64,000 nt of DNA from an uncultured virus (IMG/VR IMGVR_UViG_3300032316_001438) (IMGVR_UViG_3300032316_001438); one strand, 5' to 3'. Shown: positions 1 through 64,000, numbered from the stretch's first letter. The notes: generated by a model from the sequence alone, not told the origin. Program-made: numbers and translations.

Positions 1-198
1 GTTTCTAGAAAAATTACTTCTATCACCAGCTAGAAATTTATCAACCGTCTGCCACGATCTATAAAACTCATGCAAAGGTGTTTTCTCATTCACCAGCCCA
101 TTGACCGTAAATCCCCATACTTCGATTATGCCATCACCCAGCTCAACAAGCTCTCCATCATTGGTTACTATCCATCTTGAAGGAAATGAGTCAGGCAT
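1..198 (-). CDS. hypothetical protein (3' partial, runs off window start)
   Basis: ATG at 198, open to position 1 (MPDSFPSRWIVTNDGELVELGDG...). Confidence 0.45.
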   Translation of the reverse strand, partial: MPDSFPSRWIVTNDGELVELGDGIIEVWGFTVNGLVNEKTPLHEFYRSWQTVDKFLAGDRSNFSRN

Positions 199-219
199 AA
201 TCAATATGTCGGTTATACT

Positions 220-402
220 TTAAAATTTATCGACTACTATCGACTCATGGGGATAAGTTAATCTCTGCTGAGACTCTAAAGTGAACGCCTTAGTCGTTAG
301 ATTCAAAATTAGAGCGCATCCCTCATTAGATTTTTCAAATTTGCTTGACCACTCAGCATATCCAGGTAGATTGGTTATCTCAATATAGGTTAGCTTTTTC
401 AT
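220..402 (-). CDS. small hypothetical protein
   Basis: 60 aa ORF co-oriented with neighbours, AT-rich leader. Confidence 0.5.
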   Translation of the reverse strand: MKKLTYIEITNLPGYAEWSSKFEKSNEGCALILNLTTKAFTLESQQRLTYPHESIVVDKF

Positions 403-477
403 TTAGTTATCAATTAAGAACAAATTTACGCCAAACATATATATCGCTACTGAGAGCCGCCCAACTACCACTAATAA

Positions 478-954
478 TTAATTTCCAGACCCACTCTTGC
501 GGTAATCCCAAGGCGCAACCGGATTAACGTCTGCCCACAGCCCACGCCCCGCGGCTTTGGCCTCCGCCTGGAGAGCATCTAGCGATGCATCAGTAGAATA
601 TCGCTTGTAGTGCCATGCGAGCCCGGCTCGGACCAGCTCTCGGTTGAGCGACGAGCCATCCGGCAGCGTGACGAAGGCGACCTTGCGGCCATACTTATCA
701 GTGTCGGTGATGCGAAGCGTGATGGTCTGACCAAAGCATTTTAAGGAGGTGAACTCTTTGGCCTTCTGGCCGTAGGCCTGCGACTTTTCAGGCGCATCGA
801 TCGAGGCCAGGCGCACGCGCGTCTCCACTCCATCGAGAATGACTTTGATCGTGTCTCCATCGGAGACGGCTACGACTTTGACTACATCTGTTTTCTGCTC
901 GGGCGCAAAGGAGCAAAGAAGGATCAGCGCAAAAAGGGCAAACACATTTTTCAT
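478..954 (-). CDS. thermonuclease (staphylococcal nuclease-like) with signal peptide
   Basis: DGDT, RLASIDAPE, DKYGR and GLW motifs; N-terminal hydrophobic signal. Confidence 0.93.
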   Translation of the reverse strand: MKNVFALFALILLCSFAPEQKTDVVKVVAVSDGDTIKVILDGVETRVRLASIDAPEKSQAYGQKAKEFTSLKCFGQTITLRITDTDKYGRKVAFVTLPDGSSLNRELVRAGLAWHYKRYSTDASLDALQAEAKAAGRGLWADVNPVAPWDYRKSGSGN

Positions 955-1048
955 AGTTTAAAAAATTTAGTAAAAGTTATTGTTGTGATAAAGTATTACA
1001 GAATGGGAAAAAGTGAAAAAGATGATAGAAATATTTTTTAGAACAATG

Positions 1049-1372
1049 TTAAACTCTAATCTCTTGCGTGTGGAACAGAAGCTCATTGTCTGCCGGGTTC
1101 CAATCTTGCTCATTAGCGATATTATCAGCCCTGTCTTTATCGGTCACAGATTCATACTCGTTACGGTACCGGTACTCGAAGTCCTGAAACGCCTGGAGAT
1201 ATTCCTCCATGGTTTCTTCTTTCTTTGCGGCTCTGAACCCAAAATCTTCGTGAAGTGTCGATTTAAGTTTTTCAAATGCTTCATCTCTTTGAGGGGTGAC
1301 AAAAGGCTCATTCTCGTTGATTAACCCAGACCAAACGTGAAGAATAACCCATACTGATATTGCCTTTTTCAT
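1049..1372 (-). CDS. hypothetical protein
   Basis: 107 aa acidic ORF in minus-strand block. Confidence 0.65.
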   Translation of the reverse strand: MKKAISVWVILHVWSGLINENEPFVTPQRDEAFEKLKSTLHEDFGFRAAKKEETMEEYLQAFQDFEYRYRNEYESVTDKDRADNIANEQDWNPADNELLFHTQEIRV

Positions 1373-1405
1373 AGTTGATTGTTTAATGTGAAACCACTTT
1401 TGGAA

Positions 1406-1642
1406 TTAATTCAGCCTACCTATTTCCTTCTCAGCCCTACGCTGCTCAAAGTCGCGGGCGATCAAATCATAAATCACCTGTCGATCTGTATCACAAGGGA
1501 TATACTTAAGCAGCGCCCTGTCAAGCTCATACTTAGACTTTCTCACCGTGTTTACAGGGTTATTCCTGGAGCCCTCTACGGAAACATAAACCACTCCACA
1601 AACATCACTCTCTGAATTAGGGACAACCATAGTTAAGCTCAT
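1406..1642 (-). CDS. hypothetical protein
   Basis: 78 aa ORF 50 bp downstream of motif variant GCGACCG at 1692. Confidence 0.6.
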   Translation of the reverse strand: MSLTMVVPNSESDVCGVVYVSVEGSRNNPVNTVRKSKYELDRALLKYIPCDTDRQVIYDLIARDFEQRRAEKEIGRLN

Positions 1643-1654
1643 AAAACAAATTTA

Positions 1655-1990
1655 TTAAATAAGACTAACCACAAACAAAGCAACCACAACTGCGACCGAC
1701 ACCCCGCAATACCTCGCTACAAGTTCACGCCCACGCTCCGAGCTACTGGTGGGTCCGCAACCTTCTTTTGTTGGGTGATCGTAGAACCCCAGCTTGAGAG
1801 CTTCTATATCTCGCGCAGCATGGAATGGTACCAACGGACCCTGGTGGCCTGAAGGGCGCTTGCAATACTGGCCGGCCTTCGCGTGGCAGTCCGGGCATTC
1901 GACTTCAAAGACCGGATCTTGCCGAAATTCATGTTGACAGCTATTACAAGTAGTTGGAACATTTGGCTTCGATGCCGGATAAAAACTCAT
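1655..1990 (-). CDS. zinc-finger domain protein
   Basis: CxxC...H and CPDC-x7-C...H..R metal-binding patterns. Confidence 0.7.
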   Translation of the reverse strand: MSFYPASKPNVPTTCNSCQHEFRQDPVFEVECPDCHAKAGQYCKRPSGHQGPLVPFHAARDIEALKLGFYDHPTKEGCGPTSSSERGRELVARYCGVSVAVVVALFVVSLI

Positions 1991-2298
1991 TGCGGAAATA
2001 ACTTTTTAAACAGTGTAGGATTTAAAATAGACAATGCTTGTTTAAAACCGTTGAGATACCCGTACATATCGTTAGTGAAACAGCTAGACTCCGATTCTGC
2101 GTATTGGTTTGCCAGGAGTTGAATAACATCCTCTGTGATGTCCACCTCGATCACACTACTAACAACGATATCATTCTCGTCTCCTTGCTGCGTGTGTAGA
2201 AGGTACTCTTTTACTAAACTGATAGCGTCCTCCTCGCTCTGTGCTACAACAAGGGTAGGTGAAGAGTTTTGATTGTGCAATGCTTGAAATATTTTCAT
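1987..2298 (-). CDS. hypothetical protein
   Basis: 103 aa ORF whose stop overlaps the next start; VVAQSEEDA motif. Confidence 0.65.
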   Translation of the reverse strand: MKIFQALHNQNSSPTLVVAQSEEDAISLVKEYLLHTQQGDENDIVVSSVIEVDITEDVIQLLANQYAESESSCFTNDMYGYLNGFKQALSILNPTLFKKLFPQ

Positions 2299-2315
2299 AA
2301 GGCAAAAGTATATAT

Positions 2316-2642
2316 CTATTCACTACACACAAGAATCTCATGCTTGCCAGCGTAGTCTCTAACCTTTGAGCGCTCATCTTGAAGGTACTTAATGAAGATA
2401 TCGAGTTCCTTTAGACCCATTTCAACTGACATACTTTGCATCCTCTTTCCAATTTTTAAAATCTCTATTTGAATCCCGGCTGAATGGCCTCTTTTTGAGG
2501 CGGTAAGCGCTCTGTAATCTTGCTTGTCACCACTAGGCATAAGAACATAATCCTCCATCGTGAAGTGGGGGGTATCCAGGGTGTCAACGAAAACGGATGT
2601 TTCTACAACGTAATTATCGCTGGTTCTTTTTATGTGTTTCAT
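2316..2642 (-). CDS. hypothetical protein
   Basis: 108 aa ORF in operon-like block. Confidence 0.65.
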   Translation of the reverse strand: MKHIKRTSDNYVVETSVFVDTLDTPHFTMEDYVLMPSGDKQDYRALTASKRGHSAGIQIEILKIGKRMQSMSVEMGLKELDIFIKYLQDERSKVRDYAGKHEILVCSE

Positions 2643-2658
2643 TTATCGAAATGATTAG

Positions 2659-3051
2659 TTAAGCTGCAATTAAAAAATTCCGTACCGCTGGCACTAGCGC
2701 TCCTGGGAACACCGGCTGAAGGAGTCGGCTGTTCATAAACTTCACAAGACCTTTATCGCTATGGATAGGCCGAGGGTTTAGTTTGCATCCACCACAGGTG
2801 ATCACATTGTAACCTCCCTGATAAGAAGCAACCTTAACCTGAAGCGGCTTGACGTAGAAAAGGAACGGATCGTTAATCAGAGAATGGTTTTCCTTTATTT
2901 TATTCAAGTGGTAGTCAAAGTCCAGATGATATCTTCTGTCAAGTTGAATAGAAAGGTTAGCTAACTCCAAAGGCGTTGATGAAGGAATCAGGTAGACTAT
3001 CAATCCTGTTTTGAATAAGGCTTTTGCTTTTTGTTTTGTTACCTCAATCAT
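2659..3051 (-). CDS. hypothetical protein
   Basis: 130 aa ORF, first gene after motif at 3102. Confidence 0.65.
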   Translation of the reverse strand: MIEVTKQKAKALFKTGLIVYLIPSSTPLELANLSIQLDRRYHLDFDYHLNKIKENHSLINDPFLFYVKPLQVKVASYQGGYNVITCGGCKLNPRPIHSDKGLVKFMNSRLLQPVFPGALVPAVRNFLIAA

Positions 3052-3101
3052 AAGTTGATAATTTGAAAGGTAGAGATCAAAAGAACAAATGGATTCAACT
3101 A

Positions 3102-3108
3102 CCGACCG
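3102..3108 (-). promoter_or_regulatory. CGGTCGG upstream element (representative of about 21 copies between 1692 and 50755)
   Basis: CCGACCG on + at 3102, 3770, 13198, 13828, 14336, 14984, 21793, 23576, 24724, 30543, 34819, 35446, 37025, 38606, 39307, 47614, 49346, 50749; variants at 1692, 21226, 22671; each 38-67 bp upstream of a minus-strand ATG. Confidence 0.8.
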
Positions 3109-3120
3109 CCCAGGGCGCGA

Positions 3121-3717
3121 TTAAGCCGCCTGGGTTAGATGATGATTTCCGTTTAGACCATTATCACTTCTTAACACCGATTCATACGTTGAAATCACTT
3201 TTTTTACCGCGCTCACAACTTTAATCTGATGTATGCAGTCGTTGATAGGCTCATGCTTTACACCAACAAACTCAACACTCTCACGTATTCCAGCTATGGC
3301 CTTGGAGTAGGTACGATAGTCCCATTCATTGAAGCTACTCCATGGCACTTGAAGGGAAAGTTTTAAATAGGCATATTCAAGTATTCCAAGATCAAAGCGT
3401 GACGAATTTCCCCATACTTTAACCGGTTCGGGAAACGTGCGCTTAATAAAGTTGGAAAAGGAGTTGAGTGAATCTGACAATTTGATCGTACCGCAAAAGC
3501 TGTGAGCCGCTGTGTTTACTGGTTGCTTGCTCCACCAATCTGATGTTGCCTGTTCAACATGGAAACCTTGCGAAACACTATCGCAGAGGTCAATTTTAGA
3601 AAGGAATTGATTTCCGGTATAGCCCGTTGCGAGGTCAAATTGGACGGCACCGATAGCGAGAATAACACAACCCGGCTTGGTGCCAAGAGTCTCAAGATCA
3701 ATCATTAAATCAGTCAT
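3121..3717 (-). CDS. 3'-5' exonuclease/exoribonuclease (DEDD, RNase AS / ExoVIII C-terminal-like)
   Basis: MIDLETLG, WGN..FD, D.RT and H....D motifs. Confidence 0.88.
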   Translation of the reverse strand: MTDLMIDLETLGTKPGCVILAIGAVQFDLATGYTGNQFLSKIDLCDSVSQGFHVEQATSDWWSKQPVNTAAHSFCGTIKLSDSLNSFSNFIKRTFPEPVKVWGNSSRFDLGILEYAYLKLSLQVPWSSFNEWDYRTYSKAIAGIRESVEFVGVKHEPINDCIHQIKVVSAVKKVISTYESVLRSDNGLNGNHHLTQAA

Positions 3718-3807
3718 GGTCTATTCGTTCAATACCTCTCATATCACACGATCCAATGGAGGTCAACCACCGACCGGCCCGGATTTGGACTAATTCAAAT
3801 ACTATTC

Positions 3808-3830
3808 TATTTTTGTCTTCACGTCCAAAA
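3808..3830 (+). promoter_or_regulatory. Bacteroidota sigma70-type -7 element (TATTTTTG) followed by ACGTCCAAAA
   Basis: Matches TAnnTTTG consensus upstream of the ATG at 3838. Confidence 0.6.
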
Positions 3831-3837
3831 AGAAGAA

Positions 3838-4335
3838 ATGAGCCGCAAGCAGGTATACAATATATCCTATGCTATAAACACTGACATCGATGAGGTGCAT
3901 CACTTTTTTCAAGAAAAACTAGGTACTCTTTTATTCTACAACGCTCTTGCCAGAACTTCAGAAGCTGAGCATTACAATGTTCTTAATCTTAAAGCAATGG
4001 TGGATCATGATCCACGATCTGTGATAGTGGCCAGAGACAACGGCCAGATCAAGGGCATTTGCATCAACCGGTTCGATGATTACACCATCTGGCTATCATG
4101 GATAATGGTAGACAATAGCATAGGAAATTTACGGGCTGGTGTTGGTAGTGCCATATTGAATAAATTAAACGAGTCAGCATCGGAGAGGGATTGCCATAAG
4201 GTGTGGTGTGATTGCCGCACCGATAACGTGATTGGCATTGAGTTCTTGAAAAAAAACGGATACAGTGTCTTGTGTGAAATCAAAAACCACTGGTATAGAC
4301 AGGATTTTTATCTGATGGAACGTGTGATGTGCTAG
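3838..4335 (+). CDS. GNAT family N-acetyltransferase
   Basis: R.GVGSAIL acetyl-CoA loop and N..GIEFLKKNGY motif. Confidence 0.85.
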   Translation: MSRKQVYNISYAINTDIDEVHHFFQEKLGTLLFYNALARTSEAEHYNVLNLKAMVDHDPRSVIVARDNGQIKGICINRFDDYTIWLSWIMVDNSIGNLRAGVGSAILNKLNESASERDCHKVWCDCRTDNVIGIEFLKKNGYSVLCEIKNHWYRQDFYLMERVMC

Positions 4336-4463
4336 TCACGAACAAAGAAATAGGATACGTTTAAAAAAAGAAAAACAGAATATGGAGGCAATAGCAGTGT
4401 GGGGAGTGATAGTAGTTACTGTTGGTATTGCGATGTCACGGTTAAAAAGAAAAACAAGTAGAT

Positions 4464-5249
4464 ATGCAAAATATAACAAGTACGGAAGCGGTACTCGAAT
4501 ATAGACAAGAGCCAGCCGTTGCTCCGGTTCGGATATGGCATAGGCTATTTCATAACATCGGGTTATACTTCAGAATCATGTCAGGAAAAAAATCCCGCCT
4601 TGTGACAGAAATACAATCCGGGCACAAATACAGTATTGTTTTCCCATGCGATAAGACAGCCACAGAGGCCGCTAATGAAATGGCACTCAGGGCTTTTGGG
4701 AAGGCGAACTATATACCCGCCTCAGTCATTGAGTTATGGCGTAAGAAAAACCCAAAACTTCTCTCGGTGCTGGTTGATTCAAATTCATCTTGTAGAGGAT
4801 ACTTTGATCTACTTCCGCTAAAGGAACAATTTTACAAGAGCTTCATGCGCGGGGAAAAAGTGGAGGAGGACATCACAGCTGATGTGATCATGGGCCCGGA
4901 TCAGGAGCCGACGCATTTGTACATTGGCGGTGTAACCTCCACGGACGGAAACCCAATTATCGGTTCACTTCTTTTGACTTCGATCTTACTCAAAATACGA
5001 TATCTATATCTGTACACTAATAAAAAACCAATCACTATTGGTGCTCTCGCCGCAACGGAAGACGGCGAATACTACTTGAAGGAGTTTGCCTTTCAAGAGG
5101 CTCTTGTGTCAAAGGGGATGCGAAAGGATGGGATGACTTTCTATGAGCGCGAGATCTCTAAGGCGGATATTGACGAACATCTGGACGAGTGGGGGAGAAG
5201 GAGCAAGTTCTTAGACTACTCAGCCTATCGATGGTATATGGTGAGGTGA
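4464..5249 (+). CDS. hypothetical protein, possible divergent GNAT fold
   Basis: LYIGGV...ALAATEDGEYYLKEFAF resembles GNAT C-terminal motifs. Confidence 0.55.
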   Translation: MQNITSTEAVLEYRQEPAVAPVRIWHRLFHNIGLYFRIMSGKKSRLVTEIQSGHKYSIVFPCDKTATEAANEMALRAFGKANYIPASVIELWRKKNPKLLSVLVDSNSSCRGYFDLLPLKEQFYKSFMRGEKVEEDITADVIMGPDQEPTHLYIGGVTSTDGNPIIGSLLLTSILLKIRYLYLYTNKKPITIGALAATEDGEYYLKEFAFQEALVSKGMRKDGMTFYEREISKADIDEHLDEWGRRSKFLDYSAYRWYMVR

Positions 5250-5293
5250 TTACGAGCGATTAAAAAAAACCAGTACATATAAATAGTACAAAA

Positions 5294-5746
5294 ATGAAAG
5301 AGTTTCTATCGGAGTCAGCAAAGGAGATTTACCAAAGAAGCCAATGGGAGGCATTTCGGTTGGGGAATAACAGTTTGGAAGCTGAACATATTGTATTAGC
5401 GATGATCCGTCAGGGAGGAAGTGATGCGGTAGAATTTATCAAGAGCGCTGGAGTTGAGCTTGAGAAATTATGCGAACGGATGGAATTTCTATCTCAGGTT
5501 AAACTAGAGCAACCAGCAACAGACGGCATGGAGATACCAATTTCCATCTGTGCAAAAAAAGCGATAACACTTGCATACCTGGAAACAAAAGTATCTAACC
5601 ATACTTCAATTGAAATTGATGATTTGTTTCTGGCTATACTTCGCAATACAGAGAACGGAATAGAACCAATGTTCTGCAAGTATGGCATCACCTATGAGTC
5701 GTTCAGGTATTTTGTTGAAAATAAAAAGTCAAAAGCAATCTTATGA
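5294..5746 (+). CDS. stand-alone Clp protease N-terminal (repeat) domain protein
   Basis: EAFRLGNNSLEAEHIVLAMIR and a second repeat (AYLE...IEIDDLFLAILR); no AAA+ domain. Confidence 0.85.
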   Translation: MKEFLSESAKEIYQRSQWEAFRLGNNSLEAEHIVLAMIRQGGSDAVEFIKSAGVELEKLCERMEFLSQVKLEQPATDGMEIPISICAKKAITLAYLETKVSNHTSIEIDDLFLAILRNTENGIEPMFCKYGITYESFRYFVENKKSKAIL

Positions 5747-6114
5747 GAAGGCGAGACAGGATAGTGACTATTGTTGTCGGAGTATGTATAACAATCGTTA
5801 TTGGTGCCAACATTGCCATTTTCGCATTAGTTGATAAGAAAAGGAAGGCTCAGATTGAGGCAGAGCTTGGGGTCAGCCACGTTAACTATTCGTCACATGC
5901 TGCAAAGTTTATTGTTGAAGTATATGGCAACAAAAAAGGTGACAGCTTATTTATCGTAAAGCGATGGGAGTGGGACCAAGAGGGAGCCGGGAAATATTGG
6001 GTTAAGGTGGGGGAGTTTAAAAAGAGAGACCAGGCCGATTCGGTAAAGGAGGCACTGCGTACCGGTGATATAAAAAAGAAAGAAAATGAACTTCAGTTGG
6101 TGGAAAGATATTAG
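5743..6114 (+). CDS. single-pass membrane protein
   Basis: N-terminal hydrophobic helix; shares motifs with the next ORF. Confidence 0.65.
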   Translation: MRRRDRIVTIVVGVCITIVIGANIAIFALVDKKRKAQIEAELGVSHVNYSSHAAKFIVEVYGNKKGDSLFIVKRWEWDQEGAGKYWVKVGEFKKRDQADSVKEALRTGDIKKKENELQLVERY

Positions 6115-6179
6115 TAGTGGAAATCATTCTGCAAGGATGTTTTCAGAAGTTAAAGTAAGTAACAAATAAAAAATACAAT

Positions 6180-6803
6180 ATGACAAATGCTTTTAATAAA
6201 CTAAAAAGTGTCGCTACGAAAATGAAAACCGATTTCATAGAATGGAGACCAGGTAAAACGGCCAGATATTTAACTTTGGGTTACTTCATAATGCTCATAC
6301 TCGCGATAATCTACTTAACGATCGATAGAGCACCTATAGGTGGCAGTATAGGCGATATATTTAAAGCCAACAATCCTGATAAGGTAAGAGTGCCACGACC
6401 ATTGATATATTCAGGCAAACACATCGAATCAGCCTCAATAAAACAAGTACCGGCCATGATAGGTACCGATACTGATAAATCTTCTCAGTCGGTTCTTTCA
6501 AAAAAAATAGCTGGAATAAAACCTTCGAAGTACTATTTTAATGTTTTCGCTAACAAACTAGGTGACACGACATTCACTTTATTGATCAAGGATGAGGTGC
6601 CGGGCTCAGACTCGGGATATCTAATTGGCGAGTTCAAGAGTAGAGGCTTATGCTTACGGGCGATGGACTCAGTAATTAGAAAGCGCGCAAAAGTGATAGC
6701 TGCTGAATTAAGATTAGTGGAAGTAGTCACAGAGACAGAACTTGCTCATCAAAAAAAAATGGCAAAAATAATAGCAGAGCTTAGGCAAAGTGAACTACGA
6801 TGA
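6180..6803 (+). CDS. single-pass membrane protein
   Basis: Hydrophobic helix at about aa 30-48; shares motifs with the previous ORF. Confidence 0.65.
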   Translation: MTNAFNKLKSVATKMKTDFIEWRPGKTARYLTLGYFIMLILAIIYLTIDRAPIGGSIGDIFKANNPDKVRVPRPLIYSGKHIESASIKQVPAMIGTDTDKSSQSVLSKKIAGIKPSKYYFNVFANKLGDTTFTLLIKDEVPGSDSGYLIGEFKSRGLCLRAMDSVIRKRAKVIAAELRLVEVVTETELAHQKKMAKIIAELRQSELR

Positions 6804-7822
6804 TTTTTAGTTGGTGGAAAGATATCATTAGAGGCAGAAGCAAAGATTATAAAACTGTTTGCGATAAGGTCAGCGTTTCGGAGTTCAACATTAAGTCTGC
6901 TCTTTTTGGTTTGTCCGTAGGAGACGCGCTCGGCGTGCCGTTCGAATTTAAAAGTCGGCAGTTGATGAGAATTTATCCCGCCACAGATATGAGTGGACAT
7001 GGAACATACAATCTCCCTAGTGGAACATTTTCTGATGACAGCTCGCTGAGCTTTTGCCTGGCCGAGTCGCTTAAGGATGGATTTAATCCTAGTGACATAG
7101 CGCAAAAGTTCATCAACTGGCGATACTACAATTATTGGTCTGCGAGGGGCAATGTGTTTGATGTTGGTAATTCCACAGCTAAAGCGATAGACAAACTTGC
7201 GCAAGGGGTTAGTGTCAACAAATCAGGTGGTACCACTTTGGTCTCCAACGGAAACGGTTCTTTGATGAGGATACTGCCACTAGTTTTCATATTTGGAAAT
7301 GAACCAATAAAAGAAAGACTCCGGATGACAAAACAAGTGTCCTCTATCACACACGCTCACGAACTATCTGTTGTTAGTTGCTTTTATTATTTGGAGTTTG
7401 CCAGAGCCATTATTGCAGCCAGAGAAAAGTTTGAGGTGTATGAAATGATGAAGAAGTTGTTTTCTGAAAACCAGAAAATGATTGGCTTAAAAAAGGATTG
7501 TGAATCATTCGATAGGCTGATAAAGGGAGACATTTTTCTTCTTAACGAGGAGGATATCAAAAGTAGTGGCTACGTGATAGATACTCTGGAGGCGAGTATA
7601 TGGTGTTTTCTCACCACCCAAAGTTATGCGCAGGCCGTGTTGAAGGCTGTTAGTCTGGGAGAAGACACAGATACTACCGCCACTGTTACCGGAGGCCTTG
7701 CCGGACTTTATTACGGCTATGGCGGGATCCCGGAGAACTGGGTCGAGCAGATGGCCATGCGCCAGGAGATTGAATCGCTGGCGAAAATGCTTGGTGCGAA
7801 AATAGGAGGTGCGTTCGTTTAG
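6800..7822 (+). CDS. ADP-ribosylglycohydrolase family protein
   Basis: GDALG, SDD, GNGSLMR, TH and DTDT motifs. Confidence 0.93.
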   Translation: MIFSWWKDIIRGRSKDYKTVCDKVSVSEFNIKSALFGLSVGDALGVPFEFKSRQLMRIYPATDMSGHGTYNLPSGTFSDDSSLSFCLAESLKDGFNPSDIAQKFINWRYYNYWSARGNVFDVGNSTAKAIDKLAQGVSVNKSGGTTLVSNGNGSLMRILPLVFIFGNEPIKERLRMTKQVSSITHAHELSVVSCFYYLEFARAIIAAREKFEVYEMMKKLFSENQKMIGLKKDCESFDRLIKGDIFLLNEEDIKSSGYVIDTLEASIWCFLTTQSYAQAVLKAVSLGEDTDTTATVTGGLAGLYYGYGGIPENWVEQMAMRQEIESLAKMLGAKIGGAFV

Positions 7823-7888
7823 CGAGAACTAGAATATTAAATTAGGGTTGGCGTCTTTAATCGACCCGAATTCGGATGTAAACCACCG

Positions 7889-9115
7889 TTATACAAAACC
7901 TACACAATGTTTCACATTGCTGTTTGCTTCCTGCTTCATTGAGATTCCGCTGATGATTGGCGGGGATTGTATCTCTCCACAGGCATAAACGGTGTAACTC
8001 ACCGCCTTTTTTTGAAGGTTTAAACTCGCGTTCAAATCCCTATCTATTATTAAATCACACTTGTCGCAATGGTAGACTCGCTCTGTTAATTCTACGGAGC
8101 TTTTCTTGTTTCCACAGCAACTGCAAATCTTACTGCTTGCGTAAAATCTATCAACTACTGTCAAAGTAGATCCGTACCACTGGCTTTTGTATTCACATTG
8201 CCGCCTAAACTCATAAAACCCGCCATCCGAAATAGCACTGGCGAGCTTATGATTTATTAGCATGCCGCTAACATTCAAATCTTCAATCACTATCTCACTA
8301 AAGTTTCTTGTGAGGTAGGTCGTTAATTTGTGAATGCTATCCTTTCTGATATTGGCGATTCTCTGGTGAATTCTAGCTACTCGCTTAACTTCCTTCTTGT
8401 AATTATTGCTTTGGTTCTTGGCAACTTTTACAAATTTCTTGCTAACCTTTCGCTGGGCAATCTTTAATTTTCTTTTATTCCTCCCGTACGCTTTAACATT
8501 TTTAAACTCCTCACCATTGCTTAACGTGGCTAGTGTTTTGATTCCTATATCGACTCCAATGGTTTCGGTTTTTTTGATTGTTGCGATTGGTGTGTGAGCC
8601 ACTTTAAAGCTAACGAACCACTCATCTGCAGTTCGACTAATAACAACGTTCTTGATTTCTTCAGCAGGAAGAAGCTCCGAACATTTTAACCATCCGAATT
8701 TAGGAATCTTAATTTTCGTTCCATTGGTTCTGATTGCTCCTTCCAAATAAAAGCTATCACGCACTCCGCGTTTTTTATAGTTAGGCAGGCCTTGTAGTCG
8801 ACCTTTCTTATCCTTCAGCTTGTAACCACTCTTCTTTTGCTTTCGATGAAAGTTTTTGAAAGCTTTCTCCAGGTTGCGAAGGGCCTCCTGAGGGCTACAC
8901 TTGGAGCTTATGTAGTACCAAGGTTTTATTGTCTTTACCTCAGCTACTAATTTCTTATGCAAATCAATAGCCGATGGAATTCTCTCTTCCGCCTCAAATG
9001 CTTTTTTACAAACATCGATACCCCAATTATACGCATCGCGCACAGTTCCAGCGTGACGCGCAGCCAGTGTTATTTGTTTGTTGTTTAATTCTAAGCGAAC
9101 TTTTACGGACTTCAT
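7889..9115 (-). CDS. tnpB: RNA-guided endonuclease TnpB
   Basis: RuvC D (GVDIG), E (IEDL) and D (DRDLNA) all present; CxxC..CxxC zinc ribbon. Confidence 0.93.
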   Translation of the reverse strand: MKSVKVRLELNNKQITLAARHAGTVRDAYNWGIDVCKKAFEAEERIPSAIDLHKKLVAEVKTIKPWYYISSKCSPQEALRNLEKAFKNFHRKQKKSGYKLKDKKGRLQGLPNYKKRGVRDSFYLEGAIRTNGTKIKIPKFGWLKCSELLPAEEIKNVVISRTADEWFVSFKVAHTPIATIKKTETIGVDIGIKTLATLSNGEEFKNVKAYGRNKRKLKIAQRKVSKKFVKVAKNQSNNYKKEVKRVARIHQRIANIRKDSIHKLTTYLTRNFSEIVIEDLNVSGMLINHKLASAISDGGFYEFRRQCEYKSQWYGSTLTVVDRFYASSKICSCCGNKKSSVELTERVYHCDKCDLIIDRDLNASLNLQKKAVSYTVYACGEIQSPPIISGISMKQEANSNVKHCVGFV

Positions 9116-9255
9116 TACAAACCGTGCTTCTCGTAGTCAGCTTTGCGAATAGCGAGTGCCCAGTTGTACACGAACCTGGCGCTGCCCATGCTCTTGGCCA
9201 GAAATTGTTTCTGCTCCTCGGTAGGGTATAATCTGTATTTGTAGGCTATAAGCAT
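9115..9255 (-). pseudogene. truncated TnpB N-terminal HTH fragment (46 aa), not in ORF track
   Basis: MLIAYKYRLYPTEEQKQFLAKSMGSARFVYNWALAIRKADYEKHGL*; stop overlaps the tnpB start (TAATG). Confidence 0.8.
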
Positions 9256-9316
9256 AATTCGTTATCGTAAAGATAAAATAAAAAAAATACTAGTTAAGAG
9301 TAACGGCGCTAGGTCA

Positions 9317-11866
9317 TTACTCTTTCAGTTGTTTGCAAATACGTTGTACTATCATGCGCAAAGCTTTGCTGTCGTTATGATGGATGGCACGCTTCCACTT
9401 TAGGTTTGTTTTCCACTTTTCAACTTCGCTATCAACCTTTTCATCGGTTGGCATCGTCCCAGATAGTTTGAAGACTTCACCTTGAACTAACTTCTTGAAA
9501 TCGACCTCGCTTTTCTTTTCTTCTAAAAGTTGCTTGCGCACTTCCCACAGAAGGGGCATCATGTGTTTGTAGGAAGCTCGGTCTACACGCGAGTTGACGT
9601 AAAATTCGATGTCCTCTACTATGATCTGGTCATAGTTGATGATGAAGGCGTCATCCGTGTAGATCTTCCAAGAAACATTGTTTTTCCTTTCTTCAGGCTC
9701 GGGCGAGTCCCAGGTCCTGAACATGCTGTGTTCGCCAACGGTATCTTTTGGGTTGTAGCGTATGCAAAGGAATTCGTGTTTGACGTCACGGTTAACGTAT
9801 TTGAAAGATTTTTCTTTTCTCCGTGATGTTATCATGCACAAGTGCAGCTCGCGAGGGTTCCAATCAACTTTGACATCTCCGTATTTTTTGTCATCGGTGA
9901 GTAACTCCCCGTCGTGGTCATGTGTGCGGTGATGGTCGAAGGTGCTCTTACTTACGATTTTTCCGAACCATTTTTTCTGATCTGTGTAGGACATCGTGAG
10001 GTCGACTTTCTCCCAACCTTTTTTGTTCCACCTATCATTATTTTGCTCGTCATCTGGGTGGAACCGTTTTTTTGATGGTGTCTCTGGTTTTGTCGGGTCG
10101 AAATCAGGATTCTCTATCCAGACTGGTTCGTTGACCCACTTCACACCTTTTTTAACATAGTAGAGCCCGTTATTTGGATTAGGTGGCAGGTGTGACCATC
10201 CCGATCCATCACCGAACCGGTCATCGAATCGATTGCCTTTTGTTTTTCTGGCATATTCCAATCCCGCTTCACTCATGTTGTCATGACCGAAAGATTCCTT
10301 GAATCCCCAATTGTCAGCCAATATTATACGAGAGCCATAGGTGATACCACTATTTAGCTTTGCCATCCATGCCCAGAAAGAGAGTTTCCCTGATGGTAGC
10401 GTCAGCTCATCATCGTAGATAAGGCGAACCAATCCTTTTTCCTGGAACTGAGGATCAAACATTTTTATTGGCTCTGGTATTGGATGTAGGATAGTGGTTC
10501 TGTCAAGCAACCCTTGAAACAATGTAAGCCGCATTTTATAAAAGAAGACATTATCTTCAGCGTATTCCTTTGCGTCAGATGTCTTACTCCCATCATGGCG
10601 GAAGTCTCTAAAAGGACTGTCTTTTCTTCTATTCTCCTCGGTGCGCATGTAAGCGGGTTCGCCTTCCCTCTTTGCTTCTATTGAATCTGCGAGCTTCCAA
10701 TACTCCAATAGCCTCTGCAGCTCATCACGTCTTGGAAAAAGGCGCGGAATGAATGAGATTTTATCTGTGATCAAACGATAAAGGTTATCACCGTTTCGGA
10801 TGAGTAAAAATGTTTGATCGTCCATATCTGCGAGCATTGCGCGTTGCTGCCCTTCCAGGTGGTCGCGTTTCTTTTCATACCTGCGCGTTTTAAAGGCAGC
10901 GATTCCTTTGGCTTCAGGCAATACTTTTTTGTCGTTATTATTTCTTGTAAGCCAGTCGTCAAAAGCTGCTATGCCCTTAGTGTTCCAATCTAATCCTTGG
11001 CCATCATCCCAGGGGTCTCCGACCTCTTCGTCCATAAACATGAGCCCTTGGCGAATGCTTACCGGGTCGGTTTCTTTAGCAGCAGGCCCTTCTTGGATTT
11101 GTGCGATCTCCTCGGAGATACCAAGGTAAAGTTCGATCGTGGTGATGACGCGGAATATCTTTGCAATCTTTTTTTCAAAGACTTTTATTGCAGCATACAT
11201 TTTATCCCTGACCACTTCAAGCTCGCGTTTTCGCATTTCGATGATCACCTCCATTGTTTTCCTTATGGAGATAGCGTGGTCACGCCTGGCTTCCAATTCG
11301 CGGTGGATAATCTCTAGCGACTCTTTGCTGCCAATATGTAAAAGTTGGGTGTCGGGGCCGGCATCTTTTACCTTAGTCTCAGCATCCATCTCATACATTG
11401 AGATGTCGCCTGTGGCCAATGCTTTCTCCGCTTCCGCAAAAAGCTCAAGCGGGTGCTTAGCTAATTTAGTGTGGCTGGTGTCTTTGGCGAATTCCTCCAG
11501 GCTCATTTCATATTCATAGCCTTTTAATCTGTTGGGTATAGGACCCCACCGCTTATCCCATTTGTACCAAAACTTTACAAGTACGGAAAATTCATACCCA
11601 TCGTTTTTGCGCTTCCCTTTGATCATCGTAGCATTTTCGAGAAGGTAAATATCAGCTTCCCCTGATCTACCCATGAAGTACATCGCGCCAAGTTCAAGCC
11701 TTTCGATTTTTTTACGGATTTCCGGCTGGTAGTCATGAGAAAACCTGTGCAACTCTTGCTCAACCCACCGCTGTTTTATTTTTCCGAATTCGCTATTATC
11801 AACAGCTTTTCCAGCGGTGGTATTGGTGCCAAGCCCGGAACTGGTTTTGGATAAATGACGGCTCAT
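9317..11866 (-). CDS. large hypothetical protein (849 aa) with coiled-coil region
   Basis: Long uninterrupted ORF; no catalytic motif recognised. Confidence 0.85.
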   Translation of the reverse strand: MSRHLSKTSSGLGTNTTAGKAVDNSEFGKIKQRWVEQELHRFSHDYQPEIRKKIERLELGAMYFMGRSGEADIYLLENATMIKGKRKNDGYEFSVLVKFWYKWDKRWGPIPNRLKGYEYEMSLEEFAKDTSHTKLAKHPLELFAEAEKALATGDISMYEMDAETKVKDAGPDTQLLHIGSKESLEIIHRELEARRDHAISIRKTMEVIIEMRKRELEVVRDKMYAAIKVFEKKIAKIFRVITTIELYLGISEEIAQIQEGPAAKETDPVSIRQGLMFMDEEVGDPWDDGQGLDWNTKGIAAFDDWLTRNNNDKKVLPEAKGIAAFKTRRYEKKRDHLEGQQRAMLADMDDQTFLLIRNGDNLYRLITDKISFIPRLFPRRDELQRLLEYWKLADSIEAKREGEPAYMRTEENRRKDSPFRDFRHDGSKTSDAKEYAEDNVFFYKMRLTLFQGLLDRTTILHPIPEPIKMFDPQFQEKGLVRLIYDDELTLPSGKLSFWAWMAKLNSGITYGSRIILADNWGFKESFGHDNMSEAGLEYARKTKGNRFDDRFGDGSGWSHLPPNPNNGLYYVKKGVKWVNEPVWIENPDFDPTKPETPSKKRFHPDDEQNNDRWNKKGWEKVDLTMSYTDQKKWFGKIVSKSTFDHHRTHDHDGELLTDDKKYGDVKVDWNPRELHLCMITSRRKEKSFKYVNRDVKHEFLCIRYNPKDTVGEHSMFRTWDSPEPEERKNNVSWKIYTDDAFIINYDQIIVEDIEFYVNSRVDRASYKHMMPLLWEVRKQLLEEKKSEVDFKKLVQGEVFKLSGTMPTDEKVDSEVEKWKTNLKWKRAIHHNDSKALRMIVQRICKQLKE

Positions 11867-11872
11867 TAGAAT

Positions 11873-12103
11873 TTAAGACTTTGCGTACGAAGGCATGACA
11901 GGATTGACAGTGTATAGAAAATCGACAAAAGTAGGTTCCTCGATTTGCGCTCCAGTGAAACGAAGGATTTCCTTTCCAGGGAAGGCCCGCTGAGCGATCT
12001 TCTTTCTCGCGAACACCCCAAATGATGGGATGGGCGATTTCTCCCATTCTTTGAGAGTTAGATCGGGTTGATAATAAACCTTGACCATTGTGGTTGATTT
12101 CAT
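11873..12103 (-). CDS. hypothetical protein
   Basis: 76 aa ORF in tightly packed block. Confidence 0.6.
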   Translation of the reverse strand: MKSTTMVKVYYQPDLTLKEWEKSPIPSFGVFARKKIAQRAFPGKEILRFTGAQIEEPTFVDFLYTVNPVMPSYAKS

Positions 12104-12121
12104 TTTGAGTAATTTTAATAG

Positions 12122-12340
12122 TTAATACGGAAATTCCATTTCAGATACACTCCTGCCGGCCTTCTTCTCAAGCTCCTTCCACTCGGTCTGAATTTCCTTG
12201 AGCCTGATTTTTACTTGCCACTGCGGTATCTCGCCGTCACAGGCAAGGTTCTCAGGGGACAGGCGACTGGCAAGGCCTTCGAAAGCTTTTGTCAGCTCAG
12301 CAGAAAGAGGGGCGATAGTCGGTGATGATGTTTTTGACAT
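12122..12340 (-). CDS. hypothetical protein
   Basis: 72 aa ORF with LSPENLACDGE motif. Confidence 0.7.
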   Translation of the reverse strand: MSKTSSPTIAPLSAELTKAFEGLASRLSPENLACDGEIPQWQVKIRLKEIQTEWKELEKKAGRSVSEMEFPY

Positions 12341-12352
12341 AAAGAAAAGGGT

Positions 12353-12661
12353 TTAGGCTATTGCCTGGTGTATAGTACACAAATCAAGAAGTGTTAGTTG
12401 GTCGCTTTCAACCGAGAAAGGATATTCATGCTCGCCATCATCATCACTAGTGACAACCATCAATTTATCCTCACTTTTGTCCAATGTAAGCCCGATCAAA
12501 AATTCGTTCTCACCGGCTTTTTCAGGCACGAATTTGTTTTCAGTAAAAATTACAGAAGGAAAGGGCGACTCTTTATCAATCTTAGAATTAAACGATGAAA
12601 GGATGGCGACAAAAACAGACTCCTTCAATATTTGATAGTCCTTTAGAAAAGTAGTTTTCAT
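12353..12661 (-). CDS. hypothetical protein
   Basis: 102 aa ORF. Confidence 0.6.
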   Translation of the reverse strand: MKTTFLKDYQILKESVFVAILSSFNSKIDKESPFPSVIFTENKFVPEKAGENEFLIGLTLDKSEDKLMVVTSDDDGEHEYPFSVESDQLTLLDLCTIHQAIA

Positions 12662-12679
12662 GGTTTCGGTTTTTACAGT

Positions 12680-13147
12680 TTAGTCTTTCCTTTGTGCTTC
12701 CAATTCCCGTAACACCTCAGAGATGGATTCCTTCACTCTGGGGGACTCCAAATATTCAGGCTTAGAATGCGGGCCAATCTTAACCTCACCTTTTGCCGAA
12801 ATAGTTGCCACAACTACACCCTCCTCTGAATTGAATAGGAATCCATCAATTGATATATCTCCAGTGTCATCGTTGACATAATTGTTATCAACCTGTTCGA
12901 ACATTTCAAGTGGTGCGATTTCTGGAAAAACAACGCTCTCTGAAATTCCGTACTCATCAACAGCAAGGTCTTGGATAGAATCGATGAACCCGATTACACC
13001 CTCAAGGTGTGTGGTGACTTGCCCGGATAACATTCTTTGTGCAATGAGATTATTGATACTTCTCTTTTGCTCGGCTAGTAACGCCCAGTTTGTATAAGAA
13101 CAGAAACCTTCGAAAGTGCTAAGAGTAATGGCTAAGTTGGTATTCAT
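12680..13147 (-). CDS. hypothetical protein (start revised to MNTNLAIT)
   Basis: ATG at 13147 is 51 bp downstream of the motif at 13198; the longer start overlaps the upstream gene. Confidence 0.65.
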   Translation of the reverse strand: MNTNLAITLSTFEGFCSYTNWALLAEQKRSINNLIAQRMLSGQVTTHLEGVIGFIDSIQDLAVDEYGISESVVFPEIAPLEMFEQVDNNYVNDDTGDISIDGFLFNSEEGVVVATISAKGEVKIGPHSKPEYLESPRVKESISEVLRELEAQRKD

Positions 13148-13208
13148 AATTTGAGTATTTACTAGGTGTATTTGAGTTAAACAGAAAGAGCAACCACCCG
13201 ACCGTCCA

Positions 13209-13490
13209 CTAGGGGCGATCAATAAAGACCTTCTTGTCTTGCGTCGCGCTAACATTAGGGTCAGCCTTTGCCGCGAACGCCTCGATAGCCGCTCGCTGTT
13301 CAGATGAAACCGGCTGGCGATAGGTGATTACCCGCTCAACGGAGATATGGGCAACTGTCAAATAATCCCGATTCCTTTCTCGGCTACGATCCCAAACAGT
13401 TGTACCATTTCCAAGTGAACCGAACCCTAGATCGCTCGCTTTCAAATTGTCAATTGCCTTTGCCATAACTTTAATCTTATTGTTTTTCAA
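13209..13490 (-). CDS. hypothetical protein
   Basis: 93 aa ORF with LGNGTTVWDR...VAHIS motif. Confidence 0.65.
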   Translation of the reverse strand: MKNNKIKVMAKAIDNLKASDLGFGSLGNGTTVWDRSRERNRDYLTVAHISVERVITYRQPVSSEQRAAIEAFAAKADPNVSATQDKKVFIDRP

Positions 13491-13761
13491 TAACCATTGA
13501 GTCCAATCTATTGCTGATGAAATCGGAGATAGAGCGGTTCTTTCTCACGTTTCCATTTTTGGTGTACATCACTGATTTGGCCTTCCCAATCGTGCGGATC
13601 ATTCTACTCATACTAAGGCAATCATCAATGAACTCGATATCAGCCACGCAAGTTTTTAAATCCGAACCATTATCAACGATCGTTTCGGCTAACAGTAAGT
13701 ACTCATCCTGCTTTATCACTGAGGTACCGTATTTTTCAGATCCTAGTATTGAGTGGCTCAT
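13477..13761 (-). CDS. hypothetical protein (start revised to MSHSILG)
   Basis: ATG downstream of the motif at 13828. Confidence 0.55.
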   Translation of the reverse strand: MSHSILGSEKYGTSVIKQDEYLLLAETIVDNGSDLKTCVADIEFIDDCLSMSRMIRTIGKAKSVMYTKNGNVRKNRSISDFISNRLDSMVIEKQ

Positions 13762-13821
13762 GTTCGAAACTTTAGAATTAAATCTCTTCAACCAGTAGTG
13801 CAAAAGAAAGCCGGGACAACA

Positions 13822-14010
13822 CTAAACCCGACCGCTCCGGGCCTTGGACTGGTCAACGTATGCCTTCGCAAGCGCTTCACCATGTCCGGCTATGACTGCG
13901 GAGTGAATGTTCTTGAAGCCTAGCTCGTTGGCTTTCTCACGCATAGCGGAACGCTTTTTTTTCATTGCAGAAAAGTTGAGCATCGATTTTTTGTTATTCA
14001 TAGATTCCAA
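13822..14010 (-). CDS. small hypothetical protein
   Basis: 62 aa basic ORF. Confidence 0.5.
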   Translation of the reverse strand: MESMNNKKSMLNFSAMKKKRSAMREKANELGFKNIHSAVIAGHGEALAKAYVDQSKARSGRV

Positions 14011-14017
14011 ATTGGAG

Positions 14018-14281
14018 TTAGTTGCTGTCTGTCATTTCGCAAAAAGGAATTTCCTCTTTGGTCGCCTCTACGAGTGAATTACAATGAACTAGGCCGACAA
14101 GTTTTCCGTTTCTAGCCACGTAGCAATGTCCCATGGTGTTTGCGGGTGGACATCCAGATGGCGACTTTACGACCTCCACGCGCATACCAGGGCGTAGATC
14201 TGTTTTAGGGTCGCATCGATCCATCATAACCGGCTGGTAGACGTAAGTAGTGTTGATTGTGACCATGTTTAGTTTTGCCAT
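14018..14281 (-). CDS. hypothetical protein
   Basis: 87 aa ORF with GCPPANTMGHCYV motif; follows motif at 14336. Confidence 0.7.
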   Translation of the reverse strand: MAKLNMVTINTTYVYQPVMMDRCDPKTDLRPGMRVEVVKSPSGCPPANTMGHCYVARNGKLVGLVHCNSLVEATKEEIPFCEMTDSN

Positions 14282-14391
14282 TTTGTTTAATGATGATTTA
14301 GCCTATTACCACACCAAGGAATACAGAGAACACCGCCGACCGAACCACGCGCAGCGGAAAAAAATGTCAAAAATATCACCCCAATTAATAT

Positions 14392-14946
14392 CTATAAAAG
14401 ACCTTCATTTGCAAAACTGAAATAGCTGTTTTCCGTCACAATCAAGTGGTCAAGCAGGCGTATCTCCAATAGCTCACAGGACTTTTTTATTTTCTTGGTA
14501 AGTGAGACATCTGAATCAGAGGGCTTTAAATTTCCGCTCGGGTGGTTATGACAAATTAAAATTGAAACCATGCCAGGGCAGAGCAGAGCCTTTTGAAACA
14601 ACAATTTTAAGTCCACTGGGCAAAAAGCAACTCCACCGGCTCCGATTTCATTGTATCCGATTAGTCTATTGGCTTGATTGAGGAAAAAACAAAAGAAGCG
14701 TTCACGATAGGAGATATCAGAAGGCCAGATAGTGCGGATCATGTGACTAACTGTATCAGAGTCATTCACTTTTATGTCAGGAAACTTCTCTAGTTTGACA
14801 TACTCAACTTTTAGCTCGCCCATATAACCGGATAAAAGCTGTTCATCTTCTCTATTAGGACAAGAAGATTTAGCGTTTGATGGATCAAGAGTTGAAAAAC
14901 CCGTATCGAAAAGGGAAGTCTGGGCAGGATAGGTAGAGTTTCGCAT
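14392..14946 (-). CDS. RadC-like JAB/MPN domain protein
   Basis: HNHPSG...S.SD and LLDHLIV motifs. Confidence 0.92.
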   Translation of the reverse strand: MRNSTYPAQTSLFDTGFSTLDPSNAKSSCPNREDEQLLSGYMGELKVEYVKLEKFPDIKVNDSDTVSHMIRTIWPSDISYRERFFCFFLNQANRLIGYNEIGAGGVAFCPVDLKLLFQKALLCPGMVSILICHNHPSGNLKPSDSDVSLTKKIKKSCELLEIRLLDHLIVTENSYFSFANEGLL

Positions 14947-15036
14947 AACCCGTCATTAAGCACTAAAGGAGAGAAACGTAAACCCGACCGCCCATGGAAA
15001 TAAAAACGGCATTTTGCAGATGATAAAAGAAAGCAG

Positions 15037-15060
15037 TAAGTTTGTTCAGACGTCTAAAAC
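15037..15060 (+). promoter_or_regulatory. Bacteroidota -7 element TAAGTTTG followed by ACGTCTAAAA
   Basis: Consensus match upstream of the ATG at 15078. Confidence 0.6.
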
Positions 15061-15077
15061 CAAAATAAACAATCGCT

Positions 15078-15953
15078 ATGGAAAACAAGCTAGATTCAAC
15101 TATCGACATTGTAGGGTTATTACAGCCTGGAGCCAAAGGATTAGATTCATTTGTACATCCTGAGGGAAACTATTTTAGTCAGAAGAATATGGGACACATG
15201 GTGTCAGCCAACATGGCAATGTTTGCCGTGCTTAAAATGTGTGAAGCCAGAGATAACAATAATCCGCTGGGAGCGTACTCAATATGCGATAGTAGCTTGA
15301 AGGTTTTACGTAGCGAGCATCAGCCAATAGTAGAGGGAGCACTGCGTCAGCTAAACTCAGACAAGCTCAATAGCGTGGATGTTGCATTGATGGCCTTCGA
15401 GACAACGCGCAATAGCTTGCGTGGCCCTGTTACAAATAACACGATTAATGTGGCACGGGATACAGAGCGGAGAGATAGATTCTTGGGTGCTGTATCTAAT
15501 TTGGTGAACAGCAATTACAAGGGCATGGTTAACAACATGGATCAGGCCAGAACTTTGTACCAGGATCAAAAGAACGACAAAGCAAAGAATCACCAGCTTG
15601 GGGTAGCATCACTTGTGACCGTTAATGAGATAAAAGCTGAGCGCTGGAGAGAGTTAAAGGCAGCAACGTTGATCTCCTTGAACTCGATTCTGACAAAGAC
15701 ACAGCAGGCGGCAACAAAAGTATCTTCAGTTCTTCAAGGTGTTGTCAAAAACCAGAAAGCACAGATATCTTTAGTTGATAATAGCATAAGTGAAAATGAG
15801 CGCAAAGCGAAAGCCTTAGGCTTCGATGATAAGACGTTGGCCAGCGTTAAAGCGGGCACGTTAAAGTACTTCCCAGGAACAGCGATGGAAGCCAAGGCAC
15901 CGGCGATGGCAAGCTTTCAGGAGCTGGACCAGACAAGGGGCAGGAGCATGTAG
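15078..15953 (+). CDS. hypothetical protein
   Basis: 291 aa helical ORF with C-terminus QELDQTRGRSM. Confidence 0.75.
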   Translation: MENKLDSTIDIVGLLQPGAKGLDSFVHPEGNYFSQKNMGHMVSANMAMFAVLKMCEARDNNNPLGAYSICDSSLKVLRSEHQPIVEGALRQLNSDKLNSVDVALMAFETTRNSLRGPVTNNTINVARDTERRDRFLGAVSNLVNSNYKGMVNNMDQARTLYQDQKNDKAKNHQLGVASLVTVNEIKAERWRELKAATLISLNSILTKTQQAATKVSSVLQGVVKNQKAQISLVDNSISENERKAKALGFDDKTLASVKAGTLKYFPGTAMEAKAPAMASFQELDQTRGRSM

Positions 15954-16020
15954 TCGTATTTGGTAGGATGAATTAATCTTTCAGAAGAAAGAGTAAAAAA
16001 TAAATTAAAATGTTCACATC

Positions 16021-16281
16021 ATGTCAGTAGATAAAAAAATGGAGGAGGCCTCAAATGATCCCAAAAGTATTTTTTATGGGGCAAGAGCTTTTACCGAGCA
16101 GCAAATGAGTCTTGAGCAGGCCGAGCAAGAAAACATTTTGCTTGACCAGCAGGTGACCAGTGGGCTCCAGCGAGTAGAGCAACTCAAGCAGGAAGTTCTT
16201 GACTTGGGGAAAAGCAAGGAGTCAAAAGACAAGAACCTGGAGAACATCTTGAAGTTTCAAAAGGATATGGGTATCCAGTAA
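16021..16281 (+). CDS. small coiled-coil protein
   Basis: 86 aa Q/E/L-rich ORF. Confidence 0.65.
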   Translation: MSVDKKMEEASNDPKSIFYGARAFTEQQMSLEQAEQENILLDQQVTSGLQRVEQLKQEVLDLGKSKESKDKNLENILKFQKDMGIQ

Positions 16282-16299
16282 AATTAACAACGGACAAGA

Positions 16300-16563
16300 A
16301 TGAACCATTTAAAAAACGAATTACTTAAAAGTCATCTCACTAAACTGGAGACATCCGTTGAAATTATCAGCGACATGATCGCGCACAAGTCGAATCTTCT
16401 TCGTGCGGCCGTGGAGCTAGAGGATGGTGCGCTGGAAACAGAGTTAAAATCTGAGATCAACGCGCTTGCTAAGGAAAAATCAATGTGCTATGACTCAACT
16501 GTTAATGAGTCAATATTCACTAAGGCCATCGGGCAGTACGCTACATATCTTAAAGCAAACTAA
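16300..16563 (+). CDS. small helical protein, candidate antitoxin
   Basis: 87 aa ORF ending 3 bp before the zeta toxin gene. Confidence 0.55.
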   Translation: MNHLKNELLKSHLTKLETSVEIISDMIAHKSNLLRAAVELEDGALETELKSEINALAKEKSMCYDSTVNESIFTKAIGQYATYLKAN

Positions 16564-16566
16564 TCG

Positions 16567-17499
16567 ATGGAGGTAGAAGTTTTTGATGGGATGTCCTCCA
16601 GGGAGCTTCGAATGCTGGAAGTAGACATATTCTCCTACGAGTTAGATGGCAAGAAACCATCGGAGAATAAAGTGCTGGCGATAATTGGTGGGCAACCGGC
16701 ATCAGGAAAGAGCTTGCTTCTAGAAAAGCTATCTGGTGAACTAGGAAGTGACCAGACTGTAGTCATAAATGGTGATGAACTTCGTCGATATCACCCTAAC
16801 TACAGGCAGTGGGCAAAGAGTGATGACAAAACTGTGGCGGACAAAACACAGCCTTTCGCCAATCACATGTGCAATCACCTTAAAAGAGAAGCCCTTTTGC
16901 GGGGATTAAATGTTGTCATCGAGGGCACAATGAGAGACGCTCAAATATCGGTATCCACAGCGAAGGAATTTGCAGCAATGGGCTATCGCGTTGGCGCACA
17001 TATCATGGCGGTGACAGGGGAGAGGAGCATTTTAGGCGTTCATAAGAGGTATGAGGCGCAAAAGTTACTTCACGGTCATGGCCGATTTACCCAGGAGGGT
17101 ATACATGATCAATCCTATTTTGCAGTACCAAGAACAGCCGATATATTGTACGAGCTTCAGGAGGTGCATGAAATTAATATCTACAACTACAAAGGAGACA
17201 ATATCTACGAAAACTACAGAAAGCCATCGATAAAGTGGTCTGTCAAAAACTTTGATACAGAGTGGAGTATGCCGGTGGAGCCGAGTATTGCAATAAATGA
17301 GGAGCGACGCAGGGATCTGAGCTTCAATGAGAAAGTGGAGATCGCCAGGGATTGGAGCTTGATCGTGGCATTACAACACAACAGGGGAGTGGTGAACGAT
17401 TTTTGCGAGCGTAATCTTGAAAGGGTGAAGTCGACTTATGTCTCAGAGGAAAATGTGTTCGGCTCCAGGCGCACGGTTGGAGCTAGAATCGGGTTATAA
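16567..17499 (+). CDS. zeta toxin family P-loop kinase
   Basis: GGQPASGKS Walker A, INGDELRRYHPNY, IEGTMR and R....H motifs. Confidence 0.9.
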   Translation: MEVEVFDGMSSRELRMLEVDIFSYELDGKKPSENKVLAIIGGQPASGKSLLLEKLSGELGSDQTVVINGDELRRYHPNYRQWAKSDDKTVADKTQPFANHMCNHLKREALLRGLNVVIEGTMRDAQISVSTAKEFAAMGYRVGAHIMAVTGERSILGVHKRYEAQKLLHGHGRFTQEGIHDQSYFAVPRTADILYELQEVHEINIYNYKGDNIYENYRKPSIKWSVKNFDTEWSMPVEPSIAINEERRRDLSFNEKVEIARDWSLIVALQHNRGVVNDFCERNLERVKSTYVSEENVFGSRRTVGARIGL

Positions 17500-17520
17500 A
17501 AATCAACAATTCACAATCAA

Positions 17521-17754
17521 CTATTTTTTTGCACCTTCCTTTTCCAGTGGCCACAGATGAGAAAAACAATACTCTTCAATACTCAGGTTGCTTCCTGTTT
17601 CCTCAATGAATGATCTCCACTGCTGCCGCAACCTCGTTTTGTTTTCAGTGAACCACTTTATCATTTGAGCGAAATCGGGATAGTTAGAATATTGAACAAA
17701 AGAGTTCCCCCTGCCGCTAACTCCGAATTTTAAATCACTTTCAATTTTATCCAT
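17521..17754 (-). CDS. hypothetical protein
   Basis: 77 aa ORF. Confidence 0.55.
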   Translation of the reverse strand: MDKIESDLKFGVSGRGNSFVQYSNYPDFAQMIKWFTENKTRLRQQWRSFIEETGSNLSIEEYCFSHLWPLEKEGAKK

Positions 17755-17760
17755 AAAAAA

Positions 17761-18372
17761 TTAACGTTTAGAGGGCTCTGCATATTTAACCTTAATCCAT
17801 TTAAAAAATTCCTCTTCGCTCCACCACACTGGCGGAAGTGTTGGTTTTGGTGAAATGCATCTCCATGTGATTTTTCCTCCTTCTAATTTTGTATCAGCAC
17901 ACTCATTTTTAAGGCGAAGACCATCGGAGGTGCCACACCAGCCAAGACGAGACCAGCCTGCAGCAATGACATTCTTAGAATAAAGGTTCGGGCCTGTACG
18001 GATGGCCAGCTGGCGGAAGTAGTCGTCCTTCTGGGGCATGAACAAATCCAGCATTATGCCCTCGGGTAATTTTACCTGAACGAACCTTCCCTTCTCAGGG
18101 TCGCCCTTTAGTATTTCACCAAGGCTCTTAATGGTGTCAACGAATTGCTTACCTCGCTTTGCACCGGAAGTGTCTCCGAAAAAATCTATTGTCGAGGCTG
18201 ATACTCGGGGGGCGCAAAGTATTTCGATATCTCCAACCATTGAGTTGCTGCGCCTGATGGATCCAGCCACGTCGATCAAATCACAAAGCGGGCGCAAGAG
18301 CTCGTACTTGGATTTGGCGATGGCTCTAGCCATATTTAGTTCCATGGATGCTTTTTGTATGGTTTCCATCAT
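17761..18372 (-). CDS. DNA polymerase X / pol-beta-like nucleotidyltransferase domain protein (start revised)
   Basis: AGSIRR....GDIEIL, LDLF, RTG and SEEEFF motifs; lacks N-terminal lyase and PHP domains. Confidence 0.85.
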   Translation of the reverse strand: MMETIQKASMELNMARAIAKSKYELLRPLCDLIDVAGSIRRSNSMVGDIEILCAPRVSASTIDFFGDTSGAKRGKQFVDTIKSLGEILKGDPEKGRFVQVKLPEGIMLDLFMPQKDDYFRQLAIRTGPNLYSKNVIAAGWSRLGWCGTSDGLRLKNECADTKLEGGKITWRCISPKPTLPPVWWSEEEFFKWIKVKYAEPSKR

Positions 18373-18415
18373 AATAGATAAAGGTAGCAAGTAGATAGTA
18401 TTGTTCAAAAATTGC

Positions 18416-18976
18416 TCAAATCTGAGAAAGTGAGTTCTTAAGTGTTTCACAACACAACCGATATAGTTCACGATCACCACCGCGCATGTTTTCCAGAATA
18501 TATTCTTTTTCACGAAGGTAGACCCTAGCGAAACTTTTGTCGTAGGTGACAATGGAGCTGCTATTGTCTATCAAATCAGCGTATTTGACACTCTGGGCGA
18601 AATCAGGTATAGTTCCCAGCCGAATGGCTTCTAACCGCTTTCGCTCCTGGCGGTTTACCGCAGGAAAGGCAGTGGAGGTATACACATCTGTTAGCGCCCA
18701 TACCCCGGAAACAATCTGTGACACAATACGATGCTCGTAGCCAGTCTGAAGCAAAGCCGCGCTTAAGTCGAACTCACGGCATTCGGTATCTTCAAAAAGA
18801 TCATGGCACAAGGCGATCTCGACACTAACCTCATCTTTCAAATGTATACTCACTATTTCAGCCACATTGACAAGGTGAGTATAGTAGGGTAGGTCAGTGT
18901 ACCTCCTAAGCTGTTTACCATGCTGCAGCATGACGAATTCAAGCAAGCTATGCTGTTTTTGGGAAAGAAACTCCAT
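18416..18976 (-). CDS. HD-domain hydrolase (SpoT/Mesh1-like)
   Basis: HGKQLR....PYYTHL, ALCHDLFEDT and VKYADLIDN motifs. Confidence 0.88.
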   Translation of the reverse strand: MEFLSQKQHSLLEFVMLQHGKQLRRYTDLPYYTHLVNVAEIVSIHLKDEVSVEIALCHDLFEDTECREFDLSAALLQTGYEHRIVSQIVSGVWALTDVYTSTAFPAVNRQERKRLEAIRLGTIPDFAQSVKYADLIDNSSSIVTYDKSFARVYLREKEYILENMRGGDRELYRLCCETLKNSLSQI

Positions 18977-19479
18977 TAGATGTTTGTGTTTAGGATTGAC
19001 TCACCTGTTAATAGTTTCGACTTCACACTCATTACAAACGCGCCCAACTTGGCCTTATCTAGGCCGGCAAGAGTCTGGCCTTTAGGCAATTTGTAGACCG
19101 CGTAAGAACTTGCGCCCTTTACGCCGACCACAATACCGGTGAGCATTGCCTTTCTTAATTTGGTTTCAAAATCTTTTTCCACCTTTAGCTCAATGAAGTC
19201 GTTAACGATAGAATAAATAACTGTCTCAAGAGACTGTTTGTAACTGAATGACTTATCCCGTAATTTTTTGGTGATATCTGGCAACGATTCACAGTATTTC
19301 TCAGCCTTAGTAATAATGTCTCTTTTTCCCTGATAAGGCAGATAATCGGTGCTACCTCCGTGTCCTCTATTTTTAGCCCTACCGACAGGTCGCCCGTCAA
19401 TATAAAGGTCAGCTGTGAAAGCATACGTTTCTTGACTAAGGGAGCTTAGGTGCTTTATGTTTTTTAAAGATATTTTCAT
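18976..19479 (-). CDS. hypothetical protein
   Basis: 167 aa ORF with SQET.AFTADLY...N.GHGG motif. Confidence 0.75.
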   Translation of the reverse strand: MKISLKNIKHLSSLSQETYAFTADLYIDGRPVGRAKNRGHGGSTDYLPYQGKRDIITKAEKYCESLPDITKKLRDKSFSYKQSLETVIYSIVNDFIELKVEKDFETKLRKAMLTGIVVGVKGASSYAVYKLPKGQTLAGLDKAKLGAFVMSVKSKLLTGESILNTNI

Positions 19480-19493
19480 AAACTAAAATATTA

Positions 19494-19856
19494 TCAATTC
19501 AATTTAACATGATCTTTTGACAGGAAAGCCAGGAGCAGATATTGAGACATCTCAAAATCAGTGGAGTTCAGCGGGAAGAAATCAACGCTACTCACCTCTA
19601 CAACTTTTCTTCCAAGGACATCAATTACCCTGACCGACGCCTTTACACCATCCCAATTACCCATGGAATCTTTGTACATAATCTTTGTTGATGGCAAGTC
19701 AGACAGGTCTATATCGTTATCAGCCGCCGCCACTAAAAGGGCGTTGCCCATATCGCTGGTCAAGGATTTATCCCCATTGAGGTCTTCGAGCCAGAGGATA
19801 CCATTCTCTACACCACTATCGAATCGGCAACCGGTGTCATACAATTTTTTAGGCAT
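19494..19856 (-). CDS. hypothetical protein (start revised to MPKKLYD)
   Basis: EDLNG..SLT...YKDS.GNWDG motif; revised start avoids overlap. Confidence 0.65.
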   Translation of the reverse strand: MPKKLYDTGCRFDSGVENGILWLEDLNGDKSLTSDMGNALLVAAADNDIDLSDLPSTKIMYKDSMGNWDGVKASVRVIDVLGRKVVEVSSVDFFPLNSTDFEMSQYLLLAFLSKDHVKLN

Positions 19857-19875
19857 AATAAAATGAATTTTAAAT

Positions 19876-20226
19876 CTACGAGCGTTTATAAAGTGAACAA
19901 TAAAGACCTGTGTGTGCTTCCAGGATATCATATAACCGATCTACAGCTACACCTTGGCAGGACGACACCGGAGTAAAAGAGTCTTCCCTTAAATCCTCTA
20001 GTCTTTCAGGGCGAGAAAAGAACTCAAGATTATAAGTGTCATCACAAGGGTTATAGTAGATAACCACATGAGTTATCTCCTTTTTGTTTTCCGTTATTGC
20101 GAATTTGAGATAAGGGAATCCTGTCTTCAGCACCGCCCCGGATGATAGATTAGTAGCGCCTATTAAACCAAGACACTCCGGGCCTAGTTGCCGGGCAATA
20201 GAAAGAGCCACATCATTTGCAGTCAT
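19876..20226 (-). CDS. hypothetical protein, paralog of 20284-20616
   Basis: Shared IGA...GFP..F...N.K..THV...D.Y pattern. Confidence 0.75.
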   Translation of the reverse strand: MTANDVALSIARQLGPECLGLIGATNLSSGAVLKTGFPYLKFAITENKKEITHVVIYYNPCDDTYNLEFFSRPERLEDLREDSFTPVSSCQGVAVDRLYDILEAHTGLYCSLYKRS

Positions 20227-20283
20227 AAAAAAAACCTAAAATTTGAAACCTTTCCGCCGATAAAAAAATCTTGAGACATTATT

Positions 20284-20616
20284 TTAACCAGTTGCTAAGA
20301 CCGGAAAATGGAGTTCAGAACACAACTTATCTCTGATATCCAGCGCGTCAACATCATGCATGACAAGCCTTACACCAGAGGTGTTGCCGGCCATCGGGAA
20401 CTGATAAAACTTTATCATGTAACAATCCGATATCATATCCGCCATCACACGCACATGTGTGTAACCCTTCGTGTTGGCAGCTACACGGAACTGGATAAAT
20501 GGGAATCCTAGCTCCGCATCAGAGCCATACGTTGGTTCTGCAGCACCGATGGCGACCAGGTACTCATCCCCAATTCTATCTATAATAGCGAAAGCAATAT
20601 CTTGAGTGTTGTACAT
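20284..20616 (-). CDS. hypothetical protein, paralog of 19876-20226
   Basis: Shared IGA...GFP..F...N.K..THV...D.Y pattern. Confidence 0.75.
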   Translation of the reverse strand: MYNTQDIAFAIIDRIGDEYLVAIGAAEPTYGSDAELGFPFIQFRVAANTKGYTHVRVMADMISDCYMIKFYQFPMAGNTSGVRLVMHDVDALDIRDKLCSELHFPVLATG

Positions 20617-20621
20617 AACGT

Positions 20622-20930
20622 TTAATGAAAAGTAACAGGGTAAAGAGTACCGCTAAAAGAGCCCTGATCATCATCCTGGTCATTTGTGACGGCCTTGATA
20701 GAAAAACTATAGTCCTGCTTATTAAACCGGATAACAACCGACTCGATATCTACTTGTAGCTCACGCTTAAGGGCTTCCATCACCCTGGAACGAAGAGACT
20801 TCCCATGGTAGGTTTTAGGGTCATCAAGAGTATGGTATTTAAAGGAAGCCGGCTTGCTTCTGAACTTAAGTGCAATACCGCAAACCACATTCCCATCATC
20901 ATCTCGTGTAATCACAAAGGTCTCAGTCAT
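20622..20930 (-). CDS. hypothetical protein
   Basis: 102 aa ORF. Confidence 0.65.
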   Translation of the reverse strand: MTETFVITRDDDGNVVCGIALKFRSKPASFKYHTLDDPKTYHGKSLRSRVMEALKRELQVDIESVVIRFNKQDYSFSIKAVTNDQDDDQGSFSGTLYPVTFH

Positions 20931-20957
20931 AATATAATCGGTTTACCAATTCAATAG

Positions 20958-21188
20958 TCAATAATTCACAGGATCAATACTTTGCGGGCACTTTTTAAAC
21001 TGCGACCATTCCGCCCTGTCACTTTGCAGTTCGCTTAAATAGTCGTTCGCATACCCAACTATTTCGGGATCCTTTTCAAAACCATGCAAGCCAAAGTCTT
21101 TGATCTCCTGATATTTTAACACCTCTCCTTTTTCCTTCAGGTAGTCGAAAAGGATTTGCTCTGAAGGGTTGAATTCTTGTTTACTCAT
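20958..21188 (-). CDS. hypothetical protein (start revised to MSKQEF)
   Basis: ATG 38 bp downstream of motif variant at 21226. Confidence 0.6.
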   Translation of the reverse strand: MSKQEFNPSEQILFDYLKEKGEVLKYQEIKDFGLHGFEKDPEIVGYANDYLSELQSDRAEWSQFKKCPQSIDPVNY

Positions 21189-21242
21189 ACTAATGATTAC
21201 TAACGCTAATGCCAAAAGCACAACACCGACTGACCGAAATTT

Positions 21243-21422
21243 CTACCGGGCGATTGAATAGTCAGCATCCCTCTCGCTGTAGTCGTGGTCTCCGGCTTCG
21301 TCCAGCGCAAGCTCCTCAGCCTCTTTCTGAGTTTTAGCCTGTACCTTGATATCACGGAAAGCGTAGGAGGTACGCATCACTTTGATTGTAAATTCTTGAA
21401 CTTGCTTTTTTGGCTTTGCCAT
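21243..21422 (-). CDS. small DpnD/PcfM-like protein (59 aa), not in ORF track
   Basis: MAKPKKQVQEFTIKVMRTSYAFRDIKVQAKTQKEAEELALDEAGDHDYSERDADYSIAR; similar to 22148-22357. Confidence 0.7.
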   Translation of the reverse strand: MAKPKKQVQEFTIKVMRTSYAFRDIKVQAKTQKEAEELALDEAGDHDYSERDADYSIAR

Positions 21423-21469
21423 CGTTGTTATAAATATTAGAAGCGTAAGATATTTGTGTCGAGTGAGTA

Positions 21470-21736
21470 TTAATATGTCGCAGCAACCTCAATCGTGTAG
21501 TCATTAACTTCAATCTCGCCGTCATCAGTGGTAATCTCCGCTGTGAAACTCAAAGCATCCAAAGCATCAAGAACATCTTTAGACTCTACTTTTGCTGAAT
21601 CAGCAGCTTCGTGCTCTTTGATGGCAAGCTCAACCTGTTTAGTAATATCTCCATCAATCCTACAATTGATAATAGCGACAACGCGACCCTCATCACTAGT
21701 AGTGATAACTGCTTGTCCAGATACTTTAGTTTTCAT
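21470..21736 (-). CDS. hypothetical protein (start revised to MKTKVSG)
   Basis: ATG 57 bp downstream of the motif at 21793. Confidence 0.65.
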   Translation of the reverse strand: MKTKVSGQAVITTSDEGRVVAIINCRIDGDITKQVELAIKEHEAADSAKVESKDVLDALDALSFTAEITTDDGEIEVNDYTIEVAATY

Positions 21737-21825
21737 AGTTTTAAAAGATGTTAGTTGAAAAGATTGACACAAAGTAAGAATTAGACCAAACCCCGACCGT
21801 CCGGGAAAAATTTTGCGACCAAAAA

Positions 21826-22044
21826 TTAAAGACCCGTCAGCATGACTTTACGCTGGCCATCGAAGGGGTCATTGACTATAACCTCCTCTTCATCAGCAAA
21901 ATTCTCTGTTAGAAAAGAAGAGTCTATTCCGAAGATACCTCCGCTTTGAAGGTGTTTGAACATTGAAACACGAACCTCGAACTTGCTGTCCGGATCAGTG
22001 GTCAGCACTTCGGCGAAAAAAGTAGCGATATTTGGTTTGCTCAT
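21826..22044 (-). CDS. hypothetical protein
   Basis: 72 aa ORF preceded by TATCTTTG-N5-GCGTCCAAA. Confidence 0.65.
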   Translation of the reverse strand: MSKPNIATFFAEVLTTDPDSKFEVRVSMFKHLQSGGIFGIDSSFLTENFADEEEVIVNDPFDGQRKVMLTGL

Positions 22045-22147
22045 ATCAAGAACAGTTTATTTGGACGCTGAATCAAAGATAACGAAAAACGAAAAGTAGT
22101 ATACCGTAAGCCAATAAGAAGTTAATAGGCCGGAGCCTACACACACA

Positions 22148-22357
22148 TTATTTATTTATTCGGGTACACTCCCTGACGCCATTAACAAAATACTCGGCGC
22201 TCGCCTCAGAATAATCAACATCACCCTCTTGCTGTCTGGCGATTCGAGTGGCTTGCTCTTCATTCTCCGCCTCCACATGGAAATCATGGTTGCAATAAGA
22301 CACACGAGCGATACTGACCACGAAACTTTTAAGAGTAGATTCCTTAATTTCCGCCAT
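22148..22357 (-). CDS. small DpnD/PcfM-like protein
   Basis: F.V.I.R.SY....HVEAENEEQA pattern. Confidence 0.65.
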   Translation of the reverse strand: MAEIKESTLKSFVVSIARVSYCNHDFHVEAENEEQATRIARQQEGDVDYSEASAEYFVNGVRECTRINK

Positions 22358-22374
22358 ACAATTTGTTTTTAGGT

Positions 22375-22623
22375 TTAAAAATCAGTCAAGCATAAATGTG
22401 GATTGGCTTTAAGAACGTCAGCATGAAAAGCCTTTTTTTCTTGATACTTTAAGTCTTCCTTTTCTCTGGTGGTAACTCTGATGTCCACACCTCGGGTAGA
22501 CCTCAATCCCCAAAAATTTCGGATGTTCTTTCTAGCCTCTTTTTCAGTGAAACATTCAATTGGGCCATACTCTGTCCATGAACCAGGCAAAGAATACATA
22601 AAAAGAACTACCTGTTTTATCAT
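22375..22623 (-). CDS. hypothetical protein (start revised to MIKQVV)
   Basis: ATG 48 bp downstream of motif variant at 22671. Confidence 0.6.
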   Translation of the reverse strand: MIKQVVLFMYSLPGSWTEYGPIECFTEKEARKNIRNFWGLRSTRGVDIRVTTREKEDLKYQEKKAFHADVLKANPHLCLTDF

Positions 22624-22689
22624 ACAACTATTTTTATGATATACTAAATCACTAATCAAGAACACGACCTGCGACCGCCCCCGGAAAAA

Positions 22690-22992
22690 CTACCCGTTCA
22701 ACTTAGGGGCGTTTAGCAAGTTCCGATCCACATAACTTTTGTAAACACCTAAGTACTTATAAGGCAGCATGCTTGGCCGCTCATGCTTGTTGAGTAGGAT
22801 ATCCACATCTTTAGTCTCGAAATATTTGACACCAGCTACAACACGATTTTTCTTTTTGTATAGTTCAATGCAATAAGTGGTAGGAATAGCGCGGCCATAA
22901 GGATTAGTCTCGCTCTGTGTTGTGATAACATAGAACCTATCAGCATCTGCCTTTACGATAGTGCCTACCAAGGAGCTAGTGATTTCACTCAT
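22690..22992 (-). CDS. hypothetical protein
   Basis: 100 aa ORF. Confidence 0.6.
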   Translation of the reverse strand: MSEITSSLVGTIVKADADRFYVITTQSETNPYGRAIPTTYCIELYKKKNRVVAGVKYFETKDVDILLNKHERPSMLPYKYLGVYKSYVDRNLLNAPKLNG

Positions 22993-22995
22993 AGA

Positions 22996-23538
22996 TTATC
23001 GAATTTTGGTTTTGATTATAAAAAAATTGTAGCCCCAATTATTCCCTTTTTCACCCGCCATGATAAGAGGAATAGGATCAGATTGAATACCTTTCGAGAA
23101 AGTATTATGAGGATAGATTTTGATGGCCTCAACCTTAGTCTTTGCAAGCTCCCAATCAATATCAATCCAAGAGCCGTATTTTTCAATAAGACTATCAATT
23201 GAGCCAAAGACTTCTGAAAAACCCGCTCCGTTTAAGTCTTTTTTGAAGGTGTAATTGAATGACTCTACTTTAACCTTCTTTCTTCGCACGAGCATGATTG
23301 CCCACTCATCAACCGCCTCAACATCTACCTCTATATTTTGAAAGGTGCCATGTAACATAGTCTTCAATGAATAGCCTAGGTTGACTAGCCTTGTTGGATG
23401 TGAGTCAGAATCACCATTTGATCTGGCCGCGAAGTGCATCTCACCATTGTCGCAGCCTTCGTAGTCGAAACAAGATTTCTTTGCGACGAATGATGCGATA
23501 TCTCCGATTTCTTTCTCTGATAAGTTTGTAATTTCCAT
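22996..23538 (-). CDS. hypothetical protein
   Basis: 180 aa ORF, ATG 38 bp from motif at 23576. Confidence 0.7.
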   Translation of the reverse strand: MEITNLSEKEIGDIASFVAKKSCFDYEGCDNGEMHFAARSNGDSDSHPTRLVNLGYSLKTMLHGTFQNIEVDVEAVDEWAIMLVRRKKVKVESFNYTFKKDLNGAGFSEVFGSIDSLIEKYGSWIDIDWELAKTKVEAIKIYPHNTFSKGIQSDPIPLIMAGEKGNNWGYNFFIIKTKIR

Positions 23539-23595
23539 TACCCAAACATCAATACATCACAGGAAGCAACAACGTCCGACCGACCCTGAGTTCTA

Positions 23596-23826
23596 CTAAG
23601 AATCCAGATCACCATTCTTGATAAGCAGGTGCAAATCAGCGAACGCGCAAGCCTTATCGTGAAATTGCTGTGCTGCCAGCAGTTCAACACTAGACTGTTC
23701 ATTACCACGTACCCGCACCAGGTTTGATACAATATTGCTGTGCGTGTTAGAATATGCCCGCTCGGCAATACCTAGCGCCTGAGAAAGCAGATTAAATTGC
23801 TCTTCAGAAAGACTGATAGTTCTCAT
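23596..23826 (-). CDS. hypothetical protein
   Basis: 76 aa ORF. Confidence 0.6.
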   Translation of the reverse strand: MRTISLSEEQFNLLSQALGIAERAYSNTHSNIVSNLVRVRGNEQSSVELLAAQQFHDKACAFADLHLLIKNGDLDS

Positions 23827-23847
23827 ATTATTTGTTGGTTTTGTATT

Positions 23848-24225
23848 TCAAGCTGCAATTTTCACATGATGCTTTATATCTTCAGCAAGCTCCCTGGTCA
23901 TGGCTCGGGCCATTCCATCAGCAAGATAGACGTGCCTGTTCCCTTCTCCGCGATAGTCATTTTCATCTTTCGCTTTGCGCCACATCATTACCTTTAGGTT
24001 TTTATTGCGAAGATCATCAAGTGAAAAATAGTAACAGATTCCATGAACGCGAAAGAAACCTGAGAAATAAAAATGCCCTAGCGTGTACTTTGTCAGAGTG
24101 GCACCAATCAAGGCAAGCTCTTTCGTGAGTTCCTTTTTAAAAAGCCGTGACAACGATTTTAGCTCCTCGGTTTTGCCGCTGCTGGAAGTAAGACCGTTTT
24201 GAATAATTGCAAGAACCTTCTTCAT
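23848..24225 (-). CDS. hypothetical protein
   Basis: GHFYFSGFF...YYFSLDDLR...R.AK...DYRG.GN motif. Confidence 0.75.
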   Translation of the reverse strand: MKKVLAIIQNGLTSSSGKTEELKSLSRLFKKELTKELALIGATLTKYTLGHFYFSGFFRVHGICYYFSLDDLRNKNLKVMMWRKAKDENDYRGEGNRHVYLADGMARAMTRELAEDIKHHVKIAA

Positions 24226-24251
24226 GGTATAGGGTGTTTATGGGAGTCTTT

Positions 24252-24668
24252 CTATTTTAGCTCAGTTACCTGTAGATTTTCAACGCAGTAGTCGCTGATA
24301 ACAGAGTCCAGTAGCGCTTTGGTGATGTCGCTGCTTCCAAGTAGGATGGTGGAGAAAACCTCTTTGCGATCGGCCACAGAAAGTTTTTCTAGCGACACAC
24401 TGCCGCGGAAAAAGGCCATAAACTGATCCCTGCTTATTGAAGGAGCTATTTTTTCATTGGCTTGGTAATCATTGAATTCAGCTTTACTGGCCTTGACGAT
24501 GTCGATCATATCGAAACTATCCTCAAGGTAGTGTTCTGGCCTAATGTCAACCTCCATTCCAGATACGATATCTTTAGCCTCTTGTTCGCTAGTAGCCTCA
24601 ACAAAAACCTCCTTTGTATAGGATTCAAAAACAGTGACCTTAAAATAGTCGGTTTTGATTTTAGCCAT
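24252..24668 (-). CDS. protein with N-terminal DpnD/PcfM-like domain
   Basis: YFKVTVFESYTKEVFVEATSEQEA. Confidence 0.7.
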   Translation of the reverse strand: MAKIKTDYFKVTVFESYTKEVFVEATSEQEAKDIVSGMEVDIRPEHYLEDSFDMIDIVKASKAEFNDYQANEKIAPSISRDQFMAFFRGSVSLEKLSVADRKEVFSTILLGSSDITKALLDSVISDYCVENLQVTELK

Positions 24669-24794
24669 TTTGTCGTATTGTTTATCTTTGAAAAAGAGTG
24701 CCGAGCGGACTTATCGACAATCACCGACCGTCCGAGGTAGGTACCAGAAGGAAGGTTTTCAGCTCGAAAAAACCCCAATTAAAAAGTATAAAGT

Positions 24795-25055
24795 ATGAGT
24801 GGAGAAAGGGTACCAAGAAAGATTAAAAAGAAAAAGCTAAAATTTCCGATGTATATAGTAAGTGTCTCAAAAAAAGATAAAATCATTTTACTAGAAAAAG
24901 TGAAAACGGAGATTGCCCTGGGTAGGGGAGTGGTATTGAAAAAAAAGCTTTACCTGCAGTATGAGCAGCTATGGAAGAATTTACCCAGAGATATCAAGTC
25001 GGAATGGAGGAATCTATCCGATGAACGGCCGGTTAACGATCAAGATTTCGGGTAA
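24795..25055 (+). CDS. basic hypothetical protein
   Basis: 86 aa ORF. Confidence 0.5.
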   Translation: MSGERVPRKIKKKKLKFPMYIVSVSKKDKIILLEKVKTEIALGRGVVLKKKLYLQYEQLWKNLPRDIKSEWRNLSDERPVNDQDFG

Positions 25056-25091
25056 TGATGAAGCGGTTAACTGATATTTAATCAAGTCAAA

Positions 25092-25880
25092 ATGTGTTAC
25101 GACAAAGCCTATCTTTCCCGCAGTGGCTACAACTACGCAAGTCACTATTCTAATGAACAAAGCCGTCAACTATCGTTTAAAGAGCAATTGGATCAGATAC
25201 CACCCAAGTTCTACGCCAGTGGTTTTTCACATCCACAAGCTCCAATTATAACCGATCTGGAACCAGATCGGATACAGTCGTTTTCCTGGGGACTCATCCC
25301 GTTTTGGGTGAAGGACAATGTATCAGCGGTAAAGCTATCAAACCAGTGTTTGAATGCACGAGGGGAAACTATTTTTGAAAAGCCTGCCTTTAGGGACAGC
25401 GCAAAAAACAGACGATGCTTGATCACCTGTATAGATGGATATTATGAATACTTCCATCTGGGTAAAAAGACGTACCCATTTTTTATCCATGCAAAAAATA
25501 ATGAGCCGATGACCTTCGCTGGTCTATGGTCACGGTGGGAAAATAAAGCAGACGGAATAGTAAGGGAAAGTTATACCGTGGTTACCACAAAGGCCAATGA
25601 GCTGGTGGGCAGGATCCATAATAATCCGAACCGGGAATCTGGGGATTCGCGCATGCCGGTTATTTTACCAAAGGAGCTCCAGAGGAACTGGCTATATCCT
25701 GTAAATGATGATTTTGATAAAAAGGACATACAAGAAATGATACAGCCATACCCTGAGGAGCTGATGGCGGCGCACCCAGTTGGGCAATTGAAAGGCAAGA
25801 ATGGAATTGGCAACCAGCCTAATGCCATGCAGCAAGTGGACTATATGGAGTTGGAACGGTTAATAGATGATGGTGAGTGA
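25092..25880 (+). CDS. SOS response-associated peptidase (SRAP/HMCES family)
   Basis: N-terminal Met-Cys; WGLIPFW, NARGET, RRCLI, GYYE, H...RMPVIL motifs. Confidence 0.93.
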   Translation: MCYDKAYLSRSGYNYASHYSNEQSRQLSFKEQLDQIPPKFYASGFSHPQAPIITDLEPDRIQSFSWGLIPFWVKDNVSAVKLSNQCLNARGETIFEKPAFRDSAKNRRCLITCIDGYYEYFHLGKKTYPFFIHAKNNEPMTFAGLWSRWENKADGIVRESYTVVTTKANELVGRIHNNPNRESGDSRMPVILPKELQRNWLYPVNDDFDKKDIQEMIQPYPEELMAAHPVGQLKGKNGIGNQPNAMQQVDYMELERLIDDGE

Positions 25881-26149
25881 TGAAGGGTGAACAAAATATC
25901 AAGGACTTATTTTTTGAATCAGACAAACACGGTAGAGCCGTGCTCATTCAGGAGCATGGCGAGTATGTTTCTACACGGCAATATTATTCTATGGCCGTGA
26001 ACCTATATTTGATGCCAGGGTTCATGGCAGAGCTGTTCTATTCTCCGTATCTGAATCGGATTATGAGGATCGAGCTGTTGACCGATGACAATAAGCTCGA
26101 ACGGCACCTGGAACAGATCGATATTTCGGATATCTCGGTAAACCATTAG
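25877..26149 (+). CDS. hypothetical protein
   Basis: 90 aa ORF overlapping the SRAP stop. Confidence 0.65.
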   Translation: MMKGEQNIKDLFFESDKHGRAVLIQEHGEYVSTRQYYSMAVNLYLMPGFMAELFYSPYLNRIMRIELLTDDNKLERHLEQIDISDISVNH

Positions 26150-26171
26150 GTAGAGTTAACAGCAGCCCATT

Positions 26172-26522
26172 GTGGGAAAGATTTCTGTAGCTATTGGCTT
26201 TGAGTTTGAGTATGCTGGAAAAAAGTACGAGCATACATTTTGGTCTCTGCCCGATCTTGATAACTACTTTCGGTGGGAGCCTGGTCGTGGGAGTTTAGTA
26301 GGTTACGGGGAAATCGTCAATAAGGAGAATCAACCAGAGGGTAGATCCTCTAGTGGTTTGCTTAGGCTGATAGTTGTAAACCAGACAGGGACGAGGATAA
26401 AACAAAAAGAGTTTTTCACCTATAAAGCGATGGTGGACTTTATTACGGACCATAAAATCGAGATTGCAAACAGATCAGCACGCAAGGGATTGCTGATAAA
26501 ACCTACTGCCATCGATTTTTGA
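26172..26522 (+). CDS. hypothetical protein
   Basis: 116 aa ORF with GTG start. Confidence 0.5.
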   Translation: MGKISVAIGFEFEYAGKKYEHTFWSLPDLDNYFRWEPGRGSLVGYGEIVNKENQPEGRSSSGLLRLIVVNQTGTRIKQKEFFTYKAMVDFITDHKIEIANRSARKGLLIKPTAIDF

Positions 26523-27075
26523 AACGCGCCCTCTTTTTGTCAGCAGGCGATTGGGCTTTTTTCGCTTTTAATACGTCTTGGAAAATTCTCCCGCGAAATA
26601 TCACCGGATCAACATGCTTTCCTATCTCAAGGACGATATCAGCTAAAGAGTGGTCTGTTAACTTTCCTGAGCCACGCCCAAAAAGTGTAGGGTACTCTTT
26701 AGCAATAAGCTGGATAGCGTCAAAGAATATCAACCGTGAGATATAGGATGCAACTGTTTCACGATGTAAAATAGCGGCAATTTGGGTCAAACTCTTAAAG
26801 GCAACGGACGTCCGTAATTCTAAGCGTTCATCTTTGAGATAACCTAGCAGCGGGATGGGGTTAACAATATTCCCTTTGCCATCGTATTTGTAGTAGCCGT
26901 GATGAAGTGTATCAAATTCTTTTCTAAGGGGAGTAGCTGCATTGCTAGGATCAAAAACAGACTTCATCAAGGATTTTCCACCAGCTTGCTGAGTCCCTTT
27001 GCCTTTCGGCTTTACATGGCCACGAATGCCCTTTTTGATTTTCTTTGCAGGTTTTTTCATAGTTCCAAACTTCAA
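26503..27075 (-). CDS. basic hypothetical protein (true start probably MKKPAKK, slightly downstream)
   Basis: Lysine-rich N-terminus. Confidence 0.6.
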   Translation of the reverse strand: MKFGTMKKPAKKIKKGIRGHVKPKGKGTQQAGGKSLMKSVFDPSNAATPLRKEFDTLHHGYYKYDGKGNIVNPIPLLGYLKDERLELRTSVAFKSLTQIAAILHRETVASYISRLIFFDAIQLIAKEYPTLFGRGSGKLTDHSLADIVLEIGKHVDPVIFRGRIFQDVLKAKKAQSPADKKRARFKNRWQ

Positions 27076-27209
27076 AAACTAAAATAGTTATTGTATGTAC
27101 AACTGTACGGACATGACAATGGGCAAATGTACGGACAAATATTCTATCACTAATAAATATCCAGCCGATCTAAGATTGTTAAAAAAAATATCCTGTAACT
27201 AGCTAGTTT

Positions 27210-29549
27210 CTAACTATTCCCTTTCTTCTCCTTAGTTGGAAAAAAAAGAGATGCGCTATATCCGTGCTTATAAACAGACCTTAACGCGGATGGTATATTA
27301 GATGGTTTTTTAGGAGCTCCTGGGTAGAGTGTATGATCCTTGCAATATTTAACCCAATGCCTTGTACTAACCACACCGTATTTCCATAATGATATGACAA
27401 AAGCAATTGCAACATCCACTTGCGCATAGTTCGTCACGACTTTTGATTGAGGAAAGAATTCGTTTACGTTATATTCAGACTTGTAGACAAGGGCCAGGTT
27501 TAAAGGAATATCATTCGGGCACTTGGGTGCGCCTGGATATAATAAATGATTTCTCCAGTATTTGATCCAATGGCGGGTATTGGTAACGCCGTACTTAAAT
27601 AATGACCGAACGAAAATAGCAGCGGCTTTAGCTGACCTCCATGAATATTCGCTCCTTCCGGCGGAGAAGAAGAGCTCGGCCTTGTACTTGTCCTTATAGA
27701 ACTCCCACAGATATACAGGAATATCACTTGGCTTAGGGAGAGCTCCTGGGTAAAGTGTATGATCCTTGCAATACCTTATCCAATGAGTGCTGTTAATAAT
27801 TCCAAAATCGCCCAAGTGTAAAGTGAACTGAGCGGATTTATCATGTGTCCTATATGAGGATCTACTTCTCCCATCTAAAAAGAATAATTCAGCTTTGTAA
27901 TCTTCTTTATAGAAATAGGCAAGGTTAACCGGGATGTTAGAGGGTTTTTCGGGAGCTCCCGGATAGAGTGAAGGATCCTTGCAATAACGTTCCCAGCATG
28001 CGTAATTGATTATTCCAAACTCAGCCAGAGGCATTGTGAGTTGAGCAGCAATGTACCATGGTGCCCAAACAGTATCCTTAAAGGCCAACAAACTAGCTGA
28101 ACGCCACACAGAGGGCTTTATAGACTCAATCATTAAATCCACATTGAAGTAAGAGGGTAAGTCTATTGCATCAAATAGGTTCGCTATTTTACCCCTACGG
28201 AAAGGGTCTGACGTTTTACTTTTAAAGAAATCGAGTATGAGATCATCTGTAGTCATAAGAGCAGAAATCACTCTTCTCAGGATCAGCGTTTCACTGGTAT
28301 TTATAGTTTCTTGATTTTCGGATATTAAAATAGGAAGTAGAATGTATCCGTATTTCTTTCCGGGTGACAATCTCCAGCACCGCCCAGCAGCCTGTACGAT
28401 ATCAGTTACGCTACTCTTTTCGTCTACAAATGCCACCGCGTCAACAGCGGGCATATCAAAACCCTCCCCAAGTAATTTAGAGTTAATGATAAGTGCCCTT
28501 TGAGATTGTGAAAAGGAGTTAAGTATATGACTTCTTTCAGCCGCAGAATGTGTATTGTTGATATCGAAAACATCAATATGATAGTTAGCCGCCTGACAGA
28601 GAGCCTTAATAATGATTGCGAATTCCTCATTACGAGCAATAGAGGAAGTAAACCCGATGGTATGGCGAAGCCCTAGTTTTTGGAAAGATCGTATGATAGA
28701 AAGTCCGATGGCTATCATTCGACTTTCTCCGTTTGGCATTCGTTTTAGACGATCGGCAATGAGGCGATTATTTGAAATTCTTTCGTTGACCATGTGGTGA
28801 GCAGAATACATGGTCACTACTTTATAGTCACAGATAATACCTTTTGAGATCGCTTCGCGAGTATCGAGTCGATAAAACTCCTTTCCATATATAGTTTCAT
28901 CATCCATAGAGATTAGCTCCATATCGTGCTGACCCACCCTGGCCTGCAGCACACGGGGAGTGGCGGTCATAAATAATCTCTTGTTGACCTTGAACTTGTC
29001 CTGTTTTATAACGGCCTGAAACTTCTTTTTATCAAGACCAACTGTATGGTGGGCTTCATCGAAAACACACAAGTCGAAAGAAATCTCGTTTGCCGTAGCA
29101 ATCTTTAAAAGAATAGGGGAGCTATGATAGGTTGTTAATATGACAACAGGTTTTTGTGTCGATCTTTTCAACGAACTCAGGATCGTTAAAGGATCAGTGG
29201 TTGATTTAAGATGGTGTTGGCATCCCATTTCCTGATCGCTTCCGATTATTAAAACATTATGGTCAACGGAGTCTGAGTGAATATTTTTAAACCAGTCATT
29301 GAGCATCTGGCTTTGGAGCTGCAGTGTTGGAAGCACCACAACAATCCGTTTAGCACCTATGGCATCAGCAATCCAGAGAGCCGTTAATGATTTACCTGAT
29401 CCACAGGGCATAATAAGTTTACCGGACCTATTAGTGTGATAGAATTGAACAGCCTTATTGATAGCCTCCAATTGGTGAGGCTTTGGTGAAAGGGTAATTC
29501 TGTGTTGTTGTTGCTTGAGTGCGGGATTAGTTGCCATTTTTTTCTTCAA
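27210..29549 (-). CDS. SF2 DEAD/DEAH helicase (type III Res-like) with four C-terminal ~70 aa repeats
   Basis: MPCGSGKS, DEAHH, TATPR, EGFDMP and QAAGR motifs; YPGA..(K/C)P..IP repeated four times. Confidence 0.9.
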   Translation of the reverse strand: MKKKMATNPALKQQQHRITLSPKPHQLEAINKAVQFYHTNRSGKLIMPCGSGKSLTALWIADAIGAKRIVVVLPTLQLQSQMLNDWFKNIHSDSVDHNVLIIGSDQEMGCQHHLKSTTDPLTILSSLKRSTQKPVVILTTYHSSPILLKIATANEISFDLCVFDEAHHTVGLDKKKFQAVIKQDKFKVNKRLFMTATPRVLQARVGQHDMELISMDDETIYGKEFYRLDTREAISKGIICDYKVVTMYSAHHMVNERISNNRLIADRLKRMPNGESRMIAIGLSIIRSFQKLGLRHTIGFTSSIARNEEFAIIIKALCQAANYHIDVFDINNTHSAAERSHILNSFSQSQRALIINSKLLGEGFDMPAVDAVAFVDEKSSVTDIVQAAGRCWRLSPGKKYGYILLPILISENQETINTSETLILRRVISALMTTDDLILDFFKSKTSDPFRRGKIANLFDAIDLPSYFNVDLMIESIKPSVWRSASLLAFKDTVWAPWYIAAQLTMPLAEFGIINYACWERYCKDPSLYPGAPEKPSNIPVNLAYFYKEDYKAELFFLDGRSRSSYRTHDKSAQFTLHLGDFGIINSTHWIRYCKDHTLYPGALPKPSDIPVYLWEFYKDKYKAELFFSAGRSEYSWRSAKAAAIFVRSLFKYGVTNTRHWIKYWRNHLLYPGAPKCPNDIPLNLALVYKSEYNVNEFFPQSKVVTNYAQVDVAIAFVISLWKYGVVSTRHWVKYCKDHTLYPGAPKKPSNIPSALRSVYKHGYSASLFFPTKEKKGNS

Positions 29550-29620
29550 TAATTAATGTTTTGCATTAATTATTTACAAAGGTTAAAAACAGGTCAAAAC
29601 AATCCAAAAACGCACTTTTT

Positions 29621-29664
29621 GTCCATTAATGTGTATTAATGTCCATTAATGTCCATTAATGTCC
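29621..29664. repeat. tandem 10-bp repeat GTCCATTAAT (about 4.4 units)
   Basis: gtccattaat gtgtattaat gtccattaat gtccattaat gtcc. Confidence 0.9.
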
Positions 29665-29760
29665 ACAGGTGTCTAACCGTAGAAAAAAATATATTTTTAA
29701 AAACGCTAAAAAGCAGTGATAACACTGAAAAAACCGCTCAAAAACAACCTAAAGGACCTC

Positions 29761-30504
29761 TTAAACCATCTCATCCAGGAACACTCTACCGGATTTCTTG
29801 GTGGGCATAACAAAGGTATGGTCTATTTTGCGCTCGATGGTAGCGTACTTGTTCTTCAGTTCCGGATTCAGCCGAGCAGCAGTTTCAAGATCATGCTTGG
29901 AGGACATGATACAGAACACACAACTCAGTCGTGTCATCCCTTTTTCATAAGCCCAATGCGGAGTTTGATTATTGGATTTTATAAAACCAAAAACTTCCTG
30001 AGTAGACATTTCAAATATCGGTAGCCACTCATACCAGGTTCGTTTTGAATTGGAGTTAGACCCTGATAGCTTGAACGGATCCTTGCGACTTCGATTAGCC
30101 GACTCAGCAGCACGAAGGCCCATGCAGTTGACTACTTTAGTATAACCTCTCTCATTGCAAAGCTCGATAATTTTCTTGTTGATCGGTCCGCGCTTAAGGT
30201 CGCTGGTACACTGGCGGTAGCTCGGGGAGGGCCACATTTGGCGATGCTCGACCATTTCAAAAAATGTTTTACCGGCTTGCACTACATGAAGCTCCGCATC
30301 ACCAATAGTATTTTTGATATGATCGATGGTACCCTCCCATTCCACCTCCGGCAGGTGAGCATGGATGACAACTAGATTTTCTTTTGGTATCAGGTCTCTT
30401 AGCTTCAGGAACATTGCCTGACTATCCTTTCCCCCTGAGTGGTTGATCACATACAGTGCGTCAGGGATTATTTCGTGTGCTCGGTGGAATAATGAGAGAG
30501 ACAT
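29761..30504 (-). CDS. PAPS reductase family (PP-loop) protein
   Basis: SGGKDS, CTSDLK, GLRAAES..R and RLSCVFC motifs. Confidence 0.9.
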   Translation of the reverse strand: MSLSLFHRAHEIIPDALYVINHSGGKDSQAMFLKLRDLIPKENLVVIHAHLPEVEWEGTIDHIKNTIGDAELHVVQAGKTFFEMVEHRQMWPSPSYRQCTSDLKRGPINKKIIELCNERGYTKVVNCMGLRAAESANRSRKDPFKLSGSNSNSKRTWYEWLPIFEMSTQEVFGFIKSNNQTPHWAYEKGMTRLSCVFCIMSSKHDLETAARLNPELKNKYATIERKIDHTFVMPTKKSGRVFLDEMV

Positions 30505-30635
30505 TGAACCCATAGAACACGAGACAACAACAAACATATTAACCGACCGTCCTTAGATAGGAAAAGAGAGGTTTTGAAAAAATAAAATTAAAGTTTAGAT
30601 TGAATTAATAAACACAACCTATTAACAAGAAAGAA

Positions 30636-31493
30636 ATGAGACCTTCTAAAGTTGTTATGATAGTCATAGCCTTAGCGCTGATGGCTTGCCCGGATAAAAA
30701 AAAATCGACAGAGAAATTTGATTTTGGAGTGAAGGAGGCCATGGATAAAAAAGGACCTAAGCCTAGTTTCGAGAAAGGTAGTAAAGGTGAGAAGGTATAT
30801 GTAGCTAAGGCGTCTTTGGCTATTGAGGCTGCGCCGGATGCGTCACTTCCACCTACATGGGAGAAGACCATCGTGTGGGAAACGCTGGATAAAATAAAAA
30901 AAGAAAACAAAGACCAAAAACCATTCCTAAACGGTTGGAGCAAGCTGACCGCCCACACACTTGCTCAGGAGGACATAGAGTTAAACGCATCAGCTCTGGG
31001 GGTAGTGGGTTATAAGGCTGGTATGAAAACGAAAGAAACATACATCTTGATTGAGACTTATAGATTGACGGAAGCGGAAATATGTAACACGGCAACGAAC
31101 CCTTCCTATCGTAACACTGTAAAATTCAGAATGCAAAGGGGATATGGGATATCTGTGCTGGTAACCATTAATACCGAAGAGAATGTTCAAAGTTTTGAAG
31201 GGTTAGCCGAATTAGTTGTGAGAGCGAAAAGTGGAGGATCTTTGCTACAGGGATCAATAAGGGTGATACCATCGGGAATATCCGGGTATAGTATCACTTC
31301 GGCCACAGCCCGAATCGGGCAGGGGGAATTGAACCAGGAGAACTACAATAACATTAACGCGGCAATAGCACTAGTTCAAGAGGCGGCAGACAAAGCTGAT
31401 AACCACGATGTAGAGTTAAACGTGGTACCAATTAGGGTTCAAATAATTTCTCCTCACGAAAGAGTCGTGATGAGACTACCTGGACAGATTTAG
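30636..31493 (+). CDS. putative lipoprotein
   Basis: Signal peptide with lipobox-like ALMAC. Confidence 0.7.
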   Translation: MRPSKVVMIVIALALMACPDKKKSTEKFDFGVKEAMDKKGPKPSFEKGSKGEKVYVAKASLAIEAAPDASLPPTWEKTIVWETLDKIKKENKDQKPFLNGWSKLTAHTLAQEDIELNASALGVVGYKAGMKTKETYILIETYRLTEAEICNTATNPSYRNTVKFRMQRGYGISVLVTINTEENVQSFEGLAELVVRAKSGGSLLQGSIRVIPSGISGYSITSATARIGQGELNQENYNNINAAIALVQEAADKADNHDVELNVVPIRVQIISPHERVVMRLPGQI

Positions 31494-31550
31494 TGTTAGT
31501 CATCTGACTCGTAAGCGACGAAATAGATAGTAGTGACGATTAATAAATAA

Positions 31551-32843
31551 CTATATATTTTTCTCAATAACTTTCAACTCTTCGCTTTGTTGATGCTCAG
31601 AAATCAGCTCTATAGAGGCCAGCGAACTCCCTGCAATACCTTTCACCGATCCAATGAAGTGATTAGTGTTTAGCATCACTTTCTCTATCTGCTTCTCGCG
31701 CTGTTTCCAAATTCTCTCCATGGCTTTACGCTCCTGGAGGTATCCGGTTTGAAGTTCCGCAAAACCCTCCACAATAGAGCCTAGCTGCAGGCGAAATTCA
31801 TTGCTCGTCAGGTAAGCATAGAGCATCTCCATTTTTTCCCCTTTATTGGCCTGAGAGGAATAAGCTTCGTGAATTTTTATCAGGCTGTCACGTATAACCA
31901 TCACTAGGCCCTTGAAATCAAAGAAAGAGCAAATCCAGACTCCATCGCGATATCCAATCTTTTCAATCCCTTCGGGTAACACCTCTGAAACAATTATGCA
32001 AACATCTGCCTTGATTGACACAGCATCAGCTTTGAGTTTTGCTACCCACTCTGAATTGAAGGCTTTTGTGCGCTTACTCTCAAATAGGATTATACCGCAG
32101 TCGGTGCCGAGCCTGTTGCGAACGGTCTGTATAGCGTCAGCACCCTTAGCGCCTTTGGCCACTTCGGATATAGTATCGAACGGGAACAAGGATGTAAGCA
32201 TTTCCTCCAGGGCCAGTTCTTGCACTTCACCCTGAAGCTGCATGGAGCCCTGCTCTGCTTTGCGCTTCATTTCCTCAGCAAGTTCCTTTTGATCGGTGAG
32301 CTGCTTTTCCAAATCCTTTATCCGTAAATAAAACGACTCCTCGGATTGTTGTTTTATCCTGATCTGCTCGCTATGGAGTTTGTCGTTGAATTCTTTCTCC
32401 TTTTCATAGGAGATTAGATCCCGCATTTCTGACTTTTCCCTTTTGAGCTGCTCGACCTCGGCCTTTGTCCTGTGTAACTCGCGCACCTGCGTTGACTTTT
32501 CATCAAGCTCCCTGGAGAGCAATTCCAGTTTAACAGCCATCTCAGAGCTGACAGATCCGCGTATCTTTTCCTCTAGCGACACTCGCTCAAGAGCCAGACG
32601 GTCTGCCAACTGACTTTCCACCGCAGATTTTATAGACTCCCGCTCTACTTCCAGGGAAATCTTGGCTTGCTGGATCTGTTGAGATTGTTGTTTTATCTCT
32701 TGAGCTTGCCGTTCAATAGCTCTTGCCCGCTCAGACATATCAAGCTCCATGTTGGTTTTTACCTCTTTGGTGACCTGCTTGTATAAGACCTCGCTCACAT
32801 CGATTTGAGTCTGGCACTGGGGACAATTAATATGGTTTGTCAT
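31551..32843 (-). CDS. DUF2130 family coiled-coil protein with nuclease-like C-terminal domain
   Basis: N-terminal CPQC; QGSMQLQGEVQEL, GAD and ESKRTK motifs. Confidence 0.88.
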   Translation of the reverse strand: MTNHINCPQCQTQIDVSEVLYKQVTKEVKTNMELDMSERARAIERQAQEIKQQSQQIQQAKISLEVERESIKSAVESQLADRLALERVSLEEKIRGSVSSEMAVKLELLSRELDEKSTQVRELHRTKAEVEQLKREKSEMRDLISYEKEKEFNDKLHSEQIRIKQQSEESFYLRIKDLEKQLTDQKELAEEMKRKAEQGSMQLQGEVQELALEEMLTSLFPFDTISEVAKGAKGADAIQTVRNRLGTDCGIILFESKRTKAFNSEWVAKLKADAVSIKADVCIIVSEVLPEGIEKIGYRDGVWICSFFDFKGLVMVIRDSLIKIHEAYSSQANKGEKMEMLYAYLTSNEFRLQLGSIVEGFAELQTGYLQERKAMERIWKQREKQIEKVMLNTNHFIGSVKGIAGSSLASIELISEHQQSEELKVIEKNI

Positions 32844-32875
32844 CTAAGAAAAAAGTTTAGAAGGAGAATAAATAA

Positions 32876-33235
32876 CTAGGCACCCAGACGAATATTATTG
32901 ATCAATTCATTAAGTTCCTCTAGTGGACGCCGCTCATGTTCTGGTAGGTTAGGATCGGACAGCAGTCGGAACAACTCCACACGAGGGTTGGACAAAATAT
33001 CTGGATACTTGAACACGTAGTATTCCAATCTTGAGGGATTGCGAATGGCTAGGGTATAATCGACATGAACAATCAATCGATAGGAGAAATACAGCGCGAA
33101 CGAAGCCAATACATAAAGGCCTTCGAACAGGAAGGCCTCTGGTCGTGTCCACAAGTTAAAAGCAGCCCAAACAGCAGCCACAGTGGTAAGCAGCCAGAGT
33201 AAAAATAAAAGCAGTGATCTAAGGAAAATATTCAT
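32876..33235 (-). CDS. membrane protein
   Basis: Two hydrophobic helices. Confidence 0.65.
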   Translation of the reverse strand: MNIFLRSLLLFLLWLLTTVAAVWAAFNLWTRPEAFLFEGLYVLASFALYFSYRLIVHVDYTLAIRNPSRLEYYVFKYPDILSNPRVELFRLLSDPNLPEHERRPLEELNELINNIRLGA

Positions 33236-33246
33236 GGAGATAATAA

Positions 33247-33912
33247 TTAAAAGGGGAGTTCAGAGAAATCAGTACTATCGTAGTTAGTAGCTTCGGGCAC
33301 ATGGTGATGATTTGTTTTTGAAAAGTCCCCTAAGCCAGATAACCATTTCTTTACTGTATGCTTCTTTCGGAATAGCAACAGGTGAACCGTGTCGTTAGAC
33401 GGATGATACTTTAGCCTGTAAAAGAACCTTGCTATACGCCGGGTAACATTTAACTTCCACCAGTAGCTTAAATCGAAAAGTAAAAACAAAATAGAAAGAC
33501 AGAGAGGCCCATTAATGCTGGCAGTATGCTCGATATAGCCTTGGATAGAATTTGAAGCCAAGACACTAAGTTTTGCAGCCTCCTTCTCATTAAAGACTTT
33601 CTTAATGGGTGTGTGAAAAGTGAATGCGCCAAACTTGACCCTGACAAGGAGCGACCAGAATGGCCTTTTGTAATACCCTGACGCAAAGCAGTCCGCACAA
33701 TAGTCTTTCTCTTCATCAGCGAAGTAGTGGGTATAACCACTGCCATTACAAGTATAACACACCTTACCTTCGATGCGCTGCAGGTCTAAGCCTACTGGCT
33801 GACCAAAGCGCGAAAGCAGGATTGCCTTTATTGCATAAAAGCGCGGGTCTCTACTAACGCTGTTAGCGTGATGTAGTAAACAAGAAAGCAATAAGATGAT
33901 AGGGTTTTTCAT
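33247..33912 (-). CDS. hypothetical protein with DnaJ-like CxxCxGxG zinc motifs
   Basis: CYTCNGSG and CADCFASG. Confidence 0.7.
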   Translation of the reverse strand: MKNPIILLLSCLLHHANSVSRDPRFYAIKAILLSRFGQPVGLDLQRIEGKVCYTCNGSGYTHYFADEEKDYCADCFASGYYKRPFWSLLVRVKFGAFTFHTPIKKVFNEKEAAKLSVLASNSIQGYIEHTASINGPLCLSILFLLFDLSYWWKLNVTRRIARFFYRLKYHPSNDTVHLLLFRKKHTVKKWLSGLGDFSKTNHHHVPEATNYDSTDFSELPF

Positions 33913-34201
33913 AAAAATACAATTAAGTAGTAACCGGATTTCTATATAATATTATACTCGATGTGAAAGTGAAAAAATAGTCGATTTTTATTTTGATTAG
34001 CTTGTAATGACACACAACCGGATAACCTCTTCTTGAAAGTCCGAGTCCTTGTCGATATCAAAAAGAGACTCGACACGTTCAGAATGCGCTTCGAGCCCTT
34101 TTATAAGTGCCTGTTTAAGATCAGCCTGATCTTCCAGGGATAAGCCTTTTGTGGCGGGATGACTTTGGATAACTGAAACGATAGGATTCATGTTTAAATA
34201 G

Positions 34202-34765
34202 TTAGGTATTTTTTTCTGTAAGAACATTTCTAAGCAATCCGAAACTGCCTATCAGGTTTAAAGAAAGCTCGGCGGCTTTAGAAAGATTTTCAAACCCATC
34301 CCTTGAGTTCATAAGCATATCACTACCCATCTTTGTGATAGGCTCCATCGCATCTACAAACAATCTTCGAGCCTGGCGCTCATGACTCTCCGCTACAAGC
34401 AAGGGACACTCTTCGTCCGACTTAGTAACCAGCCCAGCTGCTTGCTGGCGCTCAAGACACTGAGCCCAAAAGGATTTGAAATCTTCATCAGAAAGTAAAA
34501 AGATATATTCAGGATCAAGAACGACAGCTTCATCTATGTGGATAGGCTCACGCCCTCTTTTTGCAGCACCATCGGCAATTCTAGCGATCTCACCTTTGTT
34601 AGTGAATTGATTGAGCGCTAAAACTTCTTTTTGATATCCATTCACAATAGGTCGAACGGTTTGAACTAAAGCTTTAGCAAGACAAAACGTATTTGCAGCT
34701 TCAACCATTTGATCGGTTATCTGTGATCTCATTTCGGCCTGAGTAAGTCTTTTCATTTTTTCCAT
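34202..34765 (-). CDS. hypothetical protein
   Basis: 187 aa ORF with CPLLVAE motif; follows motif at 34819. Confidence 0.75.
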   Translation of the reverse strand: MEKMKRLTQAEMRSQITDQMVEAANTFCLAKALVQTVRPIVNGYQKEVLALNQFTNKGEIARIADGAAKRGREPIHIDEAVVLDPEYIFLLSDEDFKSFWAQCLERQQAAGLVTKSDEECPLLVAESHERQARRLFVDAMEPITKMGSDMLMNSRDGFENLSKAAELSLNLIGSFGLLRNVLTEKNT

Positions 34766-34845
34766 TGTTTTAAATTATTTTCTTATTCAAATAAACAAAG
34801 AGAGAGAGAAACACAACCCCGACCGTCCGAGACTTTCCGACACCA

Positions 34846-35256
34846 CTAATAGTATTCTTTGATTCTATCCTTACCTGTTTGCATTTTAGTCACCTTTTCT
34901 TTGAACTGCTCTATCGCCTGCTGGAAGCTATCAGCGGTATGGGTGTTTATCTCATGGTGAATATCATCAGTGGGTGAAGTACTTATTGAATATCCTATTG
35001 AATCCACGAACTCCCAACGATAGATACCGCCAGTGGTATTTGTCAGCACTCTCCAGGAGTCCGGAGTGTCTACACAAAAAAGTTTTTCTCCAAGATGGTC
35101 AAACTCATGCCACATGAACCCGAACTCGGCGCGGCGCTGCTTGGTGTACTGAAAGAACTTTCCAAGTTCACAGATCAACTCCTCGTAGGTGCTTTTGATC
35201 TCATTGGAGATAATTTTCCAGTTGATGTCTTTTTTGTCGATAATAGCCTCACTCAT
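34846..35256 (-). CDS. hypothetical protein
   Basis: 136 aa ORF. Confidence 0.7.
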   Translation of the reverse strand: MSEAIIDKKDINWKIISNEIKSTYEELICELGKFFQYTKQRRAEFGFMWHEFDHLGEKLFCVDTPDSWRVLTNTTGGIYRWEFVDSIGYSISTSPTDDIHHEINTHTADSFQQAIEQFKEKVTKMQTGKDRIKEYY

Positions 35257-35407
35257 ATTTTATAGTTGAAAGTTTAACCCCTCTCATGCGTAGCATTTCC
35301 TCAAGTGTGCGTCTGCGATCTGACCAAACTCCGATGCCATCTTTTTTGACTTCGGCCTTTAGCATCTGGATCAGTTCTTCGTTTGAGAGGTATCTTTTTG
35401 TTGTCAT
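35249..35407 (-). CDS. small hypothetical protein (52 aa), not in ORF track
   Basis: MTTKRYLSNEELIQMLKAEVKKDG...; ATG 39 bp from motif at 35446; overlaps the next start. Confidence 0.55.
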   Translation of the reverse strand: MTTKRYLSNEELIQMLKAEVKKDGIGVWSDRRRTLEEMLRMRGVKLSTIKYE

Positions 35408-35529
35408 ACTGGTGCCTTATCTCCCAGATAAAAGTTAACTAAACACCGACCGCCACCAAGCCCCAAAAAAAGCCTTGGTTAGCGTGGTATATTATTGTTA
35501 CCATAACTATTGCCATTTCCAAAAAAAAC

Positions 35530-36972
35530 CTATCCATTTCCGAACTTTATTATTGCCCCGATGGTGTTTGCCCGGATGTGGTCGTAGACACTTTTCAGAA
35601 TGGCATGATGCATGGGATACTCGATACTCTGGCCTATGATCTCGCTGGCTATTGTCGAAGAGCATGAGTTAAGGTCGAAGCTTTCGGGTATGCTGTTGAG
35701 TTCCCTGAGCAGTTTTTCGCTTGGCATGAAGTAGCGTCCGTCTTTCTCTATATATATAGAGTCCTTTGCCTGCCGGTTCTGGGACTTCATCACGGTGGGG
35801 GCGAAAGAGCTGTCCTTGGTGATGATTCTGGATCTACCCACTTCAATACCTAGGTGTACTGTTTTAGTATGGGTGATATCTCTGCAGTCGTTAAGATTTG
35901 CGTTGATGATATCCCAAAGGTCAGTTCTTTTGGCTTCATGCTCTGGGGCGAGTTCAAGGCCGGGCCACACAGAGGCGATTAAGTAAAATCTTTTACGCGA
36001 AGTTAGTCCGGAGTAGTCTCTGGCGTCTAGTACTTTTTGAGTTACATGATATCCCCACTTGCGGAGCTTGGTGGTAAGAAGTACGCCTGATGCTGAGTTT
36101 TCGAAGCCCGGTACATTCTCAACCATTATCACCGCTGGCTTGAGTGTTTCGACCATACGAAGGCCATCGTACACTAGATCAACGGTGGTGTCTAAATTTT
36201 CAACGCTTCTTTGTTTTGCTTTTAAATCCTTGCTTTGCCCGAACTCATCACATTGCAAGGAAACGTGTAGTAATGAAACAGGCTCATCATCTTTCATGTA
36301 ATCTTCTACCTGTCTCCAATTGATTTTAGAGATGTCTTGATTGAATAAGTATTTTGGTGAGCTGTTCGCTAAAACATTCAAAGCGCCTGTTTCTGTGAGA
36401 TCATTTTTGTCACGCGCTTCCTGAGGGCGATATTCAAGTACGCCCTGAATTGTGAAACCAGTTTCAATCATGCACTTGATATCCACTCCTGATGTCATGG
36501 CAACGAAACTTTCAAAAGGGTTAGCAGCATGTGCTAGTTTTCTTCGAATTGAGAAGGACTCGTTAGCAAGGGGAGTGATATTGATATTCCCATGGCGCAA
36601 GGCTATGTGTACGCGCTCGGCATAAGAGGGAATACAATCACTAATCAGCTTTTGATTTTGTATATCGATCAGTGACTCTATTGGGTTGTTCTTGCGCTGT
36701 GTATAGGAGCGAGAGTAGATCTTAGTTTTGCCGGCCATATCGGTTGTGATCATAAGGCCGTTCAATTGGCCGCTAGGAGAAATCGTAGTACGGGTGCCTG
36801 ACTCGAAGCCCATCAGGTTCAAAAAGTTACTTGACAAACGGATGCGTTTCCCTCCTGCGGGTGTTTGCCCTAACTTTAAATCCTTTGTGATAAGGTCAGG
36901 GATGGAAAAATTGAGACTCGAAAGTTGAGCCTTGACATCACCAACAAACAACGGAAGAGTTCCAACGCTCAT
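35530..36972 (-). CDS. atypical DNA (cytosine-5) methyltransferase with N-terminal extension
   Basis: MVENVPGF (motif VI), TSRKRFYL (VIII), IGQSI (X); motif IV reads LQC instead of PC. Confidence 0.82.
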   Translation of the reverse strand: MSVGTLPLFVGDVKAQLSSLNFSIPDLITKDLKLGQTPAGGKRIRLSSNFLNLMGFESGTRTTISPSGQLNGLMITTDMAGKTKIYSRSYTQRKNNPIESLIDIQNQKLISDCIPSYAERVHIALRHGNINITPLANESFSIRRKLAHAANPFESFVAMTSGVDIKCMIETGFTIQGVLEYRPQEARDKNDLTETGALNVLANSSPKYLFNQDISKINWRQVEDYMKDDEPVSLLHVSLQCDEFGQSKDLKAKQRSVENLDTTVDLVYDGLRMVETLKPAVIMVENVPGFENSASGVLLTTKLRKWGYHVTQKVLDARDYSGLTSRKRFYLIASVWPGLELAPEHEAKRTDLWDIINANLNDCRDITHTKTVHLGIEVGRSRIITKDSSFAPTVMKSQNRQAKDSIYIEKDGRYFMPSEKLLRELNSIPESFDLNSCSSTIASEIIGQSIEYPMHHAILKSVYDHIRANTIGAIIKFGNG

Positions 36973-37058
36973 ATATATAATAGTTATCTGTGATTGTATC
37001 ACTCAGTCATTTAAACAGCTCGACCCGACCGCTGCAAAAAAATAAATAATCACCACCG

Positions 37059-37562
37059 CTAAGGCTGCAACTCAGCCACACTTTTTAGATACTGTTTAGT
37101 CTTACTCCAATCCGAGAAGCGCTCGGTCCCAAAGTGGATATGTTCGCCTTTGAATTCCTTCACTCCGTTACGAAGCCGGTCATCGACAAGGTAGTGACCT
37201 ATGTTCAAGTCCTTGCGGTGGGTGAGGATAAGTTTCTTCTCTGCCTGTGAGCCAAAGTGAGTCTCTACCCAAATTCGTTTTCCAGTGAAGCTTTCCGGAA
37301 CACTCCACATAGGAGTAGATAGAAAGTAGATATCGAAAAAAGGGAACAATTCGTGTACAGCTTCCACGGCTCCCTCGATAGTAGGTAGGGTGTGGAAGAT
37401 GGTCGGGTTGGCTTTACAGATCGCCTCTACTAAAATGGTGCGCTGTTCAAAGTCGTGGTGATGATCAAGCGTACATAAGTTTGGGGCGAAGGCTTTGATA
37501 CCTGCATCGAAGTCGGCAAGAACCCCGTCCATGTCTAAGTAAAGTAGTTTTCTGTTTTTCAT
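37059..37562 (-). CDS. 5'(3')-deoxyribonucleotidase (HAD, NT5C-like), start revised to MKNRKLL
   Basis: DMDGVLADF, LST, K..WV and LVDD motifs. Confidence 0.9.
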   Translation of the reverse strand: MKNRKLLYLDMDGVLADFDAGIKAFAPNLCTLDHHHDFEQRTILVEAICKANPTIFHTLPTIEGAVEAVHELFPFFDIYFLSTPMWSVPESFTGKRIWVETHFGSQAEKKLILTHRKDLNIGHYLVDDRLRNGVKEFKGEHIHFGTERFSDWSKTKQYLKSVAELQP

Positions 37563-37563
37563 G

Positions 37564-37995
37564 TTAGAAGATTGGTTGATCTGTTTCTTTTGATATCCCC
37601 ATTTTGCTCTTATGTATCTTTTCAAATGTGATGATGGCCGACCGGAGTAAATCCTCGCCATATTTTTCTCCGGCCATGTACTCTGCGTTCTCCCAACCTC
37701 TGCTTTCCGCTTTTTCCTCTATGTAGTCCATGACCTCTCTTATCTTGGGTTCGATTTCAATACCAAAAGAGTTAGGCGGGTAAGTCGGCAAACTTCTAAC
37801 TATTGGAACAGGGTCAGAACCAGAATACTCTTCAAACCATTCTTCAATTAACTTTACATCTAAATTGTTTTCATTGCTGTGGGAGACAGCTTCATGGTAT
37901 CGGATAAAAACCCTATCATCTGAAGTGGTAAAAAGACTATTGCACTGTTGGCCTAGTTCGCCTTGAAAATATTTGTTTATGGTTTCTTGAGTCAT
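37564..37995 (-). CDS. hypothetical protein
   Basis: 143 aa ORF. Confidence 0.65.
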   Translation of the reverse strand: MTQETINKYFQGELGQQCNSLFTTSDDRVFIRYHEAVSHSNENNLDVKLIEEWFEEYSGSDPVPIVRSLPTYPPNSFGIEIEPKIREVMDYIEEKAESRGWENAEYMAGEKYGEDLLRSAIITFEKIHKSKMGISKETDQPIF

Positions 37996-38001
37996 GGTTA
38001 A

Positions 38002-38250
38002 TTATTTAATTCTTGTACTATCAATAAACTCGTAACCGGAAAAGTCCGCACACGCACTAATATTTTTACCCCAAACCAAACCCTGTACTTTTACACTTGT
38101 GGTGAATAGCAAATTATCGAAGCGCTCCGAGGAGTCTTTATGCGTTTGTATAATGATCTGGTCCGCACAAAGATGAACCACTACCTTGTCGGTGGTTTTG
38201 TACTTGCACTTTTGCAATTCCGAAATGAGTTTTGAGTATTGCTCTTTCAT
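38002..38250 (-). CDS. hypothetical protein
   Basis: 82 aa ORF. Confidence 0.6.
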   Translation of the reverse strand: MKEQYSKLISELQKCKYKTTDKVVVHLCADQIIIQTHKDSSERFDNLLFTTSVKVQGLVWGKNISACADFSGYEFIDSTRIK

Positions 38251-38258
38251 AGTCGATT

Positions 38259-38567
38259 TTAATATGCCCTAAATGCCCGCGATTGTAGTTCTTGATAGCT
38301 TACCCCGATGTCATGACGGATTAAATCATAGAGGTGCTTTTTTAGCCTATCTGATATTTTGACCACTCTATTATTACTGCGCCAATCGGGAATAGTGCAA
38401 TCCGAGCCAATGCGTCCTACCATGTCTCCGCCTAGATAGTTTTGATAAGCGCTAAGCTTTTGACCTTCGTACTTTCTTCCAAGAAACGACAAGGATACCT
38501 CAACCCCTGACCCCCTATGGGAAAACGAGCGGCGTAAAGTGATATCTTCAAATACAGGTGCTTTCAT
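38259..38567 (-). CDS. hypothetical protein
   Basis: 102 aa ORF with SAYQNYLGG motif; ATG 39 bp from motif at 38606. Confidence 0.7.
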   Translation of the reverse strand: MKAPVFEDITLRRSFSHRGSGVEVSLSFLGRKYEGQKLSAYQNYLGGDMVGRIGSDCTIPDWRSNNRVVKISDRLKKHLYDLIRHDIGVSYQELQSRAFRAY

Positions 38568-38949
38568 ACCTAGTGGTTAATGAATGGAATTATTTTAGCC
38601 AAACCCCGACCGTTACTCCACGGGTGCCGGGGCCGCTTTTGTTTTTGTCAGAAAGTCCACCATAAAAAAATATGGGTTGACAAACCTCTTTATAATAGGC
38701 TTGGCTAGTTCGGGCGTGTTGTCTTCACTCTGAACATGAATGCGACACCGAAACACAACAGGTTCATTTTCCTTTCTGATGGTTGCCATCGATTCCAGCC
38801 CAACGGAATAAGATTCTCCGAGAGCCTCTGCCATCTGCGCGTGCTGCTTTTCAAAATGCGCGAAGGCTTGATTGGGAGTCATGCCCGACACCCTCAAGTC
38901 AAAGCAAAGGGTTTTTATATCGCAAAAAGGCGTGTGTCGTTTCACCGAT

Positions 38950-39243
38950 TCACTTGACTGTTAATCCTGCCAGCTTGGAAATACCGAATAGCTTAGCGTG
39001 CTTATCAGGCGGCATGAAGCAATAGCTGTTCCAACCGATCATATCTTCAAGTCCCTGACGATAGGCTTCTGCTTCCTGATGAGTGTTGAAAGTTCTAACC
39101 ATTGGAGCGCCACAACTACTTGCAATTTTCTTGAGTCCACCTATAGGCACCCCGTCATGGTATGCGCTGGAAAGCTCTGCGCCAAAAGCGCCACAAACAA
39201 GAAATACTGCTTTACCTGTTGAATCGGTTGCTGTGTTTACCAT
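38950..39243 (-). CDS. hypothetical protein
   Basis: F.T..EAEAY.QG.ED..GW motif; follows motif at 39307. Confidence 0.65.
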   Translation of the reverse strand: MVNTATDSTGKAVFLVCGAFGAELSSAYHDGVPIGGLKKIASSCGAPMVRTFNTHQEAEAYRQGLEDMIGWNSYCFMPPDKHAKLFGISKLAGLTVK

Positions 39244-39408
39244 AGAGCAATCCTTAATTGTTAAAAGATATTGATAACCACATCAGGAAAGGTATGAGCA
39301 CAAACGCCGACCGTCCAGGACCAGCGCACGTAGTGGCCACGAAAGCCTTCTTGTCAAAATTTTGGTTTTGACCTTCTATCAATGTAAATTTCCTGTCCTC
39401 ACAAACTA

Positions 39409-39747
39409 ATGAAGATACACGAAAAATTAAGACGTCTAAGGAGAAGTAGAAATCTATCTCAATCGGACGTAGCTATTGAAGTTGGAGTAGATTACAGTAC
39501 CTACAATTCCTATGCGCAAGATGGCGGGAAAATTCAGTTAAAGACTCTTGAAAAAATAGCAACATTTTATGGATACAAAAACCTTAGCCGCTTTTTTGAT
39601 GACAAGCATGAGGATGGTTCGACGACAAGCAAGACGACTACTGGTAACGCTATACAGGTGATTGTTGAGTTGGACGGAGATGCTGATAAGTTAGCCGAAA
39701 CAATGGAAAAGCTAAAAAAAATGAATAGGGTTATTGGGAGTCAGTAG
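39409..39747 (+). CDS. XRE/Cro-C1 helix-turn-helix regulator
   Basis: LRRLRRSRNLSQSDVA..VGVDYSTY. Confidence 0.88.
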   Translation: MKIHEKLRRLRRSRNLSQSDVAIEVGVDYSTYNSYAQDGGKIQLKTLEKIATFYGYKNLSRFFDDKHEDGSTTSKTTTGNAIQVIVELDGDADKLAETMEKLKKMNRVIGSQ

Positions 39748-39999
39748 CATAAATACGTGAAAACGTATTGCGCGGCTGTAAGTGTGGCCCTTGGCAAGTG
39801 TGCTGCCTGGGTCGGCCTAACTGTCGGGGTAGATATGCCGAAATCTGGTCAAATTATATGATTTGTTGCGAGAATTGAACTTGCCGGCCGGTTTGTAACT
39901 TGCTTGATAAAATTATGAAATGCTGTAATAAATTCATCAAAAAGGGTAAATATGCATCAAGAACGGAAACGTAAAAAGGGCTAGACAATTCTAACCGCC

Positions 40000-41196
40000 T
40001 TATTTTGCAATTATTTCTTCGTTGGTATCATCGTACCTGTAATTAACTATTTCACCCGATTTAATCAATTGAATTGCCTGTTCAATAATATTTAACGGTG
40101 CTATGAACCATTCGCGTGGGGAATACCTTCGGCCATCCCTTCCGGTGATGTCAATATTTAAACAGGCTGAACCAAAGAAGTTATGGATTAACAACTCAAA
40201 CTTTTGTGGGTTCATGTTGTAGCATTGGTAAGCCATTACAATTCTAACGTCTGCCATTAAGTAAGTAGGTTCTTGGATCGCATTTTTAATGCGGTCTTCT
40301 ACTGACGTTTTAGAAAAGCCGATCTTGTATAGGTTCTGGATTTCCCTAATTTCCTGCTTATCGCTTTTGGATTTGAGAATGTAGATGAAGCCTGCTTCCA
40401 CGTCTTCTTCATTCACATTATTGAACGATTCGATAAAACGATAGTTTACTTCGGCATCGTTTTTTGTCAGCACTTGTCCATTGACATATAAAACTTTTGC
40501 CAGCGACCTATAGAGCATGTTTGATTCCGTTCCGTTCTCGAATACGCACCTTGTACGTCCATCTTTGCGCACACGCGAACCATCAGGAAAATACTTTTCC
40601 TCTTTAGTAAAGTCTATTTTTTCCAGCAAGAGTAATACGCCATTGTGAACATAGAAATTACCTTCTACTAAATTGTCTTCCTTGAACTGAATGAGCTTGC
40701 GCTTGCCTGTTGAAATGTCTTTCTGAACATCTTTAAATAGCTGCTCGTATTTTGAAAAATCTCTACAGGGTTTTCTTCGCGCCACGAAATCTGCCTCGGC
40801 TCTTTCCTTGTCGGATAGGGTTACATTTTTGAGCTCGAATAGTCCTTCGGAATCATCACCGAGCAAACCTAATACATCATCATTCAAAATATCGTCCAAT
40901 GAATTGATTTGCTTTTTCTCATAATGCAGCAGTCCGTATTTGTCATGCAAGTTCAGGATTTCAACTTTGATTGCATTCTCTCTCAAGGATTTTAAGCGTG
41001 AATACAACTGGTGCTCTTGTAATCCACCGCCTTGTTCGGGTACCCGTTTATTCTTTTCGTAGAAATCGTTTATTTCCTGAAAGGAAGCCAAAAGCCTTTC
41101 ATCTTCATTCCGCGCGGGTGCAGTGGAAGGTTTGATATTCAACAACCCAAGAGGATCATTTTCAAATAACTCTTGTAGCCTTTTATCCTTATCCAT
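40000..41196 (-). CDS. GIY-YIG / T5orf172 domain nuclease (YeeC-like)
   Basis: GFIYIL...YKIGFS...VEDRI...E...H...REWF. Confidence 0.88.
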   Translation of the reverse strand: MDKDKRLQELFENDPLGLLNIKPSTAPARNEDERLLASFQEINDFYEKNKRVPEQGGGLQEHQLYSRLKSLRENAIKVEILNLHDKYGLLHYEKKQINSLDDILNDDVLGLLGDDSEGLFELKNVTLSDKERAEADFVARRKPCRDFSKYEQLFKDVQKDISTGKRKLIQFKEDNLVEGNFYVHNGVLLLLEKIDFTKEEKYFPDGSRVRKDGRTRCVFENGTESNMLYRSLAKVLYVNGQVLTKNDAEVNYRFIESFNNVNEEDVEAGFIYILKSKSDKQEIREIQNLYKIGFSKTSVEDRIKNAIQEPTYLMADVRIVMAYQCYNMNPQKFELLIHNFFGSACLNIDITGRDGRRYSPREWFIAPLNIIEQAIQLIKSGEIVNYRYDDTNEEIIAK

Positions 41197-43117
41197 TTTG
41201 CTGCTTGCGCTTTTGTTCTTTCAAAAAGATAATTGCTTCGGCCATTCTTCTTTCTAATGGATCGGTAGATTGAAGGCTTGGCTCCTTCTTGAAGGTCTTT
41301 GCAAAGTCGTTGATCTTAGGCCATAGCAGCAACGCTTCTTCCAAGGTCATTTGAATGCGTGTTGCTTCAATTACGTCTTGGATTACTTTCAGCACTTTTG
41401 TTGTTACTGACTTGGATAAAATCTCGAATGCTTTTTGGAAGGGGTTAATGCGGTCTATCAAATCAATATGCAAATCGTCAATATTTACAAACTGTCCTGC
41501 CATTCTTATAAATCGTTTGTCGCCTACTTCTTTTATTTCTCCGTTCTTGACTACAGAATCGACTACCACATACTGGCGAACTTCTTCTACTTCTTCCGGT
41601 GATAACTCAGGATATTTTACTTGGATAATTTTTGGGATTATTGCCTTGTTGATTACCTCCGGGTCTACATTGCCAGGCATGACCTTTAGCATGGTATCGT
41701 CTTGCAGAATTGTTGCCTTTAAATCGTTCAGATCGGACTCGATAATATCCTTTACCCGTTTTGATGTTGGTGTTTTAAACCCACGGATTTTTATCTCGCC
41801 CGGTTTGGCTTTGTCCTCATCGGATAATTTCGTTTTGAATTTGAAGTTTGGCGCAAGCACTTGTTCCATCAACAGCGATGCGGTGATGGCTTTAAGCATG
41901 TTGTTTACAGATAGCTTTACCAGATCATCGGCAGCATCGGGCTGGGCGATTAAGTTGGTAAACTGTGCGTGTGTTTTATTGTTGCTGTCGCGGGTGCAAC
42001 GGCCTATGATTTGAATGATCTCCGTTAACGACCCTCTGTAGCCAACCGTTAAGGCGTGTTCGCAATACGGCCAGTCAAAACCTTCTTTTGCCATGCCAAG
42101 CGCAATGATCAAATCCATGTCGTCAACCGACTTGATTGTGCGAAGGTAGTTTTGAATTTTATCTCTATCCTTTTGATTGTCGTTTACCAGATCAGCTACT
42201 TTTAATATTTTGCCATCGGTGTGCCTCCTTATATAGATAGCTCCAGTTTCGCTATCCACTTTTTCAACATCGCCAATCGCATCTAAGATCGTATCTACTT
42301 CCTGATGCTTGTCTTTGGTGGATTCGCCTGAATTTACATTGGGTATGTGCAAGATTGTTTTCTTGTCTGTATCTAAGATTTCAAGAATGGCTGTAGTGTA
42401 ACGGCCTTGGTAAAAATGGTAGCCAATGCCTAATGATTTAAGATAGGTGTAACCGTTTAGCTGTTCGTAATAGTTGTAGGTGACTTTGGTGAACTTAGCT
42501 TCGTCTTCGGGTTTTAACACAGGAACACTATCGCCACGGAAATATGAACCCGTCATAGCCACCACATGGGCGTTTGACTTTTGCATGATTGACCGTAGCA
42601 ATTCGCCCAAGCGACTATCGCCATCGGCAGATACGTGGTGGAATTCATCAATGGCTAAAAGTATGTTGTCGAATTTGGTTTCATCTAATTCTTCAAAGGC
42701 AAAACGAAGTGTGGCGTGGGTACAGATCAAAATCTTTTCGGTGTTCTCTAAAAAGTTCTTGAAGGCTTGCACTTTACTTTTGCTACCGTCCATGCCGGGA
42801 GTGCAAAGATTGTATTCATCGTTAGGCTCCCAGTTGGAAAAGAAGCCAAAGTCTTTGAGATTGGTTTTGCCGAATGAACCACCAATGGATTTTTCGGGAA
42901 CGGCTACAATAACTTTCTTTAATCCCTGATGGATTAATTTATCGAGCGCAATAAACATTAGGGCGCGTGACTTACCGGAAGCGGGAGGGGCTTTCAATAG
43001 AAGGTATTGTGCATCGCGAGCCTGATAGGCTTTCTCCTGCATTTCGCGCATGCCATAAGTATTGATCTTCGAGCTTTGCCCTGTTTGGGCGTAAGTAACA
43101 TGTACTATATCGGGCAT
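41189..43117 (-). CDS. DEAD/DEAH helicase (YeeB-like)
   Basis: APPASGKS, DEFHH, MTGS, EGFDW and QIIGR motifs. Confidence 0.9.
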   Translation of the reverse strand: MPDIVHVTYAQTGQSSKINTYGMREMQEKAYQARDAQYLLLKAPPASGKSRALMFIALDKLIHQGLKKVIVAVPEKSIGGSFGKTNLKDFGFFSNWEPNDEYNLCTPGMDGSKSKVQAFKNFLENTEKILICTHATLRFAFEELDETKFDNILLAIDEFHHVSADGDSRLGELLRSIMQKSNAHVVAMTGSYFRGDSVPVLKPEDEAKFTKVTYNYYEQLNGYTYLKSLGIGYHFYQGRYTTAILEILDTDKKTILHIPNVNSGESTKDKHQEVDTILDAIGDVEKVDSETGAIYIRRHTDGKILKVADLVNDNQKDRDKIQNYLRTIKSVDDMDLIIALGMAKEGFDWPYCEHALTVGYRGSLTEIIQIIGRCTRDSNNKTHAQFTNLIAQPDAADDLVKLSVNNMLKAITASLLMEQVLAPNFKFKTKLSDEDKAKPGEIKIRGFKTPTSKRVKDIIESDLNDLKATILQDDTMLKVMPGNVDPEVINKAIIPKIIQVKYPELSPEEVEEVRQYVVVDSVVKNGEIKEVGDKRFIRMAGQFVNIDDLHIDLIDRINPFQKAFEILSKSVTTKVLKVIQDVIEATRIQMTLEEALLLWPKINDFAKTFKKEPSLQSTDPLERRMAEAIIFLKEQKRKQQNG

Positions 43118-43119
43118 GG

Positions 43120-45807
43120 CTATTTCTTTTTCTTTTTCGGTTTTTTCTCTACTTCAAACAAAGTGCCTTTAGTTTTTTCTTCCTCGATCATTTGTTCGTA
43201 GAGTTTAAACAAATATTCTAACCGTTCTTCATCTGTTTCAAATGGCTTGCTTCTGTAGCAACGTTCTACAGCAAGATCATTTTGAAGGTGTGCTTCCTTT
43301 AATCCCTGTGGCATTCTATTAGGATCATAAAGTTGAGCAAATGTTTTTTCTGAATGATTCTCTCGTTCTTCTAAAATACGAAAGACGTATTTTTCCAGTT
43401 CCTTTTTTTGTAATACTGGTATGTCGGGAAACGGAAATGTATTATAGACAATTGATGAAGAATAACTCATTCGTGTTTCAAGCTTTCCTCCTACAGCCTT
43501 AAGCCATGTGATGTGCATTTTAGATGACAGAACAGAAAAGATATACTGTTCTGGATTATAGATTGGGAATGCTTTGTCCATTACCACTACATTCTTAGTG
43601 TAGAATCCAATAGGCAAGTAATTTCTATTTTCTGATGAAACTTTGGGTATTACTACAAGATTACCTTCTATATATCTTGGTTCGCCAAAACGATGTGGGT
43701 ACATGGCTGCATCAATAGTAGCTTGGCGTTTACTTTTTAACCTAAACTCCTTTACATCCTTTAATAAATTTTTTATTAAAGGCAAATCCTTTATTTCCTT
43801 TAATTCAGAATCTTCAATCCATAGGCAAAATCGTTCAATACCTTTTATAAGTTCTTGGGACCCCATTACCTTTTTAAAGTATTTTTCAAGTTTTGAGTTA
43901 GCTTTTACTATTTCATTCTTTTCAACATCAGAAAATAGTAAAAAACCACCATCTAATGCAGAACTTCCATAGCCAATTTTAGGAAGATTTGAAATAGTTG
44001 AAGTTCGATTTTGAATGTAAACTGTATTTGCATTAGTTAGATACGGATTGATGTTTTGGCAAGTTTGTTTAATGCTACCAGTAAATAAGTATTTGAGTTT
44101 ATGAATTTTATTTCTAACTCCAATTATTACTACGGTTACACCTGCATTTAATTTCGCATTATTTGACCATTTGAATGATGTATGGGCAAAGCCTATTTCT
44201 AGTTTATTATTTAAGACTGTTGGCCACAATAATGCAACTTGTTCACCTTGACAAATAGAATTTGTTGAAACAAACGCAAATTGAGCATTGCTATTTTCAA
44301 TGTACTTTGATCCTTTGAAAATCCAACAACTTATGAAGTCGAGGCTTTTAAACTGGTCAAAATCTTTAAAAACAAAAGCCATGTCCAGTTTTTGTTCTTC
44401 TTTTTGAACGCTGTAACCCAAATAAGGTGGATTCCCCAAAATATAAATCTCATCACCTTCTTTCTTCGGGCAAACTTTCTCCCAATCCAGTCTTGTTGCA
44501 TTGCCGTGTACAATATTACCTGTTTCTTGTAATGGCAAGGCTGGTTTTGTTCTTCCAAATTCTTTGAAGAACTCCTGGTTCATTTGGTGCTCTGCCAACC
44601 AAAGTGAGAGTGTTGCTACTTCATGGGCAAAGTCATCTATTTCAATACCGTAAAAGTTGCCGAGGTTGATGTTTGAAAACGCAAGGCTGTTCAATGCCTT
44701 AAAAATTTTCATTTCAAGCTTTCTTAATTCCTTGTAGGCTATAATCAAAAAGTTGCCACTACCGCAAGCGGGGTCAAAAAGCTTTATGTTCCAAATGCGT
44801 TGTAGCAATGCATTCAATTTTCTAGCATTGCCTTTGGCTGCTTCAAATTCTTCATAGAGGTTATTCAAAAACAGTGGCTCGATTACTTTCATAATGTTGG
44901 GCACACTGGTGTAGTGCAAGCCCAAGCCACCCCGCTGTTCTGGCGTAACAACCGCCTGAATCATAGAGCCGAAAATGTCGGGGTTTATCTTGCTCCAGTC
45001 TAATTCACCGCTATCAATAATTGCTTGTCGGCTGCGCCTGGTGAATACTGGTGCATGATGTTTGTGTCGGAACAATCCACCGTTTACATAAGGAAAGGCG
45101 TTGAGGTAAGAAGGGAGTTTTGAATGTGATTTAGGTGGGGTGTTCATCACCTCAAAGAGTTTATCAAGGAAGGTGTTCAGGTCACTACCATCTGTATTAG
45201 TAACTGAGCTGATGGCGTTGGTAAATTGATTCTCTTTTAAGATGCCCGTGTCTTCAGCGAAGAAGCAAAACAACAAGCGCGAAAGGAACACATTGAGGTT
45301 GTGAACTTGTTCGGGTGTTTTTGTTGGGTTGTCTTTCTTTATCTCGTCATACAGCTTAGCCATTTTCTCCGCTGCCTTTACATCGGCAGGGTTTTCGTTT
45401 TGGTGCTGAGCTTTCTCCATGCCTGCCCACGGCAAAAAGAAAACGAAATGATTGGCTATTTCGAGTATCGGTATATCGAGAGTCTCAGTTGTTTTGCGGT
45501 CTATTGCCACCATTGTTTCAAAGTCAGTGACAATAATAAAGCGCGGGTCGTGCTTTATGGCTTTGTCGCCTGCATTAATCCTATCAATTGCTTCATGTAA
45601 GTCTTCGCCCTTTACGGATTTGAAGAAGAGTTTCTTCTTCCAGATTATTTCTCCTGCTGTCTTTGAAAGGTTTAAGCCTCCGGCCTGCAACCGCTTAATG
45701 GATGCTTTGGGCTGACCATAGGCTAACAACAAATCGTAGATGAACGATTCGTGCTTGAAGGGCTTGGTTATTTTTTGGAGGTTGTTCTCTATTTGGGCGA
45801 TGTTCAT
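43120..45807 (-). CDS. MmeI-like N6-adenine DNA methyltransferase with target recognition domain (YeeA-like)
   Basis: FDPACGSGNF (motif I), GNPPY (motif IV), HYTS and YVNGGLF. Confidence 0.92.
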   Translation of the reverse strand: MNIAQIENNLQKITKPFKHESFIYDLLLAYGQPKASIKRLQAGGLNLSKTAGEIIWKKKLFFKSVKGEDLHEAIDRINAGDKAIKHDPRFIIVTDFETMVAIDRKTTETLDIPILEIANHFVFFLPWAGMEKAQHQNENPADVKAAEKMAKLYDEIKKDNPTKTPEQVHNLNVFLSRLLFCFFAEDTGILKENQFTNAISSVTNTDGSDLNTFLDKLFEVMNTPPKSHSKLPSYLNAFPYVNGGLFRHKHHAPVFTRRSRQAIIDSGELDWSKINPDIFGSMIQAVVTPEQRGGLGLHYTSVPNIMKVIEPLFLNNLYEEFEAAKGNARKLNALLQRIWNIKLFDPACGSGNFLIIAYKELRKLEMKIFKALNSLAFSNINLGNFYGIEIDDFAHEVATLSLWLAEHQMNQEFFKEFGRTKPALPLQETGNIVHGNATRLDWEKVCPKKEGDEIYILGNPPYLGYSVQKEEQKLDMAFVFKDFDQFKSLDFISCWIFKGSKYIENSNAQFAFVSTNSICQGEQVALLWPTVLNNKLEIGFAHTSFKWSNNAKLNAGVTVVIIGVRNKIHKLKYLFTGSIKQTCQNINPYLTNANTVYIQNRTSTISNLPKIGYGSSALDGGFLLFSDVEKNEIVKANSKLEKYFKKVMGSQELIKGIERFCLWIEDSELKEIKDLPLIKNLLKDVKEFRLKSKRQATIDAAMYPHRFGEPRYIEGNLVVIPKVSSENRNYLPIGFYTKNVVVMDKAFPIYNPEQYIFSVLSSKMHITWLKAVGGKLETRMSYSSSIVYNTFPFPDIPVLQKKELEKYVFRILEERENHSEKTFAQLYDPNRMPQGLKEAHLQNDLAVERCYRSKPFETDEERLEYLFKLYEQMIEEEKTKGTLFEVEKKPKKKKK

Positions 45808-46031
45808 TTGTATCAATCTCTGAAAAGCACTTTATCTTATTATTCTTGGGTGGGAAAAGGGTGTTGGGGCAATAGTAGCGAGTGCTGGATTTTCAACTGT
45901 TTCAATAATCATTAAGTATTGGTCAATATTTTTTAAAAGTTCATTTAGTGTTGAAGCTGCTCCCTTGTTGTCTGTAGAAAAATGGGATAGTTGCAATTGA
46001 TCGATAGTCATAAGTAAATAATAAAATCGAT

Positions 46032-46340
46032 TTATCGAGTAACCACCACTTTTAATGAATCAGGTAGGTTTTCCTGAGAAGCATTCAAATAATCAACTAA
46101 GCTATCTAACTCATCCGCCAGATCAAGTTCATTCTGGATAATTTTGGCGATCTCCACTTGCTTCTCACAGGGTAGTCCTTCCACACGCTTTGAGTAGCCA
46201 CGCTTGCGGAGCCAATCGAGTTGTTCATCACTAATGGCTGTGCAATCACTGATTTTTTTTGTAGGTGCTGAGCAGGAAAGGCAAGCAAAAGCAATTAAAA
46301 TGAAGATACTGTTTATGCCTAAACAAAAATAGCCTTTCAT
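46032..46340 (-). CDS. putative lipoprotein
   Basis: Signal peptide ending in LSC. Confidence 0.6.
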   Translation of the reverse strand: MKGYFCLGINSIFILIAFACLSCSAPTKKISDCTAISDEQLDWLRKRGYSKRVEGLPCEKQVEIAKIIQNELDLADELDSLVDYLNASQENLPDSLKVVVTR

Positions 46341-46405
46341 AGAAACAAATAATTTAACTTAAAAATAGATCACAAAAGCGGATAATACAATTAGCGAGCA
46401 TATCG

Positions 46406-46870
46406 CTACTTTTTGCAATTCTTCACAACGCCCCTCCGAATGTCACTCGCCAATGACTTTAGTATATTCATGTGCCAGTCTGACAAGGTGTCCTCCGACA
46501 TGTCCAAAGGCCATTCACGTTTCTGTATCTCGCAGACCACGCGCTTGCACAGATACATATACACCTTGAAATAGTCATCGGTAGGAGGGCCACACATGAC
46601 CATTCCGTAAAGATAAATCATGCACTCCAGCTCGCTGGCCTCAAGCTCGACTTGTGAGGTTAGCACCTGCAGGCGTGCGGCAGGGACAGCGTTGGCGTAC
46701 ATTGGAGGCAACCCGGTTGACCAACCACCTGGATGGTGGATCACCGGCCCGGTGAGGTATCGAAGCTGCTCGGCTGAAAAATTGACCAAACCTGAAGGAT
46801 GTTCGTTGCTTTTAAAGCAGACACCTGCTGAAGCGCTGAAGTCCAACACAAGCTGTTCGCTCATCATCAC
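46406..46870 (-). CDS. hypothetical protein
   Basis: GPVI.HPGGW...E...YLY motif. Confidence 0.7.
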   Translation of the reverse strand: MMMSEQLVLDFSASAGVCFKSNEHPSGLVNFSAEQLRYLTGPVIHHPGGWSTGLPPMYANAVPAARLQVLTSQVELEASELECMIYLYGMVMCGPPTDDYFKVYMYLCKRVVCEIQKREWPLDMSEDTLSDWHMNILKSLASDIRRGVVKNCKK

Positions 46871-46873
46871 ATA

Positions 46874-47266
46874 CTATTTTGAAGCCCAACAATGGGTAGC
46901 TATATCTTTGAGAACAGCATTGCGAACCTCGCTAACCAGCCGGAGTTTCCCAGACCATCGCGCATACACCTCAAGCTCAATACCATTAGGCCAACCAAAC
47001 ACCATAACTGAATATTCAATGTCCGAAGCCTTTTTATTAACCAAAATCAAATTACATTTTCGAGACATAGAGATTTCACCTATACCTTTTGGCACACGAA
47101 GTCCACACGCGCGAAGCGCAACGAAGAGACTGTCGTTCGCTTCAACTACCGTCTGTGATCCGAGCAGTACCGGCACTCGCCATATGTCCTCGCTACGAAG
47201 GTCTTGAGAATACGAACAATTGAATATCAATAATACGGTAATAAAAACCACGATCAGCTTTTTCAT
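46874..47266 (-). CDS. secreted hypothetical protein
   Basis: Signal peptide; upstream ACGTCCAAAA element. Confidence 0.6.
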   Translation of the reverse strand: MKKLIVVFITVLLIFNCSYSQDLRSEDIWRVPVLLGSQTVVEANDSLFVALRACGLRVPKGIGEISMSRKCNLILVNKKASDIEYSVMVFGWPNGIELEVYARWSGKLRLVSEVRNAVLKDIATHCWASK

Positions 47267-47341
47267 TTTTTATCTTTTTGGACGTTAACACAATATTCCA
47301 TCATTCAAACAAATTTTCCAATTCAGCCAACTATGCCATTA

Positions 47342-47563
47342 TCAGACAAACTTCAGCTTCATCCCTGCCGACTTGATAGCCTCTACTAAGGGAAGCGAGT
47401 TGTCACCAGTAACATAAATGGAGTTATCTACTAGTTGCACATCTGAAGAGCAATTGTCATACACCAAGTCAACAGCCAACGTTTTTGCTTTTGGCGTCAA
47501 TGGCTTTATCACAGAAAAATGAAAGCGGTTGAAAAGTTTGAAATCAAAATTATCTTTTGGCAT
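47342..47563 (-). CDS. hypothetical protein (start revised to MPKDNF)
   Basis: ATG 51 bp from motif at 47614. Confidence 0.6.
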   Translation of the reverse strand: MPKDNFDFKLFNRFHFSVIKPLTPKAKTLAVDLVYDNCSSDVQLVDNSIYVTGDNSLPLVEAIKSAGMKLKFV

Positions 47564-47650
47564 ATCAGATACGTTTGGTGATTGTGATCTAAAACAGGAG
47601 CCAGAACCAAAGCCCGACCGTCCGAAGCCAACACCTGAGTAAGCTGGCAA

Positions 47651-48751
47651 CTAGGCCGCGCGAACAATCTCGGGATCTTCCGCTTTGTACTTCAGTTGAG
47701 TCGTTTCACACTCATGCTGAGCGACATCATTGCGTTTGCCAAGATATACGGGCTGGAATACAGAGCCGGATTGCTTGTAGGCATACAGGTAACGGACTTC
47801 TACCACATCACCTACTTTGGGAACATCATGGTTTGCGGGTATGGTTACATTGCCAGCGCTCATAAAAGAACCATCTGTGTCAAATAGGCCGATGGCGACA
47901 CTGCGCTTGTCGTTGATAACATGAACAATGAAGGAGGCAGTTTCATAAAACTTGAATTTCAGATTATCACCACCTGATGCAGGCCGACCAATTTTGTAAG
48001 TGCCAGCCTTTAATTTGAAAACAATTCCTTCCGCATTGCGATCCTTTAACGAGACAAGGAGAGCTAATTTTTCCTCTCGTGTATAGGCCGTATAGACAGA
48101 TTTAATTTGCGAAATGCCATTGGCGATCATGCCGAAGTTATTTTCTAAAATTGCTAGGCGATCTACCGCAGAGCGAGTCATTAAGTCTACCCCGTTGAAA
48201 TGGAGAAGATCGAAAGCAAACAACGTGTCGGAGACCAGCTCTCCATCTAAAAGAAAATCGACTTTAGATGATTTTTCTAAGGCCCTAAACAAGGACGGAT
48301 AGCCAGCGGAAAAGCCTAGTTTATTAATGCTGTCTAGCTTGAATGAGCCAGCTTGTCCATCGAGGTTTAACATCCTGCGCTCACCATCCTTTTTCTCTTG
48401 TGCTAAATATCTGTCGTCATTAATGTAGCGTTCCACTTGAGACTCATCTATTGTGTTGAGAAGCTGACAGTAGATTCCAGATTTCTCTTTGGTCTGATGG
48501 ATCATTTCGGTTGACAAACCTTCTTCGCTAGGCAAATACCCCTCTGCTAATTGCTTTTTTACAATTCTATCGAAGAGCTTTTGAGCTGCCTCTTTACTTA
48601 TTGGTTCATTTGTCTTTGTCCCTGTTTTTAGACTAGTTCCTCTACGCCCGAAGGCAAAATTAACTACGAAGCCATTTGTAGCCCCCTCAATTGAAACGTG
48701 GTACTCCTTATCTGAGGTTCCTTTCCGATAGAATAGTTTGATGCTTTTCAT
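47651..48751 (-). CDS. WGR-domain ATP-dependent DNA ligase-like protein
   Basis: N-terminal SDKEY...FGRRG (WGR-like); QEKKDGER (KxDG), DGE, FDLL, EGIVFK, LKFK; C-terminal OB-like EVRY. Confidence 0.9.
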   Translation of the reverse strand: MKSIKLFYRKGTSDKEYHVSIEGATNGFVVNFAFGRRGTSLKTGTKTNEPISKEAAQKLFDRIVKKQLAEGYLPSEEGLSTEMIHQTKEKSGIYCQLLNTIDESQVERYINDDRYLAQEKKDGERRMLNLDGQAGSFKLDSINKLGFSAGYPSLFRALEKSSKVDFLLDGELVSDTLFAFDLLHFNGVDLMTRSAVDRLAILENNFGMIANGISQIKSVYTAYTREEKLALLVSLKDRNAEGIVFKLKAGTYKIGRPASGGDNLKFKFYETASFIVHVINDKRSVAIGLFDTDGSFMSAGNVTIPANHDVPKVGDVVEVRYLYAYKQSGSVFQPVYLGKRNDVAQHECETTQLKYKAEDPEIVRAA

Positions 48752-48835
48752 GTGCTATGGATTTAGTTTTTAAGCTGTTCTAGTAGATTGATTTCTCGCA
48801 TAATAATGGCGTTTGAAGTGATATCGATTTTAAGT

Positions 48836-49294
48836 TTATTGGTTATTATCCACTCCATACATGAGAGAGCTGTCATGGTCATCAAAAGACCTACCTTCTT
48901 TAAGGGACTCATTTTCAACCGTTAGCTCGATGGCCTTTCCATGTTTAGACTCAAGGTTTTTAAGTATCTCAGGCATCTTTGCTTCATGGCAGCTCGCGAG
49001 CAGGTCAGCAAGCGCAAGTAGATTATTAGTCTCAATATCATCGAAAGCAAAATCCCTGACTTTACTAGTTTCACCATCCATACCCTTAACACCTTCCGTA
49101 CTCACCGAAACAATACGATACTCCTCATAGAAACCGTGTTTAGAAACATCTGAAATAATAGGGAGAGAATATAACGCATCAAGATCATCTTCTTCGGCAT
49201 TAAAAAGTTCAAAGTGTTCATCCTTTACAATTTCAAGAATGATCGCAAGGGCCGTAAGTCTTAGAGTATTGAGTTGTTGCAAAAAAGTAGCCAT
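48836..49294 (-). CDS. acidic hypothetical protein (start revised to MATFLQQ)
   Basis: ATG 52 bp from motif at 49346. Confidence 0.65.
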   Translation of the reverse strand: MATFLQQLNTLRLTALAIILEIVKDEHFELFNAEEDDLDALYSLPIISDVSKHGFYEEYRIVSVSTEGVKGMDGETSKVRDFAFDDIETNNLLALADLLASCHEAKMPEILKNLESKHGKAIELTVENESLKEGRSFDDHDSSLMYGVDNNQ

Positions 49295-49382
49295 AGAGTT
49301 TCGATTAGTTTCTTGTGTAGTTAAAAAAATAGGCTGTGACAACACCCGACCGTACCCGCCTGGAAAAAAATAGTGAAGGAAG

Positions 49383-49868
49383 CTATGCTAACGGAAAGCC
49401 AATGCTATTTATCGCTTGATGGAAAGAGCCAAACCGCTTTTCTAATCTCTCAGCAAGAATCGAAGCAGCTTTTTCGTTAAACTCGATACCGAAACTTTCA
49501 CAAACCTTGCTATACTCAAACATATCTAGTAATGGCCTGATATAGCAATGGCCATTGACTAGTTCATCAGGCATCTTCTCATCCACTAGTTGCCGGAAAG
49601 TGAGTATTCCATCCCCATCTAAATAGATGCCATGAGGAATCAATTGAACCACCACATGATTTAGGATATCGCGATCTGAGCGCTTAATGGCGGCGGACCA
49701 TACTGCATCGAGTCGAACAATGCGTTCATTGTTTGCCCAGATTTTAATAGCTTCAGCAAGCGTCCAGCAGCCACCATCGTTCCAGCCGTAGCCGTCCAGC
49801 AAGGCAAGGTTCCTGCTAGAGAAAAGAAATCGCTTCCATTGTCTGTTGAATACTGCTACTGGGGTCAT
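49383..49868 (-). CDS. hypothetical protein, possibly Cys-His-Asp (papain/transglutaminase-like)
   Basis: GGCWTLA...HVVV...YLDGDG. Confidence 0.6.
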   Translation of the reverse strand: MTPVAVFNRQWKRFLFSSRNLALLDGYGWNDGGCWTLAEAIKIWANNERIVRLDAVWSAAIKRSDRDILNHVVVQLIPHGIYLDGDGILTFRQLVDEKMPDELVNGHCYIRPLLDMFEYSKVCESFGIEFNEKAASILAERLEKRFGSFHQAINSIGFPLA

Positions 49869-50365
49869 GCTATGTTGGTTGGCAAGGGGTTGAGTTTAGA
49901 ATCTATGAAAGCATCGATCTCATCATAAAACTCACCATCCCATTTACGACCCTTGTTCTTGTTCTCGAACTCCTTGGTTAGTTCATTTGCCAAATCCCAG
50001 AGAGCCATCCGGCCCCCGTCCATTCTAAGCCCCGATATCAATTGGCAGGGTTTCTCTTTTGCGTTCTCCAAAGCAATAGCGTTAACAACTTCGAAATGAG
50101 TTTCTCTCCATGACGCAAATTCATCCTCTGTGGCCGGGATAGAGAGTGAGGGTTTGATGGTTGTTCCAGTAGATGCAACCGGTTTTGAAACATCGAAATG
50201 AACGATATTTAAGTCAGTAGAGTCGAACGTGTTTCCATATTGGTCAAGAGGCGTTTCTTCTAGTTCCGCCTCAACTTTTTCTTTCGCAAGTTCAAGGGTG
50301 TCAGCCTCAACTTCGATTAACTTCTTGTACGTATCGGTTTGTGTGGCGTAGAGTTTGAAAATCAT
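49865..50365 (-). CDS. protein with N-terminal DpnD/PcfM-like domain (start revised to MIFKLYA)
   Basis: IEVEADTLELAKEKV; C-terminal W.ETHFEVV domain. Confidence 0.7.
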   Translation of the reverse strand: MIFKLYATQTDTYKKLIEVEADTLELAKEKVEAELEETPLDQYGNTFDSTDLNIVHFDVSKPVASTGTTIKPSLSIPATEDEFASWRETHFEVVNAIALENAKEKPCQLISGLRMDGGRMALWDLANELTKEFENKNKGRKWDGEFYDEIDAFIDSKLNPLPTNIA

Positions 50366-50380
50366 AGTGAGTAGATTAAC

Positions 50381-50441
50381 TAGGGGTGAGGGATTAAATG
50401 AGGGGTTAAATGAGGGATTAAAAAGCTGCGATAGGGGTGAG
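50381..50441. repeat. 12-bp tandem repeat GAGGG(A/G)TTAAA(T/A) x3 flanked by TAGGGGTGAG direct repeats
   Basis: Read directly from the sequence. Confidence 0.8.
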
Positions 50442-50684
50442 TTGACCTTCAAGCTGTTCAGTCTCACCTTCGGAGATGATCTGGCATCGAACAGTGAACA
50501 CGCCATTGTATTTCTCAAACACAACAGACAATGAATTTAACTCATCAGTGTTGTAAACGGTTTGGATGGCGTTATCTAGTTTTTCAAGAAAGCCTTTGTC
50601 CGCCTCCGGCTTTTCTGGCGCATCGATTGTGAAGCGAGGGTATCTGTCAGAGGAGTCGATGAAAACGCAGTTTTGTTTTGACAT
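50418..50684 (-). CDS. hypothetical protein
   Basis: 88 aa ORF; follows motif at 50749. Confidence 0.65.
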   Translation of the reverse strand: MSKQNCVFIDSSDRYPRFTIDAPEKPEADKGFLEKLDNAIQTVYNTDELNSLSVVFEKYNGVFTVRCQIISEGETEQLEGQLTPIAAF

Positions 50685-50784
50685 GGTAGCTGGATTAAGA
50701 ATTGATATTTTCTCTTATCAACACTTAACATCAGCCTTGAGTCAGCAACCGACCGTCCAGGCTACCAAAGAAAAAAGTATGAAA

Positions 50785-51204
50785 TCAGAGTGTATCCAAA
50801 AACGAGGGTCCTGCGACTGGCATATTTACCAGGGTCGCATCTTTTTCATTGCCTCGCTTACTGGCAGGGGTGGAGGTTGCTAGTGATCTTCTGTAAATCT
50901 CCTGCATGTCGTCATCAGTGAGCTCTTCGAGTTTGGTATTAGATCCTTCAAGCTGGTCAACAAAGAGTTCGATTGCTTTTTCCAGTGCTCGTCTTTTTGA
51001 GTAGAAGGAGTCTTTCCTTTTTCTCACCGTCTTTACGATTCGCTCAAGCAAGATGTAATGGTGTAGTGATAGGTTGTAACTTTTCGTATGATACACTTTC
51101 TTAAGATCCTTGCCTTCCAGGTTTTCAGTGATCTTGGCCTTTAGTGACTGCGCGACCTTGCCGGTGTTGATCCGAGGGAGGGAGGCCTTATAGTTATTTC
51201 CCAT
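50785..51204 (-). CDS. basic hypothetical protein next to the origin, possibly DNA-binding
   Basis: 139 aa ORF divergent from rep. Confidence 0.65.
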   Translation of the reverse strand: MGNNYKASLPRINTGKVAQSLKAKITENLEGKDLKKVYHTKSYNLSLHHYILLERIVKTVRKRKDSFYSKRRALEKAIELFVDQLEGSNTKLEELTDDDMQEIYRRSLATSTPASKRGNEKDATLVNMPVAGPSFLDTL

Positions 51205-51701
51205 ATTATGAGGTATTTAATAATGACTGTAAATATAGTAAAAAGTAATAAAAAAAAAATCATTAAAGTCTGTTAAGTGCGCTTTAGAGCCAAAAATGGC
51301 TTTAAAATCAAATAGTAATGTTTCATTACTTTCATTGTTTCGCGCCTAAGTAACAAAAGTAATAAGAGTAATAAAGGCAAGAAAAGCGAGTCAGGCAGTG
51401 AGTCGTCGATATGTTGTAACTGTAGATAGTTACAGGCATGTCGGTATCAGGCCACATTCTGTAACACGTAGTGTTACAGGTAATATTTTGAAAGTAGGGA
51501 GAAGGCTACATGCCGTCCTAATTCATCCCATACGGATGGAATTGGACGCCTCAAAGGCACCAATGGCCCCTTTTCAAAAGGATATTTGAAAAAAAAGACA
51601 TTAGGACATAACGTCTTTATTAACACTATAATACTAATACATAATAGGGTCGGGATTGCACTAATAACATACAGATAATCAATTATTTATGGGAAAACGG
51701 T

Positions 51702-51928
51702 GTGGAGGGTTTTGCGAGGTAAAATGGCCTATACGTGGAGGGTTTTGCGCTGTTTCTGTGGTGTGCTTTGCGGGGCAATCACCAATAAGTGGAGGGTTTT
51801 GCGTGAAGCCGTCTTGGTACAGCCAACAAGGGATAGGAATAGAACTGTGGAGGGTTTTGCGCTATGCCTAAACAAGTCAAATCCGTTCTGATTTCAGGGT
51901 TTTATACTGAACTGTGGAGGGAATTGCG
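51702..51928 (+). repeat. iteron array of the replication origin, GTGGAGGGTTTTGCG x6
   Basis: Copies at 51702, 51735, 51758 (degenerate), 51789, 51847 and 51914 (degenerate), directly upstream of rep, with AT-rich tracts nearby. Confidence 0.88.
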
Positions 51929-52037
51929 GTGAATAAAAAGCCCAATGCAAACATCTCAAAATAGGAAAATTGAAAGAAAACAGCAAAGTTTGTCCCAGAC
52001 GTCCTAAAAACAATACAAACGAAAAGCAAAGTCCACA

Positions 52038-53357
52038 ATGAATGAGGTCAACTTGGGCGAAAAGCACCCAGTCTTATATGACATGGCGCAGCCTAATTTT
52101 TTGGTCAGCCTATTCACCGGTACAGCAAAGAAGGGTACCCAACAAAGGCAGAAAACACCATTAACTGTTTCAGAGCACAAACTGCTAACCTGTGCCATAC
52201 ACGCGCACTATGCCAGCGTGAGTGAGAACACAACGGGATACTTTGACATACCCTACAGCCGAATATTTTCCGAGGCCTCCCTAAGCTCCAGTAACAAGAA
52301 AGTGATGGTGGAAAGGATTGCAGAGAGTCTCCACAGTAAGGTCTTGATCATGGACAAGAACGCCGCCCAGTTATTGTATCAGGATACAAAGCTACAGGGA
52401 GCGACCTTCAACATATTCTACGAGGTAAGATACTACTCTTCCTATTTCAGGGTATCACTACATCCCAAGTACACAGAGGCCCTTGGCATGCTTCGCACAC
52501 TTGGATTTACTAAAGGTGACTTTGCCACGCTAATGACATTCAACCATCAGTGGTCTTTTCCTTTTTACTGGCGAGCTCGCCAATGGCAGCAGCGAAGTAA
52601 GACCATACAAGTTCCTTTGGACGAGCTTCGATCGGTGATGTACCTGGACGGAGCTTACAAAGAATGGAGAGACCTCGACAGGCAGGTACTCAAAGTTTTA
52701 CAGGAGAAAGAATTCTCCTCCACATGGACCTCGTTTTCTTACAAACCGATTAAAGAAAACCGGAAAGTAGTTGCCGTGGAACTGACTTTTGATAAAGGGC
52801 CGGGTGACGAAAGAGATTTGCCTATCGGGATGGGATACAAGTGGGAGGGAACCATGGACGGATACGGGATGATGAAAAACTGTATCCGCAAAATCAGGCA
52901 CTTTGTTAAGTGCGGTGAGACTCACACAATGGGCTTTGCATGGGATGACGAATACGTGCGCTTAAGCATGGAGGGGTTTCGCCGCGAGCTGGTAAGAAAG
53001 CAATCAAAATCAGGTGCCGCGAAGGTTAATAAGCCAGGGGCATATCTATACATCGGTCTAATGAAAGGCTACTGGATATCCTTTGTGAGCGAAGAGAGAG
53101 CTCGTAAACAGACAGAATTATTCCAGCAAGGGCCGGTACATATTCCCGCGCAAGGCCAGAGCGATAGTGACATTGCCATGGACACCGATGTTAAAAATGA
53201 GCCTAAGGCCGTAGAGGATCCTCAGCAGGTCATCGATAGCTGGATGAGTCTGTACAAAGATATTGTGAAGGAGAACGAAAAGTTGTACCCGACTTTTGAA
53301 AAGTTCATGGTTGCCATGGGCCATAAGTTTATTAGTGGTGTGTGGGAGAAAATATAA
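52038..53357 (+). CDS. plasmid replication initiator (Rep_3/RepB-like)
   Basis: LTVSEHKLL, LDELR...L.GAYKEWRDLDRQVL and RKVVAVELTF winged-helix patterns; iterons upstream. Confidence 0.82.
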   Translation: MNEVNLGEKHPVLYDMAQPNFLVSLFTGTAKKGTQQRQKTPLTVSEHKLLTCAIHAHYASVSENTTGYFDIPYSRIFSEASLSSSNKKVMVERIAESLHSKVLIMDKNAAQLLYQDTKLQGATFNIFYEVRYYSSYFRVSLHPKYTEALGMLRTLGFTKGDFATLMTFNHQWSFPFYWRARQWQQRSKTIQVPLDELRSVMYLDGAYKEWRDLDRQVLKVLQEKEFSSTWTSFSYKPIKENRKVVAVELTFDKGPGDERDLPIGMGYKWEGTMDGYGMMKNCIRKIRHFVKCGETHTMGFAWDDEYVRLSMEGFRRELVRKQSKSGAAKVNKPGAYLYIGLMKGYWISFVSEERARKQTELFQQGPVHIPAQGQSDSDIAMDTDVKNEPKAVEDPQQVIDSWMSLYKDIVKENEKLYPTFEKFMVAMGHKFISGVWEKI

Positions 53358-53362
53358 TCTCT

Positions 53363-53394
53363 AAACGGTAACCTATAAACGGTAACCTATAAAC
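53363..53394. repeat. 14-bp tandem repeat AAACGGTAACCTAT x2 plus a partial copy
   Basis: Between the rep stop and the dnaB start. Confidence 0.8.
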
Positions 53395-53404
53395 AGAAAG
53401 CTCA

Positions 53405-54853
53405 ATGACATCATTACAGGTTCGAAGTAAGGGTAATCAGAAAGCTGCCCACAAGCGAGAGCTGGTCGTCATACAAGACATCCCTTCAGGGTTTGGCAAG
53501 CTGCCTCCTCAGGCAATCGATCTGGAACAGGCTGTAGTTGGAGCGCTGCTTCTTGAGCGTGATGCGCTTACAACTGTAATCTCGTTTTTGAAAGCAGAGC
53601 ATTTTTATGATTCCAGACATAGCGCGATATATAGCGCTGTGGTGACTTTGTTTCAAAACACTTCTCCGGTAGACATGCGAACAGTAGTTCATCAGCTTCG
53701 AGTCAACGGAACATTGGAGTTTAGCGGAGGTGCCTACTATGTAGCGGAGTTAACAAGCAAAGTAAGCTCAGCGGCCAATATTGAATACCACGCCCGCATT
53801 ATCGTGGAGATGGCCATGAAGAGAAACCTTATCACACTCTCATCTCAGCTTACCCAAGACGCTTACGAGGATAGCGTTGATGTTTTCGAACTATTGGACA
53901 AAGTAGAGCAACGGGTATTTGAGATTTGTCAAGCCAACACCAGGGAGGAGACAAAAGCCATGGCAACGCTGATGAATACCGCTGTGGGATCGATACTATC
54001 CAAGATGAAAAACAAAAGCGCCTCCTCCGGGGTGCCCTCAGGGATATTGTCTTTGGATAGAGTAACCGATGGGTGGCAGGCTTCGGATCTAATTATCATT
54101 GCAGCCAGACCGGGTATGGGTAAGAGTGGTCTGGCGGCTACTATTATTAGAAATGCAGCGGTTGAATTTAATTTGCCGGTAGCTCTTTTTTCTCTTGAAA
54201 TGTCAAGCCAGCAGGTCGTCAACCGACTAATCAGCATGGAGTCTGAATTAGACGGAGACATAATTAAAAAAGGAAACCTGGCCGATTATCAATGGCAGCA
54301 GTTAGTGTCTAAGACGAGCCGGTTATCAAACGCCCCGATTTTCATTGATGACACGCCCGCTCTATCCATCTTGGAGCTAAGAGCAAAATCTAGGAGGCTG
54401 AAGGCACAGAATGGCGTGCAGCTAATTATCGTTGACTACTTACAGTTGATGAAGGGCGATATGAATGGAAATCGTGAGCAGGAAATCGCCTCCATATCGC
54501 GTGCGTTAAAAACCATCGCTAAAGAACTCAGTGTGCCAGTTATAGCGCTATCTCAATTAAGTAGAGGAGTAGAGACAAGAGGAGGAGACAAGCGTCCGCA
54601 GCTTTCGGATCTACGCGAGTCAGGTAGCATTGAACAGGATGCTGACATGGTAATTTTCTTGTACCGTCCGGATTACTACAAAATAGATGTAGATGAACAA
54701 GGCCTGCCTACGGCAGGGACAGCCGAATTAATTATTGCCAAGCACCGGAACGGAAGTCTGGAAAATGTCAAGACAAAGTTCATCGGAAAATTCACCAAGT
54801 TCGTTGATCTGGAAAAGGACTACAACAAAAGCGACAACTACGATCGCTTTTGA
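53405..54853 (+). CDS. dnaB: replicative DNA helicase
   Basis: AARPGMGKS, FSLEMS, IVDYLQL, LSQLSR, DLRESGSIEQDAD and KHRNG motifs. Confidence 0.97.
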   Translation: MTSLQVRSKGNQKAAHKRELVVIQDIPSGFGKLPPQAIDLEQAVVGALLLERDALTTVISFLKAEHFYDSRHSAIYSAVVTLFQNTSPVDMRTVVHQLRVNGTLEFSGGAYYVAELTSKVSSAANIEYHARIIVEMAMKRNLITLSSQLTQDAYEDSVDVFELLDKVEQRVFEICQANTREETKAMATLMNTAVGSILSKMKNKSASSGVPSGILSLDRVTDGWQASDLIIIAARPGMGKSGLAATIIRNAAVEFNLPVALFSLEMSSQQVVNRLISMESELDGDIIKKGNLADYQWQQLVSKTSRLSNAPIFIDDTPALSILELRAKSRRLKAQNGVQLIIVDYLQLMKGDMNGNREQEIASISRALKTIAKELSVPVIALSQLSRGVETRGGDKRPQLSDLRESGSIEQDADMVIFLYRPDYYKIDVDEQGLPTAGTAELIIAKHRNGSLENVKTKFIGKFTKFVDLEKDYNKSDNYDRF

Positions 54854-54875
54854 CTTTTTGCCTACAACATAAAAA

Positions 54876-55853
54876 ATGGAAAATAAACACCGTATTCATG
54901 TATTGAACATCTTTCTAATGTTCATATCGATGGTTATGGCTTTTATAGTACCCTTTGAATTGTTTTTACTGTCCTACGCGGTATTGGGCCCCTTGCACTA
55001 TTTAACGGAAATTAATTGGTTGAATAATAACAACTTTTATCTAAAGCGGAAAAGGGATGTATGGATACTTATCGTGCTGGCGATTTTGATTTCAGCTCCA
55101 GCCATAGCGAGCCTGGTCAGCTTGTTCTTCCAGCCAGAAAATCAAAGTTTATTTGTATACATATTAAAACTCATAAAAGGTCAGTTTGGCACTATTCTGT
55201 TTGTGATTCTGGTAATTGCGATAGCCTTTGTCTATAGGCCTAGCTTTGTTAGAGTTCTGGTACTCGTATTCACAGCAGGAGTACTAATGTATTTTTTTAG
55301 AGATACAAAAATGTACTATATCCTTTTCACAATTCTTCTTCCAACAATAATTCATGTATACTTATTCACTCTACTATTCGTGGCTTATGGCGCGATTAAG
55401 ACCAGGAGTATGTTAGTTAAAATAGAGGTAATAGCCTTAGCTATAGTTCCACTACTAATTGCTTTGATACCGGTCAGCACAAATACCTACATACTGAGCG
55501 TTGAGACACTGACCATATTAAAGGAGAGTAAATTGGGAGATATAAACAATAGCGTTGGTCAAATACTAGGCGAAGCAAATAAAGATATGAATGAGTTTAT
55601 ACTTTCAGGTACTGGAATTAGAATCCAAATATTTATTGCCTTTGCCTATACTTACCATTATTTGAATTGGTTTTCGAAAGTTAAGCTGATCGGATGGCTT
55701 AACGATACGTCGTTAAAAAATCAAGTTTCATTAGTCATAATATGGACATTCTCGCTAACCCTGTACTATTACGACTATCGGCTCGGACTGACTGCCCTTA
55801 CTTTTTTGAGTATGCTACATGTCATTTTAGAATTCCCACTGAACATAGTCTAG
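54876..55853 (+). CDS. polytopic membrane protein, possibly C-terminally truncated
   Basis: Multiple TM helices; GPLHYLTE, FAYTYHYLNWFSK and HVILEFPLN motifs; frame stays open past TAG to about 55907. Confidence 0.8.
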   Translation: MENKHRIHVLNIFLMFISMVMAFIVPFELFLLSYAVLGPLHYLTEINWLNNNNFYLKRKRDVWILIVLAILISAPAIASLVSLFFQPENQSLFVYILKLIKGQFGTILFVILVIAIAFVYRPSFVRVLVLVFTAGVLMYFFRDTKMYYILFTILLPTIIHVYLFTLLFVAYGAIKTRSMLVKIEVIALAIVPLLIALIPVSTNTYILSVETLTILKESKLGDINNSVGQILGEANKDMNEFILSGTGIRIQIFIAFAYTYHYLNWFSKVKLIGWLNDTSLKNQVSLVIIWTFSLTLYYYDYRLGLTALTFLSMLHVILEFPLNIV

Positions 55854-56426
55854 ATACGAGGAGTGATCGGATTTGTTTCCAATAAGCTTAGGCTACAATC
55901 AAGATAAAATCAACTCCCTATCACAATAGCCAATTTCTCGGTTGCAGGCCAATCAACCAGAATAGACTCAATTGGATTAAGCTATTTTCAAAGGAGAGTT
56001 AATCGAATCTAAAAGCGTAGATATCAGCTAAAAATAGTACTAGCGGCCCTTATAATTTTTAGCGCTTGATTGCTTGATGCAACCTTGGTCAAAGTGAATG
56101 AAATCAGTTGACTAACAGCACTGAACAAAAGAAGAGATTGAACACGATCATCATGTTTTAATCAAAAACCAATGTGTAGAAAATCCGGATCACATTGATA
56201 GCGGAGTTATTATAGAAAAAAAAATCCGCCTACTTATCTAGGCGGATTAGTACCCTGTCGATGATCTAGATCGGCAGGGTGGGCCAGTTTTTTACTTCGT
56301 TAACGTCCAAAAACCATCAAACCCAAGGATACAAGATTAATGAGTTGTTTTTTATTATCCAAAAACGGAGAGTCTACTGGTCATCTGCCATGAAACTCAA
56401 AAATTGGATGATTGAAAAAAAAAGGT

Positions 56427-56745
56427 AATATTTGTCACAGACGTCCAAAAAAAAACAAAAGCAAAGTCCACAATGCATAAGGTCAACTTGGGCAAAAAGC
56501 ACCCGGTCGTAACTGACGTGGAGCAGCCTGATATTATAGTAAGCTTATTCACCGATATAGTAAATAAGCGTACCCAACAAGGGAAGAAAACGCCATTAAC
56601 TCTCTGGCAGCATAAGCCGCTCAACGGCTACATACACGCGCAAGTTGCGAGCGTGAGTGAGATTACAACGGGAAGTTCAGACATCCGATCAGCTGAATAT
56701 TTATCAACCCATCTCAGGGGTTCGGTAACAAAAAGTAAGCGTTGA
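56427..56745 (+). pseudogene. degenerate duplicate of the rep promoter and 5' end
   Basis: MHKVNLGKKHPV..D.EQP...VSLFT...TQQ.KKTPLT aligns with the Rep N-terminus; upstream AAAAGCAAAGTCCACAATG is identical. Confidence 0.85.
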
Positions 56746-56910
56746 GATGTTTACAGATAACCTGATCAAAAGGGAAAGGTGTCAGTTAAGTCGCATACTG
56801 GCCAGAACTCGGCCAAGGCACTTTCCATGATTTGTCGCCGCCCTACATAGTCATTCATTATGGAGGCTATTAATAATTAGTTTTCAACTAAACACTACAC
56901 AAATCAAATT

Positions 56911-57654
56911 ATGTATCTAAAACAAAAATCGTATCTAAGATTAAAGAGGATACTACTGATGTCTACCTTTTTGGTGATGGCGTTGGTGAGCTCTGTGAAT
57001 GCCCAATTTTTAATTGGTGCGCAGACGGGCGTAAACCTAAATCAGTTTACCATGCCCGGTACAACGATAGGAATTAATGCGGGCGCTTTCGGATCATACA
57101 AGTTCCTGCCTTTCCTCAGTGCACGCATTGAAATCATGTACTCTCAGGAAGGTGGCGGAAGGCAGAACTATAGTTTCCCATTGGCCGGTGGTTCTATGCT
57201 TCCCGATCTCAGGACGAGTATTCTCGCACTTAACTACATTAATCCATACGTGTACATACACAACCTGCATGTACCTCTGATGGTGGAGTTAACGCTGCCT
57301 GAATTTGACCAGGCATCCGTCGCGCCTAAGCTACTACTTGGCGGAAGCTATAGCTATATGATCAGCGCCAACGAGATGCACACCAAGCAGTACACATTTA
57401 CTGACGGCACATTTGCCAACGTCCCTTATTTGACTGAGGTAGTAACGGCCGACTATGTGGCCAGCCAAATAAGTATTTTGGCGGGCTTGGGTCTGGATTT
57501 TAAAGGAGAAAAAAGAAATTTCTCTTTTGACATTCGCTACCGGCAAGGGCTTACCCAGTTAAATAACATCAAAGAGTCTTTCTCTTTCAAAGATGGAAGG
57601 CTGTTCTCCTCAACTTTAAGTTTTAATTTCTCCATGTCTATTTTCAAATTTTAA
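56911..57654 (+). CDS. outer-membrane beta-barrel (porin family) protein
   Basis: Signal peptide, amphipathic strands, C-terminal Phe. Confidence 0.8.
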   Translation: MYLKQKSYLRLKRILLMSTFLVMALVSSVNAQFLIGAQTGVNLNQFTMPGTTIGINAGAFGSYKFLPFLSARIEIMYSQEGGGRQNYSFPLAGGSMLPDLRTSILALNYINPYVYIHNLHVPLMVELTLPEFDQASVAPKLLLGGSYSYMISANEMHTKQYTFTDGTFANVPYLTEVVTADYVASQISILAGLGLDFKGEKRNFSFDIRYRQGLTQLNNIKESFSFKDGRLFSSTLSFNFSMSIFKF

Positions 57655-57667
57655 ACTCAAACAAACT

Positions 57668-59959
57668 ATGAAACAATTTAGTAAATATTTTGCGCTGCTG
57701 GCCATTGTCGCCTTTGTGGTAATTGCCTGCCAGGACAACTTTAGTGAAGCCGATTTTGTAGCTAGTCAGCTAAAAAACCGAAACAAGCAAGATAGCATAG
57801 CTATCGCCAAACAAATTGAGGGTCTCAATGCTGCAGGGCAATTGCTATCTTACACCCTGCAAGTGCTGGATGATAAATTGCCTGTGTCCGGTGTGGCGGT
57901 GGTTATGTCTAACCCACCTCCAGGTTCCACCACTTCTACATTGACAGCCACTACGGATGCGAATGGTTTTGCTACATTTAAAAATGTACAAATTGGTGCC
58001 AATACATTTATCGTCAGCAAGACAGGATACTATTCAGCTACGTTTATTGTTGACTTTGGGACTCCTACGAATGCCGTCCACTATCAAGTAGTTAACAACA
58101 ATGGTATACAAACGATATTACCTATCAAAAAAACAGCTTCTAATCAAGTGCCTATTTTTGCATCGGCGGCAGGTGGCGCTACTGCTATTATCAGAGGGAA
58201 TGTGACCATCGAATCTGATCTAACAAACACCACCGCTGAAATACCTCAAAACATCACCATCAAGGCCAATCTGACAGGTATTGGTGGTGGTTTTGGAGGT
58301 AACGCTGGCTCTACTGCGGAAGGCGGTTCAAGCCCATCCTCAATTAGGGGTTATTTCTTTAACACCAATGCGATTGGAACGGCAACAGTAGATAACCTGA
58401 CTGGTGCATACAGCATGGTGGTACCTGCCGGTGCAGATGGTAGAACGCTAACCTTGATCATACCCACGGTGAGCCTTAACCAAAAGATAGGCTTCAACAG
58501 ATTGAATGGACAACCAGTAGCAACCCAGATAGGCACTATACCAGCAGTCTTTGGCCCAGTTTCTTTAGCCGGGAATTATGATAACATCCCACAGGTGCTG
58601 GGGGCAATCGCAACATTCCCAGCACCGCCAGCGCCGGGCAGTGGATTTAAGTTTGCCTACACCGCAGTTCCAAGGGGATTACCAACAACTCTTCCAACTA
58701 ATCAAGGTCTTCAATTTACATCAGGCAATATCACAGCTCAGCTAACCAACAAAGGATCTGGATATAGTGCGTCACCGACAGTTACAATAACTGGAGGAGG
58801 GGCCAGTACTCAAGCAACTGCAAATACAACGCTTCAAGGAATTGCTACAGGTATTACCATTACAGCCGCAGGAACTGGTTACTCAGGTACAGTGAGTTAT
58901 CAATTACAGCAGTCTACCGATGGTGGGGCTACGTTTAATAACGTCTCTTCGGTGGCGTTTACCAGAGACGCTGGAAATACACCGGCTCCACTTTCAGCCC
59001 CAACTTTACCCACCACGGGAGCTGGTTTTGTAGCGAGCAACGCATTTGGGACTCTTGCAGGTGTGACTAACTTCCGATGGTTAATTACCAATACATCTCC
59101 TTTCGGAGCAAATCCTGCGGGCAGTGGTGCAACAGCTTCTGCTACTGTTTCCGCAACTGTAGATCGCGTTCAAATACTTACCCCAGGAACCGGATACACC
59201 TCAGCTCCAACTATCACAATCTCTGCGCCTACTAGCGGCACAACGGCTACGTTTGTGATTCAAGAGTTTCAAACGCAATGGAATATTGCCCTAGACAACT
59301 CAGCGAATACGTCACCCTACAGAGTAATGCCTGCCGGAATAAATATGGTATTCAGCTACCTTACTTCAGGAACACAAGCAATAAATGCTGTTGTTGATCA
59401 ATTCGGAAATGGGACTTCAGCTGTATTTGGTACGCTAACTGTTTCAGGTGGTAATATCGTATTTCAAGACCCGTCTAGAACTTATCAGACAAGTGGATTC
59501 TCTCAAAATCCGCCAAGCACAGTTGTAATACCATCTGTATCAACACAAGCATCTGCATCAGTATCGGTAAACAGTATTTTAGGAAATGCAGCTTTTGGTC
59601 AAGTTACTGCGCTTACAAATGTTAATTCTGGCGCAGGATATGACGTGCCTGTCACAGTAACTATTTCTGCACCCGCAGGCCTGTCAGGCACAGGTGCGAG
59701 GATAGACCTATCCACTTTTATGAATTTTGACAACAATACTAAGGAGTACAAATGGAATGGAACGCCGGGAACAATTACAAACCCTGGCAGTGGTTATCAA
59801 CCATTTTTGAATATGTACTACGTTAACAACTTCAACGGAAACCCGCAAATTAATGCAGTACAATTTACTGGAACTACCAGCTACACTGTACGAACAGGTG
59901 ATGTAGTATCTGCAGATATTGTTTACGGCACAGGTAGAAAAGCACAAAACGTAAACTAA
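57668..59959 (+). CDS. large surface lipoprotein with carboxypeptidase-regulatory-like domain and G/T/S/A-rich beta repeats
   Basis: Lipobox VIAC; TTDANG.ATF...VSKTGY; repeated G.GY...PTVTI motifs. Confidence 0.85.
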   Translation: MKQFSKYFALLAIVAFVVIACQDNFSEADFVASQLKNRNKQDSIAIAKQIEGLNAAGQLLSYTLQVLDDKLPVSGVAVVMSNPPPGSTTSTLTATTDANGFATFKNVQIGANTFIVSKTGYYSATFIVDFGTPTNAVHYQVVNNNGIQTILPIKKTASNQVPIFASAAGGATAIIRGNVTIESDLTNTTAEIPQNITIKANLTGIGGGFGGNAGSTAEGGSSPSSIRGYFFNTNAIGTATVDNLTGAYSMVVPAGADGRTLTLIIPTVSLNQKIGFNRLNGQPVATQIGTIPAVFGPVSLAGNYDNIPQVLGAIATFPAPPAPGSGFKFAYTAVPRGLPTTLPTNQGLQFTSGNITAQLTNKGSGYSASPTVTITGGGASTQATANTTLQGIATGITITAAGTGYSGTVSYQLQQSTDGGATFNNVSSVAFTRDAGNTPAPLSAPTLPTTGAGFVASNAFGTLAGVTNFRWLITNTSPFGANPAGSGATASATVSATVDRVQILTPGTGYTSAPTITISAPTSGTTATFVIQEFQTQWNIALDNSANTSPYRVMPAGINMVFSYLTSGTQAINAVVDQFGNGTSAVFGTLTVSGGNIVFQDPSRTYQTSGFSQNPPSTVVIPSVSTQASASVSVNSILGNAAFGQVTALTNVNSGAGYDVPVTVTISAPAGLSGTGARIDLSTFMNFDNNTKEYKWNGTPGTITNPGSGYQPFLNMYYVNNFNGNPQINAVQFTGTTSYTVRTGDVVSADIVYGTGRKAQNVN

Positions 59960-59989
59960 GTAGTAGTATTTTAACAGCATCTAATAAAG

Positions 59990-60019
59990 AGGCCGTCTCA
60001 AATGAGACGGCCTTTTTTT
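59990..60019 (+). terminator. rho-independent terminator
   Basis: AGGCCGTCTCA-AA-TGAGACGGCCT hairpin followed by a T run. Confidence 0.9.
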
Positions 60020-60084
60020 ATTTTGCAGTGTTTGAGGATCGATCGCTAATTTATATTTAACGCAAGGAGCGACAGAAATAAGAA

Positions 60085-60810
60085 TTAGTTTAAGTTTGGA
60101 TCGCCAATGGCATCAGCCGGCTGGCAGCTGAACGTAATTTCTTCGCCAGTTACTAATTCTATAACAACTGTCTTTGTTCCGATCGCCGCCTCCCCAAAAA
60201 CCATAACAATATTAGTATCTGCAAAATACATCTTGTTAAAAATATTTATGATTATGGATTCCTGGAGTGTGCCCAGATACTCATCTGTACTTTTCCGGCA
60301 TTTAACGCGCACCAGACTTTCTTTGGAAAAAAAGATTTGGTCAACATTAACCGTTGCTGGACTGAAACTCGCCCCGGAGAAAACAATCATCTCTGGTGAG
60401 CTAGCTTCGACAATTTTGTCACCAGCGACAAAAGAAATACCCAAGCACACCTGGTAGATGGTTTCCTCATCATCTTCGTCCCGGTCATCAGATAGGTTGA
60501 GTTGATCCATCATAATCGCTACCCCTTCATTTTCAATCTCCATCGGCCTTACATCAAGGTCAAGGGGATCGATAAACTGGTCAGCAATAGGATCCTCTAT
60601 TTCCAACTTTCCTTTCATAATCAGCTCCGATATCAAGTAAGCCAGATTATCATTGGATAAGCTCTCTATTTTAGAAACAAGAGCCAGCATATTGATCGAA
60701 TCGGGAGTGGGCTTTACAATTGCAACCTTTTGATTTCCTTTGGCCTTAGGCGCTTTTTTTGATGATTTAGTTGTTGTTTTTTTGATGGTTGTTTTCGCAG
60801 GCTTTTTCAT
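60085..60810 (-). CDS. hypothetical protein with lysine-rich N-terminus
   Basis: 241 aa ORF. Confidence 0.75.
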   Translation of the reverse strand: MKKPAKTTIKKTTTKSSKKAPKAKGNQKVAIVKPTPDSINMLALVSKIESLSNDNLAYLISELIMKGKLEIEDPIADQFIDPLDLDVRPMEIENEGVAIMMDQLNLSDDRDEDDEETIYQVCLGISFVAGDKIVEASSPEMIVFSGASFSPATVNVDQIFFSKESLVRVKCRKSTDEYLGTLQESIIINIFNKMYFADTNIVMVFGEAAIGTKTVVIELVTGEEITFSCQPADAIGDPNLN

Positions 60811-60826
60811 ATAAAATGGGTTGGTT

Positions 60827-61063
60827 TTATGCTAAAACAGAAATTCTCTTACTCATAGGTCTTGAATCAGGAGTAAAATTCAATAGCACCTCAGCGCTTG
60901 ACCTATCTATAACCTCACACTGTGACCACGATGGAAATTTACGATCAAGGAATTTAGAAAAAGAAAACAAATTGTCAACATGCTCATACCATACGTGGTG
61001 GTCAAGCCCACTTGGCCGCTTGCCGATTAATACCTTGCAGCGATATTTTATGTAGACCCCCAT
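60827..61063 (-). CDS. hypothetical protein
   Basis: 78 aa ORF in operon. Confidence 0.6.
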   Translation of the reverse strand: MGVYIKYRCKVLIGKRPSGLDHHVWYEHVDNLFSFSKFLDRKFPSWSQCEVIDRSSAEVLLNFTPDSRPMSKRISVLA

Positions 61064-61070
61064 CTAATAT

Positions 61071-62246
61071 CTAAGCAAGTGAGGTGGAGAACTGCTCGGG
61101 ACGAATAACTTCTGAAAGCGTTGGGATGATCTCCTTATACTGCTTCCACCGGTTGACTTCATAGTAAGTAGTATTTCCATACACCATCAGGTAGGTGTCC
61201 TCTAGTGCTTTCATCTTAGGCTCCAGATCGATATCAAGGTTCAGTAGCCAGTAGTGAAGTAGCTTGTGAAACTCAAGAGAGCTGACCATGACCTTAATCT
61301 TGCTGGCCTGTGATTTACGGAAACGTGATTTGAGATTAAGTAGGAGAACCTTCTTGAACCGGTCCTTGTTGTCGGCCTCCAACTGCAAGAGCTCCTCATC
61401 ACTGTACTCGATAGTCACAATGGGTTGGAAGTCGTGAAACACGGCGTCAATGTAAGGGCGGCTATCAGGACCTCGCTTCAACGCCTGTGCGGCGAAATCA
61501 TTGATGGTACCAAGTTTCGTTTTTAGCTCCCTCATATTCTCCGCTTGCGACTTCTGCTTTGTGTTCGCCAGCCTAAACAGCGAATCGATGGAGGGGTACA
61601 TCACAATCTTCTTTGTTTGCTGAGAAGAGTGAGAGGTCATGTCTCGCAAGTTCATCAATGACAAATACAGTATGCGGCAGGCTGGCGGCAGTAGCATTAA
61701 TAAATCAAGGTCGAAGCGTGAAAAATAACGAGACAGACTAGTGACAAAGGAGTCTGAATAGCGAAGCTCATAATATATTTTCCTGGAAGCGCCCTTGTAG
61801 TATTTAGTCACCTCCTCAAATACCTGAACCTTTCGAAGCCCGGATCCCTTATCTCCATTTCTGTCAGCATCTGTTACATCAATGCGTGACTGTTGCAAAA
61901 GAATATACAAGGCATTGTCTAAAGCGGAATCCCATAACGGTCGTCCGGCAGCAACCCGGGATTCATCGTACTGCTTCCAATTTGACGGCGGTATATTCAT
62001 CAACTCGCGCCTGTGTTCAACATTGACTTTATTGATTAGCGTTTTGTGTGAAAAACCAATTTTTGAAGCAACCAGATGTGGATCCCAGATACGGGTACCA
62101 AACAAAGTCTCTGCGCAGAAATTGTACTGAAGATCATAGGCTACAAAAATGAGGACGTGCAAAACAAGCATCTCATCTTTCTCATAGGTATCCCTGAGCC
62201 AGCCCAGGTTGTTTAGAATATGTCTGTCGAAACGGACTAACTTCAT
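61071..62246 (-). CDS. hypothetical protein, possible second replication initiator
   Basis: 391 aa; RKIYYELRYSDSF..SL..YF...DL..L..L.....ILYL.L resembles winged-helix Rep; repeat array upstream of its operon. Confidence 0.5.
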   Translation of the reverse strand: MKLVRFDRHILNNLGWLRDTYEKDEMLVLHVLIFVAYDLQYNFCAETLFGTRIWDPHLVASKIGFSHKTLINKVNVEHRRELMNIPPSNWKQYDESRVAAGRPLWDSALDNALYILLQQSRIDVTDADRNGDKGSGLRKVQVFEEVTKYYKGASRKIYYELRYSDSFVTSLSRYFSRFDLDLLMLLPPACRILYLSLMNLRDMTSHSSQQTKKIVMYPSIDSLFRLANTKQKSQAENMRELKTKLGTINDFAAQALKRGPDSRPYIDAVFHDFQPIVTIEYSDEELLQLEADNKDRFKKVLLLNLKSRFRKSQASKIKVMVSSLEFHKLLHYWLLNLDIDLEPKMKALEDTYLMVYGNTTYYEVNRWKQYKEIIPTLSEVIRPEQFSTSLA

Positions 62247-62626
62247 GCGGCGCTGTTAAGGGTTTCCAGGATAGACTTTACCGAACCCTTACCTTTCTCA
62301 TTGAGCGAGGTGTACATGAGCGCAATTTTGTAGGCATCTGTGTTATCAAGCGCTGCCGTGTTTGCTATATCGCTTTTTCCTAAAAGATAATCTGCTGAAC
62401 ATTTAAACACATCGCAAAGTACGGCCAGCGTTGCCACGGTAGGTAGTGAGCGTCCTCGTTCAATGTCGATGTAGTGACCTCGATCAAGGCCTGTCACCTC
62501 GCTCACTGCGGATTGAGTAAGCTTTAAGGAAGATCGCAGAGAAGCCACTCGCTGTGACAGAACGGACTTGATGATATCACTTTTCTTTGTCTTCGATGCT
62601 GACTTTTTGGTAGAACTATTGGCCAT
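62243..62626 (-). CDS. XRE helix-turn-helix regulator
   Basis: LTQSAVSEVTGLDRGHYIDIERG...SADYLLG. Confidence 0.9.
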   Translation of the reverse strand: MANSSTKKSASKTKKSDIIKSVLSQRVASLRSSLKLTQSAVSEVTGLDRGHYIDIERGRSLPTVATLAVLCDVFKCSADYLLGKSDIANTAALDNTDAYKIALMYTSLNEKGKGSVKSILETLNSAA

Positions 62627-62831
62627 TTTTTCTATTGCATTTCCAAAAGTAGCAAAAAGACAAGTGGGTTATAGGCTACATACCATCCTAAATCATCCCA
62701 TTGCTGAAAAAAAGCAAAACAGAATTTTCTTTGGATGGCTCGCGCCATGAGACCGCGGAGGTCAGAACAAACAGAATATTATTCGGACTTTTTCCCACCA
62801 TTATTTTGTATTAGTATTTACATATAAGAAT

Positions 62832-63101
62832 GGGACATTTTAGGACGGCTACTGAAAGAAAAAGCTAAAAAAACAGGTTTTACTAATTGTTTTATGGGAG
62901 GTTGGGGGATGGGCTATCCGGCGAATCGATCAATTGGGTGGATTGTAAATGAGATATCAACAATGGTTGGGATAAAACAGGACAATGGCTACTTGTGGTT
63001 GGGATGGTCTAGGACGAGCTAGGAAAGATGTATAGGTTCATCGCGATCGGAGCCGGTTTGTTATGGGATAAAAAAGGACGGTCACCGGACAAAGTAGGAC
63101 G
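62832..63101 (+). repeat. direct repeat array (G/C)GGA(T/C)-N5-AGGAC x5
   Basis: Copies at 62832, 62969, 63001, 63065 and 63086. Confidence 0.8.
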
Positions 63102-63238
63102 GCCAGTGGGGTATTTCGGGATGGTGGAAAAGGATATACTTGCCCTCGGGAAAAAGTCCGCAAGTATTAGCGGAACATCAAAGGGTTGAGTCGAATTGAA
63201 AATCGTTCAGTTCGGCTCTTCCTTTTTATATTTGCAGC

Positions 63239-63571
63239 ATGCTAACAGATCAAACCATAAAAGAAAAGTTGGTATCACTCAGAACCTCTCGCAAGTGGTC
63301 TCAGGGCGACCTTGCGAAAGTATCCGGATTAAACCGCGTGATGATTAACAGATGGGAGCAAGGGCACCTGGTTCCAAGTCAAGCGAGCTTAAAGAAGTTA
63401 GCCGGCTCTTTTGGTCAGGAGGGAATGAGCCTTCTAAACAATTTTACAGGACAAACAGACAAAGAATATCAACAGGAACTACTATCGATATTTCCTAGCC
63501 TTACCAAGTCGCAACAATTTCTTATTGTAAGCATGGCAAAGGAACTTGTGGCTGTAAACAAGAAGGGGTAG
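63239..63571 (+). CDS. XRE helix-turn-helix regulator
   Basis: WSQGDLAKVSGLNRVMINRWEQG. Confidence 0.9.
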   Translation: MLTDQTIKEKLVSLRTSRKWSQGDLAKVSGLNRVMINRWEQGHLVPSQASLKKLAGSFGQEGMSLLNNFTGQTDKEYQQELLSIFPSLTKSQQFLIVSMAKELVAVNKKG

Positions 63572-64000
63572 TTTAGTATGTCACTTCCGATAAAATTAAC
63601 TGAACTAGTTTCATATTAACCGTCGCTTTTATCATCAAAGGATGTGAGATTCCATCAACGATAATTGAATTCCACCTTAAAGAAGCAAGCCTTAATGCAT
63701 CAGAGAGAATTTGTTGGTCAGAACACTTACTGATATTGCTGTAGAAAAGGATTTGACAATTAGGCGATTCTAATTTATCGTAGCATGTTGTTAGTACTAA
63801 TAAAGCATCTCCATCAAATGCTTTTAAAACCATTCGGCTGGTAGACCCGATAAACCTTGAGCTATTTGCAGGAAAAAGAGTTCGATACGATTTGAGAATA
63901 CAAGTCTTCGTGAGTTTATTGATGATAGGGTCATCGTCAAGAGTTTCAATAAGGAAGGAGCCAATTACACCAAGAAATATGTTTCTGCCGTTTTTTTTAT

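Follow-up and report, generated by a model that had tools for sequence, protein, structure and literature searches.

Gene content of the arm and its repeated heptamer

The window, the whole 64,000-nt stretch of DNA analysed here, is part of a plasmid of a Cytophagales bacterium; close relatives are present in public data. Much of it is a co-directional arm in which plus-strand genes are confined to five inverted islands (ORF map); the left end of the window cuts the arm, which continues beyond it. Intergenic sequence makes up only 8.7% of the arm. Pfam families in the arm include SNase, an Rv2179c-like exoribonuclease, RadC, PAPS reductase, DUF2130, C5 methylase, NT5C, ATP-dependent ligase, helicases, MmeI-like RM and DpnD/PcfM-like proteins, while most of the small arm genes have no Pfam family. 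No family in Pfam, PHROGs or NCBIfam and no sequence in the PDB matched the 849-aa protein of the block headed at 13198. The arm ends beside the replication origin; neither an oriT nor a relaxase gene was seen within the window.

1-51204, minus strand: co-directional arm, 70 minus-strand and 16 plus-strand genes (ORF map, gap table)
50785-51204, minus strand: 139-aa gene, the sole minus-strand arm gene without a preceding motif copy; adjoins the origin
51702-51857, minus strand: four exact iterons AAACCCTCCAC, replication origin
52038-53357: Rep3-family rep gene, adjoined by the iterons

A preliminary description of this DNA had listed 18 exact copies of CCGACCG on the plus strand (CGGTCGG on the coding strand of the leftward genes), with none in the opposite orientation and none right of the origin. 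All 18 coordinates were confirmed, no copy lies on the minus strand, and no exact copy on either strand lies right of 50755; one further plus-strand copy, at 37638, had been missed, giving 19:0 for the whole window. In 100 dinucleotide shuffles the heptamer occurred 2.39 times on average and at most 7 times, and none of the 100 reached 19, which corresponds to a roughly 8-fold excess. An unbiased 7-mer scan of the window ranked CCGACCG top (observed/expected 11.4), and 17 of the 19 exact copies are fully intergenic in an arm with so little intergenic sequence (binomial P ~1e-16). This is the reverse of the even spread over genes and both strands that, according to the preliminary description, would speak against its reading.

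On the coding strand the consensus extends to approximately 16 nt, GGaCGGTCGGkkkTTG. Conservation is limited to these contiguous positions and holds even at 38606 and 13828, of which the first directly adjoins the upstream ORF and the second overlaps it. Two features sit uneasily with a promoter class: a GC-rich core is not what one expects of an element that melts DNA, and the distance between core and TTG is variable (N0-N4, with the TTG at +10 to +12 in only 9 of 20 sites). A run of at least five T lies 3-25 nt upstream at 10 of 20 sites, so the T-tract reported as the usual context is present, but "usually" was generous.

Further analysis used a credible set of 20 copies, namely the exact copies without 37638 plus two one-mismatch copies, 22671 and 21226. 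These two are credible as genuine copies on their PWM ranks, 18th and 19th over all positions on both strands. The third variant of the preliminary description, 1692, was likewise correctly placed but is borderline (rank 23) and falls outside the set. The core at 37638 is probably the single copy expected by chance, since the ORFs around it overlap and its flanks depart strongly from the consensus. All copies are oriented towards minus-strand blocks:

50743-50758, minus strand: motif copy (core 50749-50755), PWM 25.1; heads a 3-gene block, 50684 to 49383
49340-49355, minus strand: motif copy (core 49346-49352), PWM 25.9; heads an uncharacterised gene and the ATP-dependent ligase
47608-47623, minus strand: motif copy (core 47614-47620), PWM 29.1; heads an 8-gene block including MmeI-like RM genes
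39301-39316, minus strand: motif copy (core 39307-39313), PWM 28.3; divergent from an HTH gene, 39409-39747 (plus)
38600-38615, minus strand: motif copy (core 38606-38612), PWM 22.3; abuts the upstream gene's stop codon
37632-37647, minus strand: core-only copy (core 37638-37644), PWM total 0.4, flanks -14.5; inside overlapping ORFs
37019-37034, minus strand: motif copy (core 37025-37031), PWM 12.8, leave-one-out 1.6; weak flanks; heads the C5 DNA methylase
35440-35455, minus strand: motif copy (core 35446-35452), PWM 21.1
34813-34828, minus strand: motif copy (core 34819-34825), PWM 27.9; heads a 5-gene block, last gene DUF2130
30537-30552, minus strand: motif copy (core 30543-30549), PWM 16.4; divergent junction; heads the PAPS-reductase/helicase block
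24718-24733, minus strand: motif copy (core 24724-24730), PWM 25.5; divergent junction; heads the DpnD/PcfM-like gene
23570-23585, minus strand: motif copy (core 23576-23582), PWM 23.2
22665-22680, minus strand: one-mismatch copy CGGTCGC (core 22671-22677), PWM 15.7
21787-21802, minus strand: motif copy (core 21793-21799), PWM 30.8; closest to consensus
21220-21235, minus strand: one-mismatch copy CAGTCGG (core 21226-21232), PWM 15.3; heads a 9-gene block
14978-14993, minus strand: motif copy (core 14984-14990), PWM 24.8; divergent junction; heads RadC
14330-14345, minus strand: motif copy (core 14336-14342), PWM 20.1
13822-13837, minus strand: motif copy (core 13828-13834), PWM 27.5; overlaps the upstream ORF's last codons
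13192-13207, minus strand: motif copy (core 13198-13204), PWM 23.0; heads a 6-gene block including the 849-aa protein
3764-3779, minus strand: motif copy (core 3770-3776), PWM 26.6; divergent junction shared with the host-type promoter of 3838 (plus)
3096-3111, minus strand: motif copy (core 3102-3108), PWM 25.0; heads an 8-gene block
1686-1701, minus strand: borderline one-mismatch copy (core 1692-1698), PWM 8.4; last codons of ORF 1655-1990

Position relative to genes and host-type promoters

The 20 credible copies head 20 blocks that together contain 69 of the 70 minus-strand arm genes. The gaps that carry them are no longer than 165 bp, and the motif ends 37-66 nt before the next plausible ATG, close to the 38-67 bp given earlier. 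That the motif is tied to promoters is supported by its presence at the head of every minus-strand block, including those at five divergent junctions (3770, 14984, 24724, 30543 and 39307), where no minus-strand gene lies upstream and a promoter must therefore be present. A copy also borders each of the five inverted islands. Terminator-like sites between 12 and 31 kb are no more frequent than in shuffles (15 versus 15.6); since terminators are lacking between blocks, transcripts probably read through successive blocks.

Primary-sigma promoters of Bacteroidota have the consensus -33 TTTG / -7 TAnnTTTG. In agreement with the earlier remark that most copies lack the host TAnnTTTG element, at most 2 of the 20 sites match this box at 5/6 or better at any one offset from -60 to +49; exact boxes occur near three credible sites, at scattered offsets, and near the borderline copy at 1692. 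When the TTG of the motif is taken as the -33 element, a properly spaced -7-like box is found at two sites (34819 and 23576). A primary-sigma promoter of the host type was rejected on both the -7 box and the -33/-7 spacing. Such promoters are nevertheless recognisable here, because seven other promoters in the same window have a TAnnTTTG-like box followed 4-6 nt later by ACGTCC and thus serve as an internal control; a host-type promoter at 47276-47285 is internal to the 8-gene block headed at 47614. Sigma-54 promoters are defined by GG-N10-GC with strict -24/-12 spacing (TGGCAC/TTGC). This class was also rejected, the core-to-TTG distance being variable and the usual spacing one nucleotide short of GG-N10-GC.

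DNA folds computed for 127 nt around the 20 sites gave z values from -1.93 to +1.73, none of which reaches -2. A small hairpin at the motif is paired in 64.2% of cells compared with 63.5% in shuffles and has no covariation support, no RNA fold common to the motif sites was seen, and no Rfam family matches them.

The motif is specific to this element in the comparison made: six related Bacteroidota plasmids showed no enrichment, and 401 Cytophagales genomes contained no clustered matches, with any match at all in 77. Pfam found no sigma, RNA polymerase, NusG/KOW or obvious activator domain in the 101 window ORFs, and PHROGs (40 ORFs) and NCBIfam (68 ORFs) likewise revealed no sigma factor, polymerase, NusG-like protein or activator. 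Possible regulator genes in the window are 50785-51204 and three HTH_3 genes, none of them linked to the motif.

Candidate promoter class and alternative readings

We tentatively favor reading GGaCGGTCGGkkkTTG as the core sequence of a self-contained class of promoters that is specific to this element, depends on a dedicated factor and serves one co-regulated arm. Each copy would drive transcription of one leftward gene block, and the approximately 20 copies would make the 69 genes a single co-regulated set. The sites would be read not by the host primary sigma alone but by a dedicated factor, possibly a sigma factor of an alternative type, possibly a polymerase of its own, or else an activator that brings in RNA polymerase. 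The gene for this factor may sit on the part of the plasmid beyond the window. Transcripts would start at the motif and probably continue from block to block in the manner of T7. The promoter class with an element-encoded reader put forward in the preliminary description thus stands as regards the tie to promoters and the restriction to this element, but no such reader was found among the 101 window ORFs. The motif resembles a switch of the plasmid's own for turning on genes that may aid it in settling in a new host, and we infer that the function of the regulon is establishment after transfer. The arm may be a leading region induced on entry, although the window contains neither oriT nor relaxase.

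An unlikely alternative is that the motif is an operator in weak host-type promoters, where a plasmid repressor would bind it on the start point of transcription or immediately beyond. In a new host that lacks the repressor the arm would be expressed for a short time and then silenced (zygotic induction). The T-run upstream of 10 sites could be a degenerate, weak -7-like box, in which case the transcript start would coincide with the motif or precede it, and ACGTCC is conserved directly after the -7 box in the other promoter class of the window, so that this plasmid may be given to placing operators close to promoters. However, the T-box is absent at the other 10 sites, several of which abut an upstream ORF, and a host -7 box at a fixed offset was not found. 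A candidate regulator is available in the motif-less arm gene 50785-51204, whose product is possibly a DNA-binding protein, as it has a strand-helix-helix pattern when judged by eye and a weak Atlas lead to the ParB C-terminal family (0.89); it has no Pfam match. Against this role, its AlphaFold model is poor (pLDDT 51.7), and GTAAC/GTTAC repeats rather than CGGTCGG lie upstream of its own gene. The precedent for an operator is the Bacillus plasmid p576, for which PMC6294495 describes 18 copies of the 7-nt word TTATCCC, 13 of them at four establishment promoters, and a ribbon-helix-helix repressor, Reg576, that binds these heptamers. The arm resembles p576 in carrying a repeated short word at many block heads (20 copies, 20 blocks). 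In the account of p576, however, each of the four promoters has a clear host sigma-A element, the heptamers are dual or inverted and the repressor is known (PMC6294495), whereas here some 20 sites each have one strictly oriented, non-palindromic copy and no host box at a fixed place. The host phylum also has a different promoter grammar.

It is unlikely, too, that the motif is a complete, self-contained promoter for a plasmid-encoded non-canonical machine, whether a sigma factor that has diverged strongly or an RNA polymerase of its own, which would be encoded beyond the window or among the uncharacterised proteins. If true, the 50-kb arm of this Bacteroidota plasmid would form an autonomous transcription unit of the T7 kind and could fire in a new host regardless of the host promoter grammar. 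Phage T7 has 17 same-direction promoters of approximately 23 bp, highly conserved and read by its own single-subunit RNA polymerase. Common to both are some 17-20 intergenic copies of one contiguous short promoter in a single direction and a co-directional gene array of about 40-50 kb with few terminators. Conservation of the present motif is shorter and looser, however, and no single-subunit RNA polymerase was found among the 101 window ORFs.

We regard as quite unlikely a role after initiation, with the motif recognised either on the non-template strand or in the nascent transcript. It would then be a site of pausing at which a NusG-like processivity factor loads, much as RfaH does at ops, or a signal for RNA processing or stability that long transcripts carry anew in each block. 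The ops/JUMPStart element, 12 nt long and oriented, lies on the non-template strand close to where the operon begins and is read by RfaH, a NusG paralogue. Our motif is also on the coding, non-template strand and shares CGGT with ops, and 9 of 20 sites fit GG-N8-TG, the pause consensus that ops fits as well. The lack of terminators between blocks agrees with such a role, and read-through would account for the copies that abut an upstream ORF. On the other hand, the TG spacing is variable, the hairpin is without covariation support or an Rfam family, no NusG/KOW domain was found in the 101 window ORFs, and the blocks at the five divergent junctions would still require a promoter, for which no fixed-place host type is evident. 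Only 5 of 12 positions agree with ops in the pause register, and an operon carries a single ops, in a long leader. As an ops word the motif was rejected; the strand fits, but the shared part is limited to CGGT and the GG-N8-TG frame.

Finally, it is highly improbable that the motif is a DNA-level site rather than a transcriptional one. Such a site could serve cassette recombination, act as a single-strand promoter or priming site on the transferred strand, give polarity to replication or repair in the manner of Ter, Chi or KOPS, or reflect a bias in restriction-site orientation. The motif's strict orientation along one replication arm that begins at the origin and the bordering of all five inverted islands, in an arm of variable small-gene blocks, would fit, but inverted repeats, stable single-strand folds, a consistent RNA fold and, in the window, a recombinase domain were not found, Chi, KOPS, Ter and restriction models do not predict the intergenic location or the 37-66 nt distance to start codons, and orientation bias leaves the 8-fold excess unexplained. 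The cassette recombination site that the preliminary description had offered as its alternative thus gained no support, and both an integron attC or cassette site (no inverted repeats or fold, and no integrase or recombinase domain among the 101 window ORFs by Pfam) and a Chi/KOPS/Ter-like polar motif (17 of 19 copies intergenic, 37-66 nt before starts) were rejected.

Relation to known plasmid regulons

The single-strand promoters Frpo, ssi and ssp of F-like plasmids and EGeRS1 of pLS20 resemble the motif in that they recur at the heads of anti-defence or establishment operons that share one direction (PMC12672017; PMC8708921). Such leading-region promoters are GC-rich, strongly folding modules, EGeRS1 spanning 420-750 bp (PMC8708921), whereas the present motif covers approximately 16 nt in short gaps and folds no better than shuffles. 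A single-strand DNA promoter was rejected, as the long stable hairpin is absent at all 20 sites.

In the published accounts of the Reg576/EGeRS2 regulon of p576, a short word is likewise repeated before co-directional operons of variable, mostly uncharacterised establishment genes and the regulon is defined by its regulatory sequence (PMC6294495; PMC8708921). The idea of an "establishment regulon" is already known, and the motif-headed arm is a new form of it. Plasmid-wide regulons set by a repeated upstream sequence are also found in CUP with ArdK (IncN/IncW), KorA/KorB (IncP) and AcaCD/SetCD; these are proteobacterial systems with longer repeats or palindromic operators, host sigma-70 promoters and known regulators, and several of them control leading-region or anti-restriction genes.

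Distribution and anatomy of the CGGTCGG motif

Counting of CCGACCG (CGGTCGG on the coding strand) across the whole window gave 19 copies on the plus strand and none on the minus strand, against 2.39 on average and at most 7 in shuffled sequences. An unbiased 7-mer scan, proposed in the preliminary description as a check for equal frequency inside genes and on both strands, instead ranked the heptamer as the most over-represented word (observed/expected 11.4), and 17 of the 19 exact copies are fully intergenic, compared with 8.7% intergenic sequence in the arm, which lies left of the origin (P ~1e-16). The excess is real and statistically overwhelming. All 18 exact positions reported previously were recovered, as was the strict orientation, and no exact CCGACCG lies right of 50755, in agreement with the earlier remark that none was seen right of the origin. 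The 19th exact copy, at 37638, is taken as a chance copy because it falls within ORFs and has strongly non-consensus flanks. Among the three one-mismatch variants proposed, those at 22671 and 21226 have good position-weight-matrix scores, while that at 1692 is borderline.

Each of the 20 credible copies stands at the head of its own block of one to nine genes, and these 20 blocks account for 69 of the arm's 70 minus-strand genes; the sole gene outside them is 50785-51204, adjoining the origin. On the coding strand, conservation extends over about 16 nt, comprising GG(a)CGGTCGG, three G/T positions and TTG, followed by a pyrimidine-rich run and an A-rich leader. The next plausible ATG lies 37-66 nt away, close to the 38-67 bp first described, and the upstream stop codon is at most 77 nt from the motif; the copy at 13828 overlaps the last codons of the upstream ORF. 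T-runs are found upstream at 10 of the 20 sites, and beyond this T-richness no second conserved box was detected on either side. Five copies (3770, 14984, 24724, 30543 and 39307) occupy divergent junctions, where no minus-strand gene precedes them, so a promoter must lie at these junctions, and a reading of the motif as a pure terminator or processing site therefore fails. The motif is associated with promoters.

The plasmid, its relatives and the specificity of the motif

The 64-kb window is a portion of a plasmid from a Cytophagales-type bacterium, with the following replication features.

51702-51857: four exact iterons AAACCCTCCAC with longer flanks in common, just upstream of rep
52038-53357: Rep3-family initiator (Pfam)
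53405-54853: DnaB helicase (Pfam)

The iterons are likely the replication origin; a single stray exact copy of AAACCCTCCAC occurs at 31762. Two GTAAC-N8/9-GTTAC inverted repeats at 51430-51500, between the origin and gene 50785-51204, may serve as a partition site, or as the operator of the small protein encoded by that gene. The rep promoter and first rep codons (51989-52080) are duplicated about 4.4 kb downstream at 56431-56520, where they head a 90-aa ORF (56473-56745) whose start resembles that of Rep.

Protein-level Rep matches in PLSDB came from plasmids only, the closest (25-30% identity) being on plasmids of Chondrinema, Pontibacter, Hymenobacter and Tunicatimonas, and the best DNA match of dnaB is the Microscilla plasmid pSD15. 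A search for similar DNA in PLSDB and a phage collection gave none. Related proteins in public data include a Rep with 95% identity (P0001), on a 43.6-kb contig assigned by NCBI to a Cytophagales MAG, a protein 99% identical to the product of 50785-51204 (P0004), on eight contigs of up to 62.8 kb, and an 87% identical relative (P0005). Across 401 Cytophagales genomes Rep reached 36% identity at most, and an 849-aa arm protein of no known family had no match; Rep at 95% identity was absent from 31 genomes of one family. A metagenome search with the 849-aa protein and a Rep alignment returned a truncated Rep contig (48%) as its sole result, and viral-contig searches with three queries gave no match.

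In five of six other Bacteroidota plasmids CGGTCGG is no more frequent than a reversed-word control, and in the sixth it shows no strand bias (9+11 vs 5+16). Scanning four related plasmids for k-mers revealed origin iterons and no dispersed oriented word. The stricter pattern GGNCGGTCGGNNNTTG, which occurs seven times in the window, has matches in only 77 of the 401 Cytophagales genomes and never in clusters, and the GGACGGTCGGNNTTTG pattern in genome contigs gave, among the matches listed, only single, scattered ones. Full-text literature returned only unrelated eukaryotic papers for the motif. Within this sample the motif does not mark a host regulon common to the order Cytophagales, and its lack of enrichment in the sampled plasmids and genomes indicates that it is particular to this element or its near relatives. 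Two other repeats were encountered: GGACGGTCGGCCGTTG occurs at least six times in one Cytophagales genome, on both strands and scattered over several contigs, and is a different dispersed repeat with the core in common by chance; the Tunicatimonas plasmid carries, at about 14222-14300, tandem GGGTTAAT units followed by TTTCATGG units, which are probably origin iterons.

Two promoter classes and possible readings of the motif

Seven other promoters in the window feature ACGTCC followed by an A-run, with a TAnnTTTG-like box 4-6 nt ahead that is exact at three sites and has one mismatch at two.

3812-3830: ACGTCC-class promoter
15041-15059: ACGTCC-class promoter, with ACGTCT at 15050
51989-52008: ACGTCC-class promoter
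56303-56312: ACGTCC-class promoter
56431-56450: ACGTCC-class promoter
22063-22077 (-): ACGTCC-class promoter, with GCGTCC at 22069
47276-47285 (-): ACGTCC-class promoter

These head rep, two inverted islands, the restriction-modification module and others, and ACGTCYWAAA is found 6 times where 0.56 would be expected. Since GACGTC is palindromic, the ACGTCC word may be the operator of a backbone regulon. With its host-type box this class serves as an in-window control, which indicates that the plasmid has two promoter classes, CGGTCGG being the odd one. At the motif sites, a TAnnTTTG-like box matches at no more than 2 of 20 sites at any offset, which bears out the earlier statement that most copies lack it and rejects the idea of a host-type promoter supplemented by a further box.

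Our tentative preference is for a self-contained, element-specific promoter that would be read by a dedicated factor. Most weight is given to this reading because the signal stays intact where it abuts coding sequence, because it is the sole common feature at the junctions that require a promoter, and because no host box lies beside it. Phage T7 carries an array of promoters, and the arm resembles it in having about 20 copies in the same direction and co-directional genes without surplus terminators. Counting against the promoter are the GC-rich core, the variable spacing to TTG and the finding of no sigma factor, polymerase or activator among 101 window ORFs (Pfam). The 849-aa protein found no support as a YonO-like polymerase; for the candidate regulators 50785-51204 and 15078-15953, Atlas searches gave nothing informative, and the single-sequence fold of the former was of low confidence.

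Binding of the motif by a repressor is a rather unlikely alternative, suggested by analogy with p576, where the repressor Reg576 controls four establishment promoters marked by 18 copies of TTATCCC (PMC6294495). That precedent of a repeated heptamer and the upstream T-runs fit an operator, but the other ten sites have no T-run, and each site has a single copy in strict orientation. Still less probable is an action after transcription start, as in ops, which has a GG-N8-TG frame; the motif lies on the same strand as ops and shares this frame at 9 of 20 sites, although no NusG paralogue was found in the 101 window ORFs (Pfam). Roles at the DNA level, such as recombination, priming or polar signals, are very improbable, as they fit the position data poorly, and the cassette recombination site offered earlier as an alternative finds no support.

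RNA folds around the copies vary between sites, with none in common, and the motif corresponds to no known RNA family or tRNA. A small hairpin through the motif, flagged by a terminator scan, was rejected, with no covariation and 64.2% of cells paired vs 63.5% in shuffles. Folds of 127 nt of DNA at the 20 sites gave z-scores between -1.93 and +1.73, averaging close to 0, on which ground a Frpo-like single-strand fold was rejected. Frpo-type single-strand promoters and EGeRS1 of pLS20 are long, stable folds (PMC12672017; PMC8708921), whereas the sites here have no stable common fold, which sets the motif apart from both.

The arm and its genes

The arm extends at least 51 kb left of the origin and beyond the window edge and, in the gene set used here, comprises 70 genes on the minus strand and 16 on the plus strand, the latter in five inverted islands. 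Recognisable products are chiefly DNA- and RNA-processing enzymes (Pfam): an SNase, an Rv2179c-like exoribonuclease, RadC, an orphan C5 methylase, an ATP-dependent ligase, two helicases, a PAPS reductase, DUF2130, NT5C and a DpnD/PcfM-like protein. None of 68 unknown ORFs tested matched an NCBIfam family, and 35 of 40 tested had no PHROG. This gene content and the one-way orientation agree with leading regions as they are described (PMC11541004); no oriT, relaxase or transfer genes were found within the window.

The motif fits best as a variant of the "establishment regulon" concept for plasmids, for which a limited literature survey, made with another aim, returned Proteobacteria and Firmicutes models only and no report on the control of arrival genes in Bacteroidota plasmids. 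About 20 operons with 69 genes, mostly of unknown function, share one 16-nt word, which supplies a ready list of candidate establishment or anti-defence genes. Being short and mutable, the word also lends itself to reporter assays and pull-downs, with a clean contrast to host-type promoters on the same molecule. If its reader were a plasmid-borne sigma factor or polymerase, genes could be expressed upon transfer by a new route that does not depend on the host.

Several further features were observed in the arm. At 40000-45816 (-), downstream of the host-type promoter 47276-47285, genes for a DEAD/ResIII helicase and a T5orf172/MUG113 protein come after that of an 898-aa MmeI-like type IIL restriction-modification enzyme; the group resembles a defence module. 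An IS605-family TnpB (OrfB, Cas12f-like TNB domain; 7889-9115, -) borders the first inverted island. Three ATTAATGGACA repeats at 29620-29660 (-), just upstream of a 779-aa helicase gene (27210-29549), are tightly clustered, yet their window-wide count is no higher than chance. In the inverted island 15078-17499 (+), two small ORFs precede a terminal zeta-toxin-domain kinase (16567-17499); the island is possibly a toxin-antitoxin stabilising module.
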